Below, piece by piece: positions 1-64,000 of a stretch of 64,000 nt of DNA. The notes beneath the pieces were generated by a model. The model was not told the origin of the DNA, did not search any database, and saw only the letters and a list, made by a program, of their open reading frames with translations. The stretch lies in contig JAEHCO010000005.1 of NCBI GenBank assembly GCA_020697715.1, positions 1-64,000 on the forward strand. Direction: 5' to 3'. The translations under genes and the position numbers were made by a program. Positions within the stretch are counted from its first letter, which is position 1, and each line of letters begins with the position of its first letter. The DNA is from Methanobacteriota archaeon (lineage in GTDB: Archaea > Thermoplasmatota > Thermoplasmata > SG8-5 > JAGLSY01).

Positions 1-443
<443 letters not shown>

Positions 444-926
444 ACGTAATTCATTTCAATGATGTCTTCGGGCATTGTTGAAAGCTGTTAAACAGCAGAG
501 TGGTCGATATGTGCCTGTAAAGGTATATTATCGTCCATTCACCTGTTTTTCAGATTTTGCACTTGTGTGAAATCTGAAAAGTCAAAATTCATTTTGACTC
601 AACAGAAATACAGAATTACCTTTTACGTCTACAAATTCATGGCATTCATGTCATGAAAAAAGACTTAAATAAAGCAATCTTAGGATTGTTTCTATTTGTG
701 TGTAAATAACAGGACCGGGTATAATTACAAGCTTAATCAGCTAAAAAAATATCTGTTCTGTGTCAATGTCTGGTCAATTTCCTGATCGAAGTTCATAATA
801 TGGTATTCAAGCACTAAATTCGTCGAACGTTTGTAATTTTTTTACATGCTTAATGTAAATTAGATCAACAGATATTTGGAAAGCAATCAAACCTTTTTTA
901 TAACCCTTCCATCATCTGCGCACTCC

Positions 927-2990
927 ATGACTTGCCTCATAATCTGCGAGAAAAACAATGCGGCACAAAGAATATCGACTATTCTATCTTCCGGAAAGTA
1001 CAATAAGACCTATGTGAACAAAGTTCCGGTGTTCAGATTCGCGTACAATAAGAAAGATTGTACGGTAGTTGGTCTTCGTGGTCATATTCTTGGATTAGAT
1101 TATCCGCCAGAGTTCAAAAGATGGCAGCTCCATAATCTGGAGGAGCTGGCAAAGACAGACCCAATAAAGAAACCAACTGTCGGAGCCATCGCATCCGCCC
1201 TGAAGACCGTATCGTCGGGAATTGAAGAAATTGTGATAGCCACAGATTTTGATAGAGAAGGTGAATTGATCGGAGCGGAAGCCCTGGAGATCGTGCAAAA
1301 GAAAGGCATGACGATAAAAAGAGCCAGGTTCAGTGCTTTGACAAAATACGAGGTAGAAAGTGCCTTCGAAAATCTTATTGACATTGATATGAACCTTGCA
1401 AAGGCCGCGGAGACCAGGCAAATAATCGATCTTGCCTGGGGAGCCGCTCTCACAAGGTTCGTTTCCATAGTATCTGACCAGACCGGCAGGGATTTCCTTT
1501 CGGTTGGTCGCGTACAAAGCCCCACTCTCGCACTTGTCGTCGATCGTGAGATGGAGATAGAGAAGTTCGATCCAAAGGCCTTCTGGGAGATCTCCGCCAA
1601 CCTTGAAAAGAAAGATGAAAAAGGCACTTTCACAGCAAAGCATGATCATGGCATATTCTGGGAACCCGAGGAGGCAAACAAGGCCTTCGCCCTGGTAGAA
1701 AAGGCGAAGGAGGCCAAGATAGGCAAGGTGGTGAAAGAGGAAAAGAAAGACTATCCGCCAAACCCCTTCAGCACGACACAGTTTCTGCTGGATGCCAACA
1801 GGATGGGCATATCACCCGCAAGGGCGATGAGCATTGCGGAATCCCTCTACACCGAGGGTTTCATCAGCTACCCAAGGACAGACAATACGGTCTATCCGAA
1901 AAGCCTGCCGATCAAAAAAATACTTCAGGATCTTGTCATGAACTCCGACCTGTCAAAAGAGGCGGAGTCGATATTATCTCAGAGCAGTATCAGACCCACC
2001 CGGGGCAAGAAAGAGACCACGGATCACCCGCCAATTCACCCAGCTTCGGGAGCCAGGAAAAGCAAATTGATAGGTGAGAGATGGGCGATATACGAGCTGG
2101 TGACGAGAAGGTTCCTCGCCACTCTGGCTCAGGCCGCGGATGTCGTGCTCACCAATGCCGACGTCGACATAGAGGGTGAGAAGTTCAAGGCACAGGGCCA
2201 CAATACCACCTACAGAGGATGGTATGACATTTACACTTATTATAAAGTAAAGGATACTTTCATTCCAGATCTTAAAGAAGGAGATAAAGTACCCATCATC
2301 CAGGTTCAAAAGAGAGAAAGCAAGACAAAACCACCGAACCGCTTTAACCAGGGTTCGGTCATCAAGGAGATGGAAAACCTGGGACTTGGTACAAAAAGTA
2401 CCAGGCATGAGATCATCCAGAAGCTTTACGATAGAAGATACATCGATGGTACCCAGCTCCAGCCAACCACGACAGGAAGGGCGCTCATCAAGGCACTGGA
2501 AGAGAGTGCGGAGCAGATAACTCAGCATGAGATGACCAGCACACTGGAAGAGGACATGGAACTTGTCGCGCAGGGAAAGAAAAAGATGGAAGAGGTCATC
2601 GATGAATCAAAGGACATGCTTCTGCAATCCCTCAAGACCCTGGAGAAGAACAAGGACAAGGTGCGCAAAGAGATAAAAGACGCACTGAATAAGCAATCTT
2701 TCATCGCAGATTGCCCCGATTGTGATGGTGGCCAGCTCATGATAAGATGGTCCAAAAGAGGCAAACGATTCGTAGGCTGTTCGGGTTATCCCGCTTGCAG
2801 CAATACCTATGCACTTCCACAGTCAGGTCTTGTAGTTCCACATGATGAAAAATGCGACAGGTGTGGCACACCATCCATCAAGCTCGTCCAGAAGAGAAGA
2901 AAACCAGCAAAGCTGTGTCTTGATCTCGATTGTCAGATCAAGGAGAACACCAAGAATGGCAGGGGCAAGAAGGCCCCGGCAAAGAAGTAG
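927..2990 (+). CDS. topA: DNA topoisomerase I (type IA) with C-terminal zinc ribbons
   Basis: TOPRIM IICEK and ATDFDREGE, SVGRVQSPTL, active-site ISYPRTD, C-terminal CxxC pairs; ATG 927 preferred. Confidence 0.96.
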   Translation: MTCLIICEKNNAAQRISTILSSGKYNKTYVNKVPVFRFAYNKKDCTVVGLRGHILGLDYPPEFKRWQLHNLEELAKTDPIKKPTVGAIASALKTVSSGIEEIVIATDFDREGELIGAEALEIVQKKGMTIKRARFSALTKYEVESAFENLIDIDMNLAKAAETRQIIDLAWGAALTRFVSIVSDQTGRDFLSVGRVQSPTLALVVDREMEIEKFDPKAFWEISANLEKKDEKGTFTAKHDHGIFWEPEEANKAFALVEKAKEAKIGKVVKEEKKDYPPNPFSTTQFLLDANRMGISPARAMSIAESLYTEGFISYPRTDNTVYPKSLPIKKILQDLVMNSDLSKEAESILSQSSIRPTRGKKETTDHPPIHPASGARKSKLIGERWAIYELVTRRFLATLAQAADVVLTNADVDIEGEKFKAQGHNTTYRGWYDIYTYYKVKDTFIPDLKEGDKVPIIQVQKRESKTKPPNRFNQGSVIKEMENLGLGTKSTRHEIIQKLYDRRYIDGTQLQPTTTGRALIKALEESAEQITQHEMTSTLEEDMELVAQGKKKMEEVIDESKDMLLQSLKTLEKNKDKVRKEIKDALNKQSFIADCPDCDGGQLMIRWSKRGKRFVGCSGYPACSNTYALPQSGLVVPHDEKCDRCGTPSIKLVQKRRKPAKLCLDLDCQIKENTKNGRGKKAPAKK

Positions 2991-3059
2991 GTACATTCTG
3001 CCTGCGGTGATGTTGCCAGCATAGCATATTCTCAACAATGTATATTCTGATCCATGCGA

Positions 3060-3173
3060 GCATGCCCCGTCCCGAGTGACGCAGGGTCGGGGTACTGGAT
3101 TTAATTTCTCAGTGAGTGACAAACACCAACGTGCTACTGATTCGGAACCCCGTCTGAAGGGCGGGGGGGTCAA
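3060..3173. mobile_element. Possible non-autonomous IS200/IS605-type end-hairpin remnant (PATE/MITE-like)
   Basis: Two GC hairpins: gccccgtcc...ggtcggggt (3064-3093) and ccccgtct-gaa-gggcgggg followed by gggtca (3148-3172); no transposase. Confidence 0.4.
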
Positions 3174-3219
3174 ACTCTCTAAAACCCTAAACACCCTGGC
3201 GAACCTTATCCACACCCGC

Positions 3220-3591
3220 TCACAAGTACGTAATAGCCGCTCCGATCCCAATCATAATGCATCCAGCTATTGCCATCAATACCATGAAGATGAACTGATT
3301 GTCCCTTCTTCTGGACCTTTCTTTTCCCATCTTTTCGTAATAATTACTGTGATGGGTTCCATGCACGGAGGCAGAATGAACAATAGCCTTCTCAGATCCT
3401 CCACCACCTACCAATGCTCCGATTCCCATGATCAATACACCAGATATGAACATCGCGTATGAGAAGGCTGTGACGAAATCGTTCTCGCTCTTCATGGCGA
3501 ATATGACTGATGCGATGATCGCGATGATTACTGTAGCCAGTATGATCTTCATGAACAATTTCATTATCTTTCTTATCGGGTTCTCTTCCAT
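3220..3591 (-). CDS. Small membrane protein (3 predicted TM helices)
   Basis: Three hydrophobic segments; likely start MEENPIRK. Confidence 0.7.
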   Translation of the reverse strand: MEENPIRKIMKLFMKIILATVIIAIIASVIFAMKSENDFVTAFSYAMFISGVLIMGIGALVGGGGSEKAIVHSASVHGTHHSNYYEKMGKERSRRRDNQFIFMVLMAIAGCIMIGIGAAITYL

Positions 3592-3672
3592 GAAGGATGA
3601 TCTACCTAGGTACTTATAAAGATTATATGGGAATACCTTGGGAATTCCCACACTATGTTTTCTTTGAAGGGT

Positions 3673-4140
3673 CTACCAGACGATGCTCTCCATCATATCC
3701 TCGACGAACCTTTCGCAATAAACGCATTTGAGCTTTATTTCAGAACCATTCTCCACGCTGAATTCCGAGACAATAGGTTCATTTTTATTTGATATACAAT
3801 TGGGATTGGAACACTTGACGATCTCCATAACTTTCTTGGGAAGGGAGACCTGCATTTTCTTCGTGACCTCGGTGTCCTTGATGATGATGATGGTCGCATT
3901 TGGCGCGATCAATGCGATCTTGTCCACTTCCTTCCGCTTCAATTCCCGGTCTTCGATCTTCACAAGGTCCTTGAAGCCCATTTTTTTACTGCTGACGTAC
4001 ATGGCGATGGATATGGACGAATGTGTTTCGGCTTCGGGAATATCAAGTATCCTGCAAACCTTGAGAGCCAGTCCACCAGGGATATGGTCGATGGCTGTGC
4101 CATTGCTTATCGGGGTTATCTTCATTTCCTTTCTAGGCAA
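3673..4140 (-). CDS. pyrI: Aspartate carbamoyltransferase regulatory chain
   Basis: GTAIDHIP, KDLVKIE, CSNPNCIS...CVYCE zinc site; TTG start just after pyrB stop. Confidence 0.95.
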   Translation of the reverse strand: MPRKEMKITPISNGTAIDHIPGGLALKVCRILDIPEAETHSSISIAMYVSSKKMGFKDLVKIEDRELKRKEVDKIALIAPNATIIIIKDTEVTKKMQVSLPKKVMEIVKCSNPNCISNKNEPIVSEFSVENGSEIKLKCVYCERFVEDMMESIVW

Positions 4141-4141
4141 G

Positions 4142-5068
4142 TTACACCACCCCCCCAACAAGGGCCAGCAAGGCCATTCTAACAGGCACACCATTGAAGG
4201 CCTGCCTGAAATAAGCAGAGTGAACTGTGGCATCGATCTCAGGTGGTATCTCATTCACCCTTGGAAGCGGGTGCATGATCCTCATGGTCTGCTTCGCATT
4301 CTTTATCATATCCTGATCCAATCTATATGAGCCAGCGACCTTGATATATTCTGCCGGGTCAGGGAATCTCTCTTTTTGTATTCGAGTAACATAGATAATA
4401 TCACTGTCCGGTATCACGCTTTCCAGGTCATCCGATATTACAGGTTCAGCTCCCTCATCCTCGAGATGCCTTATCACTTCTCCAGGCATCTTCAAGGTTC
4501 TAGGAGAAACAAAAGTGAGTTTTGTATCGAACATGGCCAGGGCATGAGCAAGAGAGTGCGCGGTCCTTCCGTACCTCAGATCACCGACGAGGGCTATGTT
4601 CTTGCCCTCGATGGACCCCAGCTCGTCCTGTATCGTGAAAAGGTCAAGAAGTGTCTGGGTCGGATGCTGGCCTGCACCATCGCCAGCATTTATCACTGGT
4701 TGTTTGGAAAATTGAGCTGCCAAGCGAGCCGAGCCTTCCTGCGGATGTCTAAGGACAACTATATCGGAATAAGCCTCGGCCATCCTTATTGTGTCGGCCA
4801 AAGTTTCACCTTTTGTCGCTGACGTTCCCTTAGCATCGGTGAAGCCCAGCGTGGAGCCTCCAAGACGCAGCATGGCGGCTTTGAAGGATAGGTTGGTTCG
4901 TGTAGATGGCTCGTAGAAAAGAGTTGCAAGTATCTTTCCTTTCATCAGTTCACTGATCTCCTGTCCCTTAGCGGCAGGCACCATGGTCTTAGCCACGGAT
5001 AAAATATGTTCAATTTCCTTCTTTGAAAAATCCCGAATGGACACTACGTCCTTGCCCTTGAAGTTCAT
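4142..5068 (-). CDS. pyrB: Aspartate carbamoyltransferase catalytic chain
   Basis: FYEPSTRT, HPTQTLLD, MHPLPR motifs. Confidence 0.98.
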   Translation of the reverse strand: MNFKGKDVVSIRDFSKKEIEHILSVAKTMVPAAKGQEISELMKGKILATLFYEPSTRTNLSFKAAMLRLGGSTLGFTDAKGTSATKGETLADTIRMAEAYSDIVVLRHPQEGSARLAAQFSKQPVINAGDGAGQHPTQTLLDLFTIQDELGSIEGKNIALVGDLRYGRTAHSLAHALAMFDTKLTFVSPRTLKMPGEVIRHLEDEGAEPVISDDLESVIPDSDIIYVTRIQKERFPDPAEYIKVAGSYRLDQDMIKNAKQTMRIMHPLPRVNEIPPEIDATVHSAYFRQAFNGVPVRMALLALVGGVV

Positions 5069-5188
5069 CGGGCGATGTAATCGACTTGTCGTTTAATATG
5101 GTTTGCCTCGAATCATCCATTATCGATCATCCTTTATGATTGTGCATTGATGATAATTAATATCTAATGATAGATTTATCAGGAGCCG

Positions 5189-5920
5189 ATGAGCGACGAC
5201 CACAAATCAAAGGCATCGGTCATGAACACCTATGACTCCATTGCCAAACATTTCGACGTGACCAGATACAAACCCTGGCCAGAGACCATCAAATTCTCCG
5301 AGATACTGGAACCCGGATCACGAGTGCTGGACTTGGGTTGCGGCAATGGCCGAAATCTTAGACATCTGATATCCAAGGGAATGAAGGTCATGGGCATGGA
5401 TATATCAGCAGGCCAGCTGGATGTCGCCATTGGAAGGGCAAAGAAAGAGATCGCCGGAGATGGGAGCGAATATGGATTTGCCACCGGGGATGTCGAGCAT
5501 GTGCCAGTGAAGGACGACTCGATGGATGCCGTCCTTTATATCGCCACTCTGCACCACCTTACAAGTCCGGATGCTAGGCTTTCCTCCATGAATGAGATAT
5601 GGCGAGTTCTGAAGCCTGGCGGAATGTGCCTTGTAAGTGCATGGGCTCGCGAGCAGGATAAGTTCAAAGATGAATTGGATGAGGGCCAGCATGACATAGG
5701 AGAGGATTGGGAAGAAGGCGATATGCTTCTTCCATGGACCTTAAAAAGTGATGAAGATGTAAAAAATGGTAGAAAGTTCATGAGATATTATCATCTTTAC
5801 TCTGAAAGCGAGTTTGATGACATGCTCGAAGCCACTGCATTCAAAGTACTGGACAGGTATATCGCTTGCGATAATCACTATGCTATCTTACAAAAATTAG
5901 GGCTACCTAACCCAAAATAA
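5189..5920 (+). CDS. Class I SAM-dependent methyltransferase (Trm9/ALKBH8-like)
   Basis: YDSIAKHFDVTRYKPW, VLDLGCGNGR, IATLHHL, RVLKPGG, RYYHLY. Confidence 0.85.
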   Translation: MSDDHKSKASVMNTYDSIAKHFDVTRYKPWPETIKFSEILEPGSRVLDLGCGNGRNLRHLISKGMKVMGMDISAGQLDVAIGRAKKEIAGDGSEYGFATGDVEHVPVKDDSMDAVLYIATLHHLTSPDARLSSMNEIWRVLKPGGMCLVSAWAREQDKFKDELDEGQHDIGEDWEEGDMLLPWTLKSDEDVKNGRKFMRYYHLYSESEFDDMLEATAFKVLDRYIACDNHYAILQKLGLPNPK

Positions 5921-6047
5921 TGGGGAGCCAGTACTTTTGAGCGAGCAGGCTCACCGGAGTTTTCTTATTTGTCCGTCTTTTTCTTTTTGAAAGGTGAGCC
6001 AGCACAGCGAAAATAAAAGAAAAAGTGGGCGATAATCACTATGCTAT
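5868..6047. repeat. 19-bp direct repeat of the methyltransferase 3' end flanking a hairpin insert
   Basis: gcgataatcactatgctat at 5868-5886 and 6029-6047; ggctcacc...ggtgagcc inverted repeat between them. Confidence 0.85.
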
Positions 6048-6180
6048 TCTCAAAAAAACATGATGCTATTTTATCAATTATAACATAGTTAAGTACCAAC
6101 TATTGTTATATATAAGAAGGACTATCGGGCAAAAAAACAGAGTATGAAACCGTAGAAATAACAGTAAGGATGGTGTATAT

Positions 6181-8640
6181 ATGTTCCTAGAAGGAGCCAG
6201 TGACTTTGAAGTAATAGCATTGTGGATAACCCTTTTCGTTGCGTTATCTGGACTACTGTATGCGATTCTCCTGAAGAGATGGGTGGACAAACAACCAAAC
6301 GGTACCCCCAAAATGCAGGAGATATCCGGATGGATCCAGGATGGCGCAGAGGCTTATTTGAGAAAGCAGTTGAAGACCGTGGCGATTGTTGTAGTTATAC
6401 TTGCAGCAGCTCTATTCATGACGGCGTATGCAGGAAAACCACTCAACTTTACCGGAACGGATGATGAGTGGATGCTCATTTCCATTGGCCGTATGATGGC
6501 GTTCCTTATGGGTGCTGGCTTTTCAGCCGCAGTCGGGTATTTTGGCATGAAGATGGCTGTAAAGGCCAATGTCAAGGTCGCACAGGCATCCAGATCCAGC
6601 CTTAGAGAGGCTGTTACCATCGGTTACAGAACTGGAACCATCGTGGGTATGCTCACAGACGGTCTGGGTCTTCTCGGTGGTGTTGTCATATTCATGTTAT
6701 TCGATGTCCATGCTCCAGAAGTTCTTCTGGGATTCGGATTCGGAGGAACTCTCATAGCTCTCTTCATGAGGGTCGGCGGCGGTATATTCACCAAGGCCGC
6801 GGACGTGGGAGCTGACCTTGTCGGTAAGATGGAAAAAGGTATTCCAGAGGATGATCCAAGGAATGCCGCTGTTATAGCCGACAATGTAGGAGACAATGTC
6901 GGTGACTGCGCCGGAATGGCAGCAGATATCTTCGAATCATATGAGGTCACAATGGTCTCAGCAATGATACTTGGTCTGGCTGCCTTCGCAGGTAACCACG
7001 AATACCAATACATCGCTGTTGTATTCCCACTTCTCGTAAGAGCTGTTGGGGTCATCGCATCCATTGTTGGAACTTATGCAGTAAGGTCAAAATCCGAAAA
7101 AGAGAATGTGATGAAGTCCATTCACCGAGGATATGTCCTTTCAGCTATCATGTCGATAGCTGGCTTCGTACTACTTGCCATATTCTGGGTAGAGGGAGCA
7201 TTGAGTGGTCATCCTACGGTCGACCATTTAGGTTACAAGTTCGCAGCAGCTACAGGAGCCGGTATCGTAATGGCCCTTGTGCTTAATTATGTTACAGAAT
7301 ATTTCACAACCACAGAAGCCAGACCGGTCAGGGAGATCGCAAAGGCAACCAAGACAGGATCGGCAACAACCATCCTGAGTGGTCTCGGATGGGGAATGGA
7401 AAGCAGTGTTTGGGCCTTACTCGTCATCGTAGGCGCGATGGTCGCTTCCGCTATGATATTCCCAACAGATCAGCCTTTCATGGTGGCATACGGCGTATCC
7501 CTTTGTGGTATCGGTATGTTGACATTGACTGGAAACACAATCTCAATGGATACCTTCGGCCCAATAGCTGACAATGCAAATGGTATCGGAGAGATGGCTG
7601 GACTTGAGCCAGAGGCCAGGAAGAGAATGGACGACATGGACGCAGTTGGAAACACCACCAAGGCAATAACAAAAGGAATTGCCATCGGATCGGCTGTGAT
7701 CGCGGCTGTTAGCTTGTTCATGGATTTCATAGTCAGAGCTGCTGATGCTGGAAGTACCCTTCTAACTGTAGAAGGCCCGGAGATAACCAGCCATGTCATA
7801 GTAAGTACACCGATTTATTTCGCCGCATTGCTCATAGGAGGTGCAATACCATTCCTGTTCAGTGCAATGTGTATAAGGGCGGTCGAGAGAGCAGCCAGTC
7901 TCATTGTTATCGAGGTTAGGAGGCAATTTGCCACTATCAAAGGATTATGGGAAGGAACAGCAAAGCCAGATTATGAAACACCTGTTGAGATATGCACAGC
8001 CGCAGCCCAGAAAGAACTGGTCGGCCTCGCTCTCCTTGCTATCCTATCTCCAATAATAGTTGGTCTGATATTCAATGAAGTGGCTCTCGGGGCTTTCCTC
8101 GCAGGAGCTATTCTTTCAGCACAGCTTATGGCGGTGTTCATGTCCAATGCTGGAGGAGCATGGGACAATGCAAAGAAATATGTAGAGGACGGCCATCACG
8201 GTGGAAAAGGCTCACCAGCACACATGGCCAGTATCGTAGGAGATACTGTCGGTGATCCACTCAAGGATACAGCAGGTCCAGCCCTGAACCCGATGGTGAA
8301 GGTCATAAACCTCATAGCGGTTCTCATTGTGCCAGTTGTTGTGAAGTACAATATTGGAGCTATTGAGGATCCTGTCGAGATGATGGCAGTCATAGGCGGA
8401 ATTGGCTTTATGATATTTGGAATCGCTTGGGCAGTAATGATGAGCAAGAAGGCAGCCAAGCCAACGAAACCAAAGAACAAGAGGCCGAAGAACCAGAGCC
8501 CAGTAACTGTTCATGAGGAAGAAGTAGAGGAGCCTACCTTTGAGGAGGCTCCATCTGCTCCTGCTCAGATCGATGAGCCAGAAGTTCATCAGCCAGCACC
8601 TCCAGAAGAGGAAGTACCAATAAAATTGGAAACCCAGTAA
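6181..8640 (+). CDS. hppA: Membrane-bound H+-translocating pyrophosphatase, K+-independent signature
   Basis: DVGADLVGK, EDDPRN, DNVGDNVGD, GNTTKA (Lys variant), GDTVGDPLKD. Confidence 0.96.
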   Translation: MFLEGASDFEVIALWITLFVALSGLLYAILLKRWVDKQPNGTPKMQEISGWIQDGAEAYLRKQLKTVAIVVVILAAALFMTAYAGKPLNFTGTDDEWMLISIGRMMAFLMGAGFSAAVGYFGMKMAVKANVKVAQASRSSLREAVTIGYRTGTIVGMLTDGLGLLGGVVIFMLFDVHAPEVLLGFGFGGTLIALFMRVGGGIFTKAADVGADLVGKMEKGIPEDDPRNAAVIADNVGDNVGDCAGMAADIFESYEVTMVSAMILGLAAFAGNHEYQYIAVVFPLLVRAVGVIASIVGTYAVRSKSEKENVMKSIHRGYVLSAIMSIAGFVLLAIFWVEGALSGHPTVDHLGYKFAAATGAGIVMALVLNYVTEYFTTTEARPVREIAKATKTGSATTILSGLGWGMESSVWALLVIVGAMVASAMIFPTDQPFMVAYGVSLCGIGMLTLTGNTISMDTFGPIADNANGIGEMAGLEPEARKRMDDMDAVGNTTKAITKGIAIGSAVIAAVSLFMDFIVRAADAGSTLLTVEGPEITSHVIVSTPIYFAALLIGGAIPFLFSAMCIRAVERAASLIVIEVRRQFATIKGLWEGTAKPDYETPVEICTAAAQKELVGLALLAILSPIIVGLIFNEVALGAFLAGAILSAQLMAVFMSNAGGAWDNAKKYVEDGHHGGKGSPAHMASIVGDTVGDPLKDTAGPALNPMVKVINLIAVLIVPVVVKYNIGAIEDPVEMMAVIGGIGFMIFGIAWAVMMSKKAAKPTKPKNKRPKNQSPVTVHEEEVEEPTFEEAPSAPAQIDEPEVHQPAPPEEEVPIKLETQ

Positions 8641-8658
8641 AATTCAAGACGTGATATC

Positions 8659-9216
8659 ATGTATCTGAAAGTAAGAAGGCAGGATGTAGTCAGGATAGCC
8701 CCGGAGCGCCTTGGCGAAGACATCGACAAACTAGCAGAGGAGCTCACACAAGAGACCTTTGAAGGAAGGATCGTAGGCGACAGAAGCCTTATAGTGCTGA
8801 CTGCCAACATAAAGGTAGAAGGCGAAGGCAGGATCGTTCATGGTGACGGAGCAGTATACCAGAACGTATCCTATGATGCGATAACCTTCAAGCTGGAGAA
8901 CCAGGAAGTCATTGAAGGAACTGTGTGCGAGGTATTGAAATTCGGTGCCTTCATAAGATTCGGGCCATTGGACGGTCTGCTTCACATAAGCCAGGTCATG
9001 GATGATCACATAGACATCGATGGAGATAATCAGAGGCTCATAGGAAAGGAATCTAAGAGAGATCTCAAATCTGAGGCGGATGTACGCGCGAGGATAGTCA
9101 CTGTCAGCGTGAACGAGAGAAGCCCAAGAGAGAGCAAGATCGGCCTGACAATGAGACAAACTGGACTCGGCAAGCTCGAATGGATCGAAGAAGACCTGAA
9201 CAAGAAGGAGGAATGA
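8659..9216 (+). CDS. rpoE1: RNA polymerase subunit E' (Rpo7)
   Basis: GDGAVY, FGAFIRFGPLDGLLHISQV, KIGLTMRQ.GLGK. Confidence 0.96.
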   Translation: MYLKVRRQDVVRIAPERLGEDIDKLAEELTQETFEGRIVGDRSLIVLTANIKVEGEGRIVHGDGAVYQNVSYDAITFKLENQEVIEGTVCEVLKFGAFIRFGPLDGLLHISQVMDDHIDIDGDNQRLIGKESKRDLKSEADVRARIVTVSVNERSPRESKIGLTMRQTGLGKLEWIEEDLNKKEE

Positions 9217-9407
9217 TTATGGCCACGACATTCAGAGCATGTAAAAGTTGCAGTGCGGTCACAGAAGACACAGAGTGTAATATCTGTGGCAGTCCCACCT
9301 CGAGAGAATGGCAGGGATACATCATAATCGTCGACCATACAAAATCCGAGATCGCCAGAAGAATGGGGATCGAGACAAATGGTAAGTTCGCACTCAGGGT
9401 CAGATGA
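9213..9407 (+). CDS. spt4: Transcription elongation factor Spt4 (RpoE'')
   Basis: RACKSC...CNICGS, WQGYIII, SEIARRMGI, FALRVR; conserved position after rpoE1. Confidence 0.93.
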   Translation: MIMATTFRACKSCSAVTEDTECNICGSPTSREWQGYIIIVDHTKSEIARRMGIETNGKFALRVR

Positions 9408-9909
9408 GCGCCGTTGGATACTCCCAGAGGGTATGAGGGATGATCTAAAGGAGATCATCGGAGACATACTGACGGAGAAAGAACTGGCAGATAGACTGGA
9501 CACAGATAATCCCATCATAACTGTCGGAGATATCGTAACACTGACACTACTGGACATGGGCATCGTCCCTGACCTATCGATAGTTGACTATCAGACACAA
9601 AGAGTACCCAGTGAGGAGATAAAGGAAAGGCTGGGAAAGTACGAACAACAGGAGGTATTAGTAAAATCTCCTGCTGGCGAGATAACCGGAGAGCTTTGGG
9701 ACGCCATTGAAGATGGTATTAAAGAGTCCAGGCATCTCAGAATAGTCGTGGAAGGCGAGGAAGACCTTGCAGCGCTGGTCTGCATTTTGCTTGCCTCTGA
9801 CGGCACAAGTGTAATATACGGCATCCCTTTTAAGGGGCTGATGCACCTCTGCGTAGACGCCCACAAACGTGCGTATGCCAGAGAGATACTGACAAAAATG
9901 GAGATATGA
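9379..9909 (+). CDS. DUF359 family, GTP-dependent dephospho-CoA kinase
   Basis: ITVGDIVT, IVDYQTQR, VEGEEDL, YGIP motifs; conserved gene context. Confidence 0.88.
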   Translation: MVSSHSGSDERRWILPEGMRDDLKEIIGDILTEKELADRLDTDNPIITVGDIVTLTLLDMGIVPDLSIVDYQTQRVPSEEIKERLGKYEQQEVLVKSPAGEITGELWDAIEDGIKESRHLRIVVEGEEDLAALVCILLASDGTSVIYGIPFKGLMHLCVDAHKRAYAREILTKMEI

Positions 9910-10214
9910 GCATGGAGCTGAAGATCCTCGAGAAAAAGCAAAACACTTTGCTGAACAGAACAGAAGTGGAGTTCGAACTCACCCACTCGAATGAGCAGAC
10001 ACCAAAGAGAGATGTCGTCAGGGATATGATATCCAAAGAACTGAAGGCAACCAAGGACACTGTGGTCGTAGAGCGGATAAGATCCGAATTCGGCAGGGGC
10101 ATCAGCATTGGATATGCGAAGGTCTACACTTCGAAAGAAATAGCTGTCAAGACAGAAAGAGATCATATTTTGAAGAGGAACAAGCTCTTTGAAGAGAAAA
10201 AGAAGGAGGAGTGA
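9906..10214 (+). CDS. rps24e: 30S ribosomal protein S24e
   Basis: NTLLNRTEV, TPKR, FGRGISIGYAKVY. Confidence 0.95.
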   Translation: MSMELKILEKKQNTLLNRTEVEFELTHSNEQTPKRDVVRDMISKELKATKDTVVVERIRSEFGRGISIGYAKVYTSKEIAVKTERDHILKRNKLFEEKKKEE

Positions 10215-10217
10215 AGC

Positions 10218-10421
10218 ATGCCAAAGCGCGATCTATACCAGATAGAGGGTGACAAGCTCATCAGAAAGAGAAGACATTGCCCAAAATGCGGAGAGGGGAC
10301 CTTCCTGGCCGAGCACAAGGACAGGACGACATGCGGCCACTGCCAATACACGGAATTCAAGAACAAGGCTCCAAAGCCAGAAGCGAAGTCAGCAGATGAC
10401 AAGCCCAAGGCAGATGCCTAA
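10218..10421 (+). CDS. rps27ae: 30S ribosomal protein S27ae
   Basis: [22 protein letters not shown]. Confidence 0.96.
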
Positions 10422-10449
10422 CTTTAACTCCCTATTATTTTGACAACAC

Positions 10450-10563
10450 GGGCCTGTAGTGTAGCCAGGATATCACTGGGGCCTCCGGTTTTTCAGACTA
10501 TTGCGAAGCATGGGTCTGGAAAGCAGATAGCCTCTGACCCGGATTCGAATTCCGGCAGGCTCG
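10450..10563 (+). tRNA. tRNA-Arg(CCG) with 40-nt intron at 37/38 (10489-10528)
   Basis: Acceptor gggcctg/caggctc, anticodon arm ggggc-ct-CCG-g|a-gcctc, T-arm ccgga-ttcgaat-tccgg. Confidence 0.92.
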
Positions 10564-10743
10564 TTTTTATTTATTGTCTCATTAGAGAGCCTGACAGGAA
10601 TTCGACGAATGTTTTTATGAGCGGAGCGAAAAAAAATATGAGGTGGGCTCGTCAGCACGCTGACGAGGCACCATTTCCGGCAGGCTCGTTTTTATTTATT
10701 GTATCAGTGAAGAGCCTGACAGGAATTCGACGAGCGTACTTCT
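10550..10743. repeat. ~70-bp imperfect direct repeat (period 125) beginning with the tRNA-Arg 3' end
   Basis: ttccggcaggctcgtttttatttattgt...gagcctgacaggaattcgacga starting at 10550 and at 10675. Confidence 0.9.
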
Positions 10744-10806
10744 CTACTGAATATAATGTGATAGTCTTAAATAATAATAAAAAAAGAAGTGAGCCTATAT
10801 ACTGGC

Positions 10807-11571
10807 TCACTCTTTTATTTCTTCTTCGGCTTGTTCTTCAGCCTCAGGTTCTTCCTGGACTTCCGGAACATCCTCTGGCTCATCCGCGGTGAACTTGATC
10901 TCCTCGTCCTCTTCCTCTGGAACTTCAGGTCCAAGGCTCTCTTCCATCACGGTGATATACTTTGGATCCACCTCATCTGTGAGGAAGACCGTCGTGCCAG
11001 CTTTCTTTATGATCAGGTCATCCGCGATCATGGCCTTGGTGTCGATCTTCATTATCACCGGGAAGGGATCCCTGACGCGGCCAGCGTCCATCGCGTTCTT
11101 GTATTCCAGGCTAAGGTGCACTCGCTTCCTATCCGATGGTTTAAGACCGGTTTCCAGCAGGATTTCAAGCTCTTCTTTTGTTGTTGGATAGAAAAGTTCA
11201 TCTGGAATATTCCTGGTTGGCAGGTCAAGGTCGATGTCAACGGAATGAGCGTAGGTCGCCCTTATCATTCCGTCTCGGAATTGATACCTTCCCTTTGGGT
11301 CGGTGTCGATAACTGCTAAAATATGGTGGGCTCTGAGCCAGCGGAACCTGTTATGCCTTATCTGGACAGCATCGACAAAGGATTTCAGGTCGATCCATCC
11401 GTTCTCGTTCATTTCAAGCTCATACCTTTCCGGGAAATGCCTGAGCACTCCGGCCATGGTACGACCTATTATGTCCAGTTCCTCCTGATTAAGGAAGAAT
11501 CTGCCTTTCTCTCCGCATATCGGGCACTCCTCAGCTCTAAAATAGCCGTGCGTCTTACACTCTCTAAGCAT
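10807..11571 (-). CDS. kptA: RNA 2'-phosphotransferase (Tpt1/KptA) with N-terminal zinc ribbon and acidic tail
   Basis: LRHFP, KGRYQ, IRATYAHS, RKRVHLS; N-terminal CKTH...CPIC. Confidence 0.9.
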   Translation of the reverse strand: MLRECKTHGYFRAEECPICGEKGRFFLNQEELDIIGRTMAGVLRHFPERYELEMNENGWIDLKSFVDAVQIRHNRFRWLRAHHILAVIDTDPKGRYQFRDGMIRATYAHSVDIDLDLPTRNIPDELFYPTTKEELEILLETGLKPSDRKRVHLSLEYKNAMDAGRVRDPFPVIMKIDTKAMIADDLIIKKAGTTVFLTDEVDPKYITVMEESLGPEVPEEEDEEIKFTADEPEDVPEVQEEPEAEEQAEEEIKE

Positions 11572-11732
11572 TAAAATAGCTCCATATTGATTTATTGATT
11601 ATTATTATTAAATCAGTAATATTCGCAACTATAATACCTTTTGCTATTGTTCTTAGTAATATTCATAGTATTATGATAGTAATATTATTGAAAGTTAGAC
11701 TATCATATATAATATATACAAAGGCAGGAGAC

Positions 11733-12578
11733 TCATCTAAGGGGTATTTCCTTCGAGCTGAGCACCTTGAGCCCAAGTTCCTCACACATGGCCTTTAATT
11801 CTCGAAGTCGGGGCTTGGACAAAGCCTTTCTGTGGAAGTACACACCTTCCACATCTGGTACTTGCTTCATCAACTGCACCAGCATGTCATTGTCAAGGGC
11901 GTCCGTCGCATAACCTGGGACCATGTGCCCGAATGAAATTTGGTGTGTCATGGCCACCTCGGACATCCGCGGCATATAATGCCCACCGCCAATTCCAATG
12001 GCGATGATATCATCCTCTGTTTCCAGACTCTGGCCTGGTTTGATGGCGATAGACATTATGGTCTCGGCTATGGCTCTGGCCGGTGGCTTTTCCGGCCAGG
12101 CGGTCTCATCACTGCCTATCTCGATGAAGAAGGTCGGGGTATCGATGTACGGGCCGTGGTGGGTGGCCTCGAATGATATGTGAAAATCAAGGTCACTCGC
12201 CTTCCTGGAAAGCGTGAGGAAGGCTTGTGTCATTTTCCTGGGTGCGGTCTTTGCCAGTGTTCCGGGCTTTCCTCCAAAATCAGCGGATGTGAAGTTGCCA
12301 AGTGGATGAACCGTCAGTGTTCGCAATTTGGACTGGCTACGATGCCTCGAGGCCACGATGATCATATCCGGCTCTATGTCCAGTTCCTCTTTCACCTGAA
12401 GGTCCAGATCCTCGCAATGTAGATGGATCTCGTTTATTTCCACCATGGCCATATCTCCATATGCCAATACCTCATTTCCATCAAAGATCCCAGCAGGCTT
12501 CCACTCTCCCAGGTCCAGTAATTCTTCTCTTATGTTCATACTGGCTACATCTTCTTTCGAGGTTAGTATCAATATCAT
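11733..12578 (-). CDS. dtdA: Archaeal D-aminoacyl-tRNA deacylase (DTD2/GEK1)
   Basis: SRH.S, LTVHPLGN, EATHHGP, FIEIGS, GIGGGHY. Confidence 0.93.
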   Translation of the reverse strand: MILILTSKEDVASMNIREELLDLGEWKPAGIFDGNEVLAYGDMAMVEINEIHLHCEDLDLQVKEELDIEPDMIIVASRHRSQSKLRTLTVHPLGNFTSADFGGKPGTLAKTAPRKMTQAFLTLSRKASDLDFHISFEATHHGPYIDTPTFFIEIGSDETAWPEKPPARAIAETIMSIAIKPGQSLETEDDIIAIGIGGGHYMPRMSEVAMTHQISFGHMVPGYATDALDNDMLVQLMKQVPDVEGVYFHRKALSKPRLRELKAMCEELGLKVLSSKEIPLR

Positions 12579-12584
12579 GCCAAA

Positions 12585-13019
12585 TCACACATCCGGGCTT
12601 TCCCTTTTGGACAGATAGTGGATGTCCTCATGAAAGTGATATCCTCTGGCCTTGAAAAGTTTCATGGATCCCTCGCTCTCATCCTCTATAAGAACTGTGA
12701 TTATCCCGAGACCAAGGCTATCCAGATATTCTTCTATGCTGTCCAGAAGAGCCTTGGCAATACCCTTATTCCTGTGCTTGGGAACAACAGCCAATCGATT
12801 TATGTATCCACGCCGGCCATCCGTGGAGCCGATCACGACACCGACCATCTGGCCATCCATCATGCAGCATCGGAACATACCAGGATCATTATCCATCTGC
12901 GTACTAATGGAATCGCGACTGTCTCGACCCAGGGGTTTGGATGGGAGACCTGCCAACTCCCACACTTTGATCATGGAATCGTAATCATCTATTGAAAATT
13001 TGACTATCTCGTATTCCAT
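12585..13019 (-). CDS. GNAT family N-acetyltransferase
   Basis: DGRRGYINRLAVVPKHRNKGIA. Confidence 0.9.
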   Translation of the reverse strand: MEYEIVKFSIDDYDSMIKVWELAGLPSKPLGRDSRDSISTQMDNDPGMFRCCMMDGQMVGVVIGSTDGRRGYINRLAVVPKHRNKGIAKALLDSIEEYLDSLGLGIITVLIEDESEGSMKLFKARGYHFHEDIHYLSKRESPDV

Positions 13020-13057
13020 TCAAATACCTCCGTTTGCAAATACAATATCAGACCACT

Positions 13058-13588
13058 CTATTCCCATCTAAGTTTATACTCGCAATATTCATCGCCCTTG
13101 ACCTGGCACTTCACTTTTTCAACAGTTCCCTTTGTTCTAGTCACTTCCAAGAAACCCTCAAATGCACCCAGCCAGGCCACACAGCTTTCTTCGATCACAT
13201 TCGAATCTTTGAAGATGACAGACGCATTTTTACTGAATTCGTCCGTCAGAACAGACACCTTGCCAAAAGGGAAGGTTTCCTCATAACTTTCCTTGGCCTT
13301 TCTGAGGAAGAACTTGATATTGGCAAATCGAACCAGATGCGCAAGACCCCCGAGGTTCTTGGCTGTGTAATTACCGACCTTCCTGAGCTCTTCCAATCCA
13401 TACTGATCTGAAATGCAGGTTAGGAGGTCGATATTGTAGGCCTCTGGGTACAGATCCTTATCCTTCAGATCCTTTGGGTTTATATTGGTATTGAGAATGC
13501 AATCCTGCCAAGCATCTTTTCCATGCTCGGACAATACGAAATCAAAATATCCTTTCAGGACACCTCCTCTTAGCATTCGGTCGGTCAT
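13058..13588 (-). CDS. V4R/HNOB-like ligand-binding domain protein
   Basis: C..WLGAFEG...CQVKGDEYCEYKLRW C-terminal V4R-like motif. Confidence 0.65.
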   Translation of the reverse strand: MTDRMLRGGVLKGYFDFVLSEHGKDAWQDCILNTNINPKDLKDKDLYPEAYNIDLLTCISDQYGLEELRKVGNYTAKNLGGLAHLVRFANIKFFLRKAKESYEETFPFGKVSVLTDEFSKNASVIFKDSNVIEESCVAWLGAFEGFLEVTRTKGTVEKVKCQVKGDEYCEYKLRWE

Positions 13589-13661
13589 TAGCCTATTGGA
13601 TTAACGGCATTATATATATATCTTCTTGATGATATTAATAGAGATAACAAAGGAAGAAATA

Positions 13662-14777
13662 TTACGGTTCATCCACGATCTTCCTTGCAATTGGCCCGAA
13701 TTTAATATCTTTAATAGTGATCATATTCTTGACACTAAACTCCTCGATCATCATCCTGTCAGTCATCAGATCATTGGATTTCAGATACTGGATCATCTTC
13801 GCACTCTCGTCCTTGGCAGTTTCATAGTCCGGGTACGCGGATATCATGAAGGATTCAAATCGCCTGGAGCACAGGAATATCGTCGAGTCATCCATTATCC
13901 TATCCAATACCTGGTCTTGATCTGGAACATTTCCAGGATTGTATGTGATATGGTATATCGATAGTACATCGAAATTTAGCAATTTCAATGAGGGCACGCA
14001 CAATGTCCTAAGTATGCCCAGGGATTCCAACTTCCTCCTTGTATTGGATATCGTGTGTCTGGAAACTGGCAATATATCCCCGAGAGCCTTGTCACTCAGA
14101 TCGGGATTGTCCACCATGGTGCAGAAAATGAGCTTCTCTGTTTTGGAAAGCTCATATGGTTCATTCGCATTGAAGGCATCCTTGGCATATGTGTCAGCCC
14201 CTTCGTTGAGCTCATCCTCGATGTCATCTTCATTGACCAGATCCCTATCATCTATCTGAAAGTTCTTTTTCAATATCGGGGCATAGTCAAGGAATCTCTC
14301 AATTCGACTTGTTTCAAAGGGGAACAGTACCATGGTCGGATACTCCACTTCCAAAAGTCCCATCTGGCCAAATGTCTCTATGCGCTTGTCCTCGATACGC
14401 GTGACATCGGAATAGTTCCTGGCAACACTGATAGAAAAGCCACGGAAGGTATCTCCAACCGAATAGAATATCTCCTCGAAGACCTCGATGGTGCTGGCTG
14501 TCTTCTGTATCCGGGATTCCAATGGCACTGCTTGATTGAAATGCGTGTATATGACACAGAAAAGCTCCGCACCCAACCTCTGTAACATCGGAATTCTTAT
14601 CCTCTTGAAATATCCAGCTTTCTTCAGCCTCTGCTTGATAGATGAGAAGGTCGAGACCTTCATATTCACCCGATGAGCTATTTCCTTATCGGTGAAATGT
14701 GGATATTTGACAAGTCCATATAGGGCGAGTTTCTCTCGCCGGGATAATTTATTCATCTTTGATGTTAATGTGGTCAT
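13662..14777 (-). CDS. Tandem (double) Lrp/AsnC-like winged-HTH transcriptional regulator
   Basis: Two HTH modules (LSRREKLALYGLVKYP.FTDKEIA; LSKTEKLIF...NPDLSDKAL...ISNTRRKL); divergent from hdr operon; GGAGG RBS before 14777. Confidence 0.75.
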   Translation of the reverse strand: MTTLTSKMNKLSRREKLALYGLVKYPHFTDKEIAHRVNMKVSTFSSIKQRLKKAGYFKRIRIPMLQRLGAELFCVIYTHFNQAVPLESRIQKTASTIEVFEEIFYSVGDTFRGFSISVARNYSDVTRIEDKRIETFGQMGLLEVEYPTMVLFPFETSRIERFLDYAPILKKNFQIDDRDLVNEDDIEDELNEGADTYAKDAFNANEPYELSKTEKLIFCTMVDNPDLSDKALGDILPVSRHTISNTRRKLESLGILRTLCVPSLKLLNFDVLSIYHITYNPGNVPDQDQVLDRIMDDSTIFLCSRRFESFMISAYPDYETAKDESAKMIQYLKSNDLMTDRMMIEEFSVKNMITIKDIKFGPIARKIVDEP

Positions 14778-14920
14778 GAAACATATACTTTTCCTCCAAT
14801 TATACGAAAAAAATGAAAAATGCACTCAAAATGTAAATTAATGTAGCATTATGCAATAAATATCTATCATTAATGCTGAAATTGGCCATGAAATATGAAT
14901 TTTTGAGAGGCATTGGCTTA

Positions 14921-15054
14921 AGTTTTAAATACCTATTCTCAATATACCCTCCTCTACAACTGGTGATAGTAAATAGCCAGCTGTGGATGAAAAGCTAAAG
15001 ACTTTTCATATGGAAGGCTAAGCGCCTTCCATCCAAGGAGGACGGAGGAATATC
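14921..15054 (+). promoter_or_regulatory. Putative promoter and structured 5' leader of the hdr-kor-flx operon
   Basis: TTTAAATA at 14924-14931, three consecutive hairpins 14954-15032, GGAGG RBS before hdrC. Confidence 0.5.
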
Positions 15055-15489
15055 ATGACCGAGGTATCGGGTAATGAATGCAGGGAAAAGCACGAACTTG
15101 AAAAGATCAGAATAGATCATAGCCTTGCCGAGGAATTGAAGGATCTTTGTGAGGAAGAATTTTTTGGTTGTTATCAATGCGGCACTTGTGCTGCTGGATG
15201 TCCATTTATAGAAGAGATGGACCTAACACCGGATGAGGTCATCAGACATGTGATCATGGACAAGAGAGAAGTTCTCAGGTCCAAGACCATATGGCTCTGC
15301 GCATCTTGTTACACATGCGCTGAAAGATGCCCTCGAGACATCAATATCACGAAATTGATGGAAGCTCTAAGGCAGATCATATTGAGGAACAGTGTGGACA
15401 AGACCGATATGAGTTGCATCACGGATGATGAGCTGAAAAAGATACCTCAAATAGCTTTCGTCAGTCTTTTCAGAAAGAACATTGGGTGA
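15055..15489 (+). CDS. hdrC: Heterodisulfide reductase subunit C-like 2x[4Fe-4S] protein
   Basis: CYQCGTCAAGCP, IWLCASCYTCAERCPR. Confidence 0.9.
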   Translation: MTEVSGNECREKHELEKIRIDHSLAEELKDLCEEEFFGCYQCGTCAAGCPFIEEMDLTPDEVIRHVIMDKREVLRSKTIWLCASCYTCAERCPRDINITKLMEALRQIILRNSVDKTDMSCITDDELKKIPQIAFVSLFRKNIG

Positions 15490-16370
15490 ATTCAATGGAT
15501 CTACTATATTATCCCGGTTGTACGGTCAAGACCTCTGCCAAATGCCTTGAGACCTCAGGTTTCGCTGTTATCAAGGCTCTTGGTCACAATCTTGTAGAGA
15601 TGGAAGAATGGAATTGTTGTGGAGTGGTCGCATCCCTGACAGATGATGATCTAATGCATCATCTGGCCCCACTGAGGAACCTGATCCACGCAGAAGATCA
15701 AGGCCAGGAAAAGATCGTCACGTTCTGTGACATGTGTGGAAACACCCTGAAACAGACAAATCTCCGAGTACAGGAAAGCGAGGAAGACTTTGACACCCTG
15801 AACAATTTTATGGATCAAGAAGAAGATTATAAAAAGAGTGTGGATGTCCAACATTTCCTGGAATTTTTAAGAGATGATATCGGCTTTGCCAAGTTGAAGA
15901 AGTCGGTGAAGAAGCCACTGAAGGGGATGAAGATCATGCCCTATTACGGTTGCACGATGTTGAGACCAAGAGAAGTTGCCATAGATGATGCGGAAGAACC
16001 GACCATACTGGCGGATCTGCTCAAGGCTCTGGGCGCGGAGGTCATCGACACACCTTACAAGATAGAATGCTGCGGCTCCTATCACACGATTGAACAGAAG
16101 GATCTGACTGCAAAGAGAGCTTATCGAATATCTCAAGCCGCAAAGGATGCGGGCGCGGATGCCATCATGCTATCATGCCCGATGTGCAAGTTCAACCTGG
16201 ACTACCGGGGAAAGGATGCAGAGAAGATATTCGATGGCTACAAGCAGATACCGATTTACTATTACACACAGTTACTGGCATTGGCTCTCGGGCTGGATGT
16301 CGAGAATTGTGAATTTGAATCACACACGGTCGACCCAATACCGCTCCTGAAGGAGAAAAAGGTCATATAA
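15486..16370 (+). CDS. hdrB: Heterodisulfide reductase subunit B-like (two CCG domains)
   Basis: YYPGC..WNCCG..CDMC and YYGC..ECCG..CPMC. Confidence 0.92.
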   Translation: MNSMDLLYYPGCTVKTSAKCLETSGFAVIKALGHNLVEMEEWNCCGVVASLTDDDLMHHLAPLRNLIHAEDQGQEKIVTFCDMCGNTLKQTNLRVQESEEDFDTLNNFMDQEEDYKKSVDVQHFLEFLRDDIGFAKLKKSVKKPLKGMKIMPYYGCTMLRPREVAIDDAEEPTILADLLKALGAEVIDTPYKIECCGSYHTIEQKDLTAKRAYRISQAAKDAGADAIMLSCPMCKFNLDYRGKDAEKIFDGYKQIPIYYYTQLLALALGLDVENCEFESHTVDPIPLLKEKKVI

Positions 16371-16383
16371 GGAAGGCGCTCGA

Positions 16384-17139
16384 ATGTCCACTGAAGCTAA
16401 CAATGAAGCTGCTAGACAAGCAAATGCTGCTGATACTCCCGAGGTCAGTATAGTCAATATTTTCGTCATGGGTAAAAGATACCAGGTCCCTGCAGGACTG
16501 ACCATAATGGCCGCTATAGAATATGCAGGTTACCAGCTCATTAGGGCTTGCGGCTGCAGAGCTGGTTTCTGTGGAGCATGCTCCACCGTGTATAGGAAGG
16601 ATGATGAGCAAAAACTACACTTCGCTCTCGCCTGCCAGACAACGGTAGAAGATGGAATGTATCTGGTTCAGATACCCTTCGTTCCCGCATCCAAGGCCAA
16701 ATACATGATCGAGGACCTCAAGGCAGAGGAAAATACCATTCTTTCCATGTATCCGGAGATCGCGAGATGTGTCTCTTGCAATACATGCACAAAATCATGT
16801 CCGCAGGATATCAAGGTCATGATGTATATTCAAAATGCTCTCAGGGGCGATATCGCAAAGGCAGCTGAACTATCGTTCGACTGTATCCAATGCGGAATGT
16901 GCGCCATGAGATGCCCAGCAGATATCAAACACTATCATGTTGGACAACTGGCTCGTAGATTGAGAGGCAAGTACATCGACACCCAGTCCCAGGATCTGAA
17001 GAAGAGGGTTGCCGAGGTAGAGGGAGGCCAGTATGACAAAGAAATTGAAGAACTGGTCGGCATGAGCGAGGAACAATTAAGAGGCCTTTACAATAAGCGT
17101 GAGATTGAGGCCAAGAAAAAGAAGAAGGAGGGTGAGTGA
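16384..17139 (+). CDS. Fumarate reductase/SDH iron-sulfur subunit-like ([2Fe-2S] + 2x[4Fe-4S]; TfrB N-terminal-like)
   Basis: GCRAGFCGAC...LAC, CVSCNTC...CP, CIQCGMC...CP. Confidence 0.8.
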   Translation: MSTEANNEAARQANAADTPEVSIVNIFVMGKRYQVPAGLTIMAAIEYAGYQLIRACGCRAGFCGACSTVYRKDDEQKLHFALACQTTVEDGMYLVQIPFVPASKAKYMIEDLKAEENTILSMYPEIARCVSCNTCTKSCPQDIKVMMYIQNALRGDIAKAAELSFDCIQCGMCAMRCPADIKHYHVGQLARRLRGKYIDTQSQDLKKRVAEVEGGQYDKEIEELVGMSEEQLRGLYNKREIEAKKKKKEGE

Positions 17140-18785
17140 TGAAACTCATAGACGGATACCCACAATATATGTTGGACTCCATCAAGAAGGTGGAAGATAA
17201 GAGGATGGAGAACATTGGCAAGAGCATCGAGCCATTGACCATGGAAGAGCGTCAGGCCGTTCTCTCACAATTCCATCCAGACTTCATGGATTCAAGTAAA
17301 CGTGCGGTCAAGGTCGGTGTGGACAAGGGCAATGAATCCTACAATGGAATAGTAGATCTCCTGGAATCACCATCAATTCTCGACACCAGCGAGGTGGATC
17401 TGACCAAGATAGATTTCGATGTGGACATGCTCATAATAGGTGGTGGAGGGGCTGGAACAGTGGCCGCCCTTTTCGCTCTCGAGAATGGTGTTCCCCTCGA
17501 CAAGATACTGATAACTACCAAACTGAGGCATGGGGATGCTAATTCCATGATGGCTCAGGGAGGAATTCAAGCCGCAGATAGACCCGAGGACAGCCCGCCT
17601 ATCCATTATCTGGACATCTATGGTGGAGGACATTTCACCAATAAGCCAGAGTTGGCAAAGGCAATGGCAATGGATGCTCCAGGAATAATCAAGTGGCATG
17701 AGGAACTCGGTGTGATGTACGACCGTCACGACAACGGAGAATTTCAAGAACTCTCTGGTGGTGGAACATCACGTAACAGGATGCACAGTGCGAAGGATTA
17801 CACTGGCATGGAGCTAATGAGGAATATCCGTGACCGCTCAAGGAACCTGGATATACCTGTTTTGGAATTCTGTCCAATTGTTGAATTATTGCTAGATGAC
17901 CAGGGCATTGTCTCTGGTGGTGTGGCCTTCAATATTGAAACACATGAATACTATGTGATAAGAGCCAAGGCGACCATAATGGCAACCGGTGGCAGTGGAA
18001 GACTGCATCTGGCAGGATACCCCACCACGAATCATTACGGAGCAACAGGCGACGGCCTTGTCATGGCTTACCATGTGGGAGCCAACCTGAGGGACCTGGA
18101 CACTATCCAGATACACCCAACTGGTGATATCTACCCAGATCCGGTCATAGGTATCCTTTCAACTGAGAAGATAAGGGGACTGGGTGCAAAGCCGATAAAC
18201 GTTAACGGAGATCCATTTGTTTTCCCACTGGAGCCAAGGGATGTTGAATCCGCGGCCTTCCTCAAGGAATGCGACAAGGGCAATGGCATAACCACCCCGA
18301 CAGGAATGCCAGGTATCTGGCTGGACTCTCCAATGATAGATATAATCCATGGAGAGGGAACTGTGTATGAGAAGCTGGCCGGAGAGGTCAGGAAGTTCCG
18401 AAGGTTCGGTATCGACATGGCCAAACATCCAATTCTTGTCTACCCAACCTACCATTACCAGAACGGTGGTGTGGAGATCAATGAGAAGTGTGAGACAGCA
18501 GTGCCAGGTCTTTACGCCGCCGGAGAAGTTACCGGTGGAGTTCATGGAAAGAACAGGCTGATGGGCAATTCACTTCTGGACTACAATGTGTTCGGCCGAA
18601 GAGCTGGAATATACGCTGCCGAATATGTGAAGACCAGAACAGTTGGCAAGCTCTCACTGGCTCATATCGACGAGTACAATAAGGCGGTCGAAGAGGCCGG
18701 CTTGAAGAGCGGGGTCAAAGCACCCATACTTCTGCCAGAGTACAGAGGGAAAGAAGCGCTGGCAAGAGCTCTAGATATACTGTAG
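17136..18785 (+). CDS. Fumarate reductase/succinate dehydrogenase flavoprotein-like (TfrA-type)
   Basis: GGGGAG, SMMAQGGI, QIHPT, EKIRG, PRD, HYQNGG, GVHGKNRLMGNSL. Confidence 0.87.
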   Translation: MMKLIDGYPQYMLDSIKKVEDKRMENIGKSIEPLTMEERQAVLSQFHPDFMDSSKRAVKVGVDKGNESYNGIVDLLESPSILDTSEVDLTKIDFDVDMLIIGGGGAGTVAALFALENGVPLDKILITTKLRHGDANSMMAQGGIQAADRPEDSPPIHYLDIYGGGHFTNKPELAKAMAMDAPGIIKWHEELGVMYDRHDNGEFQELSGGGTSRNRMHSAKDYTGMELMRNIRDRSRNLDIPVLEFCPIVELLLDDQGIVSGGVAFNIETHEYYVIRAKATIMATGGSGRLHLAGYPTTNHYGATGDGLVMAYHVGANLRDLDTIQIHPTGDIYPDPVIGILSTEKIRGLGAKPINVNGDPFVFPLEPRDVESAAFLKECDKGNGITTPTGMPGIWLDSPMIDIIHGEGTVYEKLAGEVRKFRRFGIDMAKHPILVYPTYHYQNGGVEINEKCETAVPGLYAAGEVTGGVHGKNRLMGNSLLDYNVFGRRAGIYAAEYVKTRTVGKLSLAHIDEYNKAVEEAGLKSGVKAPILLPEYRGKEALARALDIL

Positions 18786-18793
18786 GTGATCCT

Positions 18794-19054
18794 TTGATAG
18801 AAATATTGGATGATTGGTGTAAAGGCTGTGAGATATGCGTGAACCGCTGCCCAGTCCAGGCACTTGAGATATCAGAGATCATGAACAAGAAGGGCGTTAG
18901 GGTTCCCAGGCTGAAGGCCGTGAACAAATGCTACCAGTGCAGGCTGTGCGAACAGCTCTGCCCTGACTTTGCCATCACCGTGACAAAAGAAGAAAAGGAA
19001 GAAGGTGAAGAAAAAGAGTGCAAGCTCATCATTGGAGGTGTTTGCGCTGACTGA
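18794..19054 (+). CDS. korD: 2-oxoacid:ferredoxin oxidoreductase delta (ferredoxin) subunit
   Basis: WCKGCEICVNRCP, CYQCRLCEQLCPDFAI. Confidence 0.88.
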   Translation: MIEILDDWCKGCEICVNRCPVQALEISEIMNKKGVRVPRLKAVNKCYQCRLCEQLCPDFAITVTKEEKEEGEEKECKLIIGGVCAD

Positions 19055-19096
19055 TATAATGAATATTATTAGAGAATCAATAAAGGAGGGTAGTTG

Positions 19097-20284
19097 ATGA
19101 GATACGAACTAGACCCGGTAAGAGTGAGAAAGATCTTGGGAAATAAGAAACAATTCATAATGGGAGATATGGCGATCGCATACGGTGGTCTTCTGGCAGG
19201 AGTGGGATTCTTCGGAGGATATCCGATCACACCAGCCAGTGAGGTCGCGGAAGGTATGGCCCGTATGCTCCCGAGGGCAGGCGGAACCTTCATTCAGATG
19301 GAGGATGAGATAGCCAGTATGGCAGCGATCATAGGAGCAGCGTGGAGCGGTACGAAGACAATGACCGCGACATCTGGTCCAGGTTTCTCATTGATGATGG
19401 AGAATTATGGATACGCGATAATGACCGAAACACCATGTGTCATTGCCAATGTCCAGAGGACAGGTCCATCAACTGGCCAGCCAACACAGGGTGCCCAGGG
19501 AGATATGCTTCAGACAAGATGGGGAAGTCATGGTGACATGATGGCCATCGCACTCTGCCCAAGCACGGTCCAAGAGTGCTTGGACATGACAATAGAGTCT
19601 TTCAACCTTTCCGAGAAATACAGACATCCAGTCGTTCTTCTGGCAGATGGAGAAGTCGGTCACTTGAGAGAAAAAGTGGTCATCCCAGATGTTGACGAGA
19701 TGGAGCTCTTCGAAAGAATTGAAGCTACTGTTGACAAGGACAAGTTCATACCATACTCAGAATCTCAGACGAATCCTGGAAGCAAAGTTCCGGATTTCCC
19801 AACCTTCGGCTCTGGATACAGATCGTATGTCACTGGCCTCACGCACAATGACATGGGATTCCCGGCAACTGATAAGCAGCCGGACCATGAGAGACTCATA
19901 AATCGTCTGGTCTCCAAGATCACGGACGATCGTGAGAAGCTCACTGATGTTGAAGAGATAGAGCTGGAAGATGCGGAAGTCGTCTTCGTCACATATGGAG
20001 CATCCGCCAGACCAGCAGAGAGCGCGGTCAGGATGGCACGTGCGAAAGGCATCAAGGCAGGAATGCTTAGATTGAAATTAGTATGGCCTTTCCCAGAGAA
20101 GGCCATTTACGACCTTTCCAAGAAAGTGAATAAGATAATAGTTCCAGAGATGAGTCTTGGCCAGATGGTTCATCCGATCAGGGAGTTCGCGGCCAAGGAT
20201 TGCGAAGTTATTGTAGCTCCAAAGGTCGGTGGAGTGATGCACCTTCCAGTTGAGCTTTTAGAATATTTAGAGGAGGGAGCTTAA
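19097..20284 (+). CDS. korA: 2-oxoacid (2-oxoglutarate-type):ferredoxin oxidoreductase alpha subunit
   Basis: GYPITPASE, QMEDEIAS, ATSGPGFSLM, QRTGPSTG. Confidence 0.92.
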   Translation: MRYELDPVRVRKILGNKKQFIMGDMAIAYGGLLAGVGFFGGYPITPASEVAEGMARMLPRAGGTFIQMEDEIASMAAIIGAAWSGTKTMTATSGPGFSLMMENYGYAIMTETPCVIANVQRTGPSTGQPTQGAQGDMLQTRWGSHGDMMAIALCPSTVQECLDMTIESFNLSEKYRHPVVLLADGEVGHLREKVVIPDVDEMELFERIEATVDKDKFIPYSESQTNPGSKVPDFPTFGSGYRSYVTGLTHNDMGFPATDKQPDHERLINRLVSKITDDREKLTDVEEIELEDAEVVFVTYGASARPAESAVRMARAKGIKAGMLRLKLVWPFPEKAIYDLSKKVNKIIVPEMSLGQMVHPIREFAAKDCEVIVAPKVGGVMHLPVELLEYLEEGA

Positions 20285-21162
20285 TGGCGGACATGATAAG
20301 TCAAGCAGAGATGCGCGAGAAATACCTAAGAAAGGGCATGCTGCCAACCATTTTCTGTAATGGTTGCGGCCATGGTTCCTCGCTGGACTACACCTTCAGA
20401 GCGATAGAGGAATTGGGATTGGACCTGGATGATATAGTATTCGCATCAGGTATCGGATGTTCCTCACGTATCCCCGGATACATCAATGCAGATGGATTGC
20501 ACACCACACACGGCAGGTCATTGGCCTTCGCTACAGGGGTTAAAGCTGCAAATCCAGATCTGAATGTTGTTGTCTTCAGTGGAGACGGAGATGCGACTGG
20601 CATAGGAGGAAATCACTTCATCCATGCTGCCAGGCGTAATATCGATATGACTGTGATCATCCTCAACAATTTCATTTATGGAATGACTGGTGGCCAGGTG
20701 GCTCCAACATCACCAAAGGGTACGATCGCGACCACCGCACCGTACGGAAACCTTGAGGGTGCATTTGATATCAGTGAATTGGCGAAATCATTGGGAGCGG
20801 CATACGTGGCCAGATGGCCGGTCTTCTACCCACAACAACCGATCAAATCCATTAAAGATGCTATCTCGACCAGAGGTTTCTCCCTGGTAGAGCTTATGTC
20901 ACCATGCCCAACAGCATACGGCAGAAGGAACAAGCTCGGGAACATAAAGAATCTCTGGGATTGGTATGAGAACAATTCCGTACTTGCAGAGGAATATGAT
21001 AAGATCATGAACTATGGAACCGATGAAGAGAAAGCTGCAACCATTAACAAGATCAAGATAGGTGTGTTCCAGCATACGGAAAAAGTTGGTTTCTTCGAGG
21101 CCTATGAGGAACAGATAAAGAATCTGATGGCAAATGATGACAAGAAATGGGGAGGTGTATAG
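20284..21162 (+). CDS. korB: 2-oxoacid:ferredoxin oxidoreductase beta subunit (TPP-binding)
   Basis: FCNGCG, SGIGCS, HTTHGR, GDGD...NN, YGMTGGQ. Confidence 0.92.
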   Translation: MADMISQAEMREKYLRKGMLPTIFCNGCGHGSSLDYTFRAIEELGLDLDDIVFASGIGCSSRIPGYINADGLHTTHGRSLAFATGVKAANPDLNVVVFSGDGDATGIGGNHFIHAARRNIDMTVIILNNFIYGMTGGQVAPTSPKGTIATTAPYGNLEGAFDISELAKSLGAAYVARWPVFYPQQPIKSIKDAISTRGFSLVELMSPCPTAYGRRNKLGNIKNLWDWYENNSVLAEEYDKIMNYGTDEEKAATINKIKIGVFQHTEKVGFFEAYEEQIKNLMANDDKKWGGV

Positions 21163-21163
21163 G

Positions 21164-21706
21164 ATGAAAAAGGAAATTCAGGTAGCGGGATTCGGTGGCC
21201 AGGGAGTTATTCTTTCCGGTTTCATTATCGGAAAGGCCGCATGTGTCTTTGCAGACCTCAATGCGGTGCAGAGCCAGTCCTACGGTCCAGAGGCAAGAGG
21301 AGGAGCAGCAAAGACAGCTGTTATTATCTCTGACGAGACCATCGGATACCCAAGACCAACAAGCATCGATGTCTTTGTCGCAATGGCTCAAGAGGCCTTC
21401 AATTCATACCTTCCAGACTGCCGTGATGATACGGTCTTGATCATAGATCCTGACCTTGTCACACAGAGCGATGTAGGAAGACCAATTTACAAAGTAAGAG
21501 TTCAGAAGATCGCGGAGGAACTTGGAAACAAGATCGTCACCAATATCGCGATGGTCGGTGCACTGACCGGAATATATGACCTTGGTGTACCGGATGAGGC
21601 AGTCAAGCAGGCGGTCATAGACAGTGTTCCAAAGAAGTTCATGGAACTGAATATCAATGCCTTTGAAAAAGGCCTCGAGGCGGGTAAGAATGCAAGACCA
21701 GAATGA
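21164..21706 (+). CDS. korC: 2-oxoacid:ferredoxin oxidoreductase gamma subunit
   Basis: AGFGGQGV, SYGPEARGG. Confidence 0.92.
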   Translation: MKKEIQVAGFGGQGVILSGFIIGKAACVFADLNAVQSQSYGPEARGGAAKTAVIISDETIGYPRPTSIDVFVAMAQEAFNSYLPDCRDDTVLIIDPDLVTQSDVGRPIYKVRVQKIAEELGNKIVTNIAMVGALTGIYDLGVPDEAVKQAVIDSVPKKFMELNINAFEKGLEAGKNARPE

Positions 21707-24700
21707 ATATTTCGAGCAGTACTACGAGGAAGTCGATCTTCATGATGATTATCTCATGATCCCTCCAGAGCTCGCGCTCTTGGAAGCCGAGGAAAATGAG
21801 ATCGAAGTGAAAAAGGACGGTCTCGCAAAGAATAAGCTGGCTGCAGGCAGAAGGATAAACGGAGACGTGCTGATAGTGGGAGCTGGCATATCGGGTATGC
21901 AGGCTGCTCTGGACACAGCGGACAAGGGATATCGTGTTATTCTGATAGAGAAATCTTCCACGATAGGCGGGAACATGGTCAAACTTGACAAGACCTTCCC
22001 GACAAATGACTGCTCCATATGCACGGCGGCCCCCAAGATGGTGGAAGTATCCAGACATCCGAACATCACTCTGATGACCTATGCGGATGTCATGTCACTT
22101 GAAGGTGAGAAGGGAGACTTCACGGCTCACATATACAGGAAATCTGCCTATGTAGATCCAGATGTCTGTACCGGTTGCGGAGATTGCGCAACTGCCTGTC
22201 CAGTCGAGGTCATAAATCCTTTTGATGACAAGCTGTCAAAGAGAAAAGGAATATCCATCGAATTCCCACAGGCTGTACCAATTGTATATTCCATAAACTA
22301 TGATAATTGCGTCGGATGCGGCTCTTGCGAGAGAGTGTGCGATGCAGGTGCGATCTCGTTCCTCAGGAAATCCGAGGACATTGAGGTCAAAATAGGCAGT
22401 GTGATAGTCGCAACTGGCTATGATCTATTCGAACCTCTGGAAATGAGGAAGGAATACGGTTATGGAAAGTATCCGAATGTCATAACCGCGATGCAGTTCG
22501 AGAGGCTTTTATCTTCTTTCGGTCCAACCGAGGGCAAGATACTGAGACCCTCTGATGGAACAGCACCCAAGTCAATTGGCTGGATACAATGCGTCGGATC
22601 CAGAAGCAAGCAGCTTGGTTTCCCATATTGTTCCAGGGTTTGCTGTATGTACGCGACCAAGGAAGCGGCCATAACTAAGGAGATCGACGATAGCCTTGAA
22701 GTTACAATTTTCTACATGGATATCAGAGCTTATGGAAAGGATTTCCAGCAATATTATGACAAAGCCAAGGACATGGGCGTGAATTACATCCGTGCCAGAC
22801 CATCCTCCGTGTATCAGAACGAGGATGGAAGTATCGCTGTAAGGTACATGGACACCCATACAAGGGAAATACTGGACATGAACCTCGATATGCTGGTGCT
22901 TTCCACGGCCATCATGCCATCAAAACAAAATCCGAAACTGGGCAAAGTGCTCGGTATCGGTGTGGATCATAATGGATTCTTTGAATCCGGCTCTATTGTC
23001 TCAGACCCGATACAAACCACAAGAGATGGAGTGTTCCTGGCCGGCTGTAATCAAGGCCCGAAGGATATTCCAGACAGTGTGGCGATGGCCAGCGGAGCAG
23101 CCGCAAGAGCCGTCGAGGCCATTGTGGAGAGAGAGAAAGCAGATGCGGTCAAACCACCGGAACAAAAGGATGTGTCTGGTGATAAGCCAAAGATCGGTGT
23201 CTTCGTCTGCCATTGTGGAAAGAATATCAATGGCTATCTTGACTGCGCGGATGTCGCGGATACCGTCCGTGATGACCCGAATGTGGAATATTCCACAGAT
23301 GTTATGTTCGCCTGCTCTGAGGATTCACAGACCGATATTAGGAAGACCATCGAGGAAAAAGGTCTCAATCGTGTGATAGTCGCGGCTTGTTCACCGATCA
23401 CTCATGGCGGTCTGTTCCAGGATACTCTGGAAGAATCTGGCCTTAATAAATATCTATTTGAATTTGCCAATATCAGACAGCATTGCTCCTGGGTCCATTC
23501 CCATGATAGGGAGAAGGCCACCCAGAAAGCGAAAGACCTTGTGAGGATGGGTATTTCCAAATCCGTGCTTCTTGAGCCATTGAGCCAGGAAGAGGTGGAT
23601 GTCATACCTGTCACGGTCATCATCGGAGGAGGCATCGCGGGCATGAAAGCCGCAATGGCACTTTCCGATATGGAGATCGAGACACATATCATCGAGATGG
23701 GTGACAAGCTTGGTGGAAATCTGAATAAGCTTCACAGTCTATTCCCCACAGAGCTTGACCCAAGCCAGCTTGCCAATGAAATGCGGACGAAGATCGAGGC
23801 ATCTGACTACATCAAGGTTCACCTCAATACCACATTGGAGAATGTTGAGGGATTCATCGGCAATTTCAAGGCATACATGAAGAGCCCAGGCGGAGATTCC
23901 GAATTAGAATTCGGAACAGCCATCATCGCATCTGGCTTTGGAGAGATAGACATGGCCGGGAAATACGGCTATGGAAATAATCCGAAAATAATGACCCAGA
24001 TGGAATTGGAAGGCCGCCTCATAGCGGATGACCTTGAAAAACCAAAGTCCATCGTGATGATCAACTGTGCCGGAGCCATGGATGAAGAAAGACCGTGGTG
24101 CTGCAGGATAGGTTGTGGCGTGTCCATTAAGAATGCCAAGCTTCTGAAAGAGAAGTATCCGGATGCGGAGATCAATATCCTTTACCGGGATATACGTGTC
24201 TTCGGCAAAGAAGAGGAAGAATACTTCGCCGATGTCATCGAGAACATGCACGTGAAGATAACAAGGTACTCGGATGTGGAGAAACCACAAGTCGTCATCA
24301 ATGATGATGGATCTGTCATGGTCAAGGTAAGGGATCAGATATACAATGACGAGATGGAATTATCTGCAGATCTACTGGTACTCACTGCCCAGACAGAAGG
24401 AAGCGAGTCCACGGACAAACTCCAGCAGATGTTCAAGATACCTGTTGGACCCGGACATTTCTTCATAGAGGCGCATGCCAAGATCAGACCGCTGGATTTC
24501 GCAACAGATGGTGTTTACTTCTGTGGAAGCGCGCATTTCCCCAAGAACCTGGCAGACGCTATCGCCCAGGCCGAGGGAGCCGCATCAAGAGCCGCCATTC
24601 CGATAATGAAACAGAGACTGGTATTGGAAGGTATAACCGCCATAGTCGAGCCAGATATGTGTGTTGGCTGTGGAATTTGCGCAGAGGCATGTCCCTTCGG

Positions 24701-24863
24701 AGCCATTGATCTTATCAAAGGCAAGGCCGTGGTAAATGAAGCACTGTGCAAAGGTTGTGGATTATGCAATGCCACCTGTAGATCTGGAGCTATACAACAG
24801 AAAGGCTTCAATGATCATCAGATACTCAGTATGATCAAAAGCTCATTGAACGAGGTGTTCTAG
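21690..24863 (+). CDS. hdrA: Heterodisulfide reductase subunit A-like, two tandem FAD modules
   Basis: GAGISG..KLDKTFPTNDCSIC, IQCVGSR..CSRVCC, second module IGVFVCHCG..GGGIAG..CCRIGC, C-terminal ferredoxin; start uncertain (21690 or 21756). Confidence 0.92.
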   Translation: MQDQNEYFEQYYEEVDLHDDYLMIPPELALLEAEENEIEVKKDGLAKNKLAAGRRINGDVLIVGAGISGMQAALDTADKGYRVILIEKSSTIGGNMVKLDKTFPTNDCSICTAAPKMVEVSRHPNITLMTYADVMSLEGEKGDFTAHIYRKSAYVDPDVCTGCGDCATACPVEVINPFDDKLSKRKGISIEFPQAVPIVYSINYDNCVGCGSCERVCDAGAISFLRKSEDIEVKIGSVIVATGYDLFEPLEMRKEYGYGKYPNVITAMQFERLLSSFGPTEGKILRPSDGTAPKSIGWIQCVGSRSKQLGFPYCSRVCCMYATKEAAITKEIDDSLEVTIFYMDIRAYGKDFQQYYDKAKDMGVNYIRARPSSVYQNEDGSIAVRYMDTHTREILDMNLDMLVLSTAIMPSKQNPKLGKVLGIGVDHNGFFESGSIVSDPIQTTRDGVFLAGCNQGPKDIPDSVAMASGAAARAVEAIVEREKADAVKPPEQKDVSGDKPKIGVFVCHCGKNINGYLDCADVADTVRDDPNVEYSTDVMFACSEDSQTDIRKTIEEKGLNRVIVAACSPITHGGLFQDTLEESGLNKYLFEFANIRQHCSWVHSHDREKATQKAKDLVRMGISKSVLLEPLSQEEVDVIPVTVIIGGGIAGMKAAMALSDMEIETHIIEMGDKLGGNLNKLHSLFPTELDPSQLANEMRTKIEASDYIKVHLNTTLENVEGFIGNFKAYMKSPGGDSELEFGTAIIASGFGEIDMAGKYGYGNNPKIMTQMELEGRLIADDLEKPKSIVMINCAGAMDEERPWCCRIGCGVSIKNAKLLKEKYPDAEINILYRDIRVFGKEEEEYFADVIENMHVKITRYSDVEKPQVVINDDGSVMVKVRDQIYNDEMELSADLLVLTAQTEGSESTDKLQQMFKIPVGPGHFFIEAHAKIRPLDFATDGVYFCGSAHFPKNLADAIAQAEGAASRAAIPIMKQRLVLEGITAIVEPDMCVGCGICAEACPFGAIDLIKGKAVVNEALCKGCGLCNATCRSGAIQQKGFNDHQILSMIKSSLNEVF

Positions 24864-25292
24864 ATGACGGATGATAATTTCGAGCCGAAGATAATAGGAT
24901 TCCTGTGCAACTGGTGCTCGTATACAGGAGCGGATCTGGCTGGTGTATCACGTATCCAGTACCCTTCAAACATTCGTATCATCAAGGTCATGTGCTCTGG
25001 TCGTGTCAATCCACAGTTCGTGCTCAAGGCTTTCCAAGAAGGAGCGGATGGGGTTCTTGTTTCAGGATGCCACCCAGGTGATTGTCATTATATCGAGGGT
25101 AATTACCACGCCCGCCGAAAGCTGACAATGCTCTCAGATATTCTTGAATTCACAGGCATCGAGCCAGAGAGATTCCAGATGTCATGGGTATCTGCCTCGG
25201 AAGGTAAGAAGTTCGCCGAGATCGTGACCGCCTTTACAGAGCAGGTGAAGGAACTTGGACCCCAGAAGAAACTTGCTGGAGGTGAGAAGTAA
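24864..25292 (+). CDS. mvhD: MvhD-like [2Fe-2S] subunit
   Basis: FLCNWCSYTGAD, VMCSGRV, GCHPGDCHY. Confidence 0.93.
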   Translation: MTDDNFEPKIIGFLCNWCSYTGADLAGVSRIQYPSNIRIIKVMCSGRVNPQFVLKAFQEGADGVLVSGCHPGDCHYIEGNYHARRKLTMLSDILEFTGIEPERFQMSWVSASEGKKFAEIVTAFTEQVKELGPQKKLAGGEK

Positions 25293-26299
25293 TGGTCGAT
25301 TACAATGCAATGACCCTGGATATACGCGCCAAGGCAAAGGCAATGCTTGAGAACAAAGAGGTCAAGTACATCATTGGCTGGGAAAGAGGTGCTAATTCAT
25401 TCATATCCAGGCCAGTGATCATAAGGGATGCAGGCGACACGGACAGGCTGGTATGGAATCCAGGTTGCGTGGACAATCTTACCAGATACCTTGTTGAGGA
25501 AATGCAGTACAAGCCCAAGAGGGGGGAAGAACCAGACCTCAGCCCGGTTGGTATCATTGTGAAGCCATGCGACTCTAAATCAATTGTCGAACTTATCAAA
25601 GAAAATATCGTGCCCCGAGAGAGGGTGAAGATCATCGCTGTAACAAATATTGGCACAGTGGAAACTAACAAGCTCAGAAAAATCCTTCAGAAGATACCAC
25701 AGGACAAAAGAGCGGGCATCGATATCTTACAGGATGATAATGAGTTCACTATCAAGTATGAAGGCGGGGAACTGAAAGTTCCGCGACCGGAATTATTAGC
25801 CAATAAATGCGAAACATGTGTCACACACAATCCAGTGATACACGATGTCGTCATTGGCGATAAGATCGAAGGCTTCGAAAAGGATGAATGGGCAGATGTG
25901 GCCGAGCTGGAAAATATGAGCCCGGAAGAAAGATGGAAATTCTGGGAAGCACAGATATCCAAATGCGTGAGATGTTACGCTTGCCGCGATTCATGTTCAC
26001 TATGCTATTGTGCAGAGTGCGTCTTCGACAAGGAGAAACCATTCACCTGGATCGATAAAACTGTAGATGTGAGCAATAATATGTTCTACCATCTGGTCAG
26101 AGCGATGCATCTGGCAGGTAGATGTGTAGATTGCGGTGAATGCGAGCGTGTTTGCCCGGTGAACATACCAATCAGGAAGCTCAATCGCCTTCTTTTGAAG
26201 AGTGCGAAAGATCGATACAGGATATACCCAGGTATGAATCCAGAGGACAAGCCGATGTTCGGAAGCTATGACATTGCAGACCCAGATGAGGTGGTATGA
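25292..26299 (+). CDS. FlxC/D-like [4Fe-4S] protein
   Basis: KPCD, CVRCYACRDSCSLCYC, HLAGRCVDCGECERVCP. Confidence 0.8.
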   Translation: MVDYNAMTLDIRAKAKAMLENKEVKYIIGWERGANSFISRPVIIRDAGDTDRLVWNPGCVDNLTRYLVEEMQYKPKRGEEPDLSPVGIIVKPCDSKSIVELIKENIVPRERVKIIAVTNIGTVETNKLRKILQKIPQDKRAGIDILQDDNEFTIKYEGGELKVPRPELLANKCETCVTHNPVIHDVVIGDKIEGFEKDEWADVAELENMSPEERWKFWEAQISKCVRCYACRDSCSLCYCAECVFDKEKPFTWIDKTVDVSNNMFYHLVRAMHLAGRCVDCGECERVCPVNIPIRKLNRLLLKSAKDRYRIYPGMNPEDKPMFGSYDIADPDEVV

Positions 26300-26440
26300 A
26301 TGCGAGAACAAAGTGATTGCATTCAAAAGCTTGAGGGAACCGAGAGGTTCGGAATGGGTTCGTTACTACTCACCATTCATCTCGAAGTTTCCAAATTTAT
26401 GGAAACTTCCCATGCGTCTTTCATTCAGGAGGTGAAATGA
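26300..26440 (+). other. Multi-hairpin junction insert that is also a 46-aa open frame
   Basis: Four stem-loops; ATG directly after upstream TGA, and its TGA overlaps the next gene's ATG. Confidence 0.6.
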
Positions 26441-27471
26441 TGGCGGAAATGATCATCAAGAAAGTAAGAGTGGATGGCCTATTCGAAGCAATGAAAGGCA
26501 AGGATGTCTATGCTCCTGTTACAGAAGATGGCATAAGCAGATTCAAACTTGTGGATGGCACTCCAAACCTTAAATTCAAAAATTCAAGAAAGCCACCAAA
26601 GGAAGCTTTCTTCCCCCAGACCGAGAAGATGTTCGATCTGGTCAAGGATGGAACGCGATTCGTCGGAGCAAAGGATGTTCCATCTCGTGACAAAGATATC
26701 GTCATGTTCGGAATAAGACCCTGCGATGGACGTGCCTTTAATGTTCTGGACGAATTGTTCAACTGGGACTACAAGGATCCTTATTATCTGGACAAAAGGG
26801 AGAAGGCCACGGTCATAGGACTGGCCTGCACCTTGCCAGAGATGCCGAATAACAATTGCTTCTGCACATCCATGGGTGGCAGTCCGGGATCCAGCGAGGG
26901 AATGGACATGCTCTGGGTGGACATAGGAGATTCTTACTATGTCGAGTCTCTTAATGATAAAGGCAATGCCATATTGGAACTTGGAAAAGGCATATTCGAG
27001 GAATCTGGCGATGATATAAGATCATCGGCTGGAAAGGCAATAGAGGATGCCGCCAATGCCATTGATCGTAAGCTGGACACAGACGGAGTGCGTGATGCAC
27101 TCGCCAAGACCTTTGACAATGATTATTGGGCCGAGTTCTCCAAGAGATGCATGGGATGCGGCATATGCACCTTCCTGTGTCCGACCTGCCATTGTTTCGA
27201 TATACAAGATATCGTAAAGAATGGCGAAGGCGTGAGACAGAGAACATGGGATTCCTGCCAATTCGACTATTACAGCATACATGCTTCAAATCATAATCCA
27301 AGGCCAGAGAAAAAGAACAGACAACGCAACCGTGTTTATCACAAGTTCTACTATTCGGAGAATAAACTTGGACTTGTTGGATGTGTCGGTTGCGGAAGAT
27401 GTATCAATCTCTGCCCGGTGAATATCGATATAATTGAAGTGATCCAAGGCGCGAAGGAGTTGGGCCAATGA
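26437..27471 (+). CDS. FlxB/AsrA-like [4Fe-4S] subunit
   Basis: FGIRPCD, CFC, CMGCGICTFLCPTCHCF, RTWDSC, CVGCGRCINLCP. Confidence 0.85.
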   Translation: MMAEMIIKKVRVDGLFEAMKGKDVYAPVTEDGISRFKLVDGTPNLKFKNSRKPPKEAFFPQTEKMFDLVKDGTRFVGAKDVPSRDKDIVMFGIRPCDGRAFNVLDELFNWDYKDPYYLDKREKATVIGLACTLPEMPNNNCFCTSMGGSPGSSEGMDMLWVDIGDSYYVESLNDKGNAILELGKGIFEESGDDIRSSAGKAIEDAANAIDRKLDTDGVRDALAKTFDNDYWAEFSKRCMGCGICTFLCPTCHCFDIQDIVKNGEGVRQRTWDSCQFDYYSIHASNHNPRPEKKNRQRNRVYHKFYYSENKLGLVGCVGCGRCINLCPVNIDIIEVIQGAKELGQ

Positions 27472-28400
27472 GCAGAGACAATGTTTACAAGCCAGATACA
27501 GCGACAGTAACAGACATACAGCTCGAAGCTGGCGGTGGCAGACCCATCAGGACCATGACCTTCCAGGTTGATGATCCAGCAGAGAGGAAGAAATTCCTGC
27601 ACAAGCCAGGTCAGTTCATAATAATCAGTTACTTCGGAACCGGAGAGAGCGTGTTCGCGATATCCTCGCTTCCAAACGAGGATGGTATCATCCAGGTATC
27701 CGCAATGAAGGTAGGAAATGTAACTGGAAGACTTCATGCTCTTGCAGTTGGTGATAAGGTCGGCGTTAGAGGGCCTTACGGCAAGGATTTCCCTGTTGAC
27801 GAATGGAAGGGGAAGAACCTTGTGTTCATAGGCGCGGGCATCGGTATATCGCCTGTAAGGGCTGTTTATCAGTATGTACTAACACCGGAGCAAAGGAAGA
27901 ACTACGGTGATGTGACATTGATCTACGGAGCAAGGACACCTGCGGATCTCGCCTTTAAGGACGAGTTCAAAGAGATGGACACCAGAGATGATCTGAATCT
28001 CTGGCTTTGCATCGACTGGAAGTTCGGGCCAAAGGGACCGATAGAGGGCAATGCACACACTGACTGGCCAGCCATCAATATGAGCGCGCCAGGCGATACA
28101 GTCATTCCCGAAGGCGTTAACAAATTCACCGCCTTCGTTCCTCAGCTTGTCGAGGTCGTGAAGCCGAAGCCAGAAAATGCCATAGTTGTCACATGCGGAC
28201 CACCAATTGCCATTAAGTTCATCACACAGGCACTTGCCAAACTGGGCTGGAGCCCGGATCAGGTTTACACAACATTGGAGAACAGGATGAAATGCGGTAT
28301 TGGTAAATGCGGCAGATGTAATGTTGGCGACAACTATGTCTGCAAGGACGGGCCAGTCTTCACTCAAAAAGAGATCTCCGAGATGTTCGACGACCAGTAA
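27468..28400 (+). CDS. FlxA/AsrB-like FAD/NAD(H)-binding [2Fe-2S] oxidoreductase
   Basis: PGQF, RGPYG, GAGIGISP, CGPP, MKCGIGKCGRC..VCKDGPVF. Confidence 0.88.
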   Translation: MSRDNVYKPDTATVTDIQLEAGGGRPIRTMTFQVDDPAERKKFLHKPGQFIIISYFGTGESVFAISSLPNEDGIIQVSAMKVGNVTGRLHALAVGDKVGVRGPYGKDFPVDEWKGKNLVFIGAGIGISPVRAVYQYVLTPEQRKNYGDVTLIYGARTPADLAFKDEFKEMDTRDDLNLWLCIDWKFGPKGPIEGNAHTDWPAINMSAPGDTVIPEGVNKFTAFVPQLVEVVKPKPENAIVVTCGPPIAIKFITQALAKLGWSPDQVYTTLENRMKCGIGKCGRCNVGDNYVCKDGPVFTQKEISEMFDDQ

Positions 28401-28589
28401 GATGAACTATCGAAAATGAATATTATCCTATCGAATAGCAATAGCTCAGCCAAAACTTCAAATCATTATCATATCAAATAATGTAAAGACCAGAGGGAGC
28501 AATAATAACAATAAATCATTAATTTTGAAAGTCATACCAGAAACTATATAATCGTGTTCAAACATAATTAACTTAATTCGGTGGGTACG

Positions 28590-29042
28590 ATGACAGGGGA
28601 AGAAGAACAACACGTTAGAAATATGATAGATTATGTAGAAGGCCAGGTAGAGCATGGCATGAGGATCGGGGCAGACCTGCAAGAAGTTGCGAATATGCTG
28701 GCAGGCGCGAAGATGATGCTCGATGGCGGGCTTATACAAGAGGCCGCCAATATGTCCGAGCTTGCCCTGGAATTGGCGAATTACACCCTGCAACATCACA
28801 AATTATTGGTGACCACCATAAAGAAAGGAAGACAAATGGTGGATGAGATCGTCAATAATGGTGGAGAAGTTAGTGAATATATCGAATTATTATTGAAGGC
28901 CGAGGAGGCGCTTGAGAGATCGGAGCTCAAGGAAGGTGTTGATTATGCTATGAAATGCGTCAATTGCCTTGAGCAGTACAGCTCCACCATGGAAAATAAG
29001 CCAGAGGGCCCCAAATCTGATGAGAAAGAATTTATTGTTTGA
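28590..29042 (+). CDS. Hypothetical alpha-helical protein
   Basis: Open frame with helical, acidic composition; no motif recognised. Confidence 0.6.
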   Translation: MTGEEEQHVRNMIDYVEGQVEHGMRIGADLQEVANMLAGAKMMLDGGLIQEAANMSELALELANYTLQHHKLLVTTIKKGRQMVDEIVNNGGEVSEYIELLLKAEEALERSELKEGVDYAMKCVNCLEQYSSTMENKPEGPKSDEKEFIV

Positions 29043-29136
29043 TAAATAAATAGCGGACTCCGAAGTTCGCTACAAAATTATAATGAATGTAGAACGCGAA
29101 CTTATGAGTCCGCAGATAATGGGATAAAAAATATAG

Positions 29137-29255
29137 CGGACTCATGGGGATTCGAACCCCAGTCGCTGGCTTGCTTCTGCAGGAAGTACGCGACGAATGC
29201 GCGCATTCGTCTGCAGCCGAAGGCCAGCAGGATATCCTAGCTACCCTATGAGCCC
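29137..29255 (-). tRNA. tRNA-Arg(TCG) with 45-nt intron at 37/38 (29172-29216)
   Basis: Acceptor gggctca/tgagtcc, arm ctggc-ct-TCG-g|a-gccag, canonical BHB helix cttc/gaag. Confidence 0.93.
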
Positions 29256-29322
29256 TTGAACCATGTAATAAATCAGGGGTTATTATCAGTTTTGGTGAAG
29301 AAAAAGTTCATAATGTAAAAGT

Positions 29323-29348
29323 GAAGGCCGGATATTTAGCCGGCCTTC
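29323..29348 (-). terminator. Hairpin downstream of rubrerythrin
   Basis: gaaggccgg...ccggccttc inverted repeat followed by T-rich tracts on the minus strand. Confidence 0.5.
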
Positions 29349-29358
29349 TTCAGATTGC

Positions 29359-29934
29359 TTACCAATTCTCTGCCAGCATTTCGAAATATTTCTGATCGTG
29401 CTTGCAAGCTGGGCATATCTGGGGTGCTGCCTCTGCTTCTGTTATGTAACCGCAGTTGATGCATCTCCAGACTGTTGGCTCGGACTTTTTGAAGACTGTT
29501 CCAGCTTCGATGTTCTTGATGAATCCGAGGTATCTGTCCTCATGTTGCTTCTCTGCCACGGCTATTGCTCTCATGACAGCCGCAACCTCTGGGAAGCCCT
29601 CTTCGTCAGCGATCTTGGCGAAGTCCGGGTACATCTCGGTCCACTCGTGGTTCTCGCCCTCGGCCGCGGCCTTCAGGTTCTCCACAGTAGTGCCTATTGA
29701 GCCTGCAGGGAATGCTCCTGTGATCTCACACTCTCCGCCCTCGAAGAACTTGAACAGCCTCTTAGCATGCTCCTTCTCCTGATTCGCGGTCTCCTCGAAG
29801 GCCAGTGATACCTGCACGTATCCCTCTTTCTTGGCCACTGCAGCCCAGTAAGTGTACTTGTTCCTTGCCTGTGACTCACCTGCGAAGGCGGCCATTATGT
29901 TCTTCTCTGTCTGTGTTCCTTTTAGACTTGTCAT
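29359..29934 (-). CDS. rbr: Rubrerythrin
   Basis: [35 protein letters not shown]. Confidence 0.96.
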
Positions 29935-29936
29935 TA

Positions 29937-30365
29937 CTATTCCTCCATATCGATATCTATACTTTTATCATTAATGTAATTGCCGAATTTCACATCTTCG
30001 CCCTTGATGTGATTTACAAGCCAGTTCAGAAGAAAAGTGTTTATGGAGTCTGCCAATGATCCGGTTGCTCCCTCTTCCTCAAAATCCTCTTCCAATTGCT
30101 TTATGACCCCGATGAACTCCGCGTGCATCTTTTTCTGCTCCTCTAATCCAGGATAGGCATATTTGGCCATTTGCTTCTCTTCATCAGCAAAGTGGAAGTT
30201 CGTGTATTCGAACATGAACTCCAGTGATTTCAATATCTCACTGGCTCCCTGTGATGTCTCGACTGCCTTTGATAATTGAGCCAGTCTTTGTATCAGGGTC
30301 TTGTGCTGTTCATCAACAATATCAATACCCACTGCCAGACTTTCATCCCATTCTATACAAAACAT
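29937..30365 (-). CDS. Bacteriohemerythrin
   Basis: VGIDIVDEQH, HFADEE, H, WLVNHIKGED. Confidence 0.92.
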   Translation of the reverse strand: MFCIEWDESLAVGIDIVDEQHKTLIQRLAQLSKAVETSQGASEILKSLEFMFEYTNFHFADEEKQMAKYAYPGLEEQKKMHAEFIGVIKQLEEDFEEEGATGSLADSINTFLLNWLVNHIKGEDVKFGNYINDKSIDIDMEE

Positions 30366-30435
30366 ATCTATTTCCTCCTTTTCAAGTCGCAAATTTGTTT
30401 GCAATCACTTAGTTCTCGCAATCAATCAACTCCTA

Positions 30436-30618
30436 TCATTCCAGGACAACAGCGCCTACCGGGCAGCTGGCCTCACATGCTCCGCATTCAATACAGGAAT
30501 CTGAATTGACCACATGGGCCTTTCCATCTTTTATCTCAAACACATTGGGATCGCCTGGACATACATCAAAGCAATCCCCGGCTCCCTCACAAACATTCAT
30601 GTCAACTTTCGGTGGCAT
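30436..30618 (-). CDS. Ferredoxin ([3Fe-4S]/[4Fe-4S])
   Basis: CEGAGDC..CP and CIECGAC..CP. Confidence 0.9.
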   Translation of the reverse strand: MPPKVDMNVCEGAGDCFDVCPGDPNVFEIKDGKAHVVNSDSCIECGACEASCPVGAVVLE

Positions 30619-30720
30619 TCTATTCACCCTGAGAGTTCATTGAGGTTATACTTATATATCTTGCCCCTCAAGAATGAGGGGCGATCATAAAGAACCTGGA
30701 GGTTATTTTAATTTTTACTT

Positions 30721-31623
30721 TCAGATGACCAGGTCATCCATGTTCACAAAGGAAACCTCTTCCATATGATGTGGATGATATCTTTGCTTTGCCTTTCTGA
30801 GGCCTGCCTTCCCAAGATCTGATTCGCGATTAATGAACTTGAAATCTTTGACCAATATCTTGGCGGCCTCCTGATTGATCACCTGATATATTCCATCGAA
30901 CTCGGGCATTGCCTTCTCGTAATGAACGATAGCTGTGTCATCGTTCATTGCCTCGAAGACCGAAAGACCTTCTATATTACCATCTATTCGAATGATGATC
31001 CCTTTCAGGTCAAGCTCAAAAAGCAGATCCATTGATACTTTCAAAGCCTCAGCCTCTTCAGCAAGTATGGGATCCCCAGAGCAGTTCTTCCACTGGCACC
31101 ATCTTTTTAGAAATTCCATAACTTCTTCAAAATTATTCTGGGAAACTTCCTTGATCTCATAATTATGCCTTCTCTTGAACTTGCTTATTCGGGATCTCAT
31201 CTTGGCATAATTGCCACCTTCAAGCTTATCGAGATCGGAAGCCAGATATGTATAATCGAAATAATCCTCATTGAGTGTGAATTTGATCTCCGGGAAATAT
31301 TTGGAAATCCACTCGATCTCATCATTTTGGACAGCGACCAGTGGTCTTTCTCCCCCGTGCTCCTTGGCCATCTCGACCAGTTTTGTCAGGACATCAGGGT
31401 CTCTTGCGCCATGAGGAAGTCGGAAGAACACCTGCCCACCCATTTTGCTCATATGAAGCAGATCATCACCAACAAAATGATAATAATAATCTGTATGATG
31501 CTTCCAGGATATCATTGTGGAAAAAAGCTTTTCAGAATGTGATACTGGATACTTGGCATAATGCTTGTCGAATTCCTCTTTGGAATCCATCGTGATATCC
31601 TTGAAATCGTCTATTGTGAACAT
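30721..31623 (-). CDS. DUF2156 (LPG synthase C-terminal/GNAT-like) domain protein
   Basis: DYTY..DL..L.G, HYEKA..GIYQ, INRESDLG..GLRKAK..YHP. Confidence 0.85.
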   Translation of the reverse strand: MFTIDDFKDITMDSKEEFDKHYAKYPVSHSEKLFSTMISWKHHTDYYYHFVGDDLLHMSKMGGQVFFRLPHGARDPDVLTKLVEMAKEHGGERPLVAVQNDEIEWISKYFPEIKFTLNEDYFDYTYLASDLDKLEGGNYAKMRSRISKFKRRHNYEIKEVSQNNFEEVMEFLKRWCQWKNCSGDPILAEEAEALKVSMDLLFELDLKGIIIRIDGNIEGLSVFEAMNDDTAIVHYEKAMPEFDGIYQVINQEAAKILVKDFKFINRESDLGKAGLRKAKQRYHPHHMEEVSFVNMDDLVI

Positions 31624-31629
31624 GCAATT

Positions 31630-32064
31630 TCACTCCTTGTTATTGGTCTCGCCCTTGTACAGCATTGGCTCACCATCAAAATTATTGAAGCCTATTTTCT
31701 CATAGAATGGTCGAGAACCCTGCTCGGCTATCAAGCCGATCCATCCGATACCGTGTTTCTTGAGATGTGCCACCAGTGCATTGATTATCATACTGCCGAT
31801 ACCCAATTTTCTCAGATCCTCTCGAACTGCCACATCCTGAATATAAGCATCCGAAACACCATCCGATATCGCCCTGCCCATTCCAACAGCAGTTCCAGAC
31901 TTTCTGTCCACGGCAATGGCGAAGGCAAAACTGCCTTTGATCAGCAGATCAACACCTTCTGGATCATATTCATCCTTCCACCAGCCTCCGACCTTGTAAA
32001 GATCGACTATCTCATCCAGAGGCCAGGACGTGACCATTTCAACTTGAATATCCTGCTTTTCCAA
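31630..32064 (-). CDS. GNAT family N-acetyltransferase
   Basis: VGMGRAISDG..AYIQDVAV..R..GIG, FYEKIGF. Confidence 0.9.
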   Translation of the reverse strand: MEKQDIQVEMVTSWPLDEIVDLYKVGGWWKDEYDPEGVDLLIKGSFAFAIAVDRKSGTAVGMGRAISDGVSDAYIQDVAVREDLRKLGIGSMIINALVAHLKKHGIGWIGLIAEQGSRPFYEKIGFNNFDGEPMLYKGETNNKE

Positions 32065-32082
32065 TCAAACACCATCCGATGA

Positions 32083-32676
32083 TCATTTCAATATTTCGTA
32101 AAATTCCTCGATTGGCATGGTAGCCAGATGCCTGCCCAATTTGTCAAATATCTCCTTGAACTCTGGAAGAGCATGCGATACCTCATGTGCTTCTTTGGAT
32201 TCCCAAAAGGTCACTAGTATGTACTTCAGTGGCTCGATCTTCATATCCGTCAGATCCCCTGGTAGGAAACTCCCAATGGCGGACATGCCATCCACCCTCA
32301 GGACCTTGGATCCAAGAAAACCATCCATGCTCTCTGTGGCTCTGCATAATTGCATTGCCTGGGACATGAAATCACCCTCCTCCCCAGGTCTCAAAGATAT
32401 GAAGTTCAGGGCGCAGATTATCGGCCTGCCATCGGTCTCATAGGAGTTCTGCTCCTCCAATGTAAGGACCTGTGACTCGATGCCCATATCCTCAAGCCTT
32501 TGCTGGCCTATCCTGGATCTATGCATGGTATTGCAGGCCAGCTTGACATCCTTGTCCTTCAGGAATTCCTCATGGAATATCAGATCATAATGGGGTATGT
32601 TGAAAGCACCCTTGATATGTTCTCTAACAAATTCCTCTCGCGATCTCACATCGATTATTATCTCAGACTTGCTCAT
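32083..32676 (-). CDS. Rhodanese-like domain fused to ABM-type (monooxygenase-fold) domain
   Basis: IIDVRSREEF..HIKGAFNIP..C...RS; C-terminal GFLGSKVLR..YILVTFWESKEAH. Confidence 0.75.
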   Translation of the reverse strand: MSKSEIIIDVRSREEFVREHIKGAFNIPHYDLIFHEEFLKDKDVKLACNTMHRSRIGQQRLEDMGIESQVLTLEEQNSYETDGRPIICALNFISLRPGEEGDFMSQAMQLCRATESMDGFLGSKVLRVDGMSAIGSFLPGDLTDMKIEPLKYILVTFWESKEAHEVSHALPEFKEIFDKLGRHLATMPIEEFYEILK

Positions 32677-32683
32677 AATATCA

Positions 32684-33211
32684 CTACATGAATCTTTCAA
32701 AGCGTTCCTTCGTCGCCTTGCATATCGGGCATACTGGAGGGGGATCGTCCCTTGCAGCCAGATAGCCGCAGACCTTGCATCTCCAGACAGGATAGGCAAG
32801 TCCAGAGGGTGCTTCCGCCCCACTCGCTTCATCTTCCTGAACTGGGATCTGGGCCTTCTCGATCTTCCTTTCTGAATAGGATGGTCTTCTGTCTGGTATT
32901 GGTTCTGGTTGGGCGTCGCCACGCTTTATCTCATCCGAGACATAAAGCGCGCAATAGCAGGCTCCGAACTCATTGAGATCCGCATCCCGGTAATCGCAGG
33001 GGCAGACGATGTCCAGATCATCCGCTTTATCGCCATCGGCCAGCCTACACGGGCATGCCCAATATCCGTAAGTCTCTTCATTGATCAGCAAGCCCTCGAT
33101 GAGCTCTTTCACGAAGTCCGTATCTGGACTTAGGTGATAGCCGAATTTTTCAGCATCCGCATCCAGTTTCTTGAATGTAGTTTCGATCTTTTCTGGAGGA
33201 ATATCACTCAT
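32684..33211 (-). CDS. Ferredoxin:thioredoxin reductase catalytic subunit fused to rubredoxin-like domain
   Basis: CPCR, CPC, CYC; C-terminal WRCKVCGY..CPIC. Confidence 0.9.
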   Translation of the reverse strand: MSDIPPEKIETTFKKLDADAEKFGYHLSPDTDFVKELIEGLLINEETYGYWACPCRLADGDKADDLDIVCPCDYRDADLNEFGACYCALYVSDEIKRGDAQPEPIPDRRPSYSERKIEKAQIPVQEDEASGAEAPSGLAYPVWRCKVCGYLAARDDPPPVCPICKATKERFERFM

Positions 33212-33483
33212 ACGCCAAGGGCCTCCTTGATCTCTTCCTCTTTGAAGCCCACTATGCATATCTCGTCCCTGATGACCAGTGTGGGGAATGAGGTGCGCTC
33301 ATTCCACTTTGCCACTTCCTTGATACATGCCTCGCGGGCCTCCCCGGCCAGCTTGTCCACGAACTCAACTTCATAGGCAACTCCCAGTTCATTCAGTAAA
33401 TTCTTCGTTTTCTTGCACCAGCCACATGTGCTGAGTGCGTACAATACGACTTTCCCCTTGTCAATTCCATCAACATGTTCCAT
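33208..33483 (-). CDS. Glutaredoxin/NrdH-like redoxin
   Basis: YALSTCGWCKKT, SFPTLVI, IVGF. Confidence 0.9.
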   Translation of the reverse strand: MEHVDGIDKGKVVLYALSTCGWCKKTKNLLNELGVAYEVEFVDKLAGEAREACIKEVAKWNERTSFPTLVIRDEICIVGFKEEEIKEALGV

Positions 33484-33567
33484 AATCATCACTCCTAAAT
33501 TTGTACTCTATCATATATTATCGATAGATAATCTTGGTTCAGGTATATATTTACAACCCCTGTTGAA

Positions 33568-34185
33568 TCAATCTTCTTTAAAGCGCTTCAGCCTAAACAC
33601 ATTCTCACGCTCAAGCTCTTCCAGCCTCATCATGATCATGTTTTCCGCAGTCTTCAACTCTGGTATAACTTTGAACTCCAGCGCATTAACTCTCCTCTTG
33701 GTTCCAGATATCTCTTCCAAGAGCTTCTTCAACGTGGTCTCTATCTCGGCGGCCCTTACAATTTCCTCCACCAGTTCCTCATAAGCTTCCGCTGCTTCAT
33801 CGATCCTGGTAGATGTGCCTATCAGACCATAACCGCGCTCGTCAATTCGCTTTCTGACCTTCTCGCCCTTGATCTTCGGAACAACAACACCCATCACGTT
33901 CTTCGTGTACAGGGAGATGGTTGGAACTTCAGCGGCTGCAAACGCCGCTGACCTCACTCCCATCTCACCTTCCACTGCTTCGGCGATGGCCAGCTTCCGC
34001 TCCGCGGTCGTGCATTTGTACATGATGCTACCGCGAACCTTTTTCGCCTCCTCCAGTATCTCGAAGAATTCAAGAATTAGCCCATCTCTCTTTTTCTTGA
34101 GAAGGTCGTAACCTTTCTCAGAGAATTTGATGCGCTTCTTGACATCGAGCAGTTCGGATCTTGTTGGTTTGAATTCCCTGGCCAT
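33568..34185 (-). CDS. atpD: A1Ao ATP synthase subunit D
   Basis: KPTRSELL, LLKKKRDGL, TKRRVNALE. Confidence 0.96.
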   Translation of the reverse strand: MAREFKPTRSELLDVKKRIKFSEKGYDLLKKKRDGLILEFFEILEEAKKVRGSIMYKCTTAERKLAIAEAVEGEMGVRSAAFAAAEVPTISLYTKNVMGVVVPKIKGEKVRKRIDERGYGLIGTSTRIDEAAEAYEELVEEIVRAAEIETTLKKLLEEISGTKRRVNALEFKVIPELKTAENMIMMRLEELERENVFRLKRFKED

Positions 34186-34244
34186 GTGTTGTTTCCTCTT
34201 TGTTTTATTTTATTTAATTATATTTGATCTTGTCATTTCAATTA

Positions 34245-35633
34245 TCACAGCTTACTTGGTTTTTTATGCGCTGGGTGATAGGCATTTATGATCTTATTAT
34301 CGATCTTCGTAAGAGAAGCCTCTGGTATGTGGGACAGTAGATCCCAGCATATACCCAATGTCTCCTCGATCGGCCTATCATCCTCATATCCCTGCCTGAC
34401 AACTTTATCCTCGAAGCCATCCGCGAAGTCCAGATATTTTCTGTCAGCTTCGGATAGAGCTTCCTTTCCAATTATGGACACCAGTGATCGCAGGTCTTTG
34501 CCATTAGCGTATACCGCGTAACACTGATCGGATACCGCTTTGTGATCCTCACGCGTCATGCCCTTTCCAATACCGGAATCCATCAGTCTTGACAATGATC
34601 CAGATATATCGATAGGTGGGTAGATACCCTGCCTGTGCAGATCTCTTGAAACGATGATCTGGCCCTCGGTGATATACGCACTCAGGTCAGGTATCGGATG
34701 TGTGATGTCATCATCCGGCATGGAAAGAATTGGGATCTGTGTTATGGTACCCTTTCTTCCCTTTATCCTGCCCGCTCGCTCGTACATGGTGGCAAGATCG
34801 GTGTACATGTAACCCGGATATCCTCTCCTGCCAGGAACCTCTTCCCTGGCAGCTCCTATCTGCCTCAAGGCCTCGCAATAGTTCGTTATGTCTGTTAGAA
34901 TGATCAGGACGTGCATGTCGAGATCGAAAGCCAGATATTCGGCGGCTGTCAATGCCATCTTCGGTGTGATAAGACGCTCAATTGTTGGATCATTGGCCAG
35001 ATTCAGGAACACGACCGATTTCTTGATCGCACCAGTTCTCTCGAACTCCCTCATGAAATGCTGTGCTTCCTCATTGGTGATACCCATGGCTGCAAATACC
35101 ACAGCAAATTCCTCTACTTCGGCCAACACCTTCGCGTTCTTGGCTATCTGAAGCGCGATGTCATTGTGCGGAAGACCGCTACCAGAGAAAATTGGAAGTT
35201 TCTGGCCTCTCACCAAAGTGAACATACCGTCTATCGTGGATATGCCAGTCTGAATGAATTCCTTTGGCTTCTCACGAGCATAAGGATTGATAGCTCCGAC
35301 AATTATCTCTTTCTTTTCTTTGGGTATGATCGGTGGCCCGCCATCCAATGGCTGGCCAGCACCGCTCAGGATCCTGCCTATTATATCGGGTGAAACACCC
35401 AGCTTCACAGTCTCTCCCAGGAATTTCACGGTCGAATTCCTGTCGATACCGTCAGTTCCCTCGAAGACCTGGACAACCACCATGTCTTTTGAAGTATCAA
35501 GGACCTGGCCTCTCTTCCTGCTTCCATCGGAGAGTGTGATGTCCACTATCTCGCCATAGCCCACATGCTCTGTTTTCTCGAGGAAGACCAGGGGGCCAGC
35601 TATCTCCGTGATAGTTCGATATTCTTTTCTCAT
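34245..35633 (-). CDS. atpB: A1Ao ATP synthase subunit B
   Basis: [37 protein letters not shown]. Confidence 0.97.
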
Positions 35634-35689
35634 TGTGAATCCCTCCACTTCGCTACGGGCTTATCAATGCGCTCCTTGCAGTCGCTCAT
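35630..35689 (-). other. 19-aa bridging open frame with hairpin between atpA and atpB
   Basis: [23 protein letters not shown] overlaps at both ends. Confidence 0.55.
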
Positions 35690-37476
35690 TGATTCACCTC
35701 TTTGAGTTTCTCCACCTTACTGGATGGTTCAGCTTCTCCTCTCATGTCCGTGCATTCGCCCATCATGCAGTCCATGACCTTTTTCAATTCTGCATCGAAC
35801 TCGGGTTCGTATTTGACCTTCGCAAGGTCGTCCTTGGATTTCATGGACATTATCTTCGTGATCGGCACACCTACTGAAAGCAGGTCCATTGAATCATCAT
35901 TGAACTTCTTGATACAATCAATTAAATTCTCCTGTCTGGATGGTTTACAGAAGGTGTCCACATCGTGGAATGCATTTTGCTGAAGGAAGTATTCTCTCAA
36001 CATCCTGGCCACCTCGAGCAACACACGCTGATCATCCGGTAATGCATCGGCTCCAACGAGCTGAACTATCTCCTGTAACTCGGCTTCTTTCTGGAGAACT
36101 CCCATAGCCCATTTTACCTTGCTGGACCAATCTTTGTCCACATTCTCACTGAACCATGGGTCCAATGACTGTGAATATAAACTATATGAATTCAACCAGT
36201 TGACAGCAGGGAAATGCCTTCTTTCCCTGAGCTTGGTATCCAGAGCCCAGAAGACCTTGACGATCCTCAATGTGGCTTGCGTAACTGGTTCGGAGAAATC
36301 CCCACCCTGTGGAGATACAGCCCCGATAACAGATACCGAGCCTTCCTTTCCATTGAGCCCGCTCACACGGCCAGCTCTCTCATAGAAAGCGGATAATTTG
36401 GATGACAGGTAAGCTGGATATCCTTCTTCCCCAGGCATTTCTTCCAGCCTGGAGGATATCTCTCTCATCGCCTCGGCCCATCTTGATGTTGAATCAGCCA
36501 TCAGTGCGATATCATAGCCCATATCACGATAATACTCGGCCATCGTGATACCTGTGTAAACTGAAGCTTCTCTTGCAGCCACTGGCATATTGGAGGTATT
36601 GGCTATCAGGATCGTCCTGTCCATAAGAGGAGCACCTGTCTGCGGATCCTCCAGTTCGGGGAATTCCTTGAGCACATCGGCCATCTCATTGCCCCTTTCA
36701 CCACAGCCGACATATACGACCATGTCCGCGTCACTCCACTTGGCCAGCTGATGCTCGGTGACTGTCTTCCCAGTTCCGAATCCACCTGGAATTGCAGCAG
36801 TTCCGCCCTTGGCTATCGGGAAGAAAGTGTCCAGAACCCTCTGACCTGTGATAAGTGGTATATCGGGTGCGAGTTTTTCCACGATCGGCCTGGGGTTTCT
36901 AACTGGCCAATTGTGATACATCTTCAACTTATCGCCACCGTCCAGTGTTGCGATTATCTCATCGATATTGAAATCTCCACCCTTGATATCCGTGATCGTG
37001 CCAGATATTCCAGGGGGCACCATGATATAATGCTTGATATTCTTGGATTCCTGAACCCAGCCAATTATCGAGTTCGGAGATACTTCATCGCCCACATTGG
37101 CTGTTGGATTGAATGTCCATATCTTTTCGTGATCCAGACCAGGTACATTGACCCCTCTCTCAATGATGTCACCCATCTTCTCCTGAAGCACTTCCAGGGG
37201 TCTCTGAATTCCATCATATATGCTTGTCAGAAGCCCGGGCCCGAGTTCCGCAGTCAATGGCTCGCCGGTATCCGTAACTGGCTCACCTGGGCGGATACCC
37301 GAGGTATCCTCATAGACCTGGATGATGCTCTTTTCTCCAATTATCTGGATAACCTCTCCCATCAGCTTTTCCTCGCCGACGAATACCACATCAAACATCC
37401 TAGGCTCTATGCCAGTTACCGTGACCACAGGACCTGCAACCCTGAAGATCTCACCTGTTCCTTTCTCTTCGCTCAT
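35686..37476 (-). CDS. atpA: A1Ao ATP synthase subunit A
   Basis: [37 protein letters not shown]; no intein visible. Confidence 0.97.
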
Positions 37477-37480
37477 TCTT

Positions 37481-37783
37481 TCATCCTCCTTTGAATAGAT
37501 CAATTCCAATAACTCTCTTAACTTTCTCTCTCAGGTCGCTCTCTTCTTCTCTGCCAACAGCGACAACGACCGGGCTGACGGATGCCAAGAATTTTCTTCT
37601 GGACTCTTCCGACAGCGATTGAAGGGACGAGTTGTGTATCACCACGATTCCAACATCCTCATCCTGCATAATCTCATTAAGTTTATTTTCGATATCCACA
37701 TCATTCGCGACATGGATCTTTCTGATACCAACAAGCTGATAGCCCAGCACGAAATCATTTGTACCCAATACAGCCAGTTCCAT
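37481..37783 (-). CDS. atpF: A1Ao ATP synthase subunit F
   Basis: LAVLG...[20 protein letters not shown]. Confidence 0.93.
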
Positions 37784-37900
37784 TCAGACCATCTCCTGTA
37801 TCGAGGATGGTGTAAAATGAAATGCTTTTATCCATTTCATTCAGACCATCTCCTGTCGGGGATGTTGTAAAATGAAAAATATCTTGATGTTTTTCATTCA
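37781..37900 (-). repeat. Two 57-bp tandem units, each an 18-aa open frame with hairpin and RBS, between atpC and atpF
   Basis: cattcag at 37781, 37838 and 37895; units read MKNIKIFFILQHPRQEMV* and MKWIKAFHFTPSSIQEMV*. Confidence 0.85.
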
Positions 37901-38995
37901 GTTCACCAGCAATCCCCTTATCGTGTCAATGTCCAGGCCGCTCTCTTTTCCTCTTGCGATTATCCGTAGATTATCTACTTCTATCTTCTTAAGAATCAGA
38001 TAATTCAGAATGGGAAGCACGGATAATGGATACACCTTGGCGAACTTGTCCGCCTGCTTGAGCAAGTGTTTCTCCGCCTGCCTGGTCATCTCGTTCAATG
38101 TCATTTTCTCCTCAACTTTTTCAGAGGCTTCCGCAATGTCCTCGTAGAAGGAGAACCTTTGAAGTTCTCCTATGAACTGCTGATACGAGGTCGCGGCCAA
38201 TAATGCCTTCATACCCGCACCCTTCAGTTCTCCTCCACCAGGTATCATATACTGCTCGGGATCATTGATGCCTTTTTCATGCAATATCAGATCGAATTTT
38301 ATCTTCATAAGAGTTGTAAGATTCTCAATATCTATCTCTTTCTTTATGAAGTTCAGGAAAAGGGCTGTGGAACGAGATTTGACCGCGGATGCGGATGTGA
38401 TAAGTGTAGCATAATACGCCTTGTCTATCTCATTCTCAAAGGATATTAGAGTTGTTATGGCGGTTGATTCTCCAATATTCCTCATAGCTTTCTCAAGTGA
38501 GTGATGATACGGCGTGCCTTTCAGGCCAGCTATGACCTCGGGGATCGAGCCAGACCTTGCCAATTCCTCAAGTTTTGCCATCTTCATGGTCCCACTGGGT
38601 GTCAATTCCGCGATTATCGCTTCTGCATCTGCTTCGTGAAATTTACCTCTGAGAATTGTCTTTATATTCCATACATCCACCTTCCCAAGATAATGGCTTA
38701 CCAGATCCTTTAATTGACCCTCACAGAAGGTCATTATCTGATTATATATCATAGCCAGATTGGCATTGGTAGCCCTCTCAACAAGAGCCGCTCCCGAGAA
38801 ATCAGATGATAGTTTCTCGATCTCGGCCTTATACTGGCTGTCTCCGATATATCTGGATATACCTGGCAAGTCCATGACTGAAAGCCTTAGATATTCATCC
38901 TTCTGAATAAGGAAGCGTCTCTTGGCCCTTACCCTTGTACAGGCATAGGGATAATTACTGGATGCACGACTGAACTTCAAACTTTTCACCCTCAC
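37898..38995 (-). CDS. atpC: A1Ao ATP synthase subunit C
   Basis: YPYACTRVRA, DVWNIKTILRGK, EVDNLRIIARGK; GTG start overlapping atpE stop. Confidence 0.93.
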   Translation of the reverse strand: MRVKSLKFSRASSNYPYACTRVRAKRRFLIQKDEYLRLSVMDLPGISRYIGDSQYKAEIEKLSSDFSGAALVERATNANLAMIYNQIMTFCEGQLKDLVSHYLGKVDVWNIKTILRGKFHEADAEAIIAELTPSGTMKMAKLEELARSGSIPEVIAGLKGTPYHHSLEKAMRNIGESTAITTLISFENEIDKAYYATLITSASAVKSRSTALFLNFIKKEIDIENLTTLMKIKFDLILHEKGINDPEQYMIPGGGELKGAGMKALLAATSYQQFIGELQRFSFYEDIAEASEKVEEKMTLNEMTRQAEKHLLKQADKFAKVYPLSVLPILNYLILKKIEVDNLRIIARGKESGLDIDTIRGLLVN

Positions 38996-39552
38996 TTGAA
39001 GAGCATGTCGGCCACTTCGCCGATCCTCTCCGCCCATAGTTCCTCAAGAAGCATCTCGTAGGTGAGATTCAATCTCTGAGTTCTATCCGAGCTCTCTATT
39101 ATCATCCCGCCAGAACATTTTATGGTTCCAGCGAATTGGTACTGAGACGCCAATCTCTTAACAGCAACAGAATCCTCTTCATTGGAATACACAGAGCCAC
39201 TTGGAATGATCTGGACAGCCTGTTTTATCAGGCCATTTATGATCTGTTCCTTCTTAGGCGTGGAAGCAGCTATCAAGCTCTGGAAGGTCTTTTCCTTGAC
39301 CTTGTCCAGTATCTCTTTTTCAGCTGTAAGTCTATCCCTTCGACCCTCTACATCGGCCGATGATACTTCCTGCTCCTTGTTCAGTTTTATCTGCTTCTCA
39401 GCTTTTTCTCTAGCCTGGGTAACCAATGCTTTAGCCTCTGTCTCTGCCTTATTGATTATCTGAAGTGTTTCCTGTCCGCCCTGTTTGATTATGATATTGG
39501 ACTCACGTTTACCCTTCTCGATCACCTTTTTCGCGACTTCGTCTAAGCTCAT
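38992..39552 (-). CDS. atpE: A1Ao ATP synthase subunit E
   Basis: N-terminal coiled coil, SGGMIIES; operon position. Confidence 0.88.
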   Translation of the reverse strand: MSLDEVAKKVIEKGKRESNIIIKQGGQETLQIINKAETEAKALVTQAREKAEKQIKLNKEQEVSSADVEGRRDRLTAEKEILDKVKEKTFQSLIAASTPKKEQIINGLIKQAVQIIPSGSVYSNEEDSVAVKRLASQYQFAGTIKCSGGMIIESSDRTQRLNLTYEMLLEELWAERIGEVADMLFK

Positions 39553-39569
39553 TTGCTAACCTCTTTCAT

Positions 39570-41893
<2,324 letters not shown>

Positions 41894-41904
<11 letters not shown>

Positions 41905-42223
41905 TTGCCTTCCTCTCGAACTCTTGAATTAAAAAATTCATTGCCTGGTCAATATTGGCATCAGCCTGTGACCGCAGTGCTTCTATCTGATTATTGGAAC
42001 GAGTCCTCAGGATCTCCTTTTCCTTTGAGATATCCTCTACGGACTTTTTCAACATATTATCATAAAGCACCTTGGACCTGGCCTGACCTTCATTCAACTT
42101 GGCCAAGGCTTCATTTCTCGCTTTCGCAAGATCTTTTTCTTTTCTCTGGAGGGCGGAGGTCTTTAGCTTTTCAGCTTTCTCCTCCGCATCCTTTATCACA
42201 TTCAAAATATCTGCTTTATTCAT
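41894..42223 (-). CDS. atpH: A1Ao ATP synthase subunit H
   Basis: IKDAEEKA helical stalk; first gene of the operon. Confidence 0.8.
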
Positions 42224-42560
42224 GGCAGTCACCGCTGTCAATGATGGTAGATTTGGAGAGGATAAAACACTCATTTATATTAACCCTTATGGCTAATATG
42301 TTAACAATTTCATACACTTTTAGACAAATATTAACACAGTTAATTAAGAGCAATAACAATAATGTTCAATATTGGCCGTATATCTCCAACCATAATGGCA
42401 TAAGATCATTGATTCATGAACATCCCTGACACTATCTCCAAACATGGTTGTTCTGCTTTATATAATACGGGAAAAAATTGTAAGATGTCATAGGCACTGA
42501 TTTAAGGAATATATTCTGACTTTCACTCCTATGCCTCAAAGGAGAAGTATTTTATAATCA

Positions 42561-43391
42561 ATGACAGATGAGAAATTGATGGAGATCAATGAGATCAAGA
42601 GCAAACTTGGAAGACTGGGTATCAAGCCTTCCAAGAGATTCAGCCAGAACTTTCTGATAAGTGAGAATATCGCCCGTAGACAGGTAGAAGCGGCAGGTAT
42701 CCAGGATGGAGATCGAGTTCTGGAAATTGGGCCAGGCCTTGGTGTCCTTTCAAAGCACATACTGGACAAGACGAAGAATGTCCAATTCATTGAAAAGGAT
42801 CCTCATTTGGCAGGTTTCATCAGGGAAGAATATTCAGCAGATGTGATAAGTGGTGATGCGATGGAGGAAGACCTTTCTGGCTTCGATGTGGTCATAGCCA
42901 ATCTACCCTATCACATATCATCCGAGATCACCGTGAGATTGTTGGAGGCGGGCTTCAGAACAGCCATCCTGATGTTCCAGAAAGAATTCGCTGTACATCT
43001 GACCGCCAGTCCGGGAAGTCGGGATTATTCCCGTATCACGGTATTCAGAGAATTCTACTCGGATGCGGAGATCATCATGGAAGTTCCAAAAAGTAATTAT
43101 TATCCAGTACCCAAAGTTGATTCATGCATTGTGAAACTGGAAGGCCATGAGCCCCCCTTCCAGCCCAGGGATATCGATCAATTTTTCAAAATTGTTAGAA
43201 TACTATTCTCTCACAAGAAGCGTACTGTCAGGAATGCATTGGTCTCGGAGACTGGTGTTCTGGGCACTACCAAGGAGGAACTCAAACCCCTCCTGACGGA
43301 CCTGCCATTCGCGGATGAAAGGGCGTTCAATCTACCTCCTGAGAAGATCTATGAGATATCAGAGTACGTATACAAAATATTGAAAGAGTAG
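42561..43391 (+). CDS. rsmA: 16S rRNA dimethyladenosine transferase
   Basis: SQNFL, LEIGPGLG, ANLPYHIS, MFQKE, PVPKVDS. Confidence 0.95.
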   Translation: MTDEKLMEINEIKSKLGRLGIKPSKRFSQNFLISENIARRQVEAAGIQDGDRVLEIGPGLGVLSKHILDKTKNVQFIEKDPHLAGFIREEYSADVISGDAMEEDLSGFDVVIANLPYHISSEITVRLLEAGFRTAILMFQKEFAVHLTASPGSRDYSRITVFREFYSDAEIIMEVPKSNYYPVPKVDSCIVKLEGHEPPFQPRDIDQFFKIVRILFSHKKRTVRNALVSETGVLGTTKEELKPLLTDLPFADERAFNLPPEKIYEISEYVYKILKE

Positions 43392-43488
43392 TCTTTGAAA
43401 GAGTATAACTTCATTTAGTAAATGAATGACTTTGAAAGAAGATATCTACCTTTGTCAAGTTTTGTATTTTGAATTAATCTATTATGAA

Positions 43489-44118
43489 TTAATTCTTTTC
43501 AAAATAGGTCTCGATTATCTTTTTCTGGCCGCGCCTCAATATCTCCGATAGGGTGGCAGTAGATACTTCAAACATATCTGCCAATTCCTTCACGCCAATG
43601 CGCTTTGGGAAGTCATAATAGCCACGATCATAAGCAGTCCTGACTATCTTTTCTTGGCGTTCTGTAAGAAGGTCATCATCTTTGATACTGGTAAGTTTTA
43701 TCAGCTTTGGCTCGGCATCATGCTTGTCCAGCTCGGCAACGAGGTTTTTCAATTTCTCCCTGTCACCAGCCAACATCGTCCATTCGACCCGATCGTCCTG
43801 GGTCGTGACCGATGAGATGAGGAAACAATCGCATTGTAAAAGAGCCTTGCAACCATAGCACATCTTTGTCTTGACAATACCCAGTGCCTTACTGGAGTCC
43901 ACATGGTCGATGTTCACCCCTTCCACTTCATCTATACCCTCAATGAATTTCTTTATCTCATCAATATCAGAACCATTAAGCTTGATCTCCACAAGATCCT
44001 GGACACCGTCTTTTCCAAATGGAATGATATCCAATATTCTGATCTCGACTGGAAATCTCTTGACAACCTCTGTGTGCCATATCCCATATAGTTTAATTGA
44101 AAGAACTGCTTCGATCAT
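43489..44118 (-). CDS. Bacterio-opsin activator (HTH_10) family regulator
   Basis: LTERQ..A..GYYDFPKR..ELA..VS.ATLSEILRR. Confidence 0.88.
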   Translation of the reverse strand: MIEAVLSIKLYGIWHTEVVKRFPVEIRILDIIPFGKDGVQDLVEIKLNGSDIDEIKKFIEGIDEVEGVNIDHVDSSKALGIVKTKMCYGCKALLQCDCFLISSVTTQDDRVEWTMLAGDREKLKNLVAELDKHDAEPKLIKLTSIKDDDLLTERQEKIVRTAYDRGYYDFPKRIGVKELADMFEVSTATLSEILRRGQKKIIETYFEKN

Positions 44119-44272
44119 GTTTCTCACTTACTCCCTGCGGCTCAAAAGGTAATCATTATATATAATCCTTAACTATAACATTATTAGAGACCGGCATATC
44201 TCATGCAATCGAAAGGGTTAATAACAAAATGCAATTATACCCGGAGATATCCTTCAATTGGTGGGACCATTC

Positions 44273-45136
44273 ATGCAGAAGAAAAATCGTTCTGAACAAG
44301 ACAGCGCGGAAGAAAAGTATAGCAGCCTAGTGGAAAAAAGGAATGAACTTAATACCCAGGCTAGAGAATTCGCTGAATCTCGAAATACTTTGAATGCAGA
44401 GCGAAGACGTATATTGGATGAGTCCAAGGAATTAAGGGACGAGCGCAAGAAATATGTTGACCTGATGCGCAAGCATAAGAAAAGAAGGAACCAGTTCCAG
44501 GACAAGGGAAAGGCACTTATTGAAAAGAAGAAGAAAAGTAAAGGCAAGCTCCCAGAAGGCCTGAACAAGGAGATCGCAACCACAAGAGCGGATGTGAAGA
44601 GCCTGGAACACAAGCAACAGACAGTACCCATGACGGTTCAGGAGGAGAACATTCTTCTAGACGAGATGAAGGTCAAAATGAAGAGCCTCAAAGACCTTGA
44701 GGTCGTCAAAGAGGAGGAAGATGCGATCATGGATGATGTCAAAAAGACAGATCTTTCGATCAATGAACTTTTTGAACTGGCTGATGAGGAGCATAAGAAA
44801 GTTGTCGAATACTCCAACAAGGCCAATGAGATCCATGAGAAGATCAGCACCTCGATGAAATCAATTTCACACCTTATTGCAGAAGCCAACAAGAATCACG
44901 AAGCATACGTGGTCATGAAGGAAAAAGCAGATGGTTACCATCAGAAGGCCATGGAAATGCGCAAGAAGCTCATGGCCATCAAAAATGAGAAGAGAGAGGA
45001 AGTAAGAGAGGGAAGGAAACAGGTAACAGACCACAATAAGGATGTGAAGAAACACCTTGGCAGTGAAGATGATCTAGAAAAAGCAGCCGACGATGCCCTA
45101 CAGCAGCTCCTCAAGAAAGGCAAGGTAGAGATTTAA
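44273..45136 (+). CDS. Archaeal coiled-coil protein (COG1340-like)
   Basis: Long heptad-rich helix, LEHKQQT..T...E, C-terminal KKGKV. Confidence 0.75.
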   Translation: MQKKNRSEQDSAEEKYSSLVEKRNELNTQAREFAESRNTLNAERRRILDESKELRDERKKYVDLMRKHKKRRNQFQDKGKALIEKKKKSKGKLPEGLNKEIATTRADVKSLEHKQQTVPMTVQEENILLDEMKVKMKSLKDLEVVKEEEDAIMDDVKKTDLSINELFELADEEHKKVVEYSNKANEIHEKISTSMKSISHLIAEANKNHEAYVVMKEKADGYHQKAMEMRKKLMAIKNEKREEVREGRKQVTDHNKDVKKHLGSEDDLEKAADDALQQLLKKGKVEI

Positions 45137-46254
45137 TGTCAGATAACCTCAAGGCCGTCATTCTCGCAGGCGGTATTGGTAAACGCCTGAGGCCATTGAC
45201 CGAACATAGGCCAAAACCATTGATACCTGTTGCTGGTAGGCCATGTATTGATTTTGTTATAAGATCCCTGGTGAGTGGGGGATTCAAAGAAATAATTGTA
45301 ACAACTGGCTATCTATCAGATAGACTTATAAAAAGTATCGGAGATGGTTCCAAGTATGGTGCCACCATCCTATATTCCTTCGAGGAGGAGCCTGCTGGAA
45401 CTGCAGGTGCGATCAAGAAAGTGGCTGATTTTTTAGACGATACATTTGTTGTCGCAAGCGGTGATCTACTGGCTGACATAGACATCGGCCAGCTTCTGAA
45501 ATATCATAAGGACAAGGAAGCGATGGCGACCATGGCCCTGACAAAGGTCAGCGATCCCACGGATTTCGGAATTGTGGGAATGAACAAGTCCAATAAGATA
45601 ATCAAATTCGCAGAGAAGCCGAAGAAAAAAGAGGTCTTCTCCAATCTTATCAATGCAGGTATATATGTGCTTGAACCAGAAGTACTGGATCTGATACCTG
45701 AAAATACCATGTATGATTTCTCCAAACAGGTCTTCCCCGAGATCCTGGAAAAGGATATGAAGCTATATGGGAAGATGATAAAAGGCATCTGGAGAGATAT
45801 AGGAAAGCCCATTGACCTTCTACAAGCCAGCCTGGATGTTGTTGAAAGAGAAGGAGCGAAGGTCAAGCTGGAGAAAGTGAAGACAAAGGGCAATATCATT
45901 ATTGGAAAGAACACGGCCATAGAGAAGGGCGTGAGGATCATCGGGCCTGCTTACATCGGGGATGATGTCTACGTTAGCTCTGGAACCGTCATAGACAAGT
46001 CATGTATCTATGATAGCGTGTTCATCGATCGAGACACGAGCATCAAGAACAGTATAATTCTGGATGGCAGTAAGATAGGTTGGCAGAGCACGATTGATGA
46101 AAGTGTCATATCCAGAGATTGCCAGATTGAAGAGGACGTGACCATTATCAAGAGCATTATCGGGGACAAGATGACGGTGAAGATACACTCTAAATTGGAG
46201 GATGCGAACCTCACCCAGCCTCCGGAGAACAATAATGGCAATAATAACCGCTAA
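45136..46254 (+). CDS. NDP-sugar pyrophosphorylase (mannose-1-P guanylyltransferase-like)
   Basis: AVILAGG.G.RLRPLT..PKPL, FAEKP, WRDIG, hexapeptide repeats. Confidence 0.92.
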   Translation: MSDNLKAVILAGGIGKRLRPLTEHRPKPLIPVAGRPCIDFVIRSLVSGGFKEIIVTTGYLSDRLIKSIGDGSKYGATILYSFEEEPAGTAGAIKKVADFLDDTFVVASGDLLADIDIGQLLKYHKDKEAMATMALTKVSDPTDFGIVGMNKSNKIIKFAEKPKKKEVFSNLINAGIYVLEPEVLDLIPENTMYDFSKQVFPEILEKDMKLYGKMIKGIWRDIGKPIDLLQASLDVVEREGAKVKLEKVKTKGNIIIGKNTAIEKGVRIIGPAYIGDDVYVSSGTVIDKSCIYDSVFIDRDTSIKNSIILDGSKIGWQSTIDESVISRDCQIEEDVTIIKSIIGDKMTVKIHSKLEDANLTQPPENNNGNNNR

Positions 46255-46311
46255 TGTTCTCGTAATTTAGGAGATTATTAATATTTGCACAATCATTATC
46301 AAATTGATATT

Positions 46312-46785
46312 ATGAGTGCGAAGATCAAGATCAAACACAGAAAATCAGGAAATATAGCGTATATGGAACACAAGGGGCCATATGACTCCATTCCTTTTGA
46401 CAAGTATTACACTGACCTTTATTCCTGGGCGAAAGAAAATAAGGCCAGGCCAGGTTTCAAGCCCATGGCCATATACATGAGCAATCCTAATGAAACACCA
46501 AAAGATGAGCTCGTGACCCTTATTGCCATTCCTATCGGCATAACGATCGAATCAAAAGGAGATGTGAAAACGAAAAACCTGCCCGAAATGGATGTGGCCG
46601 TGTTCAAACACGCCGCACCTGCCGAGGAATACGAGAATTCTTATACGGACCTTGCCAAATGGATCGAGGATAATGGCTTCGAGGTCACGGATCCCCTAAT
46701 GGAGATATATGGTAAGAAACCGAAAGTGAAGAATGGCAAGACCATCATATTCAGTGATATCCAGTTCCCGGTCAAGAAAAAATAA
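46312..46785 (+). CDS. GyrI-like small-molecule-binding protein
   Basis: HKGPY, MEIY, IQFPV. Confidence 0.8.
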   Translation: MSAKIKIKHRKSGNIAYMEHKGPYDSIPFDKYYTDLYSWAKENKARPGFKPMAIYMSNPNETPKDELVTLIAIPIGITIESKGDVKTKNLPEMDVAVFKHAAPAEEYENSYTDLAKWIEDNGFEVTDPLMEIYGKKPKVKNGKTIIFSDIQFPVKKK

Positions 46786-47356
46786 TAGATACTTCAGTTC
46801 CGGCAGTGATATTATTTTCAGCAGCCAGGCCGTAGTTCATTTCCAGCACGTACAATGCCGAGCCTTCACTGAGATATCTAATAAGAAGGTCATCCGGAGT
46901 GCTGGTATTCTCCACAATGGCCTCTTCCACATTTAGGACCTTCAAATCCTCACCTATGAACACGATATCCAAAGGTATTTCGACATTCTTCATCCAGAAT
47001 GTCTTGGGGGCTGGCTCATCAAAGATGAATAACATACCCCGATCCAGAGAAAGGTTTGTCACATACATCAAACCTTGTTGTCTTTCCTCATCCGTGCTGG
47101 CTATATCGCAGAATATCGTCAGATTATCATTTGTGCCAGCCATGCCATCGCTGGCATTTCCAGATGTGTTCGGATAAAGAATTACCGATGCCTCATAGTC
47201 AATGTCATCGTCGATCGTCTCGTCATCCGTGCCATCATTTTCATTGTCATCGTCATCATCAGGCTTGAGATCCACATAGAGCAGGGCTGAGACCACCAAT
47301 ATCGAGATGATGGCCATGGTCAATATGATGATGATATTATTTTTGGACAATCTCAC
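46772..47356 (-). CDS. DUF192 family protein with N-terminal membrane anchor
   Basis: ERQQGLM, GMLFIF, FWMKNV.IPLDIVFI, YVLEMN. Confidence 0.9.
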   Translation of the reverse strand: MRLSKNNIIIILTMAIISILVVSALLYVDLKPDDDDDNENDGTDDETIDDDIDYEASVILYPNTSGNASDGMAGTNDNLTIFCDIASTDEERQQGLMYVTNLSLDRGMLFIFDEPAPKTFWMKNVEIPLDIVFIGEDLKVLNVEEAIVENTSTPDDLLIRYLSEGSALYVLEMNYGLAAENNITAGTEVSIIFS

Positions 47357-47474
47357 ACCAGATGATACATGAAGTTCAGTATATTTTAAACTTCATATTG
47401 TGTATGAGCTGACCAGCCAGCCATCTAGAACATCCACCAGTAATTATATAACCCCAGTGGCTGATTATGTACTG

Positions 47475-48230
47475 ATGAGCGAATGGGATGCAGAGATTCT
47501 GATCATTGTCATATGTTTCACATTAGCATTCTTAGCCCATAGGAAGTCCATACTTACAAAAAATGGGTCCATTGGAGCTTTTTTCGTCGGTATCATCATA
47601 GGCATCATGGGACATATCACGTGGGTCATCCTTCTTCTGATATTCTTCCTCACCAGCTTCCTTGCCACCAAATATAAATTTGAATACAAGAAAGCGAAGG
47701 GATTACAGGAAGGAAAGGGCGGCGAGAGAGGACTGAAGAACGTACTGGCGAATGGAGCTGTGCCAGTCCTTATCGCGATATTGAGCTTCATATCCGAACA
47801 CTATTCATACCTGGATAAAGGAACGTGGTCGATAATATTCATCTCATCTATAGCAGTCGCTGCCTCTGACACACTGGCCAGTGAATTGGGCGTGATATCC
47901 GATAAAGTTTATCTCATCACCAATGGAAAGAAAGTGAAGGCAGGAATAGATGGCGGTATCTCATTGCTTGGGCAAACGGCCGCCTTCATTGCAGCTTCCT
48001 ACACCGCTGTCCTGGGATATCTGGCATTCTATTATTTCGATATGATAGACCAGAGTTGGTATGTCGTCATACCCCTGGTCACTTTCATCGGCTTCATGGG
48101 ATGTCAGGTCGATAGTGTCTTCGGGGCCACTCTTGAGACAAAAGGAATACTTACAAAATTAACAAATAATCTGTCGTCAATAGCAGTTGGCGCGATAATA
48201 GCATGGTGGATACTGACATGGCTCGTATGA
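47475..48230 (+). CDS. DUF92 (TMEM19-like) membrane protein
   Basis: R...NVLANG, SDTLASELG, DGGISLLG, DSVFGATLE. Confidence 0.9.
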   Translation: MSEWDAEILIIVICFTLAFLAHRKSILTKNGSIGAFFVGIIIGIMGHITWVILLLIFFLTSFLATKYKFEYKKAKGLQEGKGGERGLKNVLANGAVPVLIAILSFISEHYSYLDKGTWSIIFISSIAVAASDTLASELGVISDKVYLITNGKKVKAGIDGGISLLGQTAAFIAASYTAVLGYLAFYYFDMIDQSWYVVIPLVTFIGFMGCQVDSVFGATLETKGILTKLTNNLSSIAVGAIIAWWILTWLV

Positions 48231-49447
48231 AGATACTGATTATCATATGTGATGGAATGGCGGATAGACCGTCTTATGAATTGAAGGGTAAGACCCCGAT
48301 GGAAGCCGCCTCAACACCCGCGATGGACAAGCTGGCTAAGCTTGGTTCCAATGGCCTGATGGACCCGATAGGCAAGGGCATAGTTCCTGGAAGCGACACT
48401 GCCCATCTTTCACTTTTTGGCTACGACCCATACAAATATTATTGCGGAAGAGGAACTCTCGAAGCCGCTGGCCTCGGCATATACATGAAAAAAGGTGATG
48501 TGGCCTTCAGATGCAATTTCGCGACATCGGATAGCGATCTGCGGATACTCGACCGCAGAGCGGGCAGAATTGCCTTCGGAACTGAAGAACTGGCCGAAGC
48601 GATCAATGGACTTGAGATCGATGGCGTGAAGGTGATATTCAAGGACGCTGTCGAGCATCGTTCCGTCATGGTGCTTCGAGGTCCTGGCCTGAGCTCCAAG
48701 GTCTCGGAGGTCGATCCACATAATGAAGGCGAGATCGCCTGGAAATCCGTAGCAACGGAACCTGGAGCGGAGAAGACTGCCGATATCCTGAATAAATTTA
48801 CCAGAATGTCATTTGATATTCTGCATAAACATCCGATCAATATCGCGAGAAAAGAAGAGGGATTGCTTCCCGCGAACATCATACTGGCCAGAGGACCGGG
48901 GGATGTGCCGGACATACCGACCTTCAAAGAAGTGCATGGGATGAAGGCCTCGGCCATAGTCGGGATCACCCTTGTCAAAGGATTATGCCGCATACTTGGA
49001 ATGGAAGTGCCCGAGATAGAGGGCGCGACCGGAGGCGCGGACACCAGCCTGGAGAATAAGACCCAGGCTGTTCTGCAAGCTCTGAAGGATCATGATCTCG
49101 TGCTGTGGCATATCAAGGGAACTGACGTCTTCGGGCATGATGGTGATGCTGTTGGCAAAAAAGAGTTCATCGAGAAGATCGATGCCAGCCTGGCTGGCCT
49201 GGTGGATAAGCTGGGCGATGATGTGATGATCGCCATAACCGCCGACCACTCCACCCCAACCTCGGTGAAGGACCATGCTTCCGATCCAGTGCCCTTGCTC
49301 ATATACGGCAAGGGATTGAGAGCGGACAAGTGCCAGGTATTCAATGAGCATGAGGTTTCCAATGGCTCATTGGGGATCATCAATGGTCTGGAGCTTATGC
49401 AGATATTGAAAGGATTGGGCGGTTGGAACGATAAATTCGGCGCTTAA
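48227..49447 (+). CDS. apgM: 2,3-bisphosphoglycerate-independent phosphoglycerate mutase
   Basis: DGMAD, PGSDTAH, DRRAGR, D..GHDG, TADHSTP. Confidence 0.94.
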   Translation: MKILIIICDGMADRPSYELKGKTPMEAASTPAMDKLAKLGSNGLMDPIGKGIVPGSDTAHLSLFGYDPYKYYCGRGTLEAAGLGIYMKKGDVAFRCNFATSDSDLRILDRRAGRIAFGTEELAEAINGLEIDGVKVIFKDAVEHRSVMVLRGPGLSSKVSEVDPHNEGEIAWKSVATEPGAEKTADILNKFTRMSFDILHKHPINIARKEEGLLPANIILARGPGDVPDIPTFKEVHGMKASAIVGITLVKGLCRILGMEVPEIEGATGGADTSLENKTQAVLQALKDHDLVLWHIKGTDVFGHDGDAVGKKEFIEKIDASLAGLVDKLGDDVMIAITADHSTPTSVKDHASDPVPLLIYGKGLRADKCQVFNEHEVSNGSLGIINGLELMQILKGLGGWNDKFGA

Positions 49448-49511
49448 ACCTGCTTTTATACCTATCCATCCCTCCTATCTACCTTATATATAATATCGAT
49501 AATGGCAGTTC

Positions 49512-50495
49512 GTGAACGCGAAAAGCATACCAACTGTACTATCGGCAGACGAGATACTGGAAAAAGCCTTCAAGAGAGCGGATAAGATCCAGGTCTGGAA
49601 CGCGGGTAACCGCAATAAGACCCGGTCGGACTCTGGCTCCAAATTGAATTCATTCGGACACACGATATCGAGCAAACTTCGAATGTATGTGAGGAAATTC
49701 CCCAGCCTGGATCAGCTTCACCCCTTCTATTATTCACTTATCGACCTCAAGGTCAATAATGACAAACTAAGGCACTCATTGGGCGCGATCCAGTGGGCGG
49801 CCAATACCACGGATCTGATACTCAAAGAGAACGAAAAAAAGCTCAAAGGGACTGAGGGCAAGAAGGATATGGAAAAAGTGAGAAAATCCGCTTATGGCAG
49901 GATTTCTTCCGTGGTCAAGAAAGTGGAAAAAGACCTTGTCCTGCTTCAGGAAACAAGAGAGTTCATGAAGTCCCTGCCCGAGATAAATGTCGACGAGCCA
50001 GTCACTGTCATCGCCGGCGCTCCGAATGTCGGAAAGTCAGCGGTCATGACAAGGCTGACAGCGGCCACACCCAAGATAGCTTCCTACCCTTTCACCACCC
50101 AGAACATCAGCATCGGGCATATGGACCTGGAAGATGAGAGATTCCAGATCATGGACACTCCAGGATTGCTGGACAGACCTCTTGAGGAAAGGAATGACAT
50201 CGAGAGGCACGCGATATTGGCGATAGAACATATTGCCAGTATCATTGTTTTCATCCTCGACCCATCAGAATCTTGCGGCTATGTGATGGAAAAGCAGGAG
50301 AACCTACGAGCGACCATAATCAAGTCCTTCCCGCAAGCGAAGGTCATCACGATCACCAACAAATCCGATATGGCGACCATGGACGAGTATCTGGCCGTGT
50401 CCGCCCTGCACGACAAGGGATTTGAAGAACTGGAAAAACTTCTTTACAAGGAGCTGGATGCGATACCACCAGCACCTTATTATGGGCCGGATTGA
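49512..50495 (+). CDS. NOG1-family GTP-binding protein
   Basis: LHPFY, GAPNVGKS, YPFTT, DTPGLLDR, NKSD. Confidence 0.92.
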   Translation: MNAKSIPTVLSADEILEKAFKRADKIQVWNAGNRNKTRSDSGSKLNSFGHTISSKLRMYVRKFPSLDQLHPFYYSLIDLKVNNDKLRHSLGAIQWAANTTDLILKENEKKLKGTEGKKDMEKVRKSAYGRISSVVKKVEKDLVLLQETREFMKSLPEINVDEPVTVIAGAPNVGKSAVMTRLTAATPKIASYPFTTQNISIGHMDLEDERFQIMDTPGLLDRPLEERNDIERHAILAIEHIASIIVFILDPSESCGYVMEKQENLRATIIKSFPQAKVITITNKSDMATMDEYLAVSALHDKGFEELEKLLYKELDAIPPAPYYGPD

Positions 50496-50509
50496 GTTCA
50501 TCAATTAAC

Positions 50510-53260
50510 TCAATCCCAGAACCTCTTCGTTCTCGCATATTTGACTTCCGAATTGAGGATGGCTGCTAAGAAATCATCCTCATCCTGATACGACCTCTGG
50601 AGTATCAAGGCCGCATTGCCTGGCCCCACACCCCGGGCGGCCAGGCAGAGCGCGGCTCTTTGTCCATGATTGCTCATCAAGGAGGCTGTTTTCATCATGT
50701 TCTTTATTTCTTTCTTCTCGGCAGGTGTGGGATTCTTTTTCTTTAGTAATTTGAGATTGTCCATCTGATGCCTTCTGATGGTGGCGACCATCACTCCTCC
50801 GCATCTCTCACAGGATACACGATCCGGGATGGATGCCACGGATCGTATGGTCTTGCTATTGCAGTTCATGCACACCTGCACCATGCGTTCCTTTTCCAAT
50901 CGTTTTTTGAGGGCCATGAGGATCGCGTGAGTTGGACGTGCTGGCATCATCATGTCCATCCTCTGCTCGATACCCTCCTTGCCGATAGGAGAAAGAGCCG
51001 ATCTCTCCAGAGCTATTTCCCCGCTCTGGATCTTTTCAATTATTTGAGTGGCCAGTGGTATGTTGAGGTTCTCGTACACCGTCTTATTAACGGATTCTTT
51101 CATGATGGAGGTTCCAGCATAGGTTCCCATTATCCTCTCGATGTTCAAACTGCGATAATCCGCATCTTTTCGAATAGCTCCGAACTTCTTGGCCACATAG
51201 ACGAACTTCCACCTGAGATAAGCCGTGTTCCTCAGATATAGTTTCAGAATGTCATTCACGGTGACTGGGTCGGTCTTTCTGAATATGTCCTCCACTATGT
51301 CGATATTGATCATTCTGGGCAGCAGGAGCATGATCCTGTAAGGGTCGGTTCGAACTGCCACGGATTCGCCCAATCTGGCCATCAGTAAAGCTGAGACCAG
51401 CTTTCCCAGGGTCTCATTGACCTTGGTCCCGAAGCAGGCATTGATGACGATGGTACGATCCGATGTCTCGATGGTCATTAATTTATCAGTGGGCATCAGG
51501 CATTTCGCCCTCTGTCCAGCCAGAAATTCCTGAGCCTTGTCCCTGGCATTCGCCCTTGCGGGATAATCATCATAATTCTCCCTTTCTCTAAGTCGGCCAA
51601 CTTCCTGGGCAATGGCATAGGGTATTGGAATGTCCTCCCCAGACCAGGATGGAACGGTTCCCAGGCCCAGAGAAGGCTCGACCAATATCGTGTCTTCTTC
51701 AAGTGACACGATGTTCCAGGGTCTTCCCCTGACAATGAGGGAAGCGGTTGGCTCGGCATAGGCGACGACAAAGCTCTCGTCCAGCTTGCCGATAGGCTTC
51801 CGGGTTGTGATATCGACAACTCGGAACGTTCTCTCATCGGGTATCATGGAAACATTATCGAAAAAGTGAAGTCGCGATCTCTTGTTCCTTCTGAACTCAT
51901 CATCTTCCACCCTGATGACCCTGATCTCTCCGAGTTGCTCGACAACTCGGTCATATTCCTCCCTATCCAGTGTCTGGAATGGATAGGCCCTTGTCACGAT
52001 CTTGAAGAACTCCTCGATATTCTCATCGCCAACCTGCATCGCGTGAGCGATCACCTGATTCGCCAGGACCACCAGCGGGTTCTTTCTGATATCGGTTTGT
52101 TCCAGCTCGCCAGCCAATGCTCTGCGAGCGACCACCAAGGATTCGAGTATGTCATCAGGCGTGTCGGTGACTATCACTCCTTTTGACAATTGGCCTATCT
52201 TGTGGCCAGATCGTCCCAGCCTCTGGACAAGTCTGGAAACCTCCCTTGGAGAATTGTATTGAATTGTAAAATCAGCCGATCCAACATCTATACCCAGCTC
52301 CAGAGAAGAGGTGCATATTAGAGCATCCAGCATCTGGCTTTTGAATTCATCCTCCATCTGGATCCGAATATCCTTGGAAAGCGAGCCGTGATGAACCCCG
52401 ACAGGATGATCGGGATCTATAAGATGAAAGCGAGCACCCAGTATTTCCGCAGAATCCCTCGTATTGACAAATAGTAAAGTAGAATTATGAGCCTTTATCT
52501 GCTCCGAGCAGAAGCGAAGGCGAGCGGCTGTGTCCTCATCCGAATGGATGGTGTCAGCCAATAGAACATCTCCCTTTTCAGGAACGGGAGATGAGACTTT
52601 CACCGACATCCGCTTGTCCCTGGCGACATTGACTATCTCTATCGGGCTGCTGCTACCTCGGAGGAACCTGGCCACCTCCTCCGGTGTGCCGACAGTCGCT
52701 GAAAGTCCAATTCGCTGAAAATCATGATCGGCCAGCACCCTCAGTCTTTCCAAACCGATGGACAGCTGAGCCCCCCTCTCGTCCTGTGCCAGCTCATGTA
52801 TCTCGTCCACAATGACGTGCTTGACATTCTTCAGGATGTTCTTCAATCGAGAGCCAGTCATCATTATCTGAAAGGTCTCCGGGGTCGTGATCAATATCTG
52901 GGGAGGCTTCAATACCTGTTTCCTGCGATCGTTCTGGGTCGTGTCCCCGTGCCTCACGCTCACAGTTATTCCCAGTCTTTCCCCGAACCAGGTCATTCTC
53001 TTCATCATGTCCCTGTTGAGTGCCCGAAGCGGAGTTATATACAGTGTGTGGAATCCGGCTGGCTCGGTTTCCAATATCTTATGAAATATCGGAAGGATAG
53101 CGGCCTCGGTCTTCCCAATGCCTGTGGGTGCGACAAGTAGAACATTCTTTCCTTCAAGTGAAACTGGAATGACCTGCGCCTGTGCATCGGTCGGGCGTGA
53201 AATACCCAGCTCCTTCATCGCATCCCTTATCCTGGGATCCAAAAGACTGAACTCGTTCAT
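50510..53260 (-). CDS. Lhr-like SF2 (DEAD/H) helicase
   Basis: APTGIGKT, PLRALNRD, DEIH, SAT, TSSLELGID, QRLGRSGH, C-terminal zinc ribbon. Confidence 0.93.
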   Translation of the reverse strand: MNEFSLLDPRIRDAMKELGISRPTDAQAQVIPVSLEGKNVLLVAPTGIGKTEAAILPIFHKILETEPAGFHTLYITPLRALNRDMMKRMTWFGERLGITVSVRHGDTTQNDRRKQVLKPPQILITTPETFQIMMTGSRLKNILKNVKHVIVDEIHELAQDERGAQLSIGLERLRVLADHDFQRIGLSATVGTPEEVARFLRGSSSPIEIVNVARDKRMSVKVSSPVPEKGDVLLADTIHSDEDTAARLRFCSEQIKAHNSTLLFVNTRDSAEILGARFHLIDPDHPVGVHHGSLSKDIRIQMEDEFKSQMLDALICTSSLELGIDVGSADFTIQYNSPREVSRLVQRLGRSGHKIGQLSKGVIVTDTPDDILESLVVARRALAGELEQTDIRKNPLVVLANQVIAHAMQVGDENIEEFFKIVTRAYPFQTLDREEYDRVVEQLGEIRVIRVEDDEFRRNKRSRLHFFDNVSMIPDERTFRVVDITTRKPIGKLDESFVVAYAEPTASLIVRGRPWNIVSLEEDTILVEPSLGLGTVPSWSGEDIPIPYAIAQEVGRLRERENYDDYPARANARDKAQEFLAGQRAKCLMPTDKLMTIETSDRTIVINACFGTKVNETLGKLVSALLMARLGESVAVRTDPYRIMLLLPRMINIDIVEDIFRKTDPVTVNDILKLYLRNTAYLRWKFVYVAKKFGAIRKDADYRSLNIERIMGTYAGTSIMKESVNKTVYENLNIPLATQIIEKIQSGEIALERSALSPIGKEGIEQRMDMMMPARPTHAILMALKKRLEKERMVQVCMNCNSKTIRSVASIPDRVSCERCGGVMVATIRRHQMDNLKLLKKKNPTPAEKKEIKNMMKTASLMSNHGQRAALCLAARGVGPGNAALILQRSYQDEDDFLAAILNSEVKYARTKRFWD

Positions 53261-53413
53261 TGTATTGACTATATAGTAGGAATATAGAATATAAAACTAA
53301 TGAGGGGGGATGGGTGAAAGTGATCGAACGCAAATTCAGATACGATAATAAAATATCACAAACTTGTAACCGAAAGCATTAATATTGCGATTTTTATGCA
53401 GATACCACTACGG

Positions 53414-53487
53414 GGGCCCGTAGCTTAGTCTGGTGGAGCGTCTGGCTCATAACCAGATGGCCGCCGGTTCAAATCCGGTCGGGCCCA
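53414..53487 (+). tRNA. tRNA(CAT), most likely tRNA-Ile2 (agmatidine type)
   Basis: Acceptor gggcccg/cgggccc-a typical of archaeal Ile2; arm tctgg-ct-CAT-aa-ccaga. Confidence 0.88.
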
Positions 53488-53610
53488 CTATTTCTTTACT
53501 TAAGAATTTCCTTATGGTAAGGTAATGATTTCAAGGGCATAATTGCTTTGGAAACAAATGATATCAATCTCAAATAGATAGAAATAACATGATACCATTA
53601 ATCATCCAAC

Positions 53611-54663
53611 ATGGAACATCTTGAGGATGAATTCAGCCTTCGGCTCCTTCGCCACCTGGTTTCAGGAGAGGGTGTGGATGTCAATATCAATGCTCTTGCC
53701 AAAAGACTCGGTATACACCGTACCACCGCAAAGAACAAGGTCAAGGCATTGATAGATCAAAAGATTCTGGATTACCCCAAATATCCATTCATCCATCTTT
53801 TTCAGGAGTATCCTTTACTCGTGCTTGCCTGGGCGGATATCCCGCGGATATCCCAAGCCAGGTCATTCTTTGAAGAGGATCTGAATATCTTTGCGGCATT
53901 TCCCTGCATGGAAGGTCCTTACAATACTCTTTTAATAGAATTCTTCGAGGATATGGAATCCTATCATTCATGGCGTGAGACTATAGTAAAAGATCAAAAA
54001 TTACCCCGGCGAGAGAATCGTACAGCTGCCGAGGTCTATATGTTTAGCAATAAGCTTGAATTCAAGTACGACCCAGCATGCTTCCTTAACAATATGCGGA
54101 GCGAATTCAAATCAAACAAGAAAATGATGATCGGTGACCATAAGCTGGATAAAACAGATTTCAGGATATTTGAATTACTCCTGAGCGGAGAATATATCCA
54201 TGTGAACGAAACATATCTGGCTAATAAATTAGGGACCAATAGAAAAAAGATAGGTCGTCGAATAGAGAAATTATTGAAAGATAACATTGTCGCTCCTGCA
54301 CGGTGCTATTTTCCAGATCTCCTCGCCCCTCCTAAATATAATATGATAATATCAATGATAGAATTGAAGTCGAATAGAAGTGAGATCAAGAAGTTCATTC
54401 TTGCAGATAATAATATCCCGAGGGCACTTGAAAGCAGTATTGGCAGGTATAATATTCTTCTATTCTCTGCATTCCCTGCTATTGATGAATTCTTTGAATG
54501 GGGGGATAGATTGATAAATAAATTCCCAGAGAGCATTGGAGCCATGTCAAATACGATCCTCTCATCTCGAACAATGCACACGATCAATGCTCAGAAGGTG
54601 TCTCTGGGGTTGATAGAAAAGATGTTGCTTGAACTTAGAAGGCAGAAGGCAAGGCAAAAATAG
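53611..54663 (+). CDS. Tandem Lrp/AsnC-like winged-HTH regulator
   Basis: NINALAKRLGIHRTT and LDKTDFRIFELL..LANKLGTNRKKI..RIEKL; G.YN motifs in both effector halves. Confidence 0.75.
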   Translation: MEHLEDEFSLRLLRHLVSGEGVDVNINALAKRLGIHRTTAKNKVKALIDQKILDYPKYPFIHLFQEYPLLVLAWADIPRISQARSFFEEDLNIFAAFPCMEGPYNTLLIEFFEDMESYHSWRETIVKDQKLPRRENRTAAEVYMFSNKLEFKYDPACFLNNMRSEFKSNKKMMIGDHKLDKTDFRIFELLLSGEYIHVNETYLANKLGTNRKKIGRRIEKLLKDNIVAPARCYFPDLLAPPKYNMIISMIELKSNRSEIKKFILADNNIPRALESSIGRYNILLFSAFPAIDEFFEWGDRLINKFPESIGAMSNTILSSRTMHTINAQKVSLGLIEKMLLELRRQKARQK

Positions 54664-54813
54664 ACACAACTTTATTATGTTTGCAATAGCACATTTGTCA
54701 TGTTTTTATTAAGTTAATATACCACAATGCACATATTTGACATTATAACTGTGATATTATCTTATATATTAAATTCTATTTTATTGGTATCATAATCCCA
54801 GGAGGGATCATAT

Positions 54814-56100
54814 ATGGCAGATGACGGATACAACGCATTTGAGATAGAACAGGAACAGTTTGATCGAATGGCTGATAGTTTAGAGCTGGATAAGAGCGTG
54901 AGAGACCTATTGCGTTCACCCATTAGGGAATATCATTTCAATATTCCTGTTAAAATGGATGATGGCACTTTCAGGATCTTCAAAGGTTTTAGGATCCAGC
55001 ATAATGATGCCCGTGGCCCATGTAAAGGAGGAATAAGGTTCCACCCTCAGGAGACCGCGGATTCCGTGAGGGCACTTTCAATGTGGATGACCTGGAAATG
55101 CTCACTTGTGAACATCCCTCTGGGTGGAGGAAAGGGCGGGGTCATCTGTGACCCTCATAACCTTTCACAGAGAGAGCAGGAGAACCTGTGTAGGGGATGG
55201 GTTCGTCAAGTATACAAGAACCTTGGCCCGGACAATGACATTCCAGCCCCAGATGTGATGACCAATAGCCAGCACATGCTTTGGATGTTGGATGAATATG
55301 AGGCCATCAGCGGAGGTAGATACCCCGGAGCTATCACCGGAAAGCCTGTTGGAATGGGCGGCTCACTTGGCCGAACTGAGGCAACAGGTTATGGTGTAGT
55401 ATTTGTGCTGAGAGAAGCCCTTAAGGAATTAGAGATGGACATATCCAAGACCACAGCTTCTGTCCAGGGATTCGGCAATGTTGCCCAATATGCTATTGAA
55501 CTCTTTATCAAATATGGTGGAAAAGTCGTTTCAGTCTCTTGCTGGGATCAGAATGACCAAACAACATATGCATTTTTTAAACAAGATGGCATAGATCTGA
55601 AAGAATTGAGGAAGATAACCAATCGTTATGGAACAGTGGAAAAATCCAGGGCGGAGGAATTGGGCTACAAGGTATTGCCTGGTGATGACTGGCTGAAGCA
55701 GGATGTAGATATTCTCATACCAGCCGCACTAGAGAACTCGATCCATAAGGACAATGTCAAGGACATAAGCAATAAGGTCAAGATCATTGCAGAAGGTGCT
55801 AATGGACCAACAACACCAGAAGCTGATGAGCATCTCTATAGCAATGATGTTCTGGTGATACCGTGCTTCCTGGCCAATGCAGGCGGAGTGGTATGTAGCT
55901 ACTTCGAACAGGTCCAATCCAATACCAATTATTTCTGGCCAAAGGACGAGGTCCTGGGAAAGCTGGACGATAAGATGACAGATGCCTACTATGCAGTCAT
56001 CGAACTGAAAAAGAGAAGAAATATTCCTATGCGAGATGCGGCCTATATGATCGCCATATCGCGCGTAGCAGAGGCCTGCCATTTACGTGGCTGGGCATGA
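54814..56100 (+). CDS. gdhA: Glu/Leu/Phe/Val dehydrogenase family, glutamate dehydrogenase
   Basis: GPCKGGIRFHP, GGGKGG, DIPAPD, TGK, QGFGNV, EGANGP, ANAGGV..SYFE. Confidence 0.93.
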   Translation: MADDGYNAFEIEQEQFDRMADSLELDKSVRDLLRSPIREYHFNIPVKMDDGTFRIFKGFRIQHNDARGPCKGGIRFHPQETADSVRALSMWMTWKCSLVNIPLGGGKGGVICDPHNLSQREQENLCRGWVRQVYKNLGPDNDIPAPDVMTNSQHMLWMLDEYEAISGGRYPGAITGKPVGMGGSLGRTEATGYGVVFVLREALKELEMDISKTTASVQGFGNVAQYAIELFIKYGGKVVSVSCWDQNDQTTYAFFKQDGIDLKELRKITNRYGTVEKSRAEELGYKVLPGDDWLKQDVDILIPAALENSIHKDNVKDISNKVKIIAEGANGPTTPEADEHLYSNDVLVIPCFLANAGGVVCSYFEQVQSNTNYFWPKDEVLGKLDDKMTDAYYAVIELKKRRNIPMRDAAYMIAISRVAEACHLRGWA

Positions 56101-59100
56101 TAATGGAAAGGGAACGATGATCAAAAAATTCGATGAGATCGAAAAGATCATAGCTGAAGCAGCTAATAACAAAAAGGCAGGGGAGGTTAGTTCAACCTCG
56201 AGAGCAGGTAGCACTGCCTCTCCACGCCTCATCAGGAATATTCTCCTACTTTGTACTGAATATGATTATTTCATTCTGGAGGAGGAGGGTAGATTGACAT
56301 CACTCTTTCGTAAGATGTACGACCACATTGGGGGTAACCCCCCAAAGATAATCAAGGCAGAAAATGAGAAAGCCTTGTTGTCCATCCTGAAAACAAAGGA
56401 CATTGATGTTCTGATCATGTTCAAACCTCCAATTGAAATGGATGCATTTGCCCTGGCCAGGAAGGTTAAAGATCAAAAACCAGATCTGCCAATAGTTCTG
56501 GTTGATAATAATACAGAAGACCTTGATGAGCTGGTTGAAGCAAATACTGGTGAAACCATTGATTGGATATTCACATGGTTCGGTGATGGTAAGATATTCC
56601 TTAACATAACACAGTTCATAGAGGATCAGCAAAATTTTGGATCAGATACACCAATTCTCCCTCAAAGAGTGCTGATCATTGCCGAGTCTCCAAGATATTA
56701 TTCTAATCTATTGTCAGAGGCCTATGAAGCAATATGGGGTCAACTTAACAGTATTTTGCCAGAGGATATGCCATCTCCTTTGGAAAGCAGGCTCAGAAGG
56801 AGATATCCCCAGGTCCTTATTGCAGATTCCACCAAAGTAGCCAAAACGATATTTGCTGAAAACCTAGACGATATTCTCTGTGTTATAATCGACATTGACC
56901 AATCTAATATTGAGAAAAATGAATCATTACTATATCAATTCATAGAAAGAGTTGTAGAGACCAAACCTTCAGCTCCTACGTTGTTGTTATCCTCAGATTC
57001 TAATTGGCAATCAATGTCAGAATCAAGTGAAATAGATTTCTTACAAAAGGGCTCTCCTAATTATATTGGCAAGATACGGAACTTCATTCAGGATTCTTTG
57101 GGTTCCAAGGACTTATCCATTTCGGATAAGGATGGAGCAGAATTGATAAGAATTGAAGATATCAAGACCTTTGAAAAAGCCATTTGGACAATGCCTGCCC
57201 CCATCCTTCTAGATCACTCTCACAACAATAGTTTGATAAGATGGCTTATTTCGAGATTGGAGTTCGAGCTAGCACATGAATTTAAAACCATTATTTCAAT
57301 AGAAGATGAGCCTGAAATACTCCGAAAGAACATGACCGATGCCATGGAACAACACAGGCGAGATCTCAATAAGGGGGTGGTATCAAAATACTCTCGAAGA
57401 ACCTATGGAGAGCATTCAAGATTCTGTCGGATCGGCAAAGGTGCCATGGGGGGAAAGGCTAGAGGGCTTGCTTTCATGGACAAGATAATATCAAATTATC
57501 TGGAGAATGGCTTGTTCAGGAATTTGAATATCTCAATGCCCAGGACCATTGTCATCTGTTCGGATATCTTCGATTCATTCCTTGAGGATAATGACCTGGT
57601 TAACGAAGAGCTCTACTTCATGTCTGATGAAAGAATAGCAATGAAATTCATGGAAGCTGACCTACCACCAATATTACTTGGTGATCTTAGAGCCTTCGTC
57701 AGAGAGACAAAGGTTCCCATTGTCGTACGTTCGTCAAGCCTACTGGAGGATGCTTTGAACCATCCATTTGCAGGGGTTTATTCATCCCTTCTTCTACCAA
57801 ATGAATCATGGGAAACAGATCTAAGATTCCAGGAGCTTTGCAATGCTGTAAAATATGTGTTTGCCTCAGTCTTCTTCCAAAAGGCCAGAACTTACATGGA
57901 AACAACCCCCAACACGATAGAGGATGAGAAGATGGCTGTCATTATCCAGGAACTCATTGGCCAGAAATATGGTGATGTTTTCTACCCCACGATTTCCGGT
58001 GTAACGAAATCATACGAATATTATCCATCTGGCTCATGTAAGAACACAGATGGTGTGGTCAACTTGGCTTTGGGGCTAGGGAAGGCCGTGGTAGATGGAA
58101 GTAGCACATTCAGGTTCTGCCCGATGCATCCCAAGGTCCACAAATACGGAACTGTGAAAGAACTTCTGGGTCAATCCCAAAAGAAGTTCTATGCTGTGGA
58201 TCTGACCTCTTATGTTAATATTGTTCAGCGGGATGAGGATAGTGCCTTGGTCAAATTAGACTTGACAACAGCTGAGGAGCATGGCATACTGGATCATACG
58301 GCCTCTACATATTCGAATGAAAGATTATATCCCGGAATTGGGAGAGATGGTTCCAGAGTCATTGATTTCGCACCCATTCGTGAGCTGGGTATCATACCCC
58401 TTCCTAAGGCGATCCACATGCTCCTTCAAGTCGGTGAAATAGCCATAGGAACACCAGTGGAGATAGAATTTGCAGTCAATATCCATCCAGAACCCAAGCG
58501 ACCAGTCGATCTATATCTGTTACAAATTAGAAGTATGTTCTCCAATGTGGCTACCCAGGAAGTGGAGATCGGCCAGCATGATGAGAAGAATATCATCTGC
58601 TATACCGAGAATGTGCTTGGTAATGGTATAATTGATAATATCAAGGATATTGTTTTTGTCAAGCCTGAAGGATTTGAATTATCCAAAAACCAATCCATTG
58701 TTCCACAGATAAGGAAATTGAATAAAAAATTGATGGAAAGTAAAACCCCATACATTCTGATAGGCCCAGGCCGATGGGGATCCACAGACCAATGGCTAGG
58801 AATACCAGTAACCTGGAGTGACATAGCAGGAGCGAAGATCATAGTAGAAACCCCTGTGAAAGAGAGAATAATCGATCCATCCCAGGGTTCGCATTTCTTC
58901 CATAATATGACATCCGCTCACATCGGATATTTCACAATAACTCCATTTGGAAAAGGAACCATTGATTGGGATTGGCTGGGAGAACTTCCCACTGCTGAAG
59001 AGACCGAGAATCTGAAGCATATTCGCTTTGACACTCCCTTGGAAGTACGAATAGATGGCAATCATGGTCTCGGTGTGATACTGAAAAAGCTTTCGAAAGA

Positions 59101-59128
59101 AGTAATGGAGGTTGCTGAAGATGAATGA
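56087..59128 (+). CDS. Receiver-like domains + PPDK/PEPS-type ATP-grasp domain + C-terminal His-containing domain
   Basis: MGGKARGL, VRSSSLLED..FAG.Y.S, MAVIIQ, LGLG..VV, EIEFA, LLQIR, GPGRWGS, GSHFF. Confidence 0.82.
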   Translation: MAGHDNGKGTMIKKFDEIEKIIAEAANNKKAGEVSSTSRAGSTASPRLIRNILLLCTEYDYFILEEEGRLTSLFRKMYDHIGGNPPKIIKAENEKALLSILKTKDIDVLIMFKPPIEMDAFALARKVKDQKPDLPIVLVDNNTEDLDELVEANTGETIDWIFTWFGDGKIFLNITQFIEDQQNFGSDTPILPQRVLIIAESPRYYSNLLSEAYEAIWGQLNSILPEDMPSPLESRLRRRYPQVLIADSTKVAKTIFAENLDDILCVIIDIDQSNIEKNESLLYQFIERVVETKPSAPTLLLSSDSNWQSMSESSEIDFLQKGSPNYIGKIRNFIQDSLGSKDLSISDKDGAELIRIEDIKTFEKAIWTMPAPILLDHSHNNSLIRWLISRLEFELAHEFKTIISIEDEPEILRKNMTDAMEQHRRDLNKGVVSKYSRRTYGEHSRFCRIGKGAMGGKARGLAFMDKIISNYLENGLFRNLNISMPRTIVICSDIFDSFLEDNDLVNEELYFMSDERIAMKFMEADLPPILLGDLRAFVRETKVPIVVRSSSLLEDALNHPFAGVYSSLLLPNESWETDLRFQELCNAVKYVFASVFFQKARTYMETTPNTIEDEKMAVIIQELIGQKYGDVFYPTISGVTKSYEYYPSGSCKNTDGVVNLALGLGKAVVDGSSTFRFCPMHPKVHKYGTVKELLGQSQKKFYAVDLTSYVNIVQRDEDSALVKLDLTTAEEHGILDHTASTYSNERLYPGIGRDGSRVIDFAPIRELGIIPLPKAIHMLLQVGEIAIGTPVEIEFAVNIHPEPKRPVDLYLLQIRSMFSNVATQEVEIGQHDEKNIICYTENVLGNGIIDNIKDIVFVKPEGFELSKNQSIVPQIRKLNKKLMESKTPYILIGPGRWGSTDQWLGIPVTWSDIAGAKIIVETPVKERIIDPSQGSHFFHNMTSAHIGYFTITPFGKGTIDWDWLGELPTAEETENLKHIRFDTPLEVRIDGNHGLGVILKKLSKEVMEVAEDE

Positions 59129-62100
59129 TGGCCAGATATCAGGAAATGGTGCAGAACAGAGGCTTGAAGAGAGAATAAAGGAGCTCAATTGCATATATGG
59201 TATATCCGCAATCACTCAAGATGAAAGCATCACCCTAAATGAAGCACTACAGGATATTCTCCAGCTGATCTCCCAAGCTTGGCAGTATCCCAATTCCACA
59301 TATGCTCGAATTATCATAGATGATGAAGTTCATTCAACACCAAATTATAAAGAAACGCCCTGGCTACAATCAACCCAAATAAAGCATGGAGGAAAAATCA
59401 AGGGCATTATAGAGGTCGGCTATCTTGAAGAGATGCCAGCCATGGATGAAGGACCATTCTTAGCAGAGGAAAGAAAGTTACTCAAAGCCATTTCAGAGTT
59501 GATTGGAAACTTCATTGCACAAAGACAGATCCGTGATAGACTAAATAATAACAATAATAACATCAACAAGGCAGCTGATAAAGATGACTGGGAAATAATC
59601 TTGGGCATATTGATGAAGACAGACCCAAGAAGTTCTCTTCGAATTACAAGGCGCATGATATATCATCTTTACAGAATCCAGAACGAAGAAATTGCAGCTA
59701 TTGTGAACAGTATATGCCAGCTGGACGAGGCAGATTCTGAGTGGTGTGGGATCAATATACCCAATCCCAGAAAGGATATTGTAGCCTTGAAAAAAATACA
59801 AGCAGAGGTTTTTAAAATTGCGAAGGACGCTTTACCACCTGAGGAGATATCAAATCTATTCAATATGTGGCTGAAGGCTGATAAAGCTCGCCCTCTTCTT
59901 CTGGCTTCTCAAAAGCAAAGTATTCCTTTGACAGAGATCACAAGTGAACTCAATAGGTTCTGGGATATGCCGGAGGATGCCAGAACACTACTTCCTGAGG
60001 ATGATATATCCATATCCACAGCCCTCATACGTCGATTTTTCACCAGTAGGCTTGATTTCATCAACAATGCAAAAAAATACATTGGTGTTGGAGATTTTGT
60101 CAGTCTTTTAAAGACAGTTGTTGGTCCCCCTGAAGGAGAAGGAAAGCTGGGTGGAAAGATATCTGGTGTATATCTTGCTGAAAAAATAATCGAGATGGAA
60201 AAAATAACCCATGAGCACCTGCGGGATGTGAAATTCGCTGATAGCTGGTATATCACTTCAGACACACTGATAGATGTGATCCATTACAATGATCTGGATG
60301 ATATGGTACACATAAAATATCTTGATCCAAGCGAGATACGCCAGGAGCACCCATTTCTGGAACAACTCTTCAAAAATTCAATATTCCCTCCTGAGATCGA
60401 GAAAGGCCTTAACAGGATATTGAGAAATATTGGAGACAATCCAATAATCGTAAGGTCATCCAGCCTTCTTGAGGACAGCTTTGGAGCTGCATTCTCTGGA
60501 AAATACAAAAGCTTGTTTTTGGTCAATAAGGGTACATTGGAGGAAAAGAGAAACGCACTCATGGATGCAATATTAGAGGTTTATGCATCTACATTTGCCC
60601 CGGATCCCATTGAATACAGGAGAGAGCGTGGACTCCTTGACTTCTCGGAAGAGATGGGGATATTGATCCAGAAGGTCGTTGGAACGAAAATAGGCCCTTA
60701 TTACATCCCGGCATTTGCAGGTGTGGCCTTCAGCAACAATGAGTTCCGATGGTCTCCGAGAATAAGAAGAGAGGATGGAATAATCAGAATGGTCGCTGGC
60801 CTTGGAACAAGAGCTGTGGATAGGGTCGGAGATGATTATCCTGTATTGGTATCTCCCAATAAGCCAGATATTCAGGTGAATGCCCTTGTTGATGAATCTA
60901 TTCAATATTCACAGCATTTCATGGATGTCATTAATATTGAAAAGGGAACCTTTGAAACAGTAAGCTCCCTGGATCTCATTAGAGAATATTGGGATGTTTA
61001 TCCAATAATAACCAAAATAGTTTCCATACATCGTGATGGAATACTCAGACCAGTCACAGGTGTATTGATGGATATCGAAGATGCGGATCTTGTCATAACC
61101 TTCTCTGGGTTGATAGAAAAAACTTCTTTCATCAAACAGATCAAAAGTGTTTTAAATATTTTGCAGGAAAAGATGGGAACCCCAGTAGACGTGGAGTTCG
61201 CACACGATGGTGAAAAACTTCACATATTACAGTGTCGTCCTCAAAGCTTTGGCAAGGAGACAGTACGAGTCCCAATACCAAAGAACATACCCAATAACAG
61301 GAAGATATTCTCAGCAAGTAAATACGTAACTAACAGCCACATAAAAAATATCGAATATATGGTCTATGTGAGGCCTAGTGCATATGATGCTTTGAGCGAG
61401 AGAAACGATATGCTGAATGTGGCCAAAGCCGTGGGTGGTCTAAATAAGGCTCTTCCAAAAGGTAGGTTCATCCTAATGGGGCCTGGCCGATGGGGAAGCC
61501 GAGGAGACATCAAGTTGGGTGTGCCTATTTCATATAGTGACATTAACAACACTTCACTTCTGATAGAGATAGCTATCAAAAAAGGAGGTTATCTACCTGA
61601 CCTCTCCTTTGGCACGCACTTCTTCCAGGATCTCGTCGAGGCAGATATCCATTATCTACCACTTTATCCTGACGATCCAGATTCTATATTCAATGAAAAT
61701 CTGATGAACATGGCCCCCAATAGGCTTGGTGAATTACTACCAAAATACAAGGATATGGAACATGTGATCCAGGTAATTCAGATCGCAGATATCTCTGATG
61801 GTGGGACCATGAATGTCGTAATGGACGGGGAAGCGAATGATGCACTTGCCTATGTCATGCCACCTGATCACTGGACCTGGAGGATGAAGAAGGTCGAGGA
61901 ATTAGGCAATATGCTGGATGCCGAATTGTATGGGGTTGAAGCATTTTATGTCTTCGGGAGCACCAAAGAAGCAACTGCTGGCCCGGCAAGTGACATTGAT
62001 CTTCTGATACATTTCAACGGAAATGAGGAACAGAGAGAGAGTCTTCTATCCTGGCTCCATGAACGTGGTGTCAAGTTGGGAAAGGAGAATAAAGAAAGGA

Positions 62101-62237
62101 CAGGGGGCCAGACAGATGACATACTGGATGTTCACATAATCACAGATGAAGATATTAAGAACAAGAGTTCATGGGCAGTGCATATTAACTCTCCTCATAG
62201 TGCTGCAAAGAAGATACCATTAAGAAATGATAACTAA
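59121..62237 (+). CDS. GAF-like + PPDK-type ATP-grasp + His domain + C-terminal nucleotidyltransferase fusion
   Basis: ERIKELNCIY..GPFL.EE; LGGK, VRSSSLLED..FSGKY.S, DVEFA, LQCRP, GPGRWGS, GTHFF; FGS...AG..SDIDL..D. Confidence 0.82.
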   Translation: MNDGQISGNGAEQRLEERIKELNCIYGISAITQDESITLNEALQDILQLISQAWQYPNSTYARIIIDDEVHSTPNYKETPWLQSTQIKHGGKIKGIIEVGYLEEMPAMDEGPFLAEERKLLKAISELIGNFIAQRQIRDRLNNNNNNINKAADKDDWEIILGILMKTDPRSSLRITRRMIYHLYRIQNEEIAAIVNSICQLDEADSEWCGINIPNPRKDIVALKKIQAEVFKIAKDALPPEEISNLFNMWLKADKARPLLLASQKQSIPLTEITSELNRFWDMPEDARTLLPEDDISISTALIRRFFTSRLDFINNAKKYIGVGDFVSLLKTVVGPPEGEGKLGGKISGVYLAEKIIEMEKITHEHLRDVKFADSWYITSDTLIDVIHYNDLDDMVHIKYLDPSEIRQEHPFLEQLFKNSIFPPEIEKGLNRILRNIGDNPIIVRSSSLLEDSFGAAFSGKYKSLFLVNKGTLEEKRNALMDAILEVYASTFAPDPIEYRRERGLLDFSEEMGILIQKVVGTKIGPYYIPAFAGVAFSNNEFRWSPRIRREDGIIRMVAGLGTRAVDRVGDDYPVLVSPNKPDIQVNALVDESIQYSQHFMDVINIEKGTFETVSSLDLIREYWDVYPIITKIVSIHRDGILRPVTGVLMDIEDADLVITFSGLIEKTSFIKQIKSVLNILQEKMGTPVDVEFAHDGEKLHILQCRPQSFGKETVRVPIPKNIPNNRKIFSASKYVTNSHIKNIEYMVYVRPSAYDALSERNDMLNVAKAVGGLNKALPKGRFILMGPGRWGSRGDIKLGVPISYSDINNTSLLIEIAIKKGGYLPDLSFGTHFFQDLVEADIHYLPLYPDDPDSIFNENLMNMAPNRLGELLPKYKDMEHVIQVIQIADISDGGTMNVVMDGEANDALAYVMPPDHWTWRMKKVEELGNMLDAELYGVEAFYVFGSTKEATAGPASDIDLLIHFNGNEEQRESLLSWLHERGVKLGKENKERTGGQTDDILDVHIITDEDIKNKSSWAVHINSPHSAAKKIPLRNDN

Positions 62238-63088
62238 TCTATTGAGATAAGTTCTCTTGTTGCATTGGCCAGGTCATCTGTATCGAACCTTATCAAAGCG
62301 ATCTCTGAACCATCATGGGCAGCATTGAAGGAGTGCGTTTTCCCTTTCATTTCACGCCATTGGCCAGTCAATCTGGCAGATTCATGAATATGCCCATGCA
62401 GTGTGAGCAATGGCTGTTTTTCATCTATGAAACGCTGAACCGCGATACTTCCCACATGAATGTCCATGGGGGCATGATCAACTTTCATGCCATCCAATGC
62501 CGCCCTATCTAAATTGGAATCATAAGGTGGAGCGTGGAATAGGTAAATCGTCCTATCTGGGGGAGAGGCCAGGGCTAGCTTTTTTAGATCATTGGCAATG
62601 GTGGCTGTTCTGATTTCTTTTTCAGGTACTTGCACTGTACGGACACCTTCCTCTGGTGAAACACAGCCCACATCCACATGTCTTGAAACATCATAACGCT
62701 CCCAATCCTTGAATTGGAATGGAGTGGGGTTAACATAAGAATAGCCAGTGATGTACAAATTATCAAAAGAAATTGTACGATCGTGCAGATATTCTATCAA
62801 TCCGGATTTATCTGCCTCTAGGAACAATGCTTCATACTGGCGTGGGTCATCATTCCCCATTATGACGAAGAAACGAGTTTTGGATCCATTGGCTTCTGAA
62901 TAAACCTTGATAAGTGAAAATAATTCATTCTCTAAGAAGAGCTCTGGGTCTTCCTCCATCCCCAAGCCACTTGGGAAGATATCCCCTCCAAACAAAACTG
63001 CATCTGGCTCTTCGATGGAAATTATCTTAAATAATTTCCTGTATTTGTCAACATTCCCATGTAGGTCCGAGACGAAAAAGCATTTCAA
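62234..63088 (-). CDS. Metallophosphoesterase (calcineurin-like)
   Basis: SDLHG, GGD, GNDD, HAPP, HGHIHE. Confidence 0.88.
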   Translation of the reverse strand: MKCFFVSDLHGNVDKYRKLFKIISIEEPDAVLFGGDIFPSGLGMEEDPELFLENELFSLIKVYSEANGSKTRFFVIMGNDDPRQYEALFLEADKSGLIEYLHDRTISFDNLYITGYSYVNPTPFQFKDWERYDVSRHVDVGCVSPEEGVRTVQVPEKEIRTATIANDLKKLALASPPDRTIYLFHAPPYDSNLDRAALDGMKVDHAPMDIHVGSIAVQRFIDEKQPLLTLHGHIHESARLTGQWREMKGKTHSFNAAHDGSEIALIRFDTDDLANATRELISID

Positions 63089-63315
63089 TTTTATTTCCTC
63101 CAGTTCCTGAACATAATCAATAATGAGGGCTTATAAATATTTATTATGTTCTTATATTCGTTAGTATGTTCATGATCTGATTGAGATAGAGGTGAAAAAG
63201 AGTGGTGAATAGGCCATACAATATTCATTCATTTTGATTTTTCATGGAATAACCTCAAGTAGTGAATGATACATTTAAAGGCATGGTGCATACTGTGTTA
63301 AACTCAAATGGATCA

Positions 63316-64000
63316 ATGATCGATACTATCAAGAAAAGAACATCTGTTAGAACATATGATGAGCAGAAAATAACAGAAGAGATCTTTGACCAAATAACGA
63401 TCATACTAAAGAAATTCGAGGCTGAGCCAGGTCCCTTTGGAAATTATTCAAGATTTCAGATCCTGAAGCTCGATAATGAAGAGTCTCACCAAGGAGTGAA
63501 ACTGGGCACTTATGGTTTTATTAAAGGTCACATGGCCTATCTTGTGGCGATTTGCTCAAAAGAGAACGAGGCCATAATCGATATGGGATATTCTTTTGAG
63601 AAGGTGATCCTGAACATGACACAGATGGGGCTGGGCACATGCTGGATCGGGGGCACATTCAGCCGAGAATCTTTCATGAAATTCATCGATCTAAAGGACA
63701 ATGAATTCATTGGCGCTATCTCACCAATTGGTTATGGTTCAGATAATAATAGGATCAAGGAAAAAATTATCAGAAGAACCGCAGGTGCGGACAATAGAAA
63801 ATCCTGGGATCAGATGTTTTTCAAAAATGACTTTTCAACAGAGCTGAAAAAAGAACATGCTGGGGAATTGGAGATCGCATTCGAAATGGTGAGATGGGGG
63901 CCATCAGCATCCAATAAACAACCCTGGCGACTTATGTTGGTTGAAGAACAGGACATACGAACAATTCATTTTTATCTGGATTTTGACCCAAAATACACTG
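63316..64000 (+). CDS. Nitroreductase family protein (3' truncated by window end)
   Basis: MIDTIKKRTSVRTY, GLGTCWIGG, GPSASNKQPWR read directly from the sequence. Confidence 0.88.
   Translation, partial: MIDTIKKRTSVRTYDEQKITEEIFDQITIILKKFEAEPGPFGNYSRFQILKLDNEESHQGVKLGTYGFIKGHMAYLVAICSKENEAIIDMGYSFEKVILNMTQMGLGTCWIGGTFSRESFMKFIDLKDNEFIGAISPIGYGSDNNRIKEKIIRRTAGADNRKSWDQMFFKNDFSTELKKEHAGELEIAFEMVRWGPSASNKQPWRLMLVEEQDIRTIHFYLDFDPKYT

Follow-up and report, generated by a model that had tools for sequence, protein, structure and literature searches.

What are the short reading frames that, at several gene junctions of one archaeal contig, lead from the stop codon of one gene to the start codon of the next, and why do they coincide with stem-loops? 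The question is raised by a stretch of 64,000 nucleotides (the window; positions 1 to 64,000 of contig JAEHCO010000005.1, assembly GCA_020697715.1) from an archaeon of the Thermoplasmatota. A preliminary description of this DNA had reported bridging mini-ORFs at five junctions and had ascribed them to a single family of small palindromic elements, inserted at stop/start junctions with duplication of the junction.

Junctions of the window

All five mini-ORFs were located by a check of the sequence, with coordinates, starts and stops as described (Table 1). The flanking genes were verified as well, and encode POR subunits, HdrA-like, MvhD and Fe-S proteins, ferredoxin and hemerythrin, and the C, F, A and B subunits of an A-type ATPase. 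The idea of one family at all five junctions holds in part. Specifically, the inserts at 26297-26436, 30366-30424 and 35634-35692 are copies of the same repeat family, but the atpC/atpF insert is a local tandem with no further copy elsewhere in the genome, and the porD/porA spacer is an ordinary, unstructured one, outside the repeat family, whose bridging ORF is coincidental.

Table 1. Bridging frames and hairpins at five gene junctions of the window (SD, Shine-Dalgarno sequence)
Position	Strand	Feature	Details
19055..19096	+	porD/porA spacer	12-codon bridging ORF 19059-19097, TGATG exit
26300-26440	+	Bridging mini-ORF, 46 codons	TGA-ATG entry, ATGA exit
26297..26325	+	Hairpin A, type H1, TGAATGC-GAGAACAAAGTGATT-GCATTCA	Inside covariance-model match 26291-26358
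26326..26436	+	Additional hairpin modules, then new SD AGGAGGTG	5′ of ATG at 26437
30368..30421	-	Mini-ORF, 17 codons	TTG start after AGGAG; TAG 2 nt 5′ of hemerythrin ATG
30396..30424	-	Hairpin A, type H1, ferredoxin-hemerythrin junction	Inside covariance-model match 30361-30430
30366..30395	-	H2 hairpin pairing part of new SD AAGGAGGAAAT, then spacer	To ATG at 30365
35630..35689	-	Bridging mini-ORF, 19 codons	Entry and exit both ATGA
35664..35692	-	Hairpin A, non-H1 type, TCAATG-AGCGACTGCAAGGAGCG-CATTGA, atpA/atpB junction	Covariance-model match 35629-35698, E 1.1e-7
35634..35663	-	H2 hairpin with new SD GGAGGGATT	5′ of atpB ATG at 35633
37784..37897	-	Tandem pair of 57-nt units, atpC/atpF	Mini-ORFs 37897-37841 and 37840-37784

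The stem-loops noted at most junctions were compared with 200 dinucleotide shuffles for each segment. They are borne out at 26294-26440 (z -2.7; 0 of 200 shuffles equally good), 35628-35700 (z -2.7; 2 of 200) and 37778-37905 (z -2.9; 3 of 200), are weak at 30360-30440 (z -1.3; 19 of 200) and give no signal at 19045-19105 (z -0.6; 58 of 200). In the first of these segments the upstream Fe-S gene ends on a TGA within the 5′ arm of hairpin A, where the mini-ORF also has its ATG, and the modules that follow include a 10-bp stem (GAAGTTTCCA/TGGAAACTTC) at 26384-26409; at atpA/atpB the same arm contains the ATGA overlap. Each unit of the atpC/atpF tandem has two hairpins, one beginning at the ATG of the unit and one that contains an SD and ends in GGAGATGGTCTGA; the two mini-ORFs, of 18 codons each, are linked by TGA-ATG. 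The peptide start "(RE.)SDC", recognized earlier as common to several mini-ORFs, results from translating a conserved core of the hairpin, GCGAGARCNAAGYGATTGC, of which the window has two occurrences where shuffles predict 0.

A modular hairpin repeat with its own ribosome-binding site

The basic unit of the family measures about 56-57 nt and is made of hairpin A, an A-rich single-stranded linker, a second and weak hairpin (H2, mean MFE -4.6 kcal/mol), 5-8 nt and the start codon. In particular, the outer stem of hairpin A (TTGAATG/CATTCAA) holds the upstream stop and an ATG in its 5′ arm (TGA-ATG...CAT-TCA), this ATG lying at start-codon distance from the old SD of the gene; an SD-like motif 5-10 nt before it was recognized by eye in about 26 of the 33 copies listed, leader copies included. 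H2 pairs the 3′ half of the new SD, with at least 3 of 5 nucleotides paired in 24 of 30 units. Moreover, extra hairpin modules may stack between A and H2, and units may repeat in tandem. The unit as a whole is not framed by terminal inverted repeats.

In an alignment of 30 units, whose whole-unit folds have a mean MFE of -16.7 kcal/mol and a mean z of -3.5, both hairpins covary strongly: pairing is found in 96.1% of cells, and of the 18 pairs 14 are altered on both sides, a level reached by 0 of 500 shuffles, and controls slid along the alignment pair in 29-41% only. The 5′ arm of hairpin A follows the upstream stop codon in TGA, TAG and TAA versions, with compensation in the 3′ arm. Because both hairpins show compensatory changes, the internal GAGA/GAU core is invariant and a G-U pair is kept in 29 of 30 units, selection appears to act on the fold of the sense strand. 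An alternative pairing of the 3′ arm of A with the loop of H2 is possible in 84% of cells, its single covarying pair coming from one subfamily.

Copy number, range and placement

The element family foreseen from the window does exist in the genome, with 25 full H1 hairpins containing the core and 41 matches of a covariance model, R1. The same model finds 51, 34 and 63 matches in three genomes of the same genus, and 22 matches in the family's second genus; outside this family (f1), the 4 genomes of families f2 and f3 have 0, and 4 of 13 genomes of family f4 have 1-4 matches. At E<=1e-4, matches are confined to the 5 genomes of family f1 among 151 sampled in the class, with zero in the 146 genomes of 28 other families.

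Placement is strict. The next gene lies on the same strand for all 33 matches listed in this genome, for which our own, crude gene calls were used; the ATG of the model is the called start in 24 of them and in 2 others starts small uncalled genes (RpoP and L39e), and none of the 33 lies outside an interval between a ribosome-binding site and a start. The earlier placement of the element at stop/start junctions is true of many copies, but it is not tied to operon junctions: the upstream gene is divergent for 8 of the 33 listed copies, which are thus found in leaders, among them those of L10e, S8e, L3, S15, NAC and GlnA. In other words, the element is tied to the interval directly 5′ of a start codon. 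Downstream genes comprise 5 ribosomal proteins, RpoP, NAC, GlnA, hydrogenase subunits and others.

Turnover among relatives

Orthologous sites lacking the insert, which had been predicted, were found in relatives, all of them compared as draft assemblies. The main comparison genome, G003, shares 81-92% identity with the region in the long aligned blocks. Its ferredoxin/hemerythrin junction is without the entire 60-nt insert, and its atpA/atpB junction is nearly empty, with only a 9-nt tandem duplication (CCAAATGAG twice); conversely, its hdrA/mvhD junction is occupied and shares a module with 26326..26436, the same junction being empty here. At porD/porA the flanks are 94-98% identical and the spacer is of similar length. 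The atpC/atpF junction, with two units here, has 0 in G002, 1 in G003 and no unit in G001 and G004. When the 12 H1 sites of G003 are followed into the present genome, 4 are empty, 1 lacks a 200-nt composite insert, 2 (3 counting an ambiguous site, L121) have a different hairpin A or another repeat, 2 have another number of units or modules and 1 is the same. Similarly, the L10e leader has 0, 1 or 2 units, or other hairpins, across five relatives. Gain, loss, exchange and amplification of the element thus separate even close relatives, and the comparisons show the opposite of copies kept at the same genes across both genera.

The duplication of the junction claimed earlier applies to local tandems, found at atpC/atpF and atpA/atpB and, in two relatives, at one junction apiece, but not to the dispersed family. 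Among dispersed copies, upstream and downstream flanks gave no detectable target-site duplication (permutation p 0.76), a copy's upstream flank matching its own downstream flank at 9.5 of 19 positions and that of another copy at 9.65.

Bridging reading frames

As had been anticipated, open frames are in excess, at about double the frequency of shuffled spacers. Among 563 co-directional spacers of 15-200 nt, delimited by the crude gene calls and compared with mononucleotide shuffles, 60 are bridged versus 31.2±4.8 (maximum 44 in 300 shuffles), or 46 versus 15.8±3.3 (maximum 26) with ATG starts only; for spacers with an H2 match the count is 12 of 24 versus 2.1±1.1. The further idea that the frame is selected to stay open does not hold, as openness is not obligatory. 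Among the 25 H1 copies of this genome the frame bridges in 11, ends early in 6, runs on in 3, lacks a start codon in 3 and stops just within the gene in 2; among canonical units from relatives 9 of 12 bridge. Since 14 of the 25 lack an intact bridging ORF, relay translation cannot be the general reason for which the element is tolerated. The stop at the exit of a bridging frame is, moreover, to be expected anyway, because 62% of 1038 SD-bearing genes have a stop near the start in the frame concerned (46% begin ATGA). The conserved feature is base pairing and not the peptide, which compensatory stem changes rewrite or deprive of its start; a micro-protein function is consequently unlikely on the comparison of units.

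Origin and possible function

The reading that we prefer, with a probability of about 60%, is that the inserts belong to a modular hairpin repeat, confined to one lineage, that resembles the mycobacterial MIRUs in its behavior and rebuilds a ribosome-binding site. One uncultured archaeal lineage carries, at its start codons, hairpin repeats with a ribosome-binding site of their own and often a tiny bridging frame, comparable to MIRUs. Such an element, probably spreading as DNA, would insert between the old ribosome-binding site of a gene and its start codon, always in the orientation of the gene, and would be tolerated by virtue of the site that it rebuilds, presumably with a small net effect on expression. 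About half of the copies would also create a short relay ORF from the upstream stop, or the old start position, to the new start; these mini-ORFs are presumably translated, and ribosomes on them would open both hairpins and reach the true start. Of the earlier interpretation, the element family, the empty sites and the excess of open frames are retained in this reading, and the tie to junctions, the duplication at dispersed copies, the obligatory openness and the link to an enzyme are not supported. Several findings speak against the reading: no mobilizing enzyme was found, dispersed copies have no target-site duplication, terminal inverted repeats do not span the unit, 14 of the 25 H1 copies are without an intact relay ORF and the stop at the exit is to be expected anyway.

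The covariation pattern suits a function of the RNA in the host at least equally well as it does a passive parasite, and perhaps better, and the many probably highly expressed downstream genes could reflect function rather than tolerance. A possible, though improbable, alternative is a host cis-regulatory RNA, in which H2 keeps the downstream SD closed until the structure is opened by a ribosome that terminates at, or restarts from, the stop/ATG within hairpin A. How far the downstream gene is translated would then depend on translation of the upstream gene or of a leader mini-ORF, amounting to a naturally occurring "bicistronic design" by which coupling is enforced or the ratio of subunits tuned. 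Besides the covariation of both hairpins, the paired SD nucleotides, the compensated tracking of the upstream stop, the SD-like motif before the ATG of hairpin A, the A/H2-loop pairing and the enrichment of bridging frames all agree with this mechanism, and a relay would matter, because termination-reinitiation coupling is described as normally abolished at spacings >30-40 nt (PMC12548453). It is harder to reconcile with the 0, 1 or 2 units, or unrelated hairpins, at the same genes in close relatives, which are unexpected for a needed regulator, with the weakness of H2, the intact relay ORF missing in 14 of 25 copies and the single covarying pair of the alternative helix, or with downstream genes that share no common functional logic. 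High turnover also argues against a needed role in mRNA processing or stability, a quite unlikely reading, according to which cleavage in the linker would leave hairpin A shielding the 3′ end of the upstream cistron and a downstream fragment beginning near its own ribosome-binding site, so that cistrons differ in half-life and translation. The layout of hairpin, A-rich single-stranded linker and RBS-proximal hairpin suits this proposal, and REP hairpins in bacterial operons, which stabilize or process mRNA in such a manner, offer a parallel. A precedent is provided by methanogen processing sites, reported to be over-represented in 5′UTRs and in intergenic regions of ribosomal-protein operons, to lie mostly just 5′ of ribosome-binding sites and to increase stability and translation (PMC5499594); the element is found at five ribosomal-protein genes here, but the signature given there is a uridine after the cut, and the linker is A-rich.

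Mobilization of a REP/REPIN-type element by the single Y1 (RAYT-like) transposase of the genome is very improbable. The repeats are small, palindromic and mosaic, resembling BIMEs, and the Y1_Tnp gene is present, conserved and in single copy; yet no hairpins similar to H1 lie beside it, its family is present in 16 of 22 genomes from the order, with or without the element and in element-free families too, and it was not found in 2 of 4 element-carrying relatives, both incomplete drafts. Nor do REPs share the gene-wise orientation and the fixed start-codon position of the 33 listed copies. Searches for GIY-YIG and TnpB gave no matches, and no link of the hairpins with a RAYT, TnpB or GIY-YIG enzyme was found. 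Least probable of all is that the mini-ORFs are chance readings or real micro-protein genes. Shuffled spacers alone give 31 of 563 bridged, and the frame at 19059-19097 is of this kind, in an unstructured spacer outside the family; against this stand the excess of bridged spacers over shuffles, for chance, and the unconserved peptide, for micro-proteins.

Relation to known systems

Reviews of the MIRUs (Supply et al. 1997; PMC12548453, PMC3184786) describe units of 40-100 bp, in 40-50 copies within polycistronic operons, with empty and filled sites, insertion at start codons and an ORF coupled at -4. Insofar as these accounts go, the archaeal element is similar in being short, present in tens of copies, gene-oriented and sited at start codons between the genes of polycistronic operons. 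Like MIRUs it has an internal ORF whose ends overlap or abut the stop and start of its neighbors, empty and filled orthologous sites, variation in tandem copy number and internal inverted repeats. No sequence relation is expected, and the host is an archaeon and not an actinobacterium. In contrast with MIRUs, the unit carries its own SD inside a covarying hairpin and has interchangeable hairpin modules, a quarter of its copies stand before first genes, in their leaders, the ORF is kept in only about half, and dispersed copies are without flanking short direct repeats.

With REP, BIME and REPIN sequences the element shares small palindromic repeats in mosaics, often intercistronic and lineage-specific, that interrupt draft assemblies and may have an influence on mRNA stability. 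REPs are described as having a GTAG/CGTC head and as lying in both orientations, mostly 3′ of genes (PMC3733652). Here, on the other hand, orientation and start-codon distance are fixed, the unit includes a ribosome-binding site, and the distribution of the Y1 transposase does not follow that of the element. MITEs, including archaeal ones of Sulfolobus and haloarchaea, are likewise short, non-autonomous and polymorphic for presence, but unit-spanning terminal inverted repeats, a fixed target-site duplication and a parent IS are missing here, and none of the 33 listed copies is inserted beyond RBS-start intervals.

The methanogen processing sites described in PMC5499594 similarly occur just 5′ of ribosome-binding sites, in leaders and between cistrons, with ribosomal-protein genes prominent; they are cleavage sites defined by RNA ends, whereas the present element is repeated DNA. 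Finally, leader cistrons and the "bicistronic design", as presented in PMC12548453, place before the main gene a short ORF that has its own SD, contains a second SD and ends in a stop abutting or overlapping the main start, and ribosomes melt the structure and are delivered to the start; those are engineered or single natural leaders, in contrast to a dispersed and variable repeat with many copies lacking an intact ORF.

Gene junctions of the window and their host

The preliminary description had claimed five mini-ORFs that bridge gene junctions, that is, short frames open from the upstream stop (or the old start) to the start of the downstream gene, and all of them are located exactly as described (table). 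The genes around them are genuine, and encode subunits of pyruvate:ferredoxin oxidoreductase, an HdrA-like/MvhD/Fe-S cluster, ferredoxin and hemerythrin, and subunits C, F, A and B of an A-type ATPase. Most of the junctions had further been assigned stem-loops, and all a common family, which holds in part. In particular, three fold better than dinucleotide shuffles, but the signal is weak at ferredoxin/hemerythrin and absent at porD/porA; likewise, R1, a covariance model of the repeat unit, recognizes three members, whereas the 57-nt atpC/atpF unit occurs nowhere else in the host genome (blastn-short) and porD/porA is unstructured. Elsewhere in the ATPase operon, a hairpin-free spacer of 17 nt between two genes carries a 6-codon TGA-ATG...ATGA bridging ORF.

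The 16S rRNA portion opening the window is archaeal and the genome size is 2.12 Mb. An identity as methanogen or ANME was rejected, as a McrA match is absent from this genome (94% complete); although it has HdrA-like, MvhD and NiFe-hydrogenase genes, the organism probably lives without methanogenesis or methanotrophy.

Coordinates of junctions, repeat copies and neighboring features (window positions unless a contig, C, is named; G003 and G004, relatives of the same family; z, RNA folding against dinucleotide shuffles; L, locus in a relative)
Feature	Location	Remarks
16S rRNA, 3' part	1-443	
Larger repeat family	2991-3219; host C11:68164-68591, C11:160961-161404, C34:4726-5007	~25 other spacers in the host
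porD/porA mini-ORF	19059-19097	z -0.6
Mini-ORF of the 26300 junction	26300-26440	R1 match 26291-26358; z -2.7 (26294-26440)
85-nt module	26352-26436	
Ferredoxin/hemerythrin mini-ORF	30421-30368	R1 match 30361-30430; z -1.3
Extra ~9 kb downstream of atpD	33563; G003:C48:37765-46838	present in G003
atpA/atpB mini-ORF	35689-35630	R1 match 35629-35698; z -2.7
atpC/atpF mini-ORFs	37897-37784	z -2.9
ATPase-operon spacer	39553-39569 (-)	
Y1 transposase gene	host C1:16359-16709 (-)	adjoins tRNA-like region
Tandem 37-nt units	host C29:143413-143518 (-)	~2.5 units
GlnA leader	host C30, 69355-70851 region	beyond the window
L126, in-frame fusion	G003:C33:92200-93700, ~784	
L114, hdrA/mvhD	G004:C79, ~6120-6330 (-)	

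A two-hairpin repeat unit

The peptide start '(RE.)SDC' reported as common to three mini-ORFs proved to be encoded by a conserved hairpin core, GCGAGARCNAAGYGATTGC, with two occurrences in the window where 0 are expected. The complete hairpin, TGAATGC-GAGARCNAAGYGATT-GCATTCA, is one type (H1) of the first hairpin of the unit (hairpin A) and has 25 copies in the host genome. In 15 of these, 28-34 nt separate its end from the start codon, an interval occupied by a weak second hairpin (H2), whose stem varies in sequence among copies with complementarity kept, and whose 3' arm supplies the 3' half of a Shine-Dalgarno (SD) sequence (...GAAATGAAATGGAGGnnnn). A profile search for H2 returned ~34 copies, every one immediately 5' of a start codon; upstream of them lies hairpin A with several unrelated inner sequences, the outer stem TTGAATG/CATTCAA being retained in most. 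Since other hairpin modules can stack between A and H2, the spacers are mosaics; the 85-nt module of the 26300 junction has no second genomic copy by blastn-short.

The unit measures ~56-57 nt. In a structural alignment of 30 canonical units, 18 from the host and 12 from relatives, 96.1% of the cells of the two-hairpin structure are paired and 14 of the 18 pairs show both-sided change, in 66 cells, a covariation that 500 column shuffles never matched; slid controls pair in 29-41% only. The outer 5' arm of hairpin A tracks the upstream stop codon, in TGA, TAG and TAA versions, and the 3' arm compensates. All units share the inner GAGA...GAU core, and 29 of the 30 keep a G-U pair, which suggests that it is the sense strand that folds, as RNA or as one DNA strand. 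Mean folding energies are -16.7 kcal/mol for the unit, -11.0 for hairpin A and -4.6 for H2 (mean z -3.5), with at least 3 of the 5 SD nucleotides paired in 24 of the 30 units.

A kink-turn, box C/D or riboswitch identity of hairpin A was rejected. By inspection its internal loop is symmetric, with GAGA facing GAU(U) around a 2-bp stem, and differs from the K-turn with its 3-nt bulge; in Rfam 15, window matches at gathering score are rRNA and tRNA only, and near the elements there are just weak, chance-level ones (E 0.7-1.5). The heterogeneity of the downstream genes also argues against a single riboswitch ligand. An alternative helix between the 3' arm of A and the H2 loop could pair in 84% of cells, but with one covarying pair only it is speculation at most.

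Position and neighboring genes

Among the 33 listed R1 matches in the host genome, with genes called by a simple ORF scorer, the next gene is always co-stranded with the element. The R1 ATG coincides with a called gene start in 24 and with that of a previously uncalled small gene, RpoP or L39e, in two more; the others are composites carrying extra modules ahead of the start. Insertion at operon stop/start junctions, as first proposed, describes the 25 copies whose upstream gene is co-directional, but not the 8 leader copies whose upstream gene is divergent; hence, the element is tied to the interval between ribosome-binding site and start rather than to operon junctions specifically. Furthermore, random insertion and selection alone should leave copies in neutral convergent spacers or antisense; as none of the 33 lies there, placement looks targeted.

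Among the products of the downstream genes are five ribosomal proteins (L39e, L16/L10e, S8e, L3 and S15), RpoP, NAC, RlmE and HerA, along with GlnA, hydrogenase subunits, a NuoE-like protein, IOR-alpha, thiolase, transketolase, pantoate kinase, PaaK and TldD/PmbA; 6 of 29 scanned have no family. In the GlnA leader, H1 is accompanied by further modules, one of them open and in frame with GlnA, the longest ORF being ~28 residues longer, ahead of the GlnA-family match.

Bridging reading frames

The excess of open spacers over shuffled ones that the preliminary description had anticipated was found. Specifically, 60 of the 563 spacers that are 15-200 nt long and lie between co-directional genes (genes from the simple ORF scorer) are bridged, against 31.2±4.8 in mononucleotide shuffles (maximum 44 in 300), and 46 against 15.8±3.3 with ATG starts only. 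Spacers with an H2 match are bridged in 12 of 24 cases (2.1±1.1 when shuffled) and those without it in 48 of 539 (29.3±4.5), some of the 48 probably being small real genes missed by the caller.

Family members often bridge, though by no means always: 11 of the 25 H1 units of the host bridge (two via TTG only), six stop early, three run on, three have no start codon (two of them leader copies) and two stop slightly inside the gene, while 9 of the 12 canonical units from relatives bridge. Each of the other two frames would bridge in 1 of the 25 H1 units, a comparison that counts for about one observation per hairpin family because copies share ancestry. Selection on the 'stop out' end was rejected: a background stop occurs at -8, -5, -2 or +1 in 62% of 1038 SD-bearing genes, and 46% of their starts read ATGA. 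A role as a source of microproteins is unlikely, as changes that restore the stems alter the peptide or abolish it, so that the peptide is not itself selected.

Turnover among relatives

The predicted empty orthologous sites exist. Relative G003 is syntenic with the window region, with long aligned blocks 81-92% identical, and junction-by-junction comparison found, for example, its ferredoxin/hemerythrin site empty (TAGGGGTTGAAAAATATG). At atpA/atpB, G003 has only a 9-nt tandem duplication in place of the 56-nt insert that the host carries between two CAATGAG copies; at atpC/atpF, units number 0 in G002, 1 in G003 and 2 in the host; hdrA/mvhD is empty in the host and holds in G003 a ~100-nt module identical in kind to host 26352-26434; and the 26300 junction has H1 in both, followed by different modules. 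The L10e leader contains no unit in G002, another hairpin in G001, one unit in the host, two in G003 and other hairpins in G004. Of 12 H1 sites of G003, classed from BLAST anchors and sequence reading, four are empty in the host, one is the same, two differ in unit or module number, one has a 200-nt composite insert absent from the host, and two (three with the ambiguous L121) correspond to host junctions with a different hairpin A or other repeat. In empty/filled pairs the left boundary falls right after the old SD or stop and the right boundary is the start codon, sometimes with a few bases replaced. At L126, G003 carries an H1 unit joined in frame to the downstream gene in place of that gene's own ATG; translation would either extend the N-terminus by 17 residues or begin at a later ATG. 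Directly downstream of atpD, an extra ~9 kb in G003 marks an insertion or deletion between these close relatives.

Duplication of the junction, part of the original proposal, applies to local events but not to the dispersed family. A clear direct duplication flanks the atpA/atpB event, and every atpC/atpF unit ends in GGAGATGGTCTGA, as does the empty site. L114 has a 17-nt direct duplication (ATCAGGTGATTGAAA(A)TG) around a 25-nt insert with a small palindrome and an SD, yielding a 13-codon bridging ORF, which looks like a nascent junction element. The tandem 37-nt units on C29 each have an ATG start and a CTGA end and form a TGATG-coupled mini-ORF chain, in place of which the G003 orthologue has an H1 unit. 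Across the dispersed family, own upstream and downstream flanks agree at 9.5 of 19 positions and non-self flanks at 9.65 (permutation p 0.76), so the resemblance reflects generic ribosome-binding-site similarity and no target-site duplication.

Distribution and search for a transposase

The exact core has 13-32 copies per genome in four genomes of the genus and 2 in a sister genus, and is essentially absent elsewhere among 41 relatives. In a scan of 185,579 species genomes, among the matches listed, it is multi-copy only in three archaeal MAG records ('Methanobacteriota archaeon', 'Thermoplasmata archaeon'), with one match each in an ANME-1 and an ANME-2 record and single bacterial ones at chance level. 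R1 matches number 41 in the host and 51, 34, 63 and 22 in the four other genomes of its family, the relatives' genomes being draft assemblies 74-94% complete; families f2 and f3 gave none, and 4 of 13 genomes of f4 gave 1-4. At E<=1e-4, only five of 151 sampled genomes of the class match, all of the host's family.

A RAYT, TnpA or GIY-YIG nuclease flanked by the same hairpins, suggested as mobilizing partner, was not found with the profiles Y1_Tnp, TnpB and GIY-YIG, the latter two without any match. The single Y1 (IS200/RAYT-like) gene of the host has no H1-like hairpins beside it. Across the order, 16 of 22 genomes have the Y1 family independently of the element, among them all seven high-quality ones; the transposase is usually in single copy (1-3 matches per genome) and looks domesticated rather than an active IS. 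Profile and flank searches thus leave a RAYT, TnpB or GIY-YIG link unsupported.

Comparison with known elements and interpretation

The most likely reading, with a probability of about 0.6, is that the junction repeat is a MIRU-like insertion that rebuilds the ribosome-binding site. Two reviews (PMC12548453, PMC3184786) portray MIRUs in much the same way: the repeat is a short unit within 40-100 bp, in tens of copies (41 in the host, 22-63 in relatives), in sense at start codons (33 of 33, with 25 co-directional upstream genes), with orthologous sites either empty or filled and with varying numbers of tandem copies. As to an ORF that overlaps or abuts the neighbors' stop and start, 11 of 25 H1 units of the host and 9 of 12 canonical units from relatives have one, more than in shuffles, the rest stopping early, running on or being startless. 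Membership of the mycobacterial family is not claimed, the host being an archaeon by 16S rRNA and the likeness one of functional class, by description. In REP/REPIN-RAYT systems the RAYT is flanked by and co-distributed with the repeats, which point in either direction and mostly occupy extragenic sites or the 3' ends of genes; here, in contrast, the Y1 gene lacks the hairpins, its distribution is independent of the repeat, and all 33 copies lie in sense directly upstream of starts. MITEs have inverted repeats at both ends and duplicate a target site of fixed length; in the present unit the inverted repeats form internal hairpins and not the termini, and own flanks agree no better than non-self ones. 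PMC12306157 mentions REP-like palindromes in archaea in general terms only, and searches of open-access full text turned up no account of hairpin repeats close to archaeal start codons.

The main rival, a host regulatory module enforcing coupling, is rather unlikely. A processing or stability element ranks after it and is very improbable; RBS-proximal mRNA processing is documented in archaea (PMC5499594). A sequencing-run search for the host returned no RNA run and one DNA run only, with a 0.06 share of words. An unlikely, more radical version of mobility is a self-spreading 'portable ribosome-binding cassette' that would target the SD-to-start interval in a single orientation and copy itself there, with no classical transposase, and that the host would use as a bicistronic-design insulator. 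Microhomology at the SD and the start codon might prime its spread by recombination or template switching, or it might pass through an RNA intermediate, and it would make initiation of highly expressed and complex-subunit genes dependent on an upstream relay ORF; if true, mobile elements of a new kind would exist, whose target is a translational signal.

On the MIRU-like reading, MIRU-type elements, that is, repeats that settle at start codons and are harmless through a rebuilt ribosome-binding site and a relay reading frame, would not be peculiar to mycobacteria, an archaeon having reached the same behavior by a different, hairpin-based design. Strict orientation and placement, with no recognizable transposase or target duplication, raise the question of how such elements find translational starts. 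In practical terms, the repeats break draft assemblies (in two relatives many matches lie within ~400 nt of contig ends) and can mislead start-codon calling, as in the fused G003 copy; they are also natural compact translation-coupling cassettes, candidates for archaeal expression systems.

A second, larger repeat family of ~200-280 nt also populates the host genome (table). It is built of GC-rich hairpins, GCATGCCCCGTCTGGA...GGGCGGGGTACT and CTCCTCGC...GCGAGGAG, is found in either orientation in spacers of all three kinds (convergent, divergent, co-directional), and contains a hairpin resembling H1, TTCGAGACGCAAAGCGATTCGAA.

Follow-up and report, generated by a model that had tools for sequence, protein, structure and literature searches.

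A conserved glutamate dehydrogenase-linked gene module encoding two dikinase-like proteins that may modify the enzyme

The analysed window, a 64,000-nucleotide stretch of an archaeal contig, carries at 53611-63088 a tandem-HTH regulator, gdhA, two paralogous genes for proteins A and B of about 1000 aa each, and a convergent metallophosphoesterase (MPE), as the original prediction described. A and B are best explained as predicted divergent members of the PPDK/PEP-synthase/rifampin-phosphotransferase superfamily, cut down to two ATP-handling parts. Together they may act as a signal-gated writer pair that, with an eraser, covalently modifies glutamate dehydrogenase (GDH), an interpretation which is adopted here tentatively. 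A literature search on the GDH-linked A/B system found no description of it. The features of the locus, with predicted domains, are as follows.

53611..54663, plus strand: tandem winged-HTH regulator, 350 aa
54814..56100, plus strand: gdhA, 428 aa, hexameric-type glutamate dehydrogenase of the 'GDH1' class (~420 aa)
56087..59128, plus strand: protein A, 1013 aa counted from GTG 56087; order pseudo-receiver, receiver-like domain, linker, PPDK_N ATP-grasp, swivel-like C-terminal domain
56231..56611, plus strand: REC1-like domain of A, residues ~49-175, a pseudo-receiver without acidic pair or acceptor Asp
56663..57076, plus strand: REC2-like domain of A, residues ~193-330, receiver active-site residues mostly kept family-wide
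57077..57421, plus strand: linker domain of A, residues ~331-445, conserved, with invariant W386
57443..58561, plus strand: PPDK_N ATP-grasp of A, residues 453-825, Pfam PF01326 at 130.3 bits
58571..59098, plus strand: swivel-like domain of A, residues 829-1004, invariant G-R-x-G, G-x-P, E and S-x-G-x-H
59112..62237, plus strand: protein B, 1041 aa counted from TTG 59112; order possible GAF-like N-terminus, helical region, ATP-grasp, swivel-like domain, MNT nucleotidyltransferase
60147..61283, plus strand: PPDK_N ATP-grasp of B, residues 346-724, Pfam PF01326 at 175 bits
61284..61826, plus strand: swivel-like domain of B, homologous to that of A, with GPGRWGS and SFGTHFF; the A-B BLASTP alignment spans this region
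61923..62120, plus strand: Pol-beta/MNT nucleotidyltransferase of B, residues 938-1003, G-S...S-D-I-D-L motif
62234..63088, minus strand: calcineurin-like metallophosphoesterase, 284 aa, convergent to B

The more likely start of A is ATG 56117, with GGAAAGGG 5' of it, rather than GTG 56087. The proposed overlap of gdhA with A exists with the GTG start only; from the ATG, A begins 16 nt past the gdhA stop. ATG 59121, preceded by GGAGG, is likely the true start of B and leaves a real overlap of 8 nt with the end of A, while the stop codons of B and MPE overlap at 62234-62237, as had been claimed. An A-core and a full B are fused in one protein in three representatives (P0131, P0133 and P0140). 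Since the genes are translationally coupled here and fused in other organisms, A and B probably act as one unit.

The paralogy of A and B was borne out by BLASTP (29% identity over 533 aa, E 8e-42), and the motifs quoted for them (GGK, VRSSSLLED, EFA, LQxR, GPGRWGS and G[ST]HFF) are readable in their translations. Of the A-type ORFs above 540 aa in length, all 81 contain GGK, 79 contain LQxR[PS] and 73 contain VRSS[SGA], and EFA is likewise conserved; in the core alignment R109, S110, S111, Q182 and E355 are invariant, and Q374 and R376 are at least 90% conserved. A model of the A core (pLDDT 87.5, pTM 0.88) was closest in Foldseek to Rph 5hv1 (E 3.8e-13), PEP synthase 2ols, HpeI and PPDK, and the ATP-grasp of B matched the structure 2ols by sequence (E 0.0054). 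Database names of relatives ('PEP/pyruvate-binding domain-containing protein') and the presence of Pfam PPDK_N would make A and B PEP synthases or pyruvate phosphate dikinases of the usual kind, a reading that deserves hardly any credence. PEP synthase and PPDK are composed of PF01326, PF00391 and PF02896, whereas in A and B neither the PEP-utilizers_C barrel nor PEP-utilizers was detected by Pfam. There is also no space for a barrel: A stops about 10 aa past its C-terminal domain, and B holds nothing but the nucleotidyltransferase at that place. NCBIfam PEP synthase models scored 17-57 bits against cut-offs of 598-1063, architecture, sensors and genomic context are likewise unlike, and a separate canonical PPDK with G-G-M-T-S-H is encoded on contig 28 of the genome. 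The domain content thus refutes identity with these enzymes, and the original prediction was right that both proteins lack the PEP/pyruvate-binding TIM barrel and are not PEP synthases.

Alternatively, A and B could be dikinases or ligases that act on small molecules in metabolism linked to glutamate/2-oxoglutarate and either transfer a phosphoryl or nucleotidyl group to a metabolite or produce a signal molecule, with GDH supplying or consuming the substrate. All best-scoring characterised relatives (Rph, PEP synthase, HpeI, PPDK and PigC/RedH) act on a small molecule or glucan, a shared pathway explains the operon linkage as well as regulation does, NfnAB/GltD-like oxidoreductase genes recur near A at about 10 of 80 loci, and the family occurs also without a nearby GDH. 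We consider this alternative unlikely. A and B contain no substrate-binding domain or barrel, and in A the swivel-like domain begins at residue 829, directly after PPDK_N ends at 825; the missing substrate-binding domain between the ATP-grasp and swivel domains of the family counts against modification of GDH as well. Of the related Rph (PDB 5hv1) and PigC/RedH, Rph carries a large substrate-binding domain that separates its two parts and is missing from A and B; the Rph models of NCBIfam give A and B 16-32 bits against cut-offs of 999-1700, and Rph is devoid of the sensor N-termini and GDH linkage that A and B possess. A and B have sensor-type N-termini (REC, possibly GAF), as originally proposed, a trait typical of regulators, and MNT-type transferases are known chiefly as protein or antibiotic modifiers. 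Furthermore, the partner GDHs fall in different classes, which fits GDH as the target better than a single special pathway.

For the C-terminal domain, whose G(S/T)HFF motif the original prediction compared with the mobile His of PEP-utilizer domains, a phosphohistidine-carrier fold is supported by the predicted model: against 48,161 chains, ranks 1-4, 6, 7 and 9 were taken by the phosphohistidine domains of PPDK, Rph and Enzyme I and by the pyruvate kinase C-terminal domain. The domain carries an invariant His across the family, with S-x-G-[ST]-H found in 80 of 81 A-type and 12 of 13 B-type ORFs; GPGRWGS and SFGTHFF are both present in 12 of the 13 B-type ORFs, the last being cut by a contig end. 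No sequence similarity to canonical phosphohistidine domains was detected, including the swivel of Rph, which has G-G-x-T-S-H in place of GPGRWGS and SxG[ST]HFF. In a rough motif comparison the invariant His lies about 40 residues past the canonical T-S-H position, so that it may differ from the canonical site, a point against the proposed modification of GDH.

Two receiver-like domains had been assigned to the N-terminus of A; the assignment is weak in the protein of the window (Response_reg E 0.021, OKR_DC_1_N E 0.018, NtrC receiver E 0.019) but better supported family-wide. The NtrC receiver aligns to residues 91-161 of REC1, its acceptor position being opposite a Phe, and across 61 family sequences position 112 is M, F or T while positions 56 and 57 are S/A and S/T. 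In REC2, for which OKR_DC_1_N is the sole Pfam match (E 0.0028-0.018), full-length A proteins retain E199 in 52, D200 in 47, D269 in 54, S302 in 49 and K321 in 51 of 61. The A of the window keeps D269, S302 and K321, and its acidic pair is degenerate (A199/E200), which also speaks against the GDH-modification reading. Family searches gave no assignment for the linker of this A; the equivalent region in some homologues weakly matches DUF5752.

The retained active-site residues of REC2 (47-54 of 61 family members) would suit a self-contained ATP-grasp-driven phosphorelay in A, in which phosphate moves from the swivel His to the Asp in REC2 of the same protein, or a histidine kinase feeds REC2, with signalling as the output and gdhA merely a co-regulated neighbour. 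Some homologues exceed the Pfam Response_reg threshold (30.6 bits versus 30.2), genes for a PAS histidine kinase and a LuxR response regulator lie between family members at some Ignavibacteria loci, the genome holds at least one hybrid kinase, and the swivel domains of Enzyme I are capable of phosphorylating proteins. Enzyme I of the PTS, however, is charged by PEP through a barrel, whereas A and B have an ATP-grasp and share no sequence similarity with it. Such a relay is distinctly unlikely: core-only A proteins without REC still sit between gdhA and B (L055, L057, L067 and L039), cores of about 570 aa that stand alone are frequent, B is devoid of REC, and the acidic pair of REC2 is degenerate in the window. 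It also names no output and leaves the pairing of nucleotidyltransferase and phosphoesterase unexplained.

The GAF-like start claimed for B was not confirmed, with no match in the B of the window, sub-threshold GAF matches in 4 of 12 B-type N-termini (E 0.0017-0.036) and Atlas leads scoring at most 0.81. The MNT-type nucleotidyltransferase at the C-terminus of B was absent from the earlier description. It exceeds the Pfam cut-offs for NTP_transf_2 (33.7 bits versus 21) and Polbeta (28.4 versus 26.9), and its motif is present in 10 of 13 B-type ORFs. This places it in the same minimal nucleotidyltransferase group as MntA of the MntA/HepT type VII toxin-antitoxin; B, however, matches the NCBIfam MntA antitoxin adenylyltransferase model at E 1.8e-4 with 21.4 bits, under the cut-off of 60, its transferase is fused to a 900-aa dikinase-like protein, and the locus has no HEPN partner.

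MPE matches Pfam Metallophos at 56.4 bits (cut-off 21.5), and a sequence search for a solved homologue at E <= 0.1 found none. Among the 80 loci, 11 have an orthologue of it (47-56% identity), each time with a B-type gene. MPE is present in 10 of 10 loci with a nucleotidyltransferase-bearing B ORF and in neither of the two loci whose B lacks that domain; L005 and L070 have it too, and there the tblastn match to B extends across the nucleotidyltransferase region. MPE therefore tracks the nucleotidyltransferase domain of B, not the dikinase core. The proposed role of MPE in reversing the modification agrees with this co-occurrence; if MPE is an eraser, it would more likely remove a nucleotidyl group than a phosphate.

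The gdhA product matches Pfam ELFV_dehydrog (246.6 bits) and ELFV_dehydrog_N (184.1 bits), as well as NCBIfam GdhA_Arch at 471 bits, below the cut-off of 750. The same four genes also lie together in Bacteroidota, Acidobacteriota, Proteobacteria and other phyla, the gdhA orthologues there having 60-72% identity. Across 80 related loci spanning more than ten phyla, a GDH match (>100 aa) was found in 50 and was adjacent (within 600 bp) in 41; where both flanks reach at least 1.6 kb, GDH was adjacent in 30 of 56. Both GDH genes of this genome adjoin a member of the A/B family, a third paralogue being convergent with the only other GDH gene, and a hand count found GDH and a family member side by side in 15 of the 18 relatives carrying the family. 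Among the partners both major classes of hexameric GDH are represented, and one partner is a canonical NADP-GdhA equivalog (762 bits versus a cut-off of 536). The linkage to GDH is thus conserved, contrary to what would have spoken against the original prediction, yet not universal. Against GDH as the target, none was found within ~8 kb at 19 loci with full flanks, none at 13 of 20 sampled Bacteroidales loci (7 had one) and none by search in one 91%-complete relative with an A-type gene, and no GDH-PF01326 fusion turned up among 44 long GDH-containing proteins. The upstream regulator was kept only in L004 (59% identity) among the 80 loci. Its two winged-HTH units (residues 6-54 and 177-228) are clear, with HTH_24 at 27.2 and HTH_11 at 26 bits above the Pfam cut-offs; the Lrp label given to it comes from sub-threshold matches (HTH_AsnC-type, 21.1 bits versus 27; LysM regulator, 17.5 versus 180), and NCBIfam gave only matches far below cut-off.

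The linkage data fit binding and modification equally well, and A and B might be non-covalent regulators or scaffolds that sense adenylate or nitrogen state via the ATP-grasp and sensor domains and bind GDH allosterically. Protein partners do control GDH elsewhere, as GarA does in mycobacteria and as an APRT-like protein does in Thermus. This is nevertheless very unlikely, since the ATP-grasp catalytic residues, the His, Arg and Glu of the swivel and the Asp motif of the nucleotidyltransferase are all strictly conserved, which argues for catalysis over mere binding.

In the covalent-modification model, gdhA, A, B and MPE would constitute a horizontally mobile module, with A gated by its pseudo-receiver and receiver-like domain and B by its possibly GAF-like N-terminus. 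Upon a signal, the ATP-grasp would place a phosphoryl group on the swivel domain, and the A/B pair would then covalently modify the co-encoded GDH, through phosphorylation via the swivel domain, nucleotidylylation via the transferase of B, or both; MPE would take the nucleotidyl mark off. This PPDK-like use of ATP and the modification of GDH are offered as a possible scheme. MNT enzymes carry out protein AMPylation, and glutamine synthetase is adenylylated by GlnE. As with GlnE and GlnD, which control glutamine synthetase and PII, an enzyme central to nitrogen assimilation is encoded together with a nucleotidyltransferase of the Pol-beta fold and a candidate removal activity, although the likeness is one of proposal: there is no family-level homology, Pfam detected no GlnE or GlnD domain in the locus, removal there is by a second transferase domain and here would be by a metallophosphoesterase, and the dikinase-like cores have no counterpart. 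For GDH itself, one report (PMC12375108) describes inactivation of the mammalian enzyme through AMPylation by SelO. In conclusion, the module suggests an unstudied switch over GDH, a central nitrogen enzyme, in this archaeon and in many bacterial phyla; if true, the system would be a counterpart of the GlnE control of glutamine synthetase.

The module lies at 53611-63088 of the window, and its genes are arranged, together with those flanking it, as follows.

Genes of the module and of its flanks
47400-48230, forward strand: DUF92 membrane protein, flanking gene
48203-49447, forward strand: cofactor-independent phosphoglycerate mutase, flanking gene
49512-50495, forward strand: NOG1-like GTPase, flanking gene
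50510-53260, reverse strand: Lhr-type DEAD helicase, flanking gene
53611-54663, forward strand: tandem winged-HTH protein, 350 aa, two winged-HTH units (Pfam)
54814-56100, forward strand: gdhA, 428 aa, both ELFV dehydrogenase domains (Pfam)
56087-59128, forward strand: A, 1013 aa, PPDK_N at residues 453-825 (Pfam)
59112-62237, forward strand: B, 1041 aa, PPDK_N at residues 346-724 and NTP_transf_2/Polbeta at residues 938-1003 (Pfam)
62234-63088, reverse strand: phosphoesterase, 284 aa, Metallophos (Pfam)
63262-63999, forward strand: nitroreductase-like protein, flanking gene

The flanking genes are of housekeeping type, with no apparent relation to the module. The ELFV domains of gdhA score 246.6 and 184.1 bits (Pfam), and the protein falls below the NCBIfam cut-off for the archaeal GdhA equivalog (471 bits vs 750); it is thus a member of the glutamate dehydrogenase (GDH) family outside that equivalog. 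The overlap originally predicted between gdhA and A, the first of two paralogous proteins of about 1000 aa, is uncertain because A likely starts at ATG 56117, behind GGAAAGGG and 16 nt past the gdhA stop. The overlap of A with B stands: the ATG of B at 59121 is preceded by GGAGG and shares 8 nt with the end of A. The convergent overlap of the metallophosphoesterase gene is likewise real, with the stop codon of B overlapping that of the phosphoesterase.

A and B are paralogous (29% identity across 533 aa, E 8e-42), and every motif quoted in the original prediction can be read in their translations. PPDK_N (PF01326) is matched at 130.3 bits in A and 175 bits in B against a cut-off of 27. The core, consisting of the PPDK_N ATP-grasp and a C-terminal swivel-like domain, was modelled with a pLDDT of 87.5 and a pTM of 0.88. 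Its nearest neighbours are rifampin phosphotransferase (E 3.8e-13), PEP synthase, HpeI and PPDK, and model comparison matched the core fold to the PEP synthase/PPDK structures 2ols, 1kbl and 5jvl. Sequence searches of the PDB returned a single match each, an NtrC receiver for A (E 0.019) and PEP synthase 2ols for B (E 0.0054).

Domain content, family size and conserved catalytic-type residues are directly established. With the last 574 residues of A as query, at least 8000 candidates passed a word-indexed search, the closest among the matches listed being Thermoplasmata/Thermoplasmatota proteins, with 'PEP/pyruvate-binding domain-containing protein' as the sole name given. An exhaustive search yielded 3303 clusters (50% identity) at E <= 1e-3 and 847 at E <= 1e-30, and relatives occur in at least 607 species genomes, making this a very large family. 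Its members include many stand-alone cores, about 570 aa long, which defines the unit as ATP-grasp plus C-terminal domain. Across 28 cores and 61 full-length A proteins, GGK, VRSS, Q, E-x-E-F and Q-x-R of the ATP-grasp are invariant or nearly so, and G-R-x-G, G-x-P, E and S-x-G-x-H-F are retained in the C-terminal domain. Among ORFs from 80 related loci and the window, S-x-G-[ST]-H was counted in 80/81 A-type and 12/13 B-type ORFs, and G-x-G-R-W-G-[ST] in 79/81 and 12/13, respectively.

The database label 'PEP synthase-like' on this family leads to misleading metabolic reconstructions. PPDK_N is common to A/B and PEP synthase/PPDK, whereas the PEP/pyruvate-binding TIM barrel (PF02896) of the latter has no match at E <= 0.01 in A or B, as had been predicted. 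A hidden barrel was also rejected, since only about 10 residues are left after the C-terminal domain of A, and only the nucleotidyltransferase follows that of B. NCBIfam PEP synthase models score far under their cut-offs, and the view that A/B are ordinary PEP synthases, which the shared ATP-grasp would invite, was rejected on both grounds and has practically no chance of being correct. The Rph and PigC dikinases carry a substrate-binding domain between ATP-grasp and swivel that is missing in A/B; in A, PPDK_N reaches residue 825 and is followed from 829 by the swivel-like domain. Scores of A and B were 16.2 and 31.6 bits for NCBIfam Rph (cut-off 999) and 41.4 and 38.6 for PigC (cut-off 1300). 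A small-molecule role for A/B, such as those enzymes would suggest, is considered unlikely; should GDH prove not to be the target, A and B would still belong to a large enzyme class with a clear genomic lead.

The C-terminal domain was modelled alone at a pLDDT of 91.5. Foldseek with this model gave nothing at E <= 1e-3, and its weak rows include PPDK, pyruvate kinase, aconitase X and chaperonin domains. In a Foldseek-independent comparison against 48,161 chains, phosphohistidine domains (PPDK, Rph, Enzyme I) and the pyruvate kinase C-terminal domain occupied ranks 1-4, 6, 7 and 9. By sequence, the domain appears to stand outside the PEP-utilizers family: Pfam reports neither PEP-utilizers (PF00391) nor PEP-utilizers_C in A or B, the true PPDK of the genome is the sole match in a PF00391 search, and the hhalign probabilities against 22 canonical His domains of PPDK/PEP synthases from relatives were 0.04% (global) and 0.18% (local). 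A rough motif comparison pairs L-G-I-P-V with the canonical G-I-P, in which case G-P-G-R-W-G-S would lie close to where the canonical His sits, with the invariant His, that of S-x-G-[ST]-H, one strand later.

Two receiver-like domains had been proposed at the N-terminus of A, and column counts by script across 61 full-length A proteins bear out receiver-type residues in the second, REC2, where E199 is kept in 52, D200 in 47, D269 in 54, S302 in 49 and K321 in 51; the A of the window has A199/E200 at the acidic pair and keeps D269, S302 and K321. In the first, REC1, neither the acidic pair nor the acceptor Asp is present, and a Phe stands opposite the NtrC acceptor. Response_reg (Pfam) reaches 15.4 bits on the window's A, under the cut-off, one homologue being just over it (30.6 vs 30.2). 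The receiver assignment is tentative. A His-to-Asp relay with an output other than GDH, which would make use of such receivers, is judged quite improbable. In three Ignavibacteria loci (L011, L065 and L079), two A-type genes, each paired with a GDH gene, flank a PAS histidine kinase gene and a LuxR-type response regulator gene. The N-terminus of B is 'GAF-like' only as a lead: GAF (Pfam) has no match in the window's B, GAF or GAF_3 appears at E 0.0017-0.036 in 4/12 B-type N-termini, every one below cut-off, and the Atlas leads score 0.78-0.81. Other family members have other or longer N-termini, some with weak DUF5752 matches. In many Bacteroidales, two family members sit in tandem, as at G129:C1:2759766-2764436 and G139:C1:396179-400861; one has about 1000 aa, and the open frame of the other extends to about 1150-1190 aa.

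A nucleotidyltransferase at residues 938-1003 of B was overlooked in the original prediction. NTP_transf_2 scores 33.7 bits against a cut-off of 21 and Polbeta 28.4 against 26.9, and the G-S ... D-x-D motif of Pol-beta/MNT nucleotidyltransferases is present, read as GSTKEATAGPASDIDL; it is found in 10/13 B-type ORFs. No GlnE/GlnD nucleotidyltransferase domain was matched in A/B at E <= 0.01, so that the likeness to GlnE/GlnD is functional and hypothetical. The phosphoesterase matches Metallophos at 56.4 bits (cut-off 21.5), and its SDLHG, GGD, GNDD and HGHIH correspond to the D-x-H, G-D, G-N-x-D and G-H-x-H metal motifs of Metallophos; a PDB sequence search with it found nothing. It occurs in 11/80 loci, B being present every time, and in the loci of all 10 B ORFs that carry the nucleotidyltransferase motif. 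It is absent with both B variants lacking the nucleotidyltransferase (L037 and L045), a small negative set. In three representative proteins, the A-core and a complete B follow each other in one chain, which matches the arrangement of the translationally coupled A and B genes in the window.

The predicted co-occurrence with gdhA was borne out by a scan of one genome per species, which detected relatives at 607 or more loci; the 80 best of these, mostly bacterial and from more than 10 phyla, were kept, and GDH was located by tblastn with the window's proteins. A GDH match at E <= 1e-5 was found in 52 of these best 80 loci and one longer than 100 aa in 50, of which 41 lie within 600 bp of the family gene and 9 more at 0.65-2.8 kb. 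Where both flanks extend for at least 1.6 kb (56 loci), GDH is adjacent in 30 and no GDH gene is present in 19. One to few GDH genes per genome would place GDH in a stretch of about 18 kb in an estimated 1-2% or so of cases, and a chance neighbourhood was rejected. The linkage to GDH, the A-B fusion and the phosphoesterase/nucleotidyltransferase co-occurrence are direct observations. No fusion of GDH to the family was seen among 44 long GDH-containing proteins (0 with PF01326), which is weak evidence.

Two arrangements were distinguished. In the first, a full-length A is immediately preceded by a GDH of the canonical NADP-GdhA equivalog, which shares 31-35% identity with the enzyme of the window. 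The second, that of the window, combines a GDH at 60-72% identity with A (full-length or core-only), B and the phosphoesterase, and occurs in Methanomassiliicoccales, Aminicenantes, Chrysiogenia, Bacteroidota, Chromatiales, Eisenbacteria, Calditrichota, Alphaproteobacteria and Acidobacteria. Because such GDH identity extends across domains of life, sequence comparison points to spread of the module by horizontal transfer, and the GC of 0.41-0.42 over the A/B/phosphoesterase region (56001-64000), against 0.43-0.50 in the rest of the window, fits its acquisition in this way. An NfnAB/GltD-like iron-sulfur flavoprotein gene pair (DHODB_Fe-S_bind; Fer4_20 + Pyr_redox_2; for example, L020:10518-12838) recurs near A-type genes in about 10/80 loci, mainly Acidobacteriota, and may tie GDH to NADPH supply.

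In the window's own genome, a third paralogue of 986 aa with a core 41% identical (contig 11, ~421.5-425.9 kb; L084:7467-11922) is oriented convergently to the one remaining GDH gene, of canonical NADP-GdhA type, so that each of the two GDH genes has its own partner. The family is present in 18/21 related genomes, and a hand count places a member beside a GDH gene in 15/18; of the remaining three genomes, two have their member at the end of a short contig, and the third, 91% complete, yielded no GDH. In that relative, the A-type gene (L107:63-5636, G006 contig 45) follows an 1857-aa Glucodextran_B/Ig-like protein, probably a surface protein. Among Bacteroidales, the family occurs in 111/121 sampled species genomes, with gdhA adjacent in 7/20 best-scoring loci.

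GDH connects carbon with nitrogen metabolism, and we know of no dedicated covalent control system established for the prokaryotic enzyme, unlike glutamine synthetase. Bacteroides fragilis GDH was reportedly inactivated reversibly in vivo, an older claim that literature searches did not confirm and that carries no weight here. No description of the A/B family or of GDH-linked PPDK_N proteins was found in the literature searched, which lay mostly outside subscription journals. SelO AMPylates mammalian GDH, a precedent for GDH nucleotidylylation (PMC12375108), and the ProFaNA paper names PPDK_N solely beside SelO (PMC10364804).

From these observations a mechanism is tentatively proposed, plausible if short of probable, in which A and B are signal-gated enzymes of dikinase mechanism. 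ATP would phosphorylate a swivel residue, which would pass the phosphate to an acceptor; A/B with the MNT domain would modify GDH, and the phosphoesterase would act as eraser of the modification. Non-covalent regulation of GDH, with which the gene linkage would equally agree, is held to be very unlikely. More doubtful than the proposed mechanism is its widest form, a widespread and previously unrecognised reversible covalent GDH switch, the counterpart of GlnE/glutamine synthetase, in Thermoplasmatota, more than 10 bacterial phyla and most Bacteroidales species. There, a new dikinase branch, an ATP-grasp with a re-invented swivel His domain, would serve as signal-gated protein phosphotransferase, with an MNT AMPylase as writer and the metallophosphoesterase as eraser. 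If the proposed mechanism holds, the module would represent a new type of protein-directed dikinase, would put the swivel-domain mechanism to a new use, and would offer a testable explanation of how anaerobes of gut and sediment regulate GDH post-translationally.
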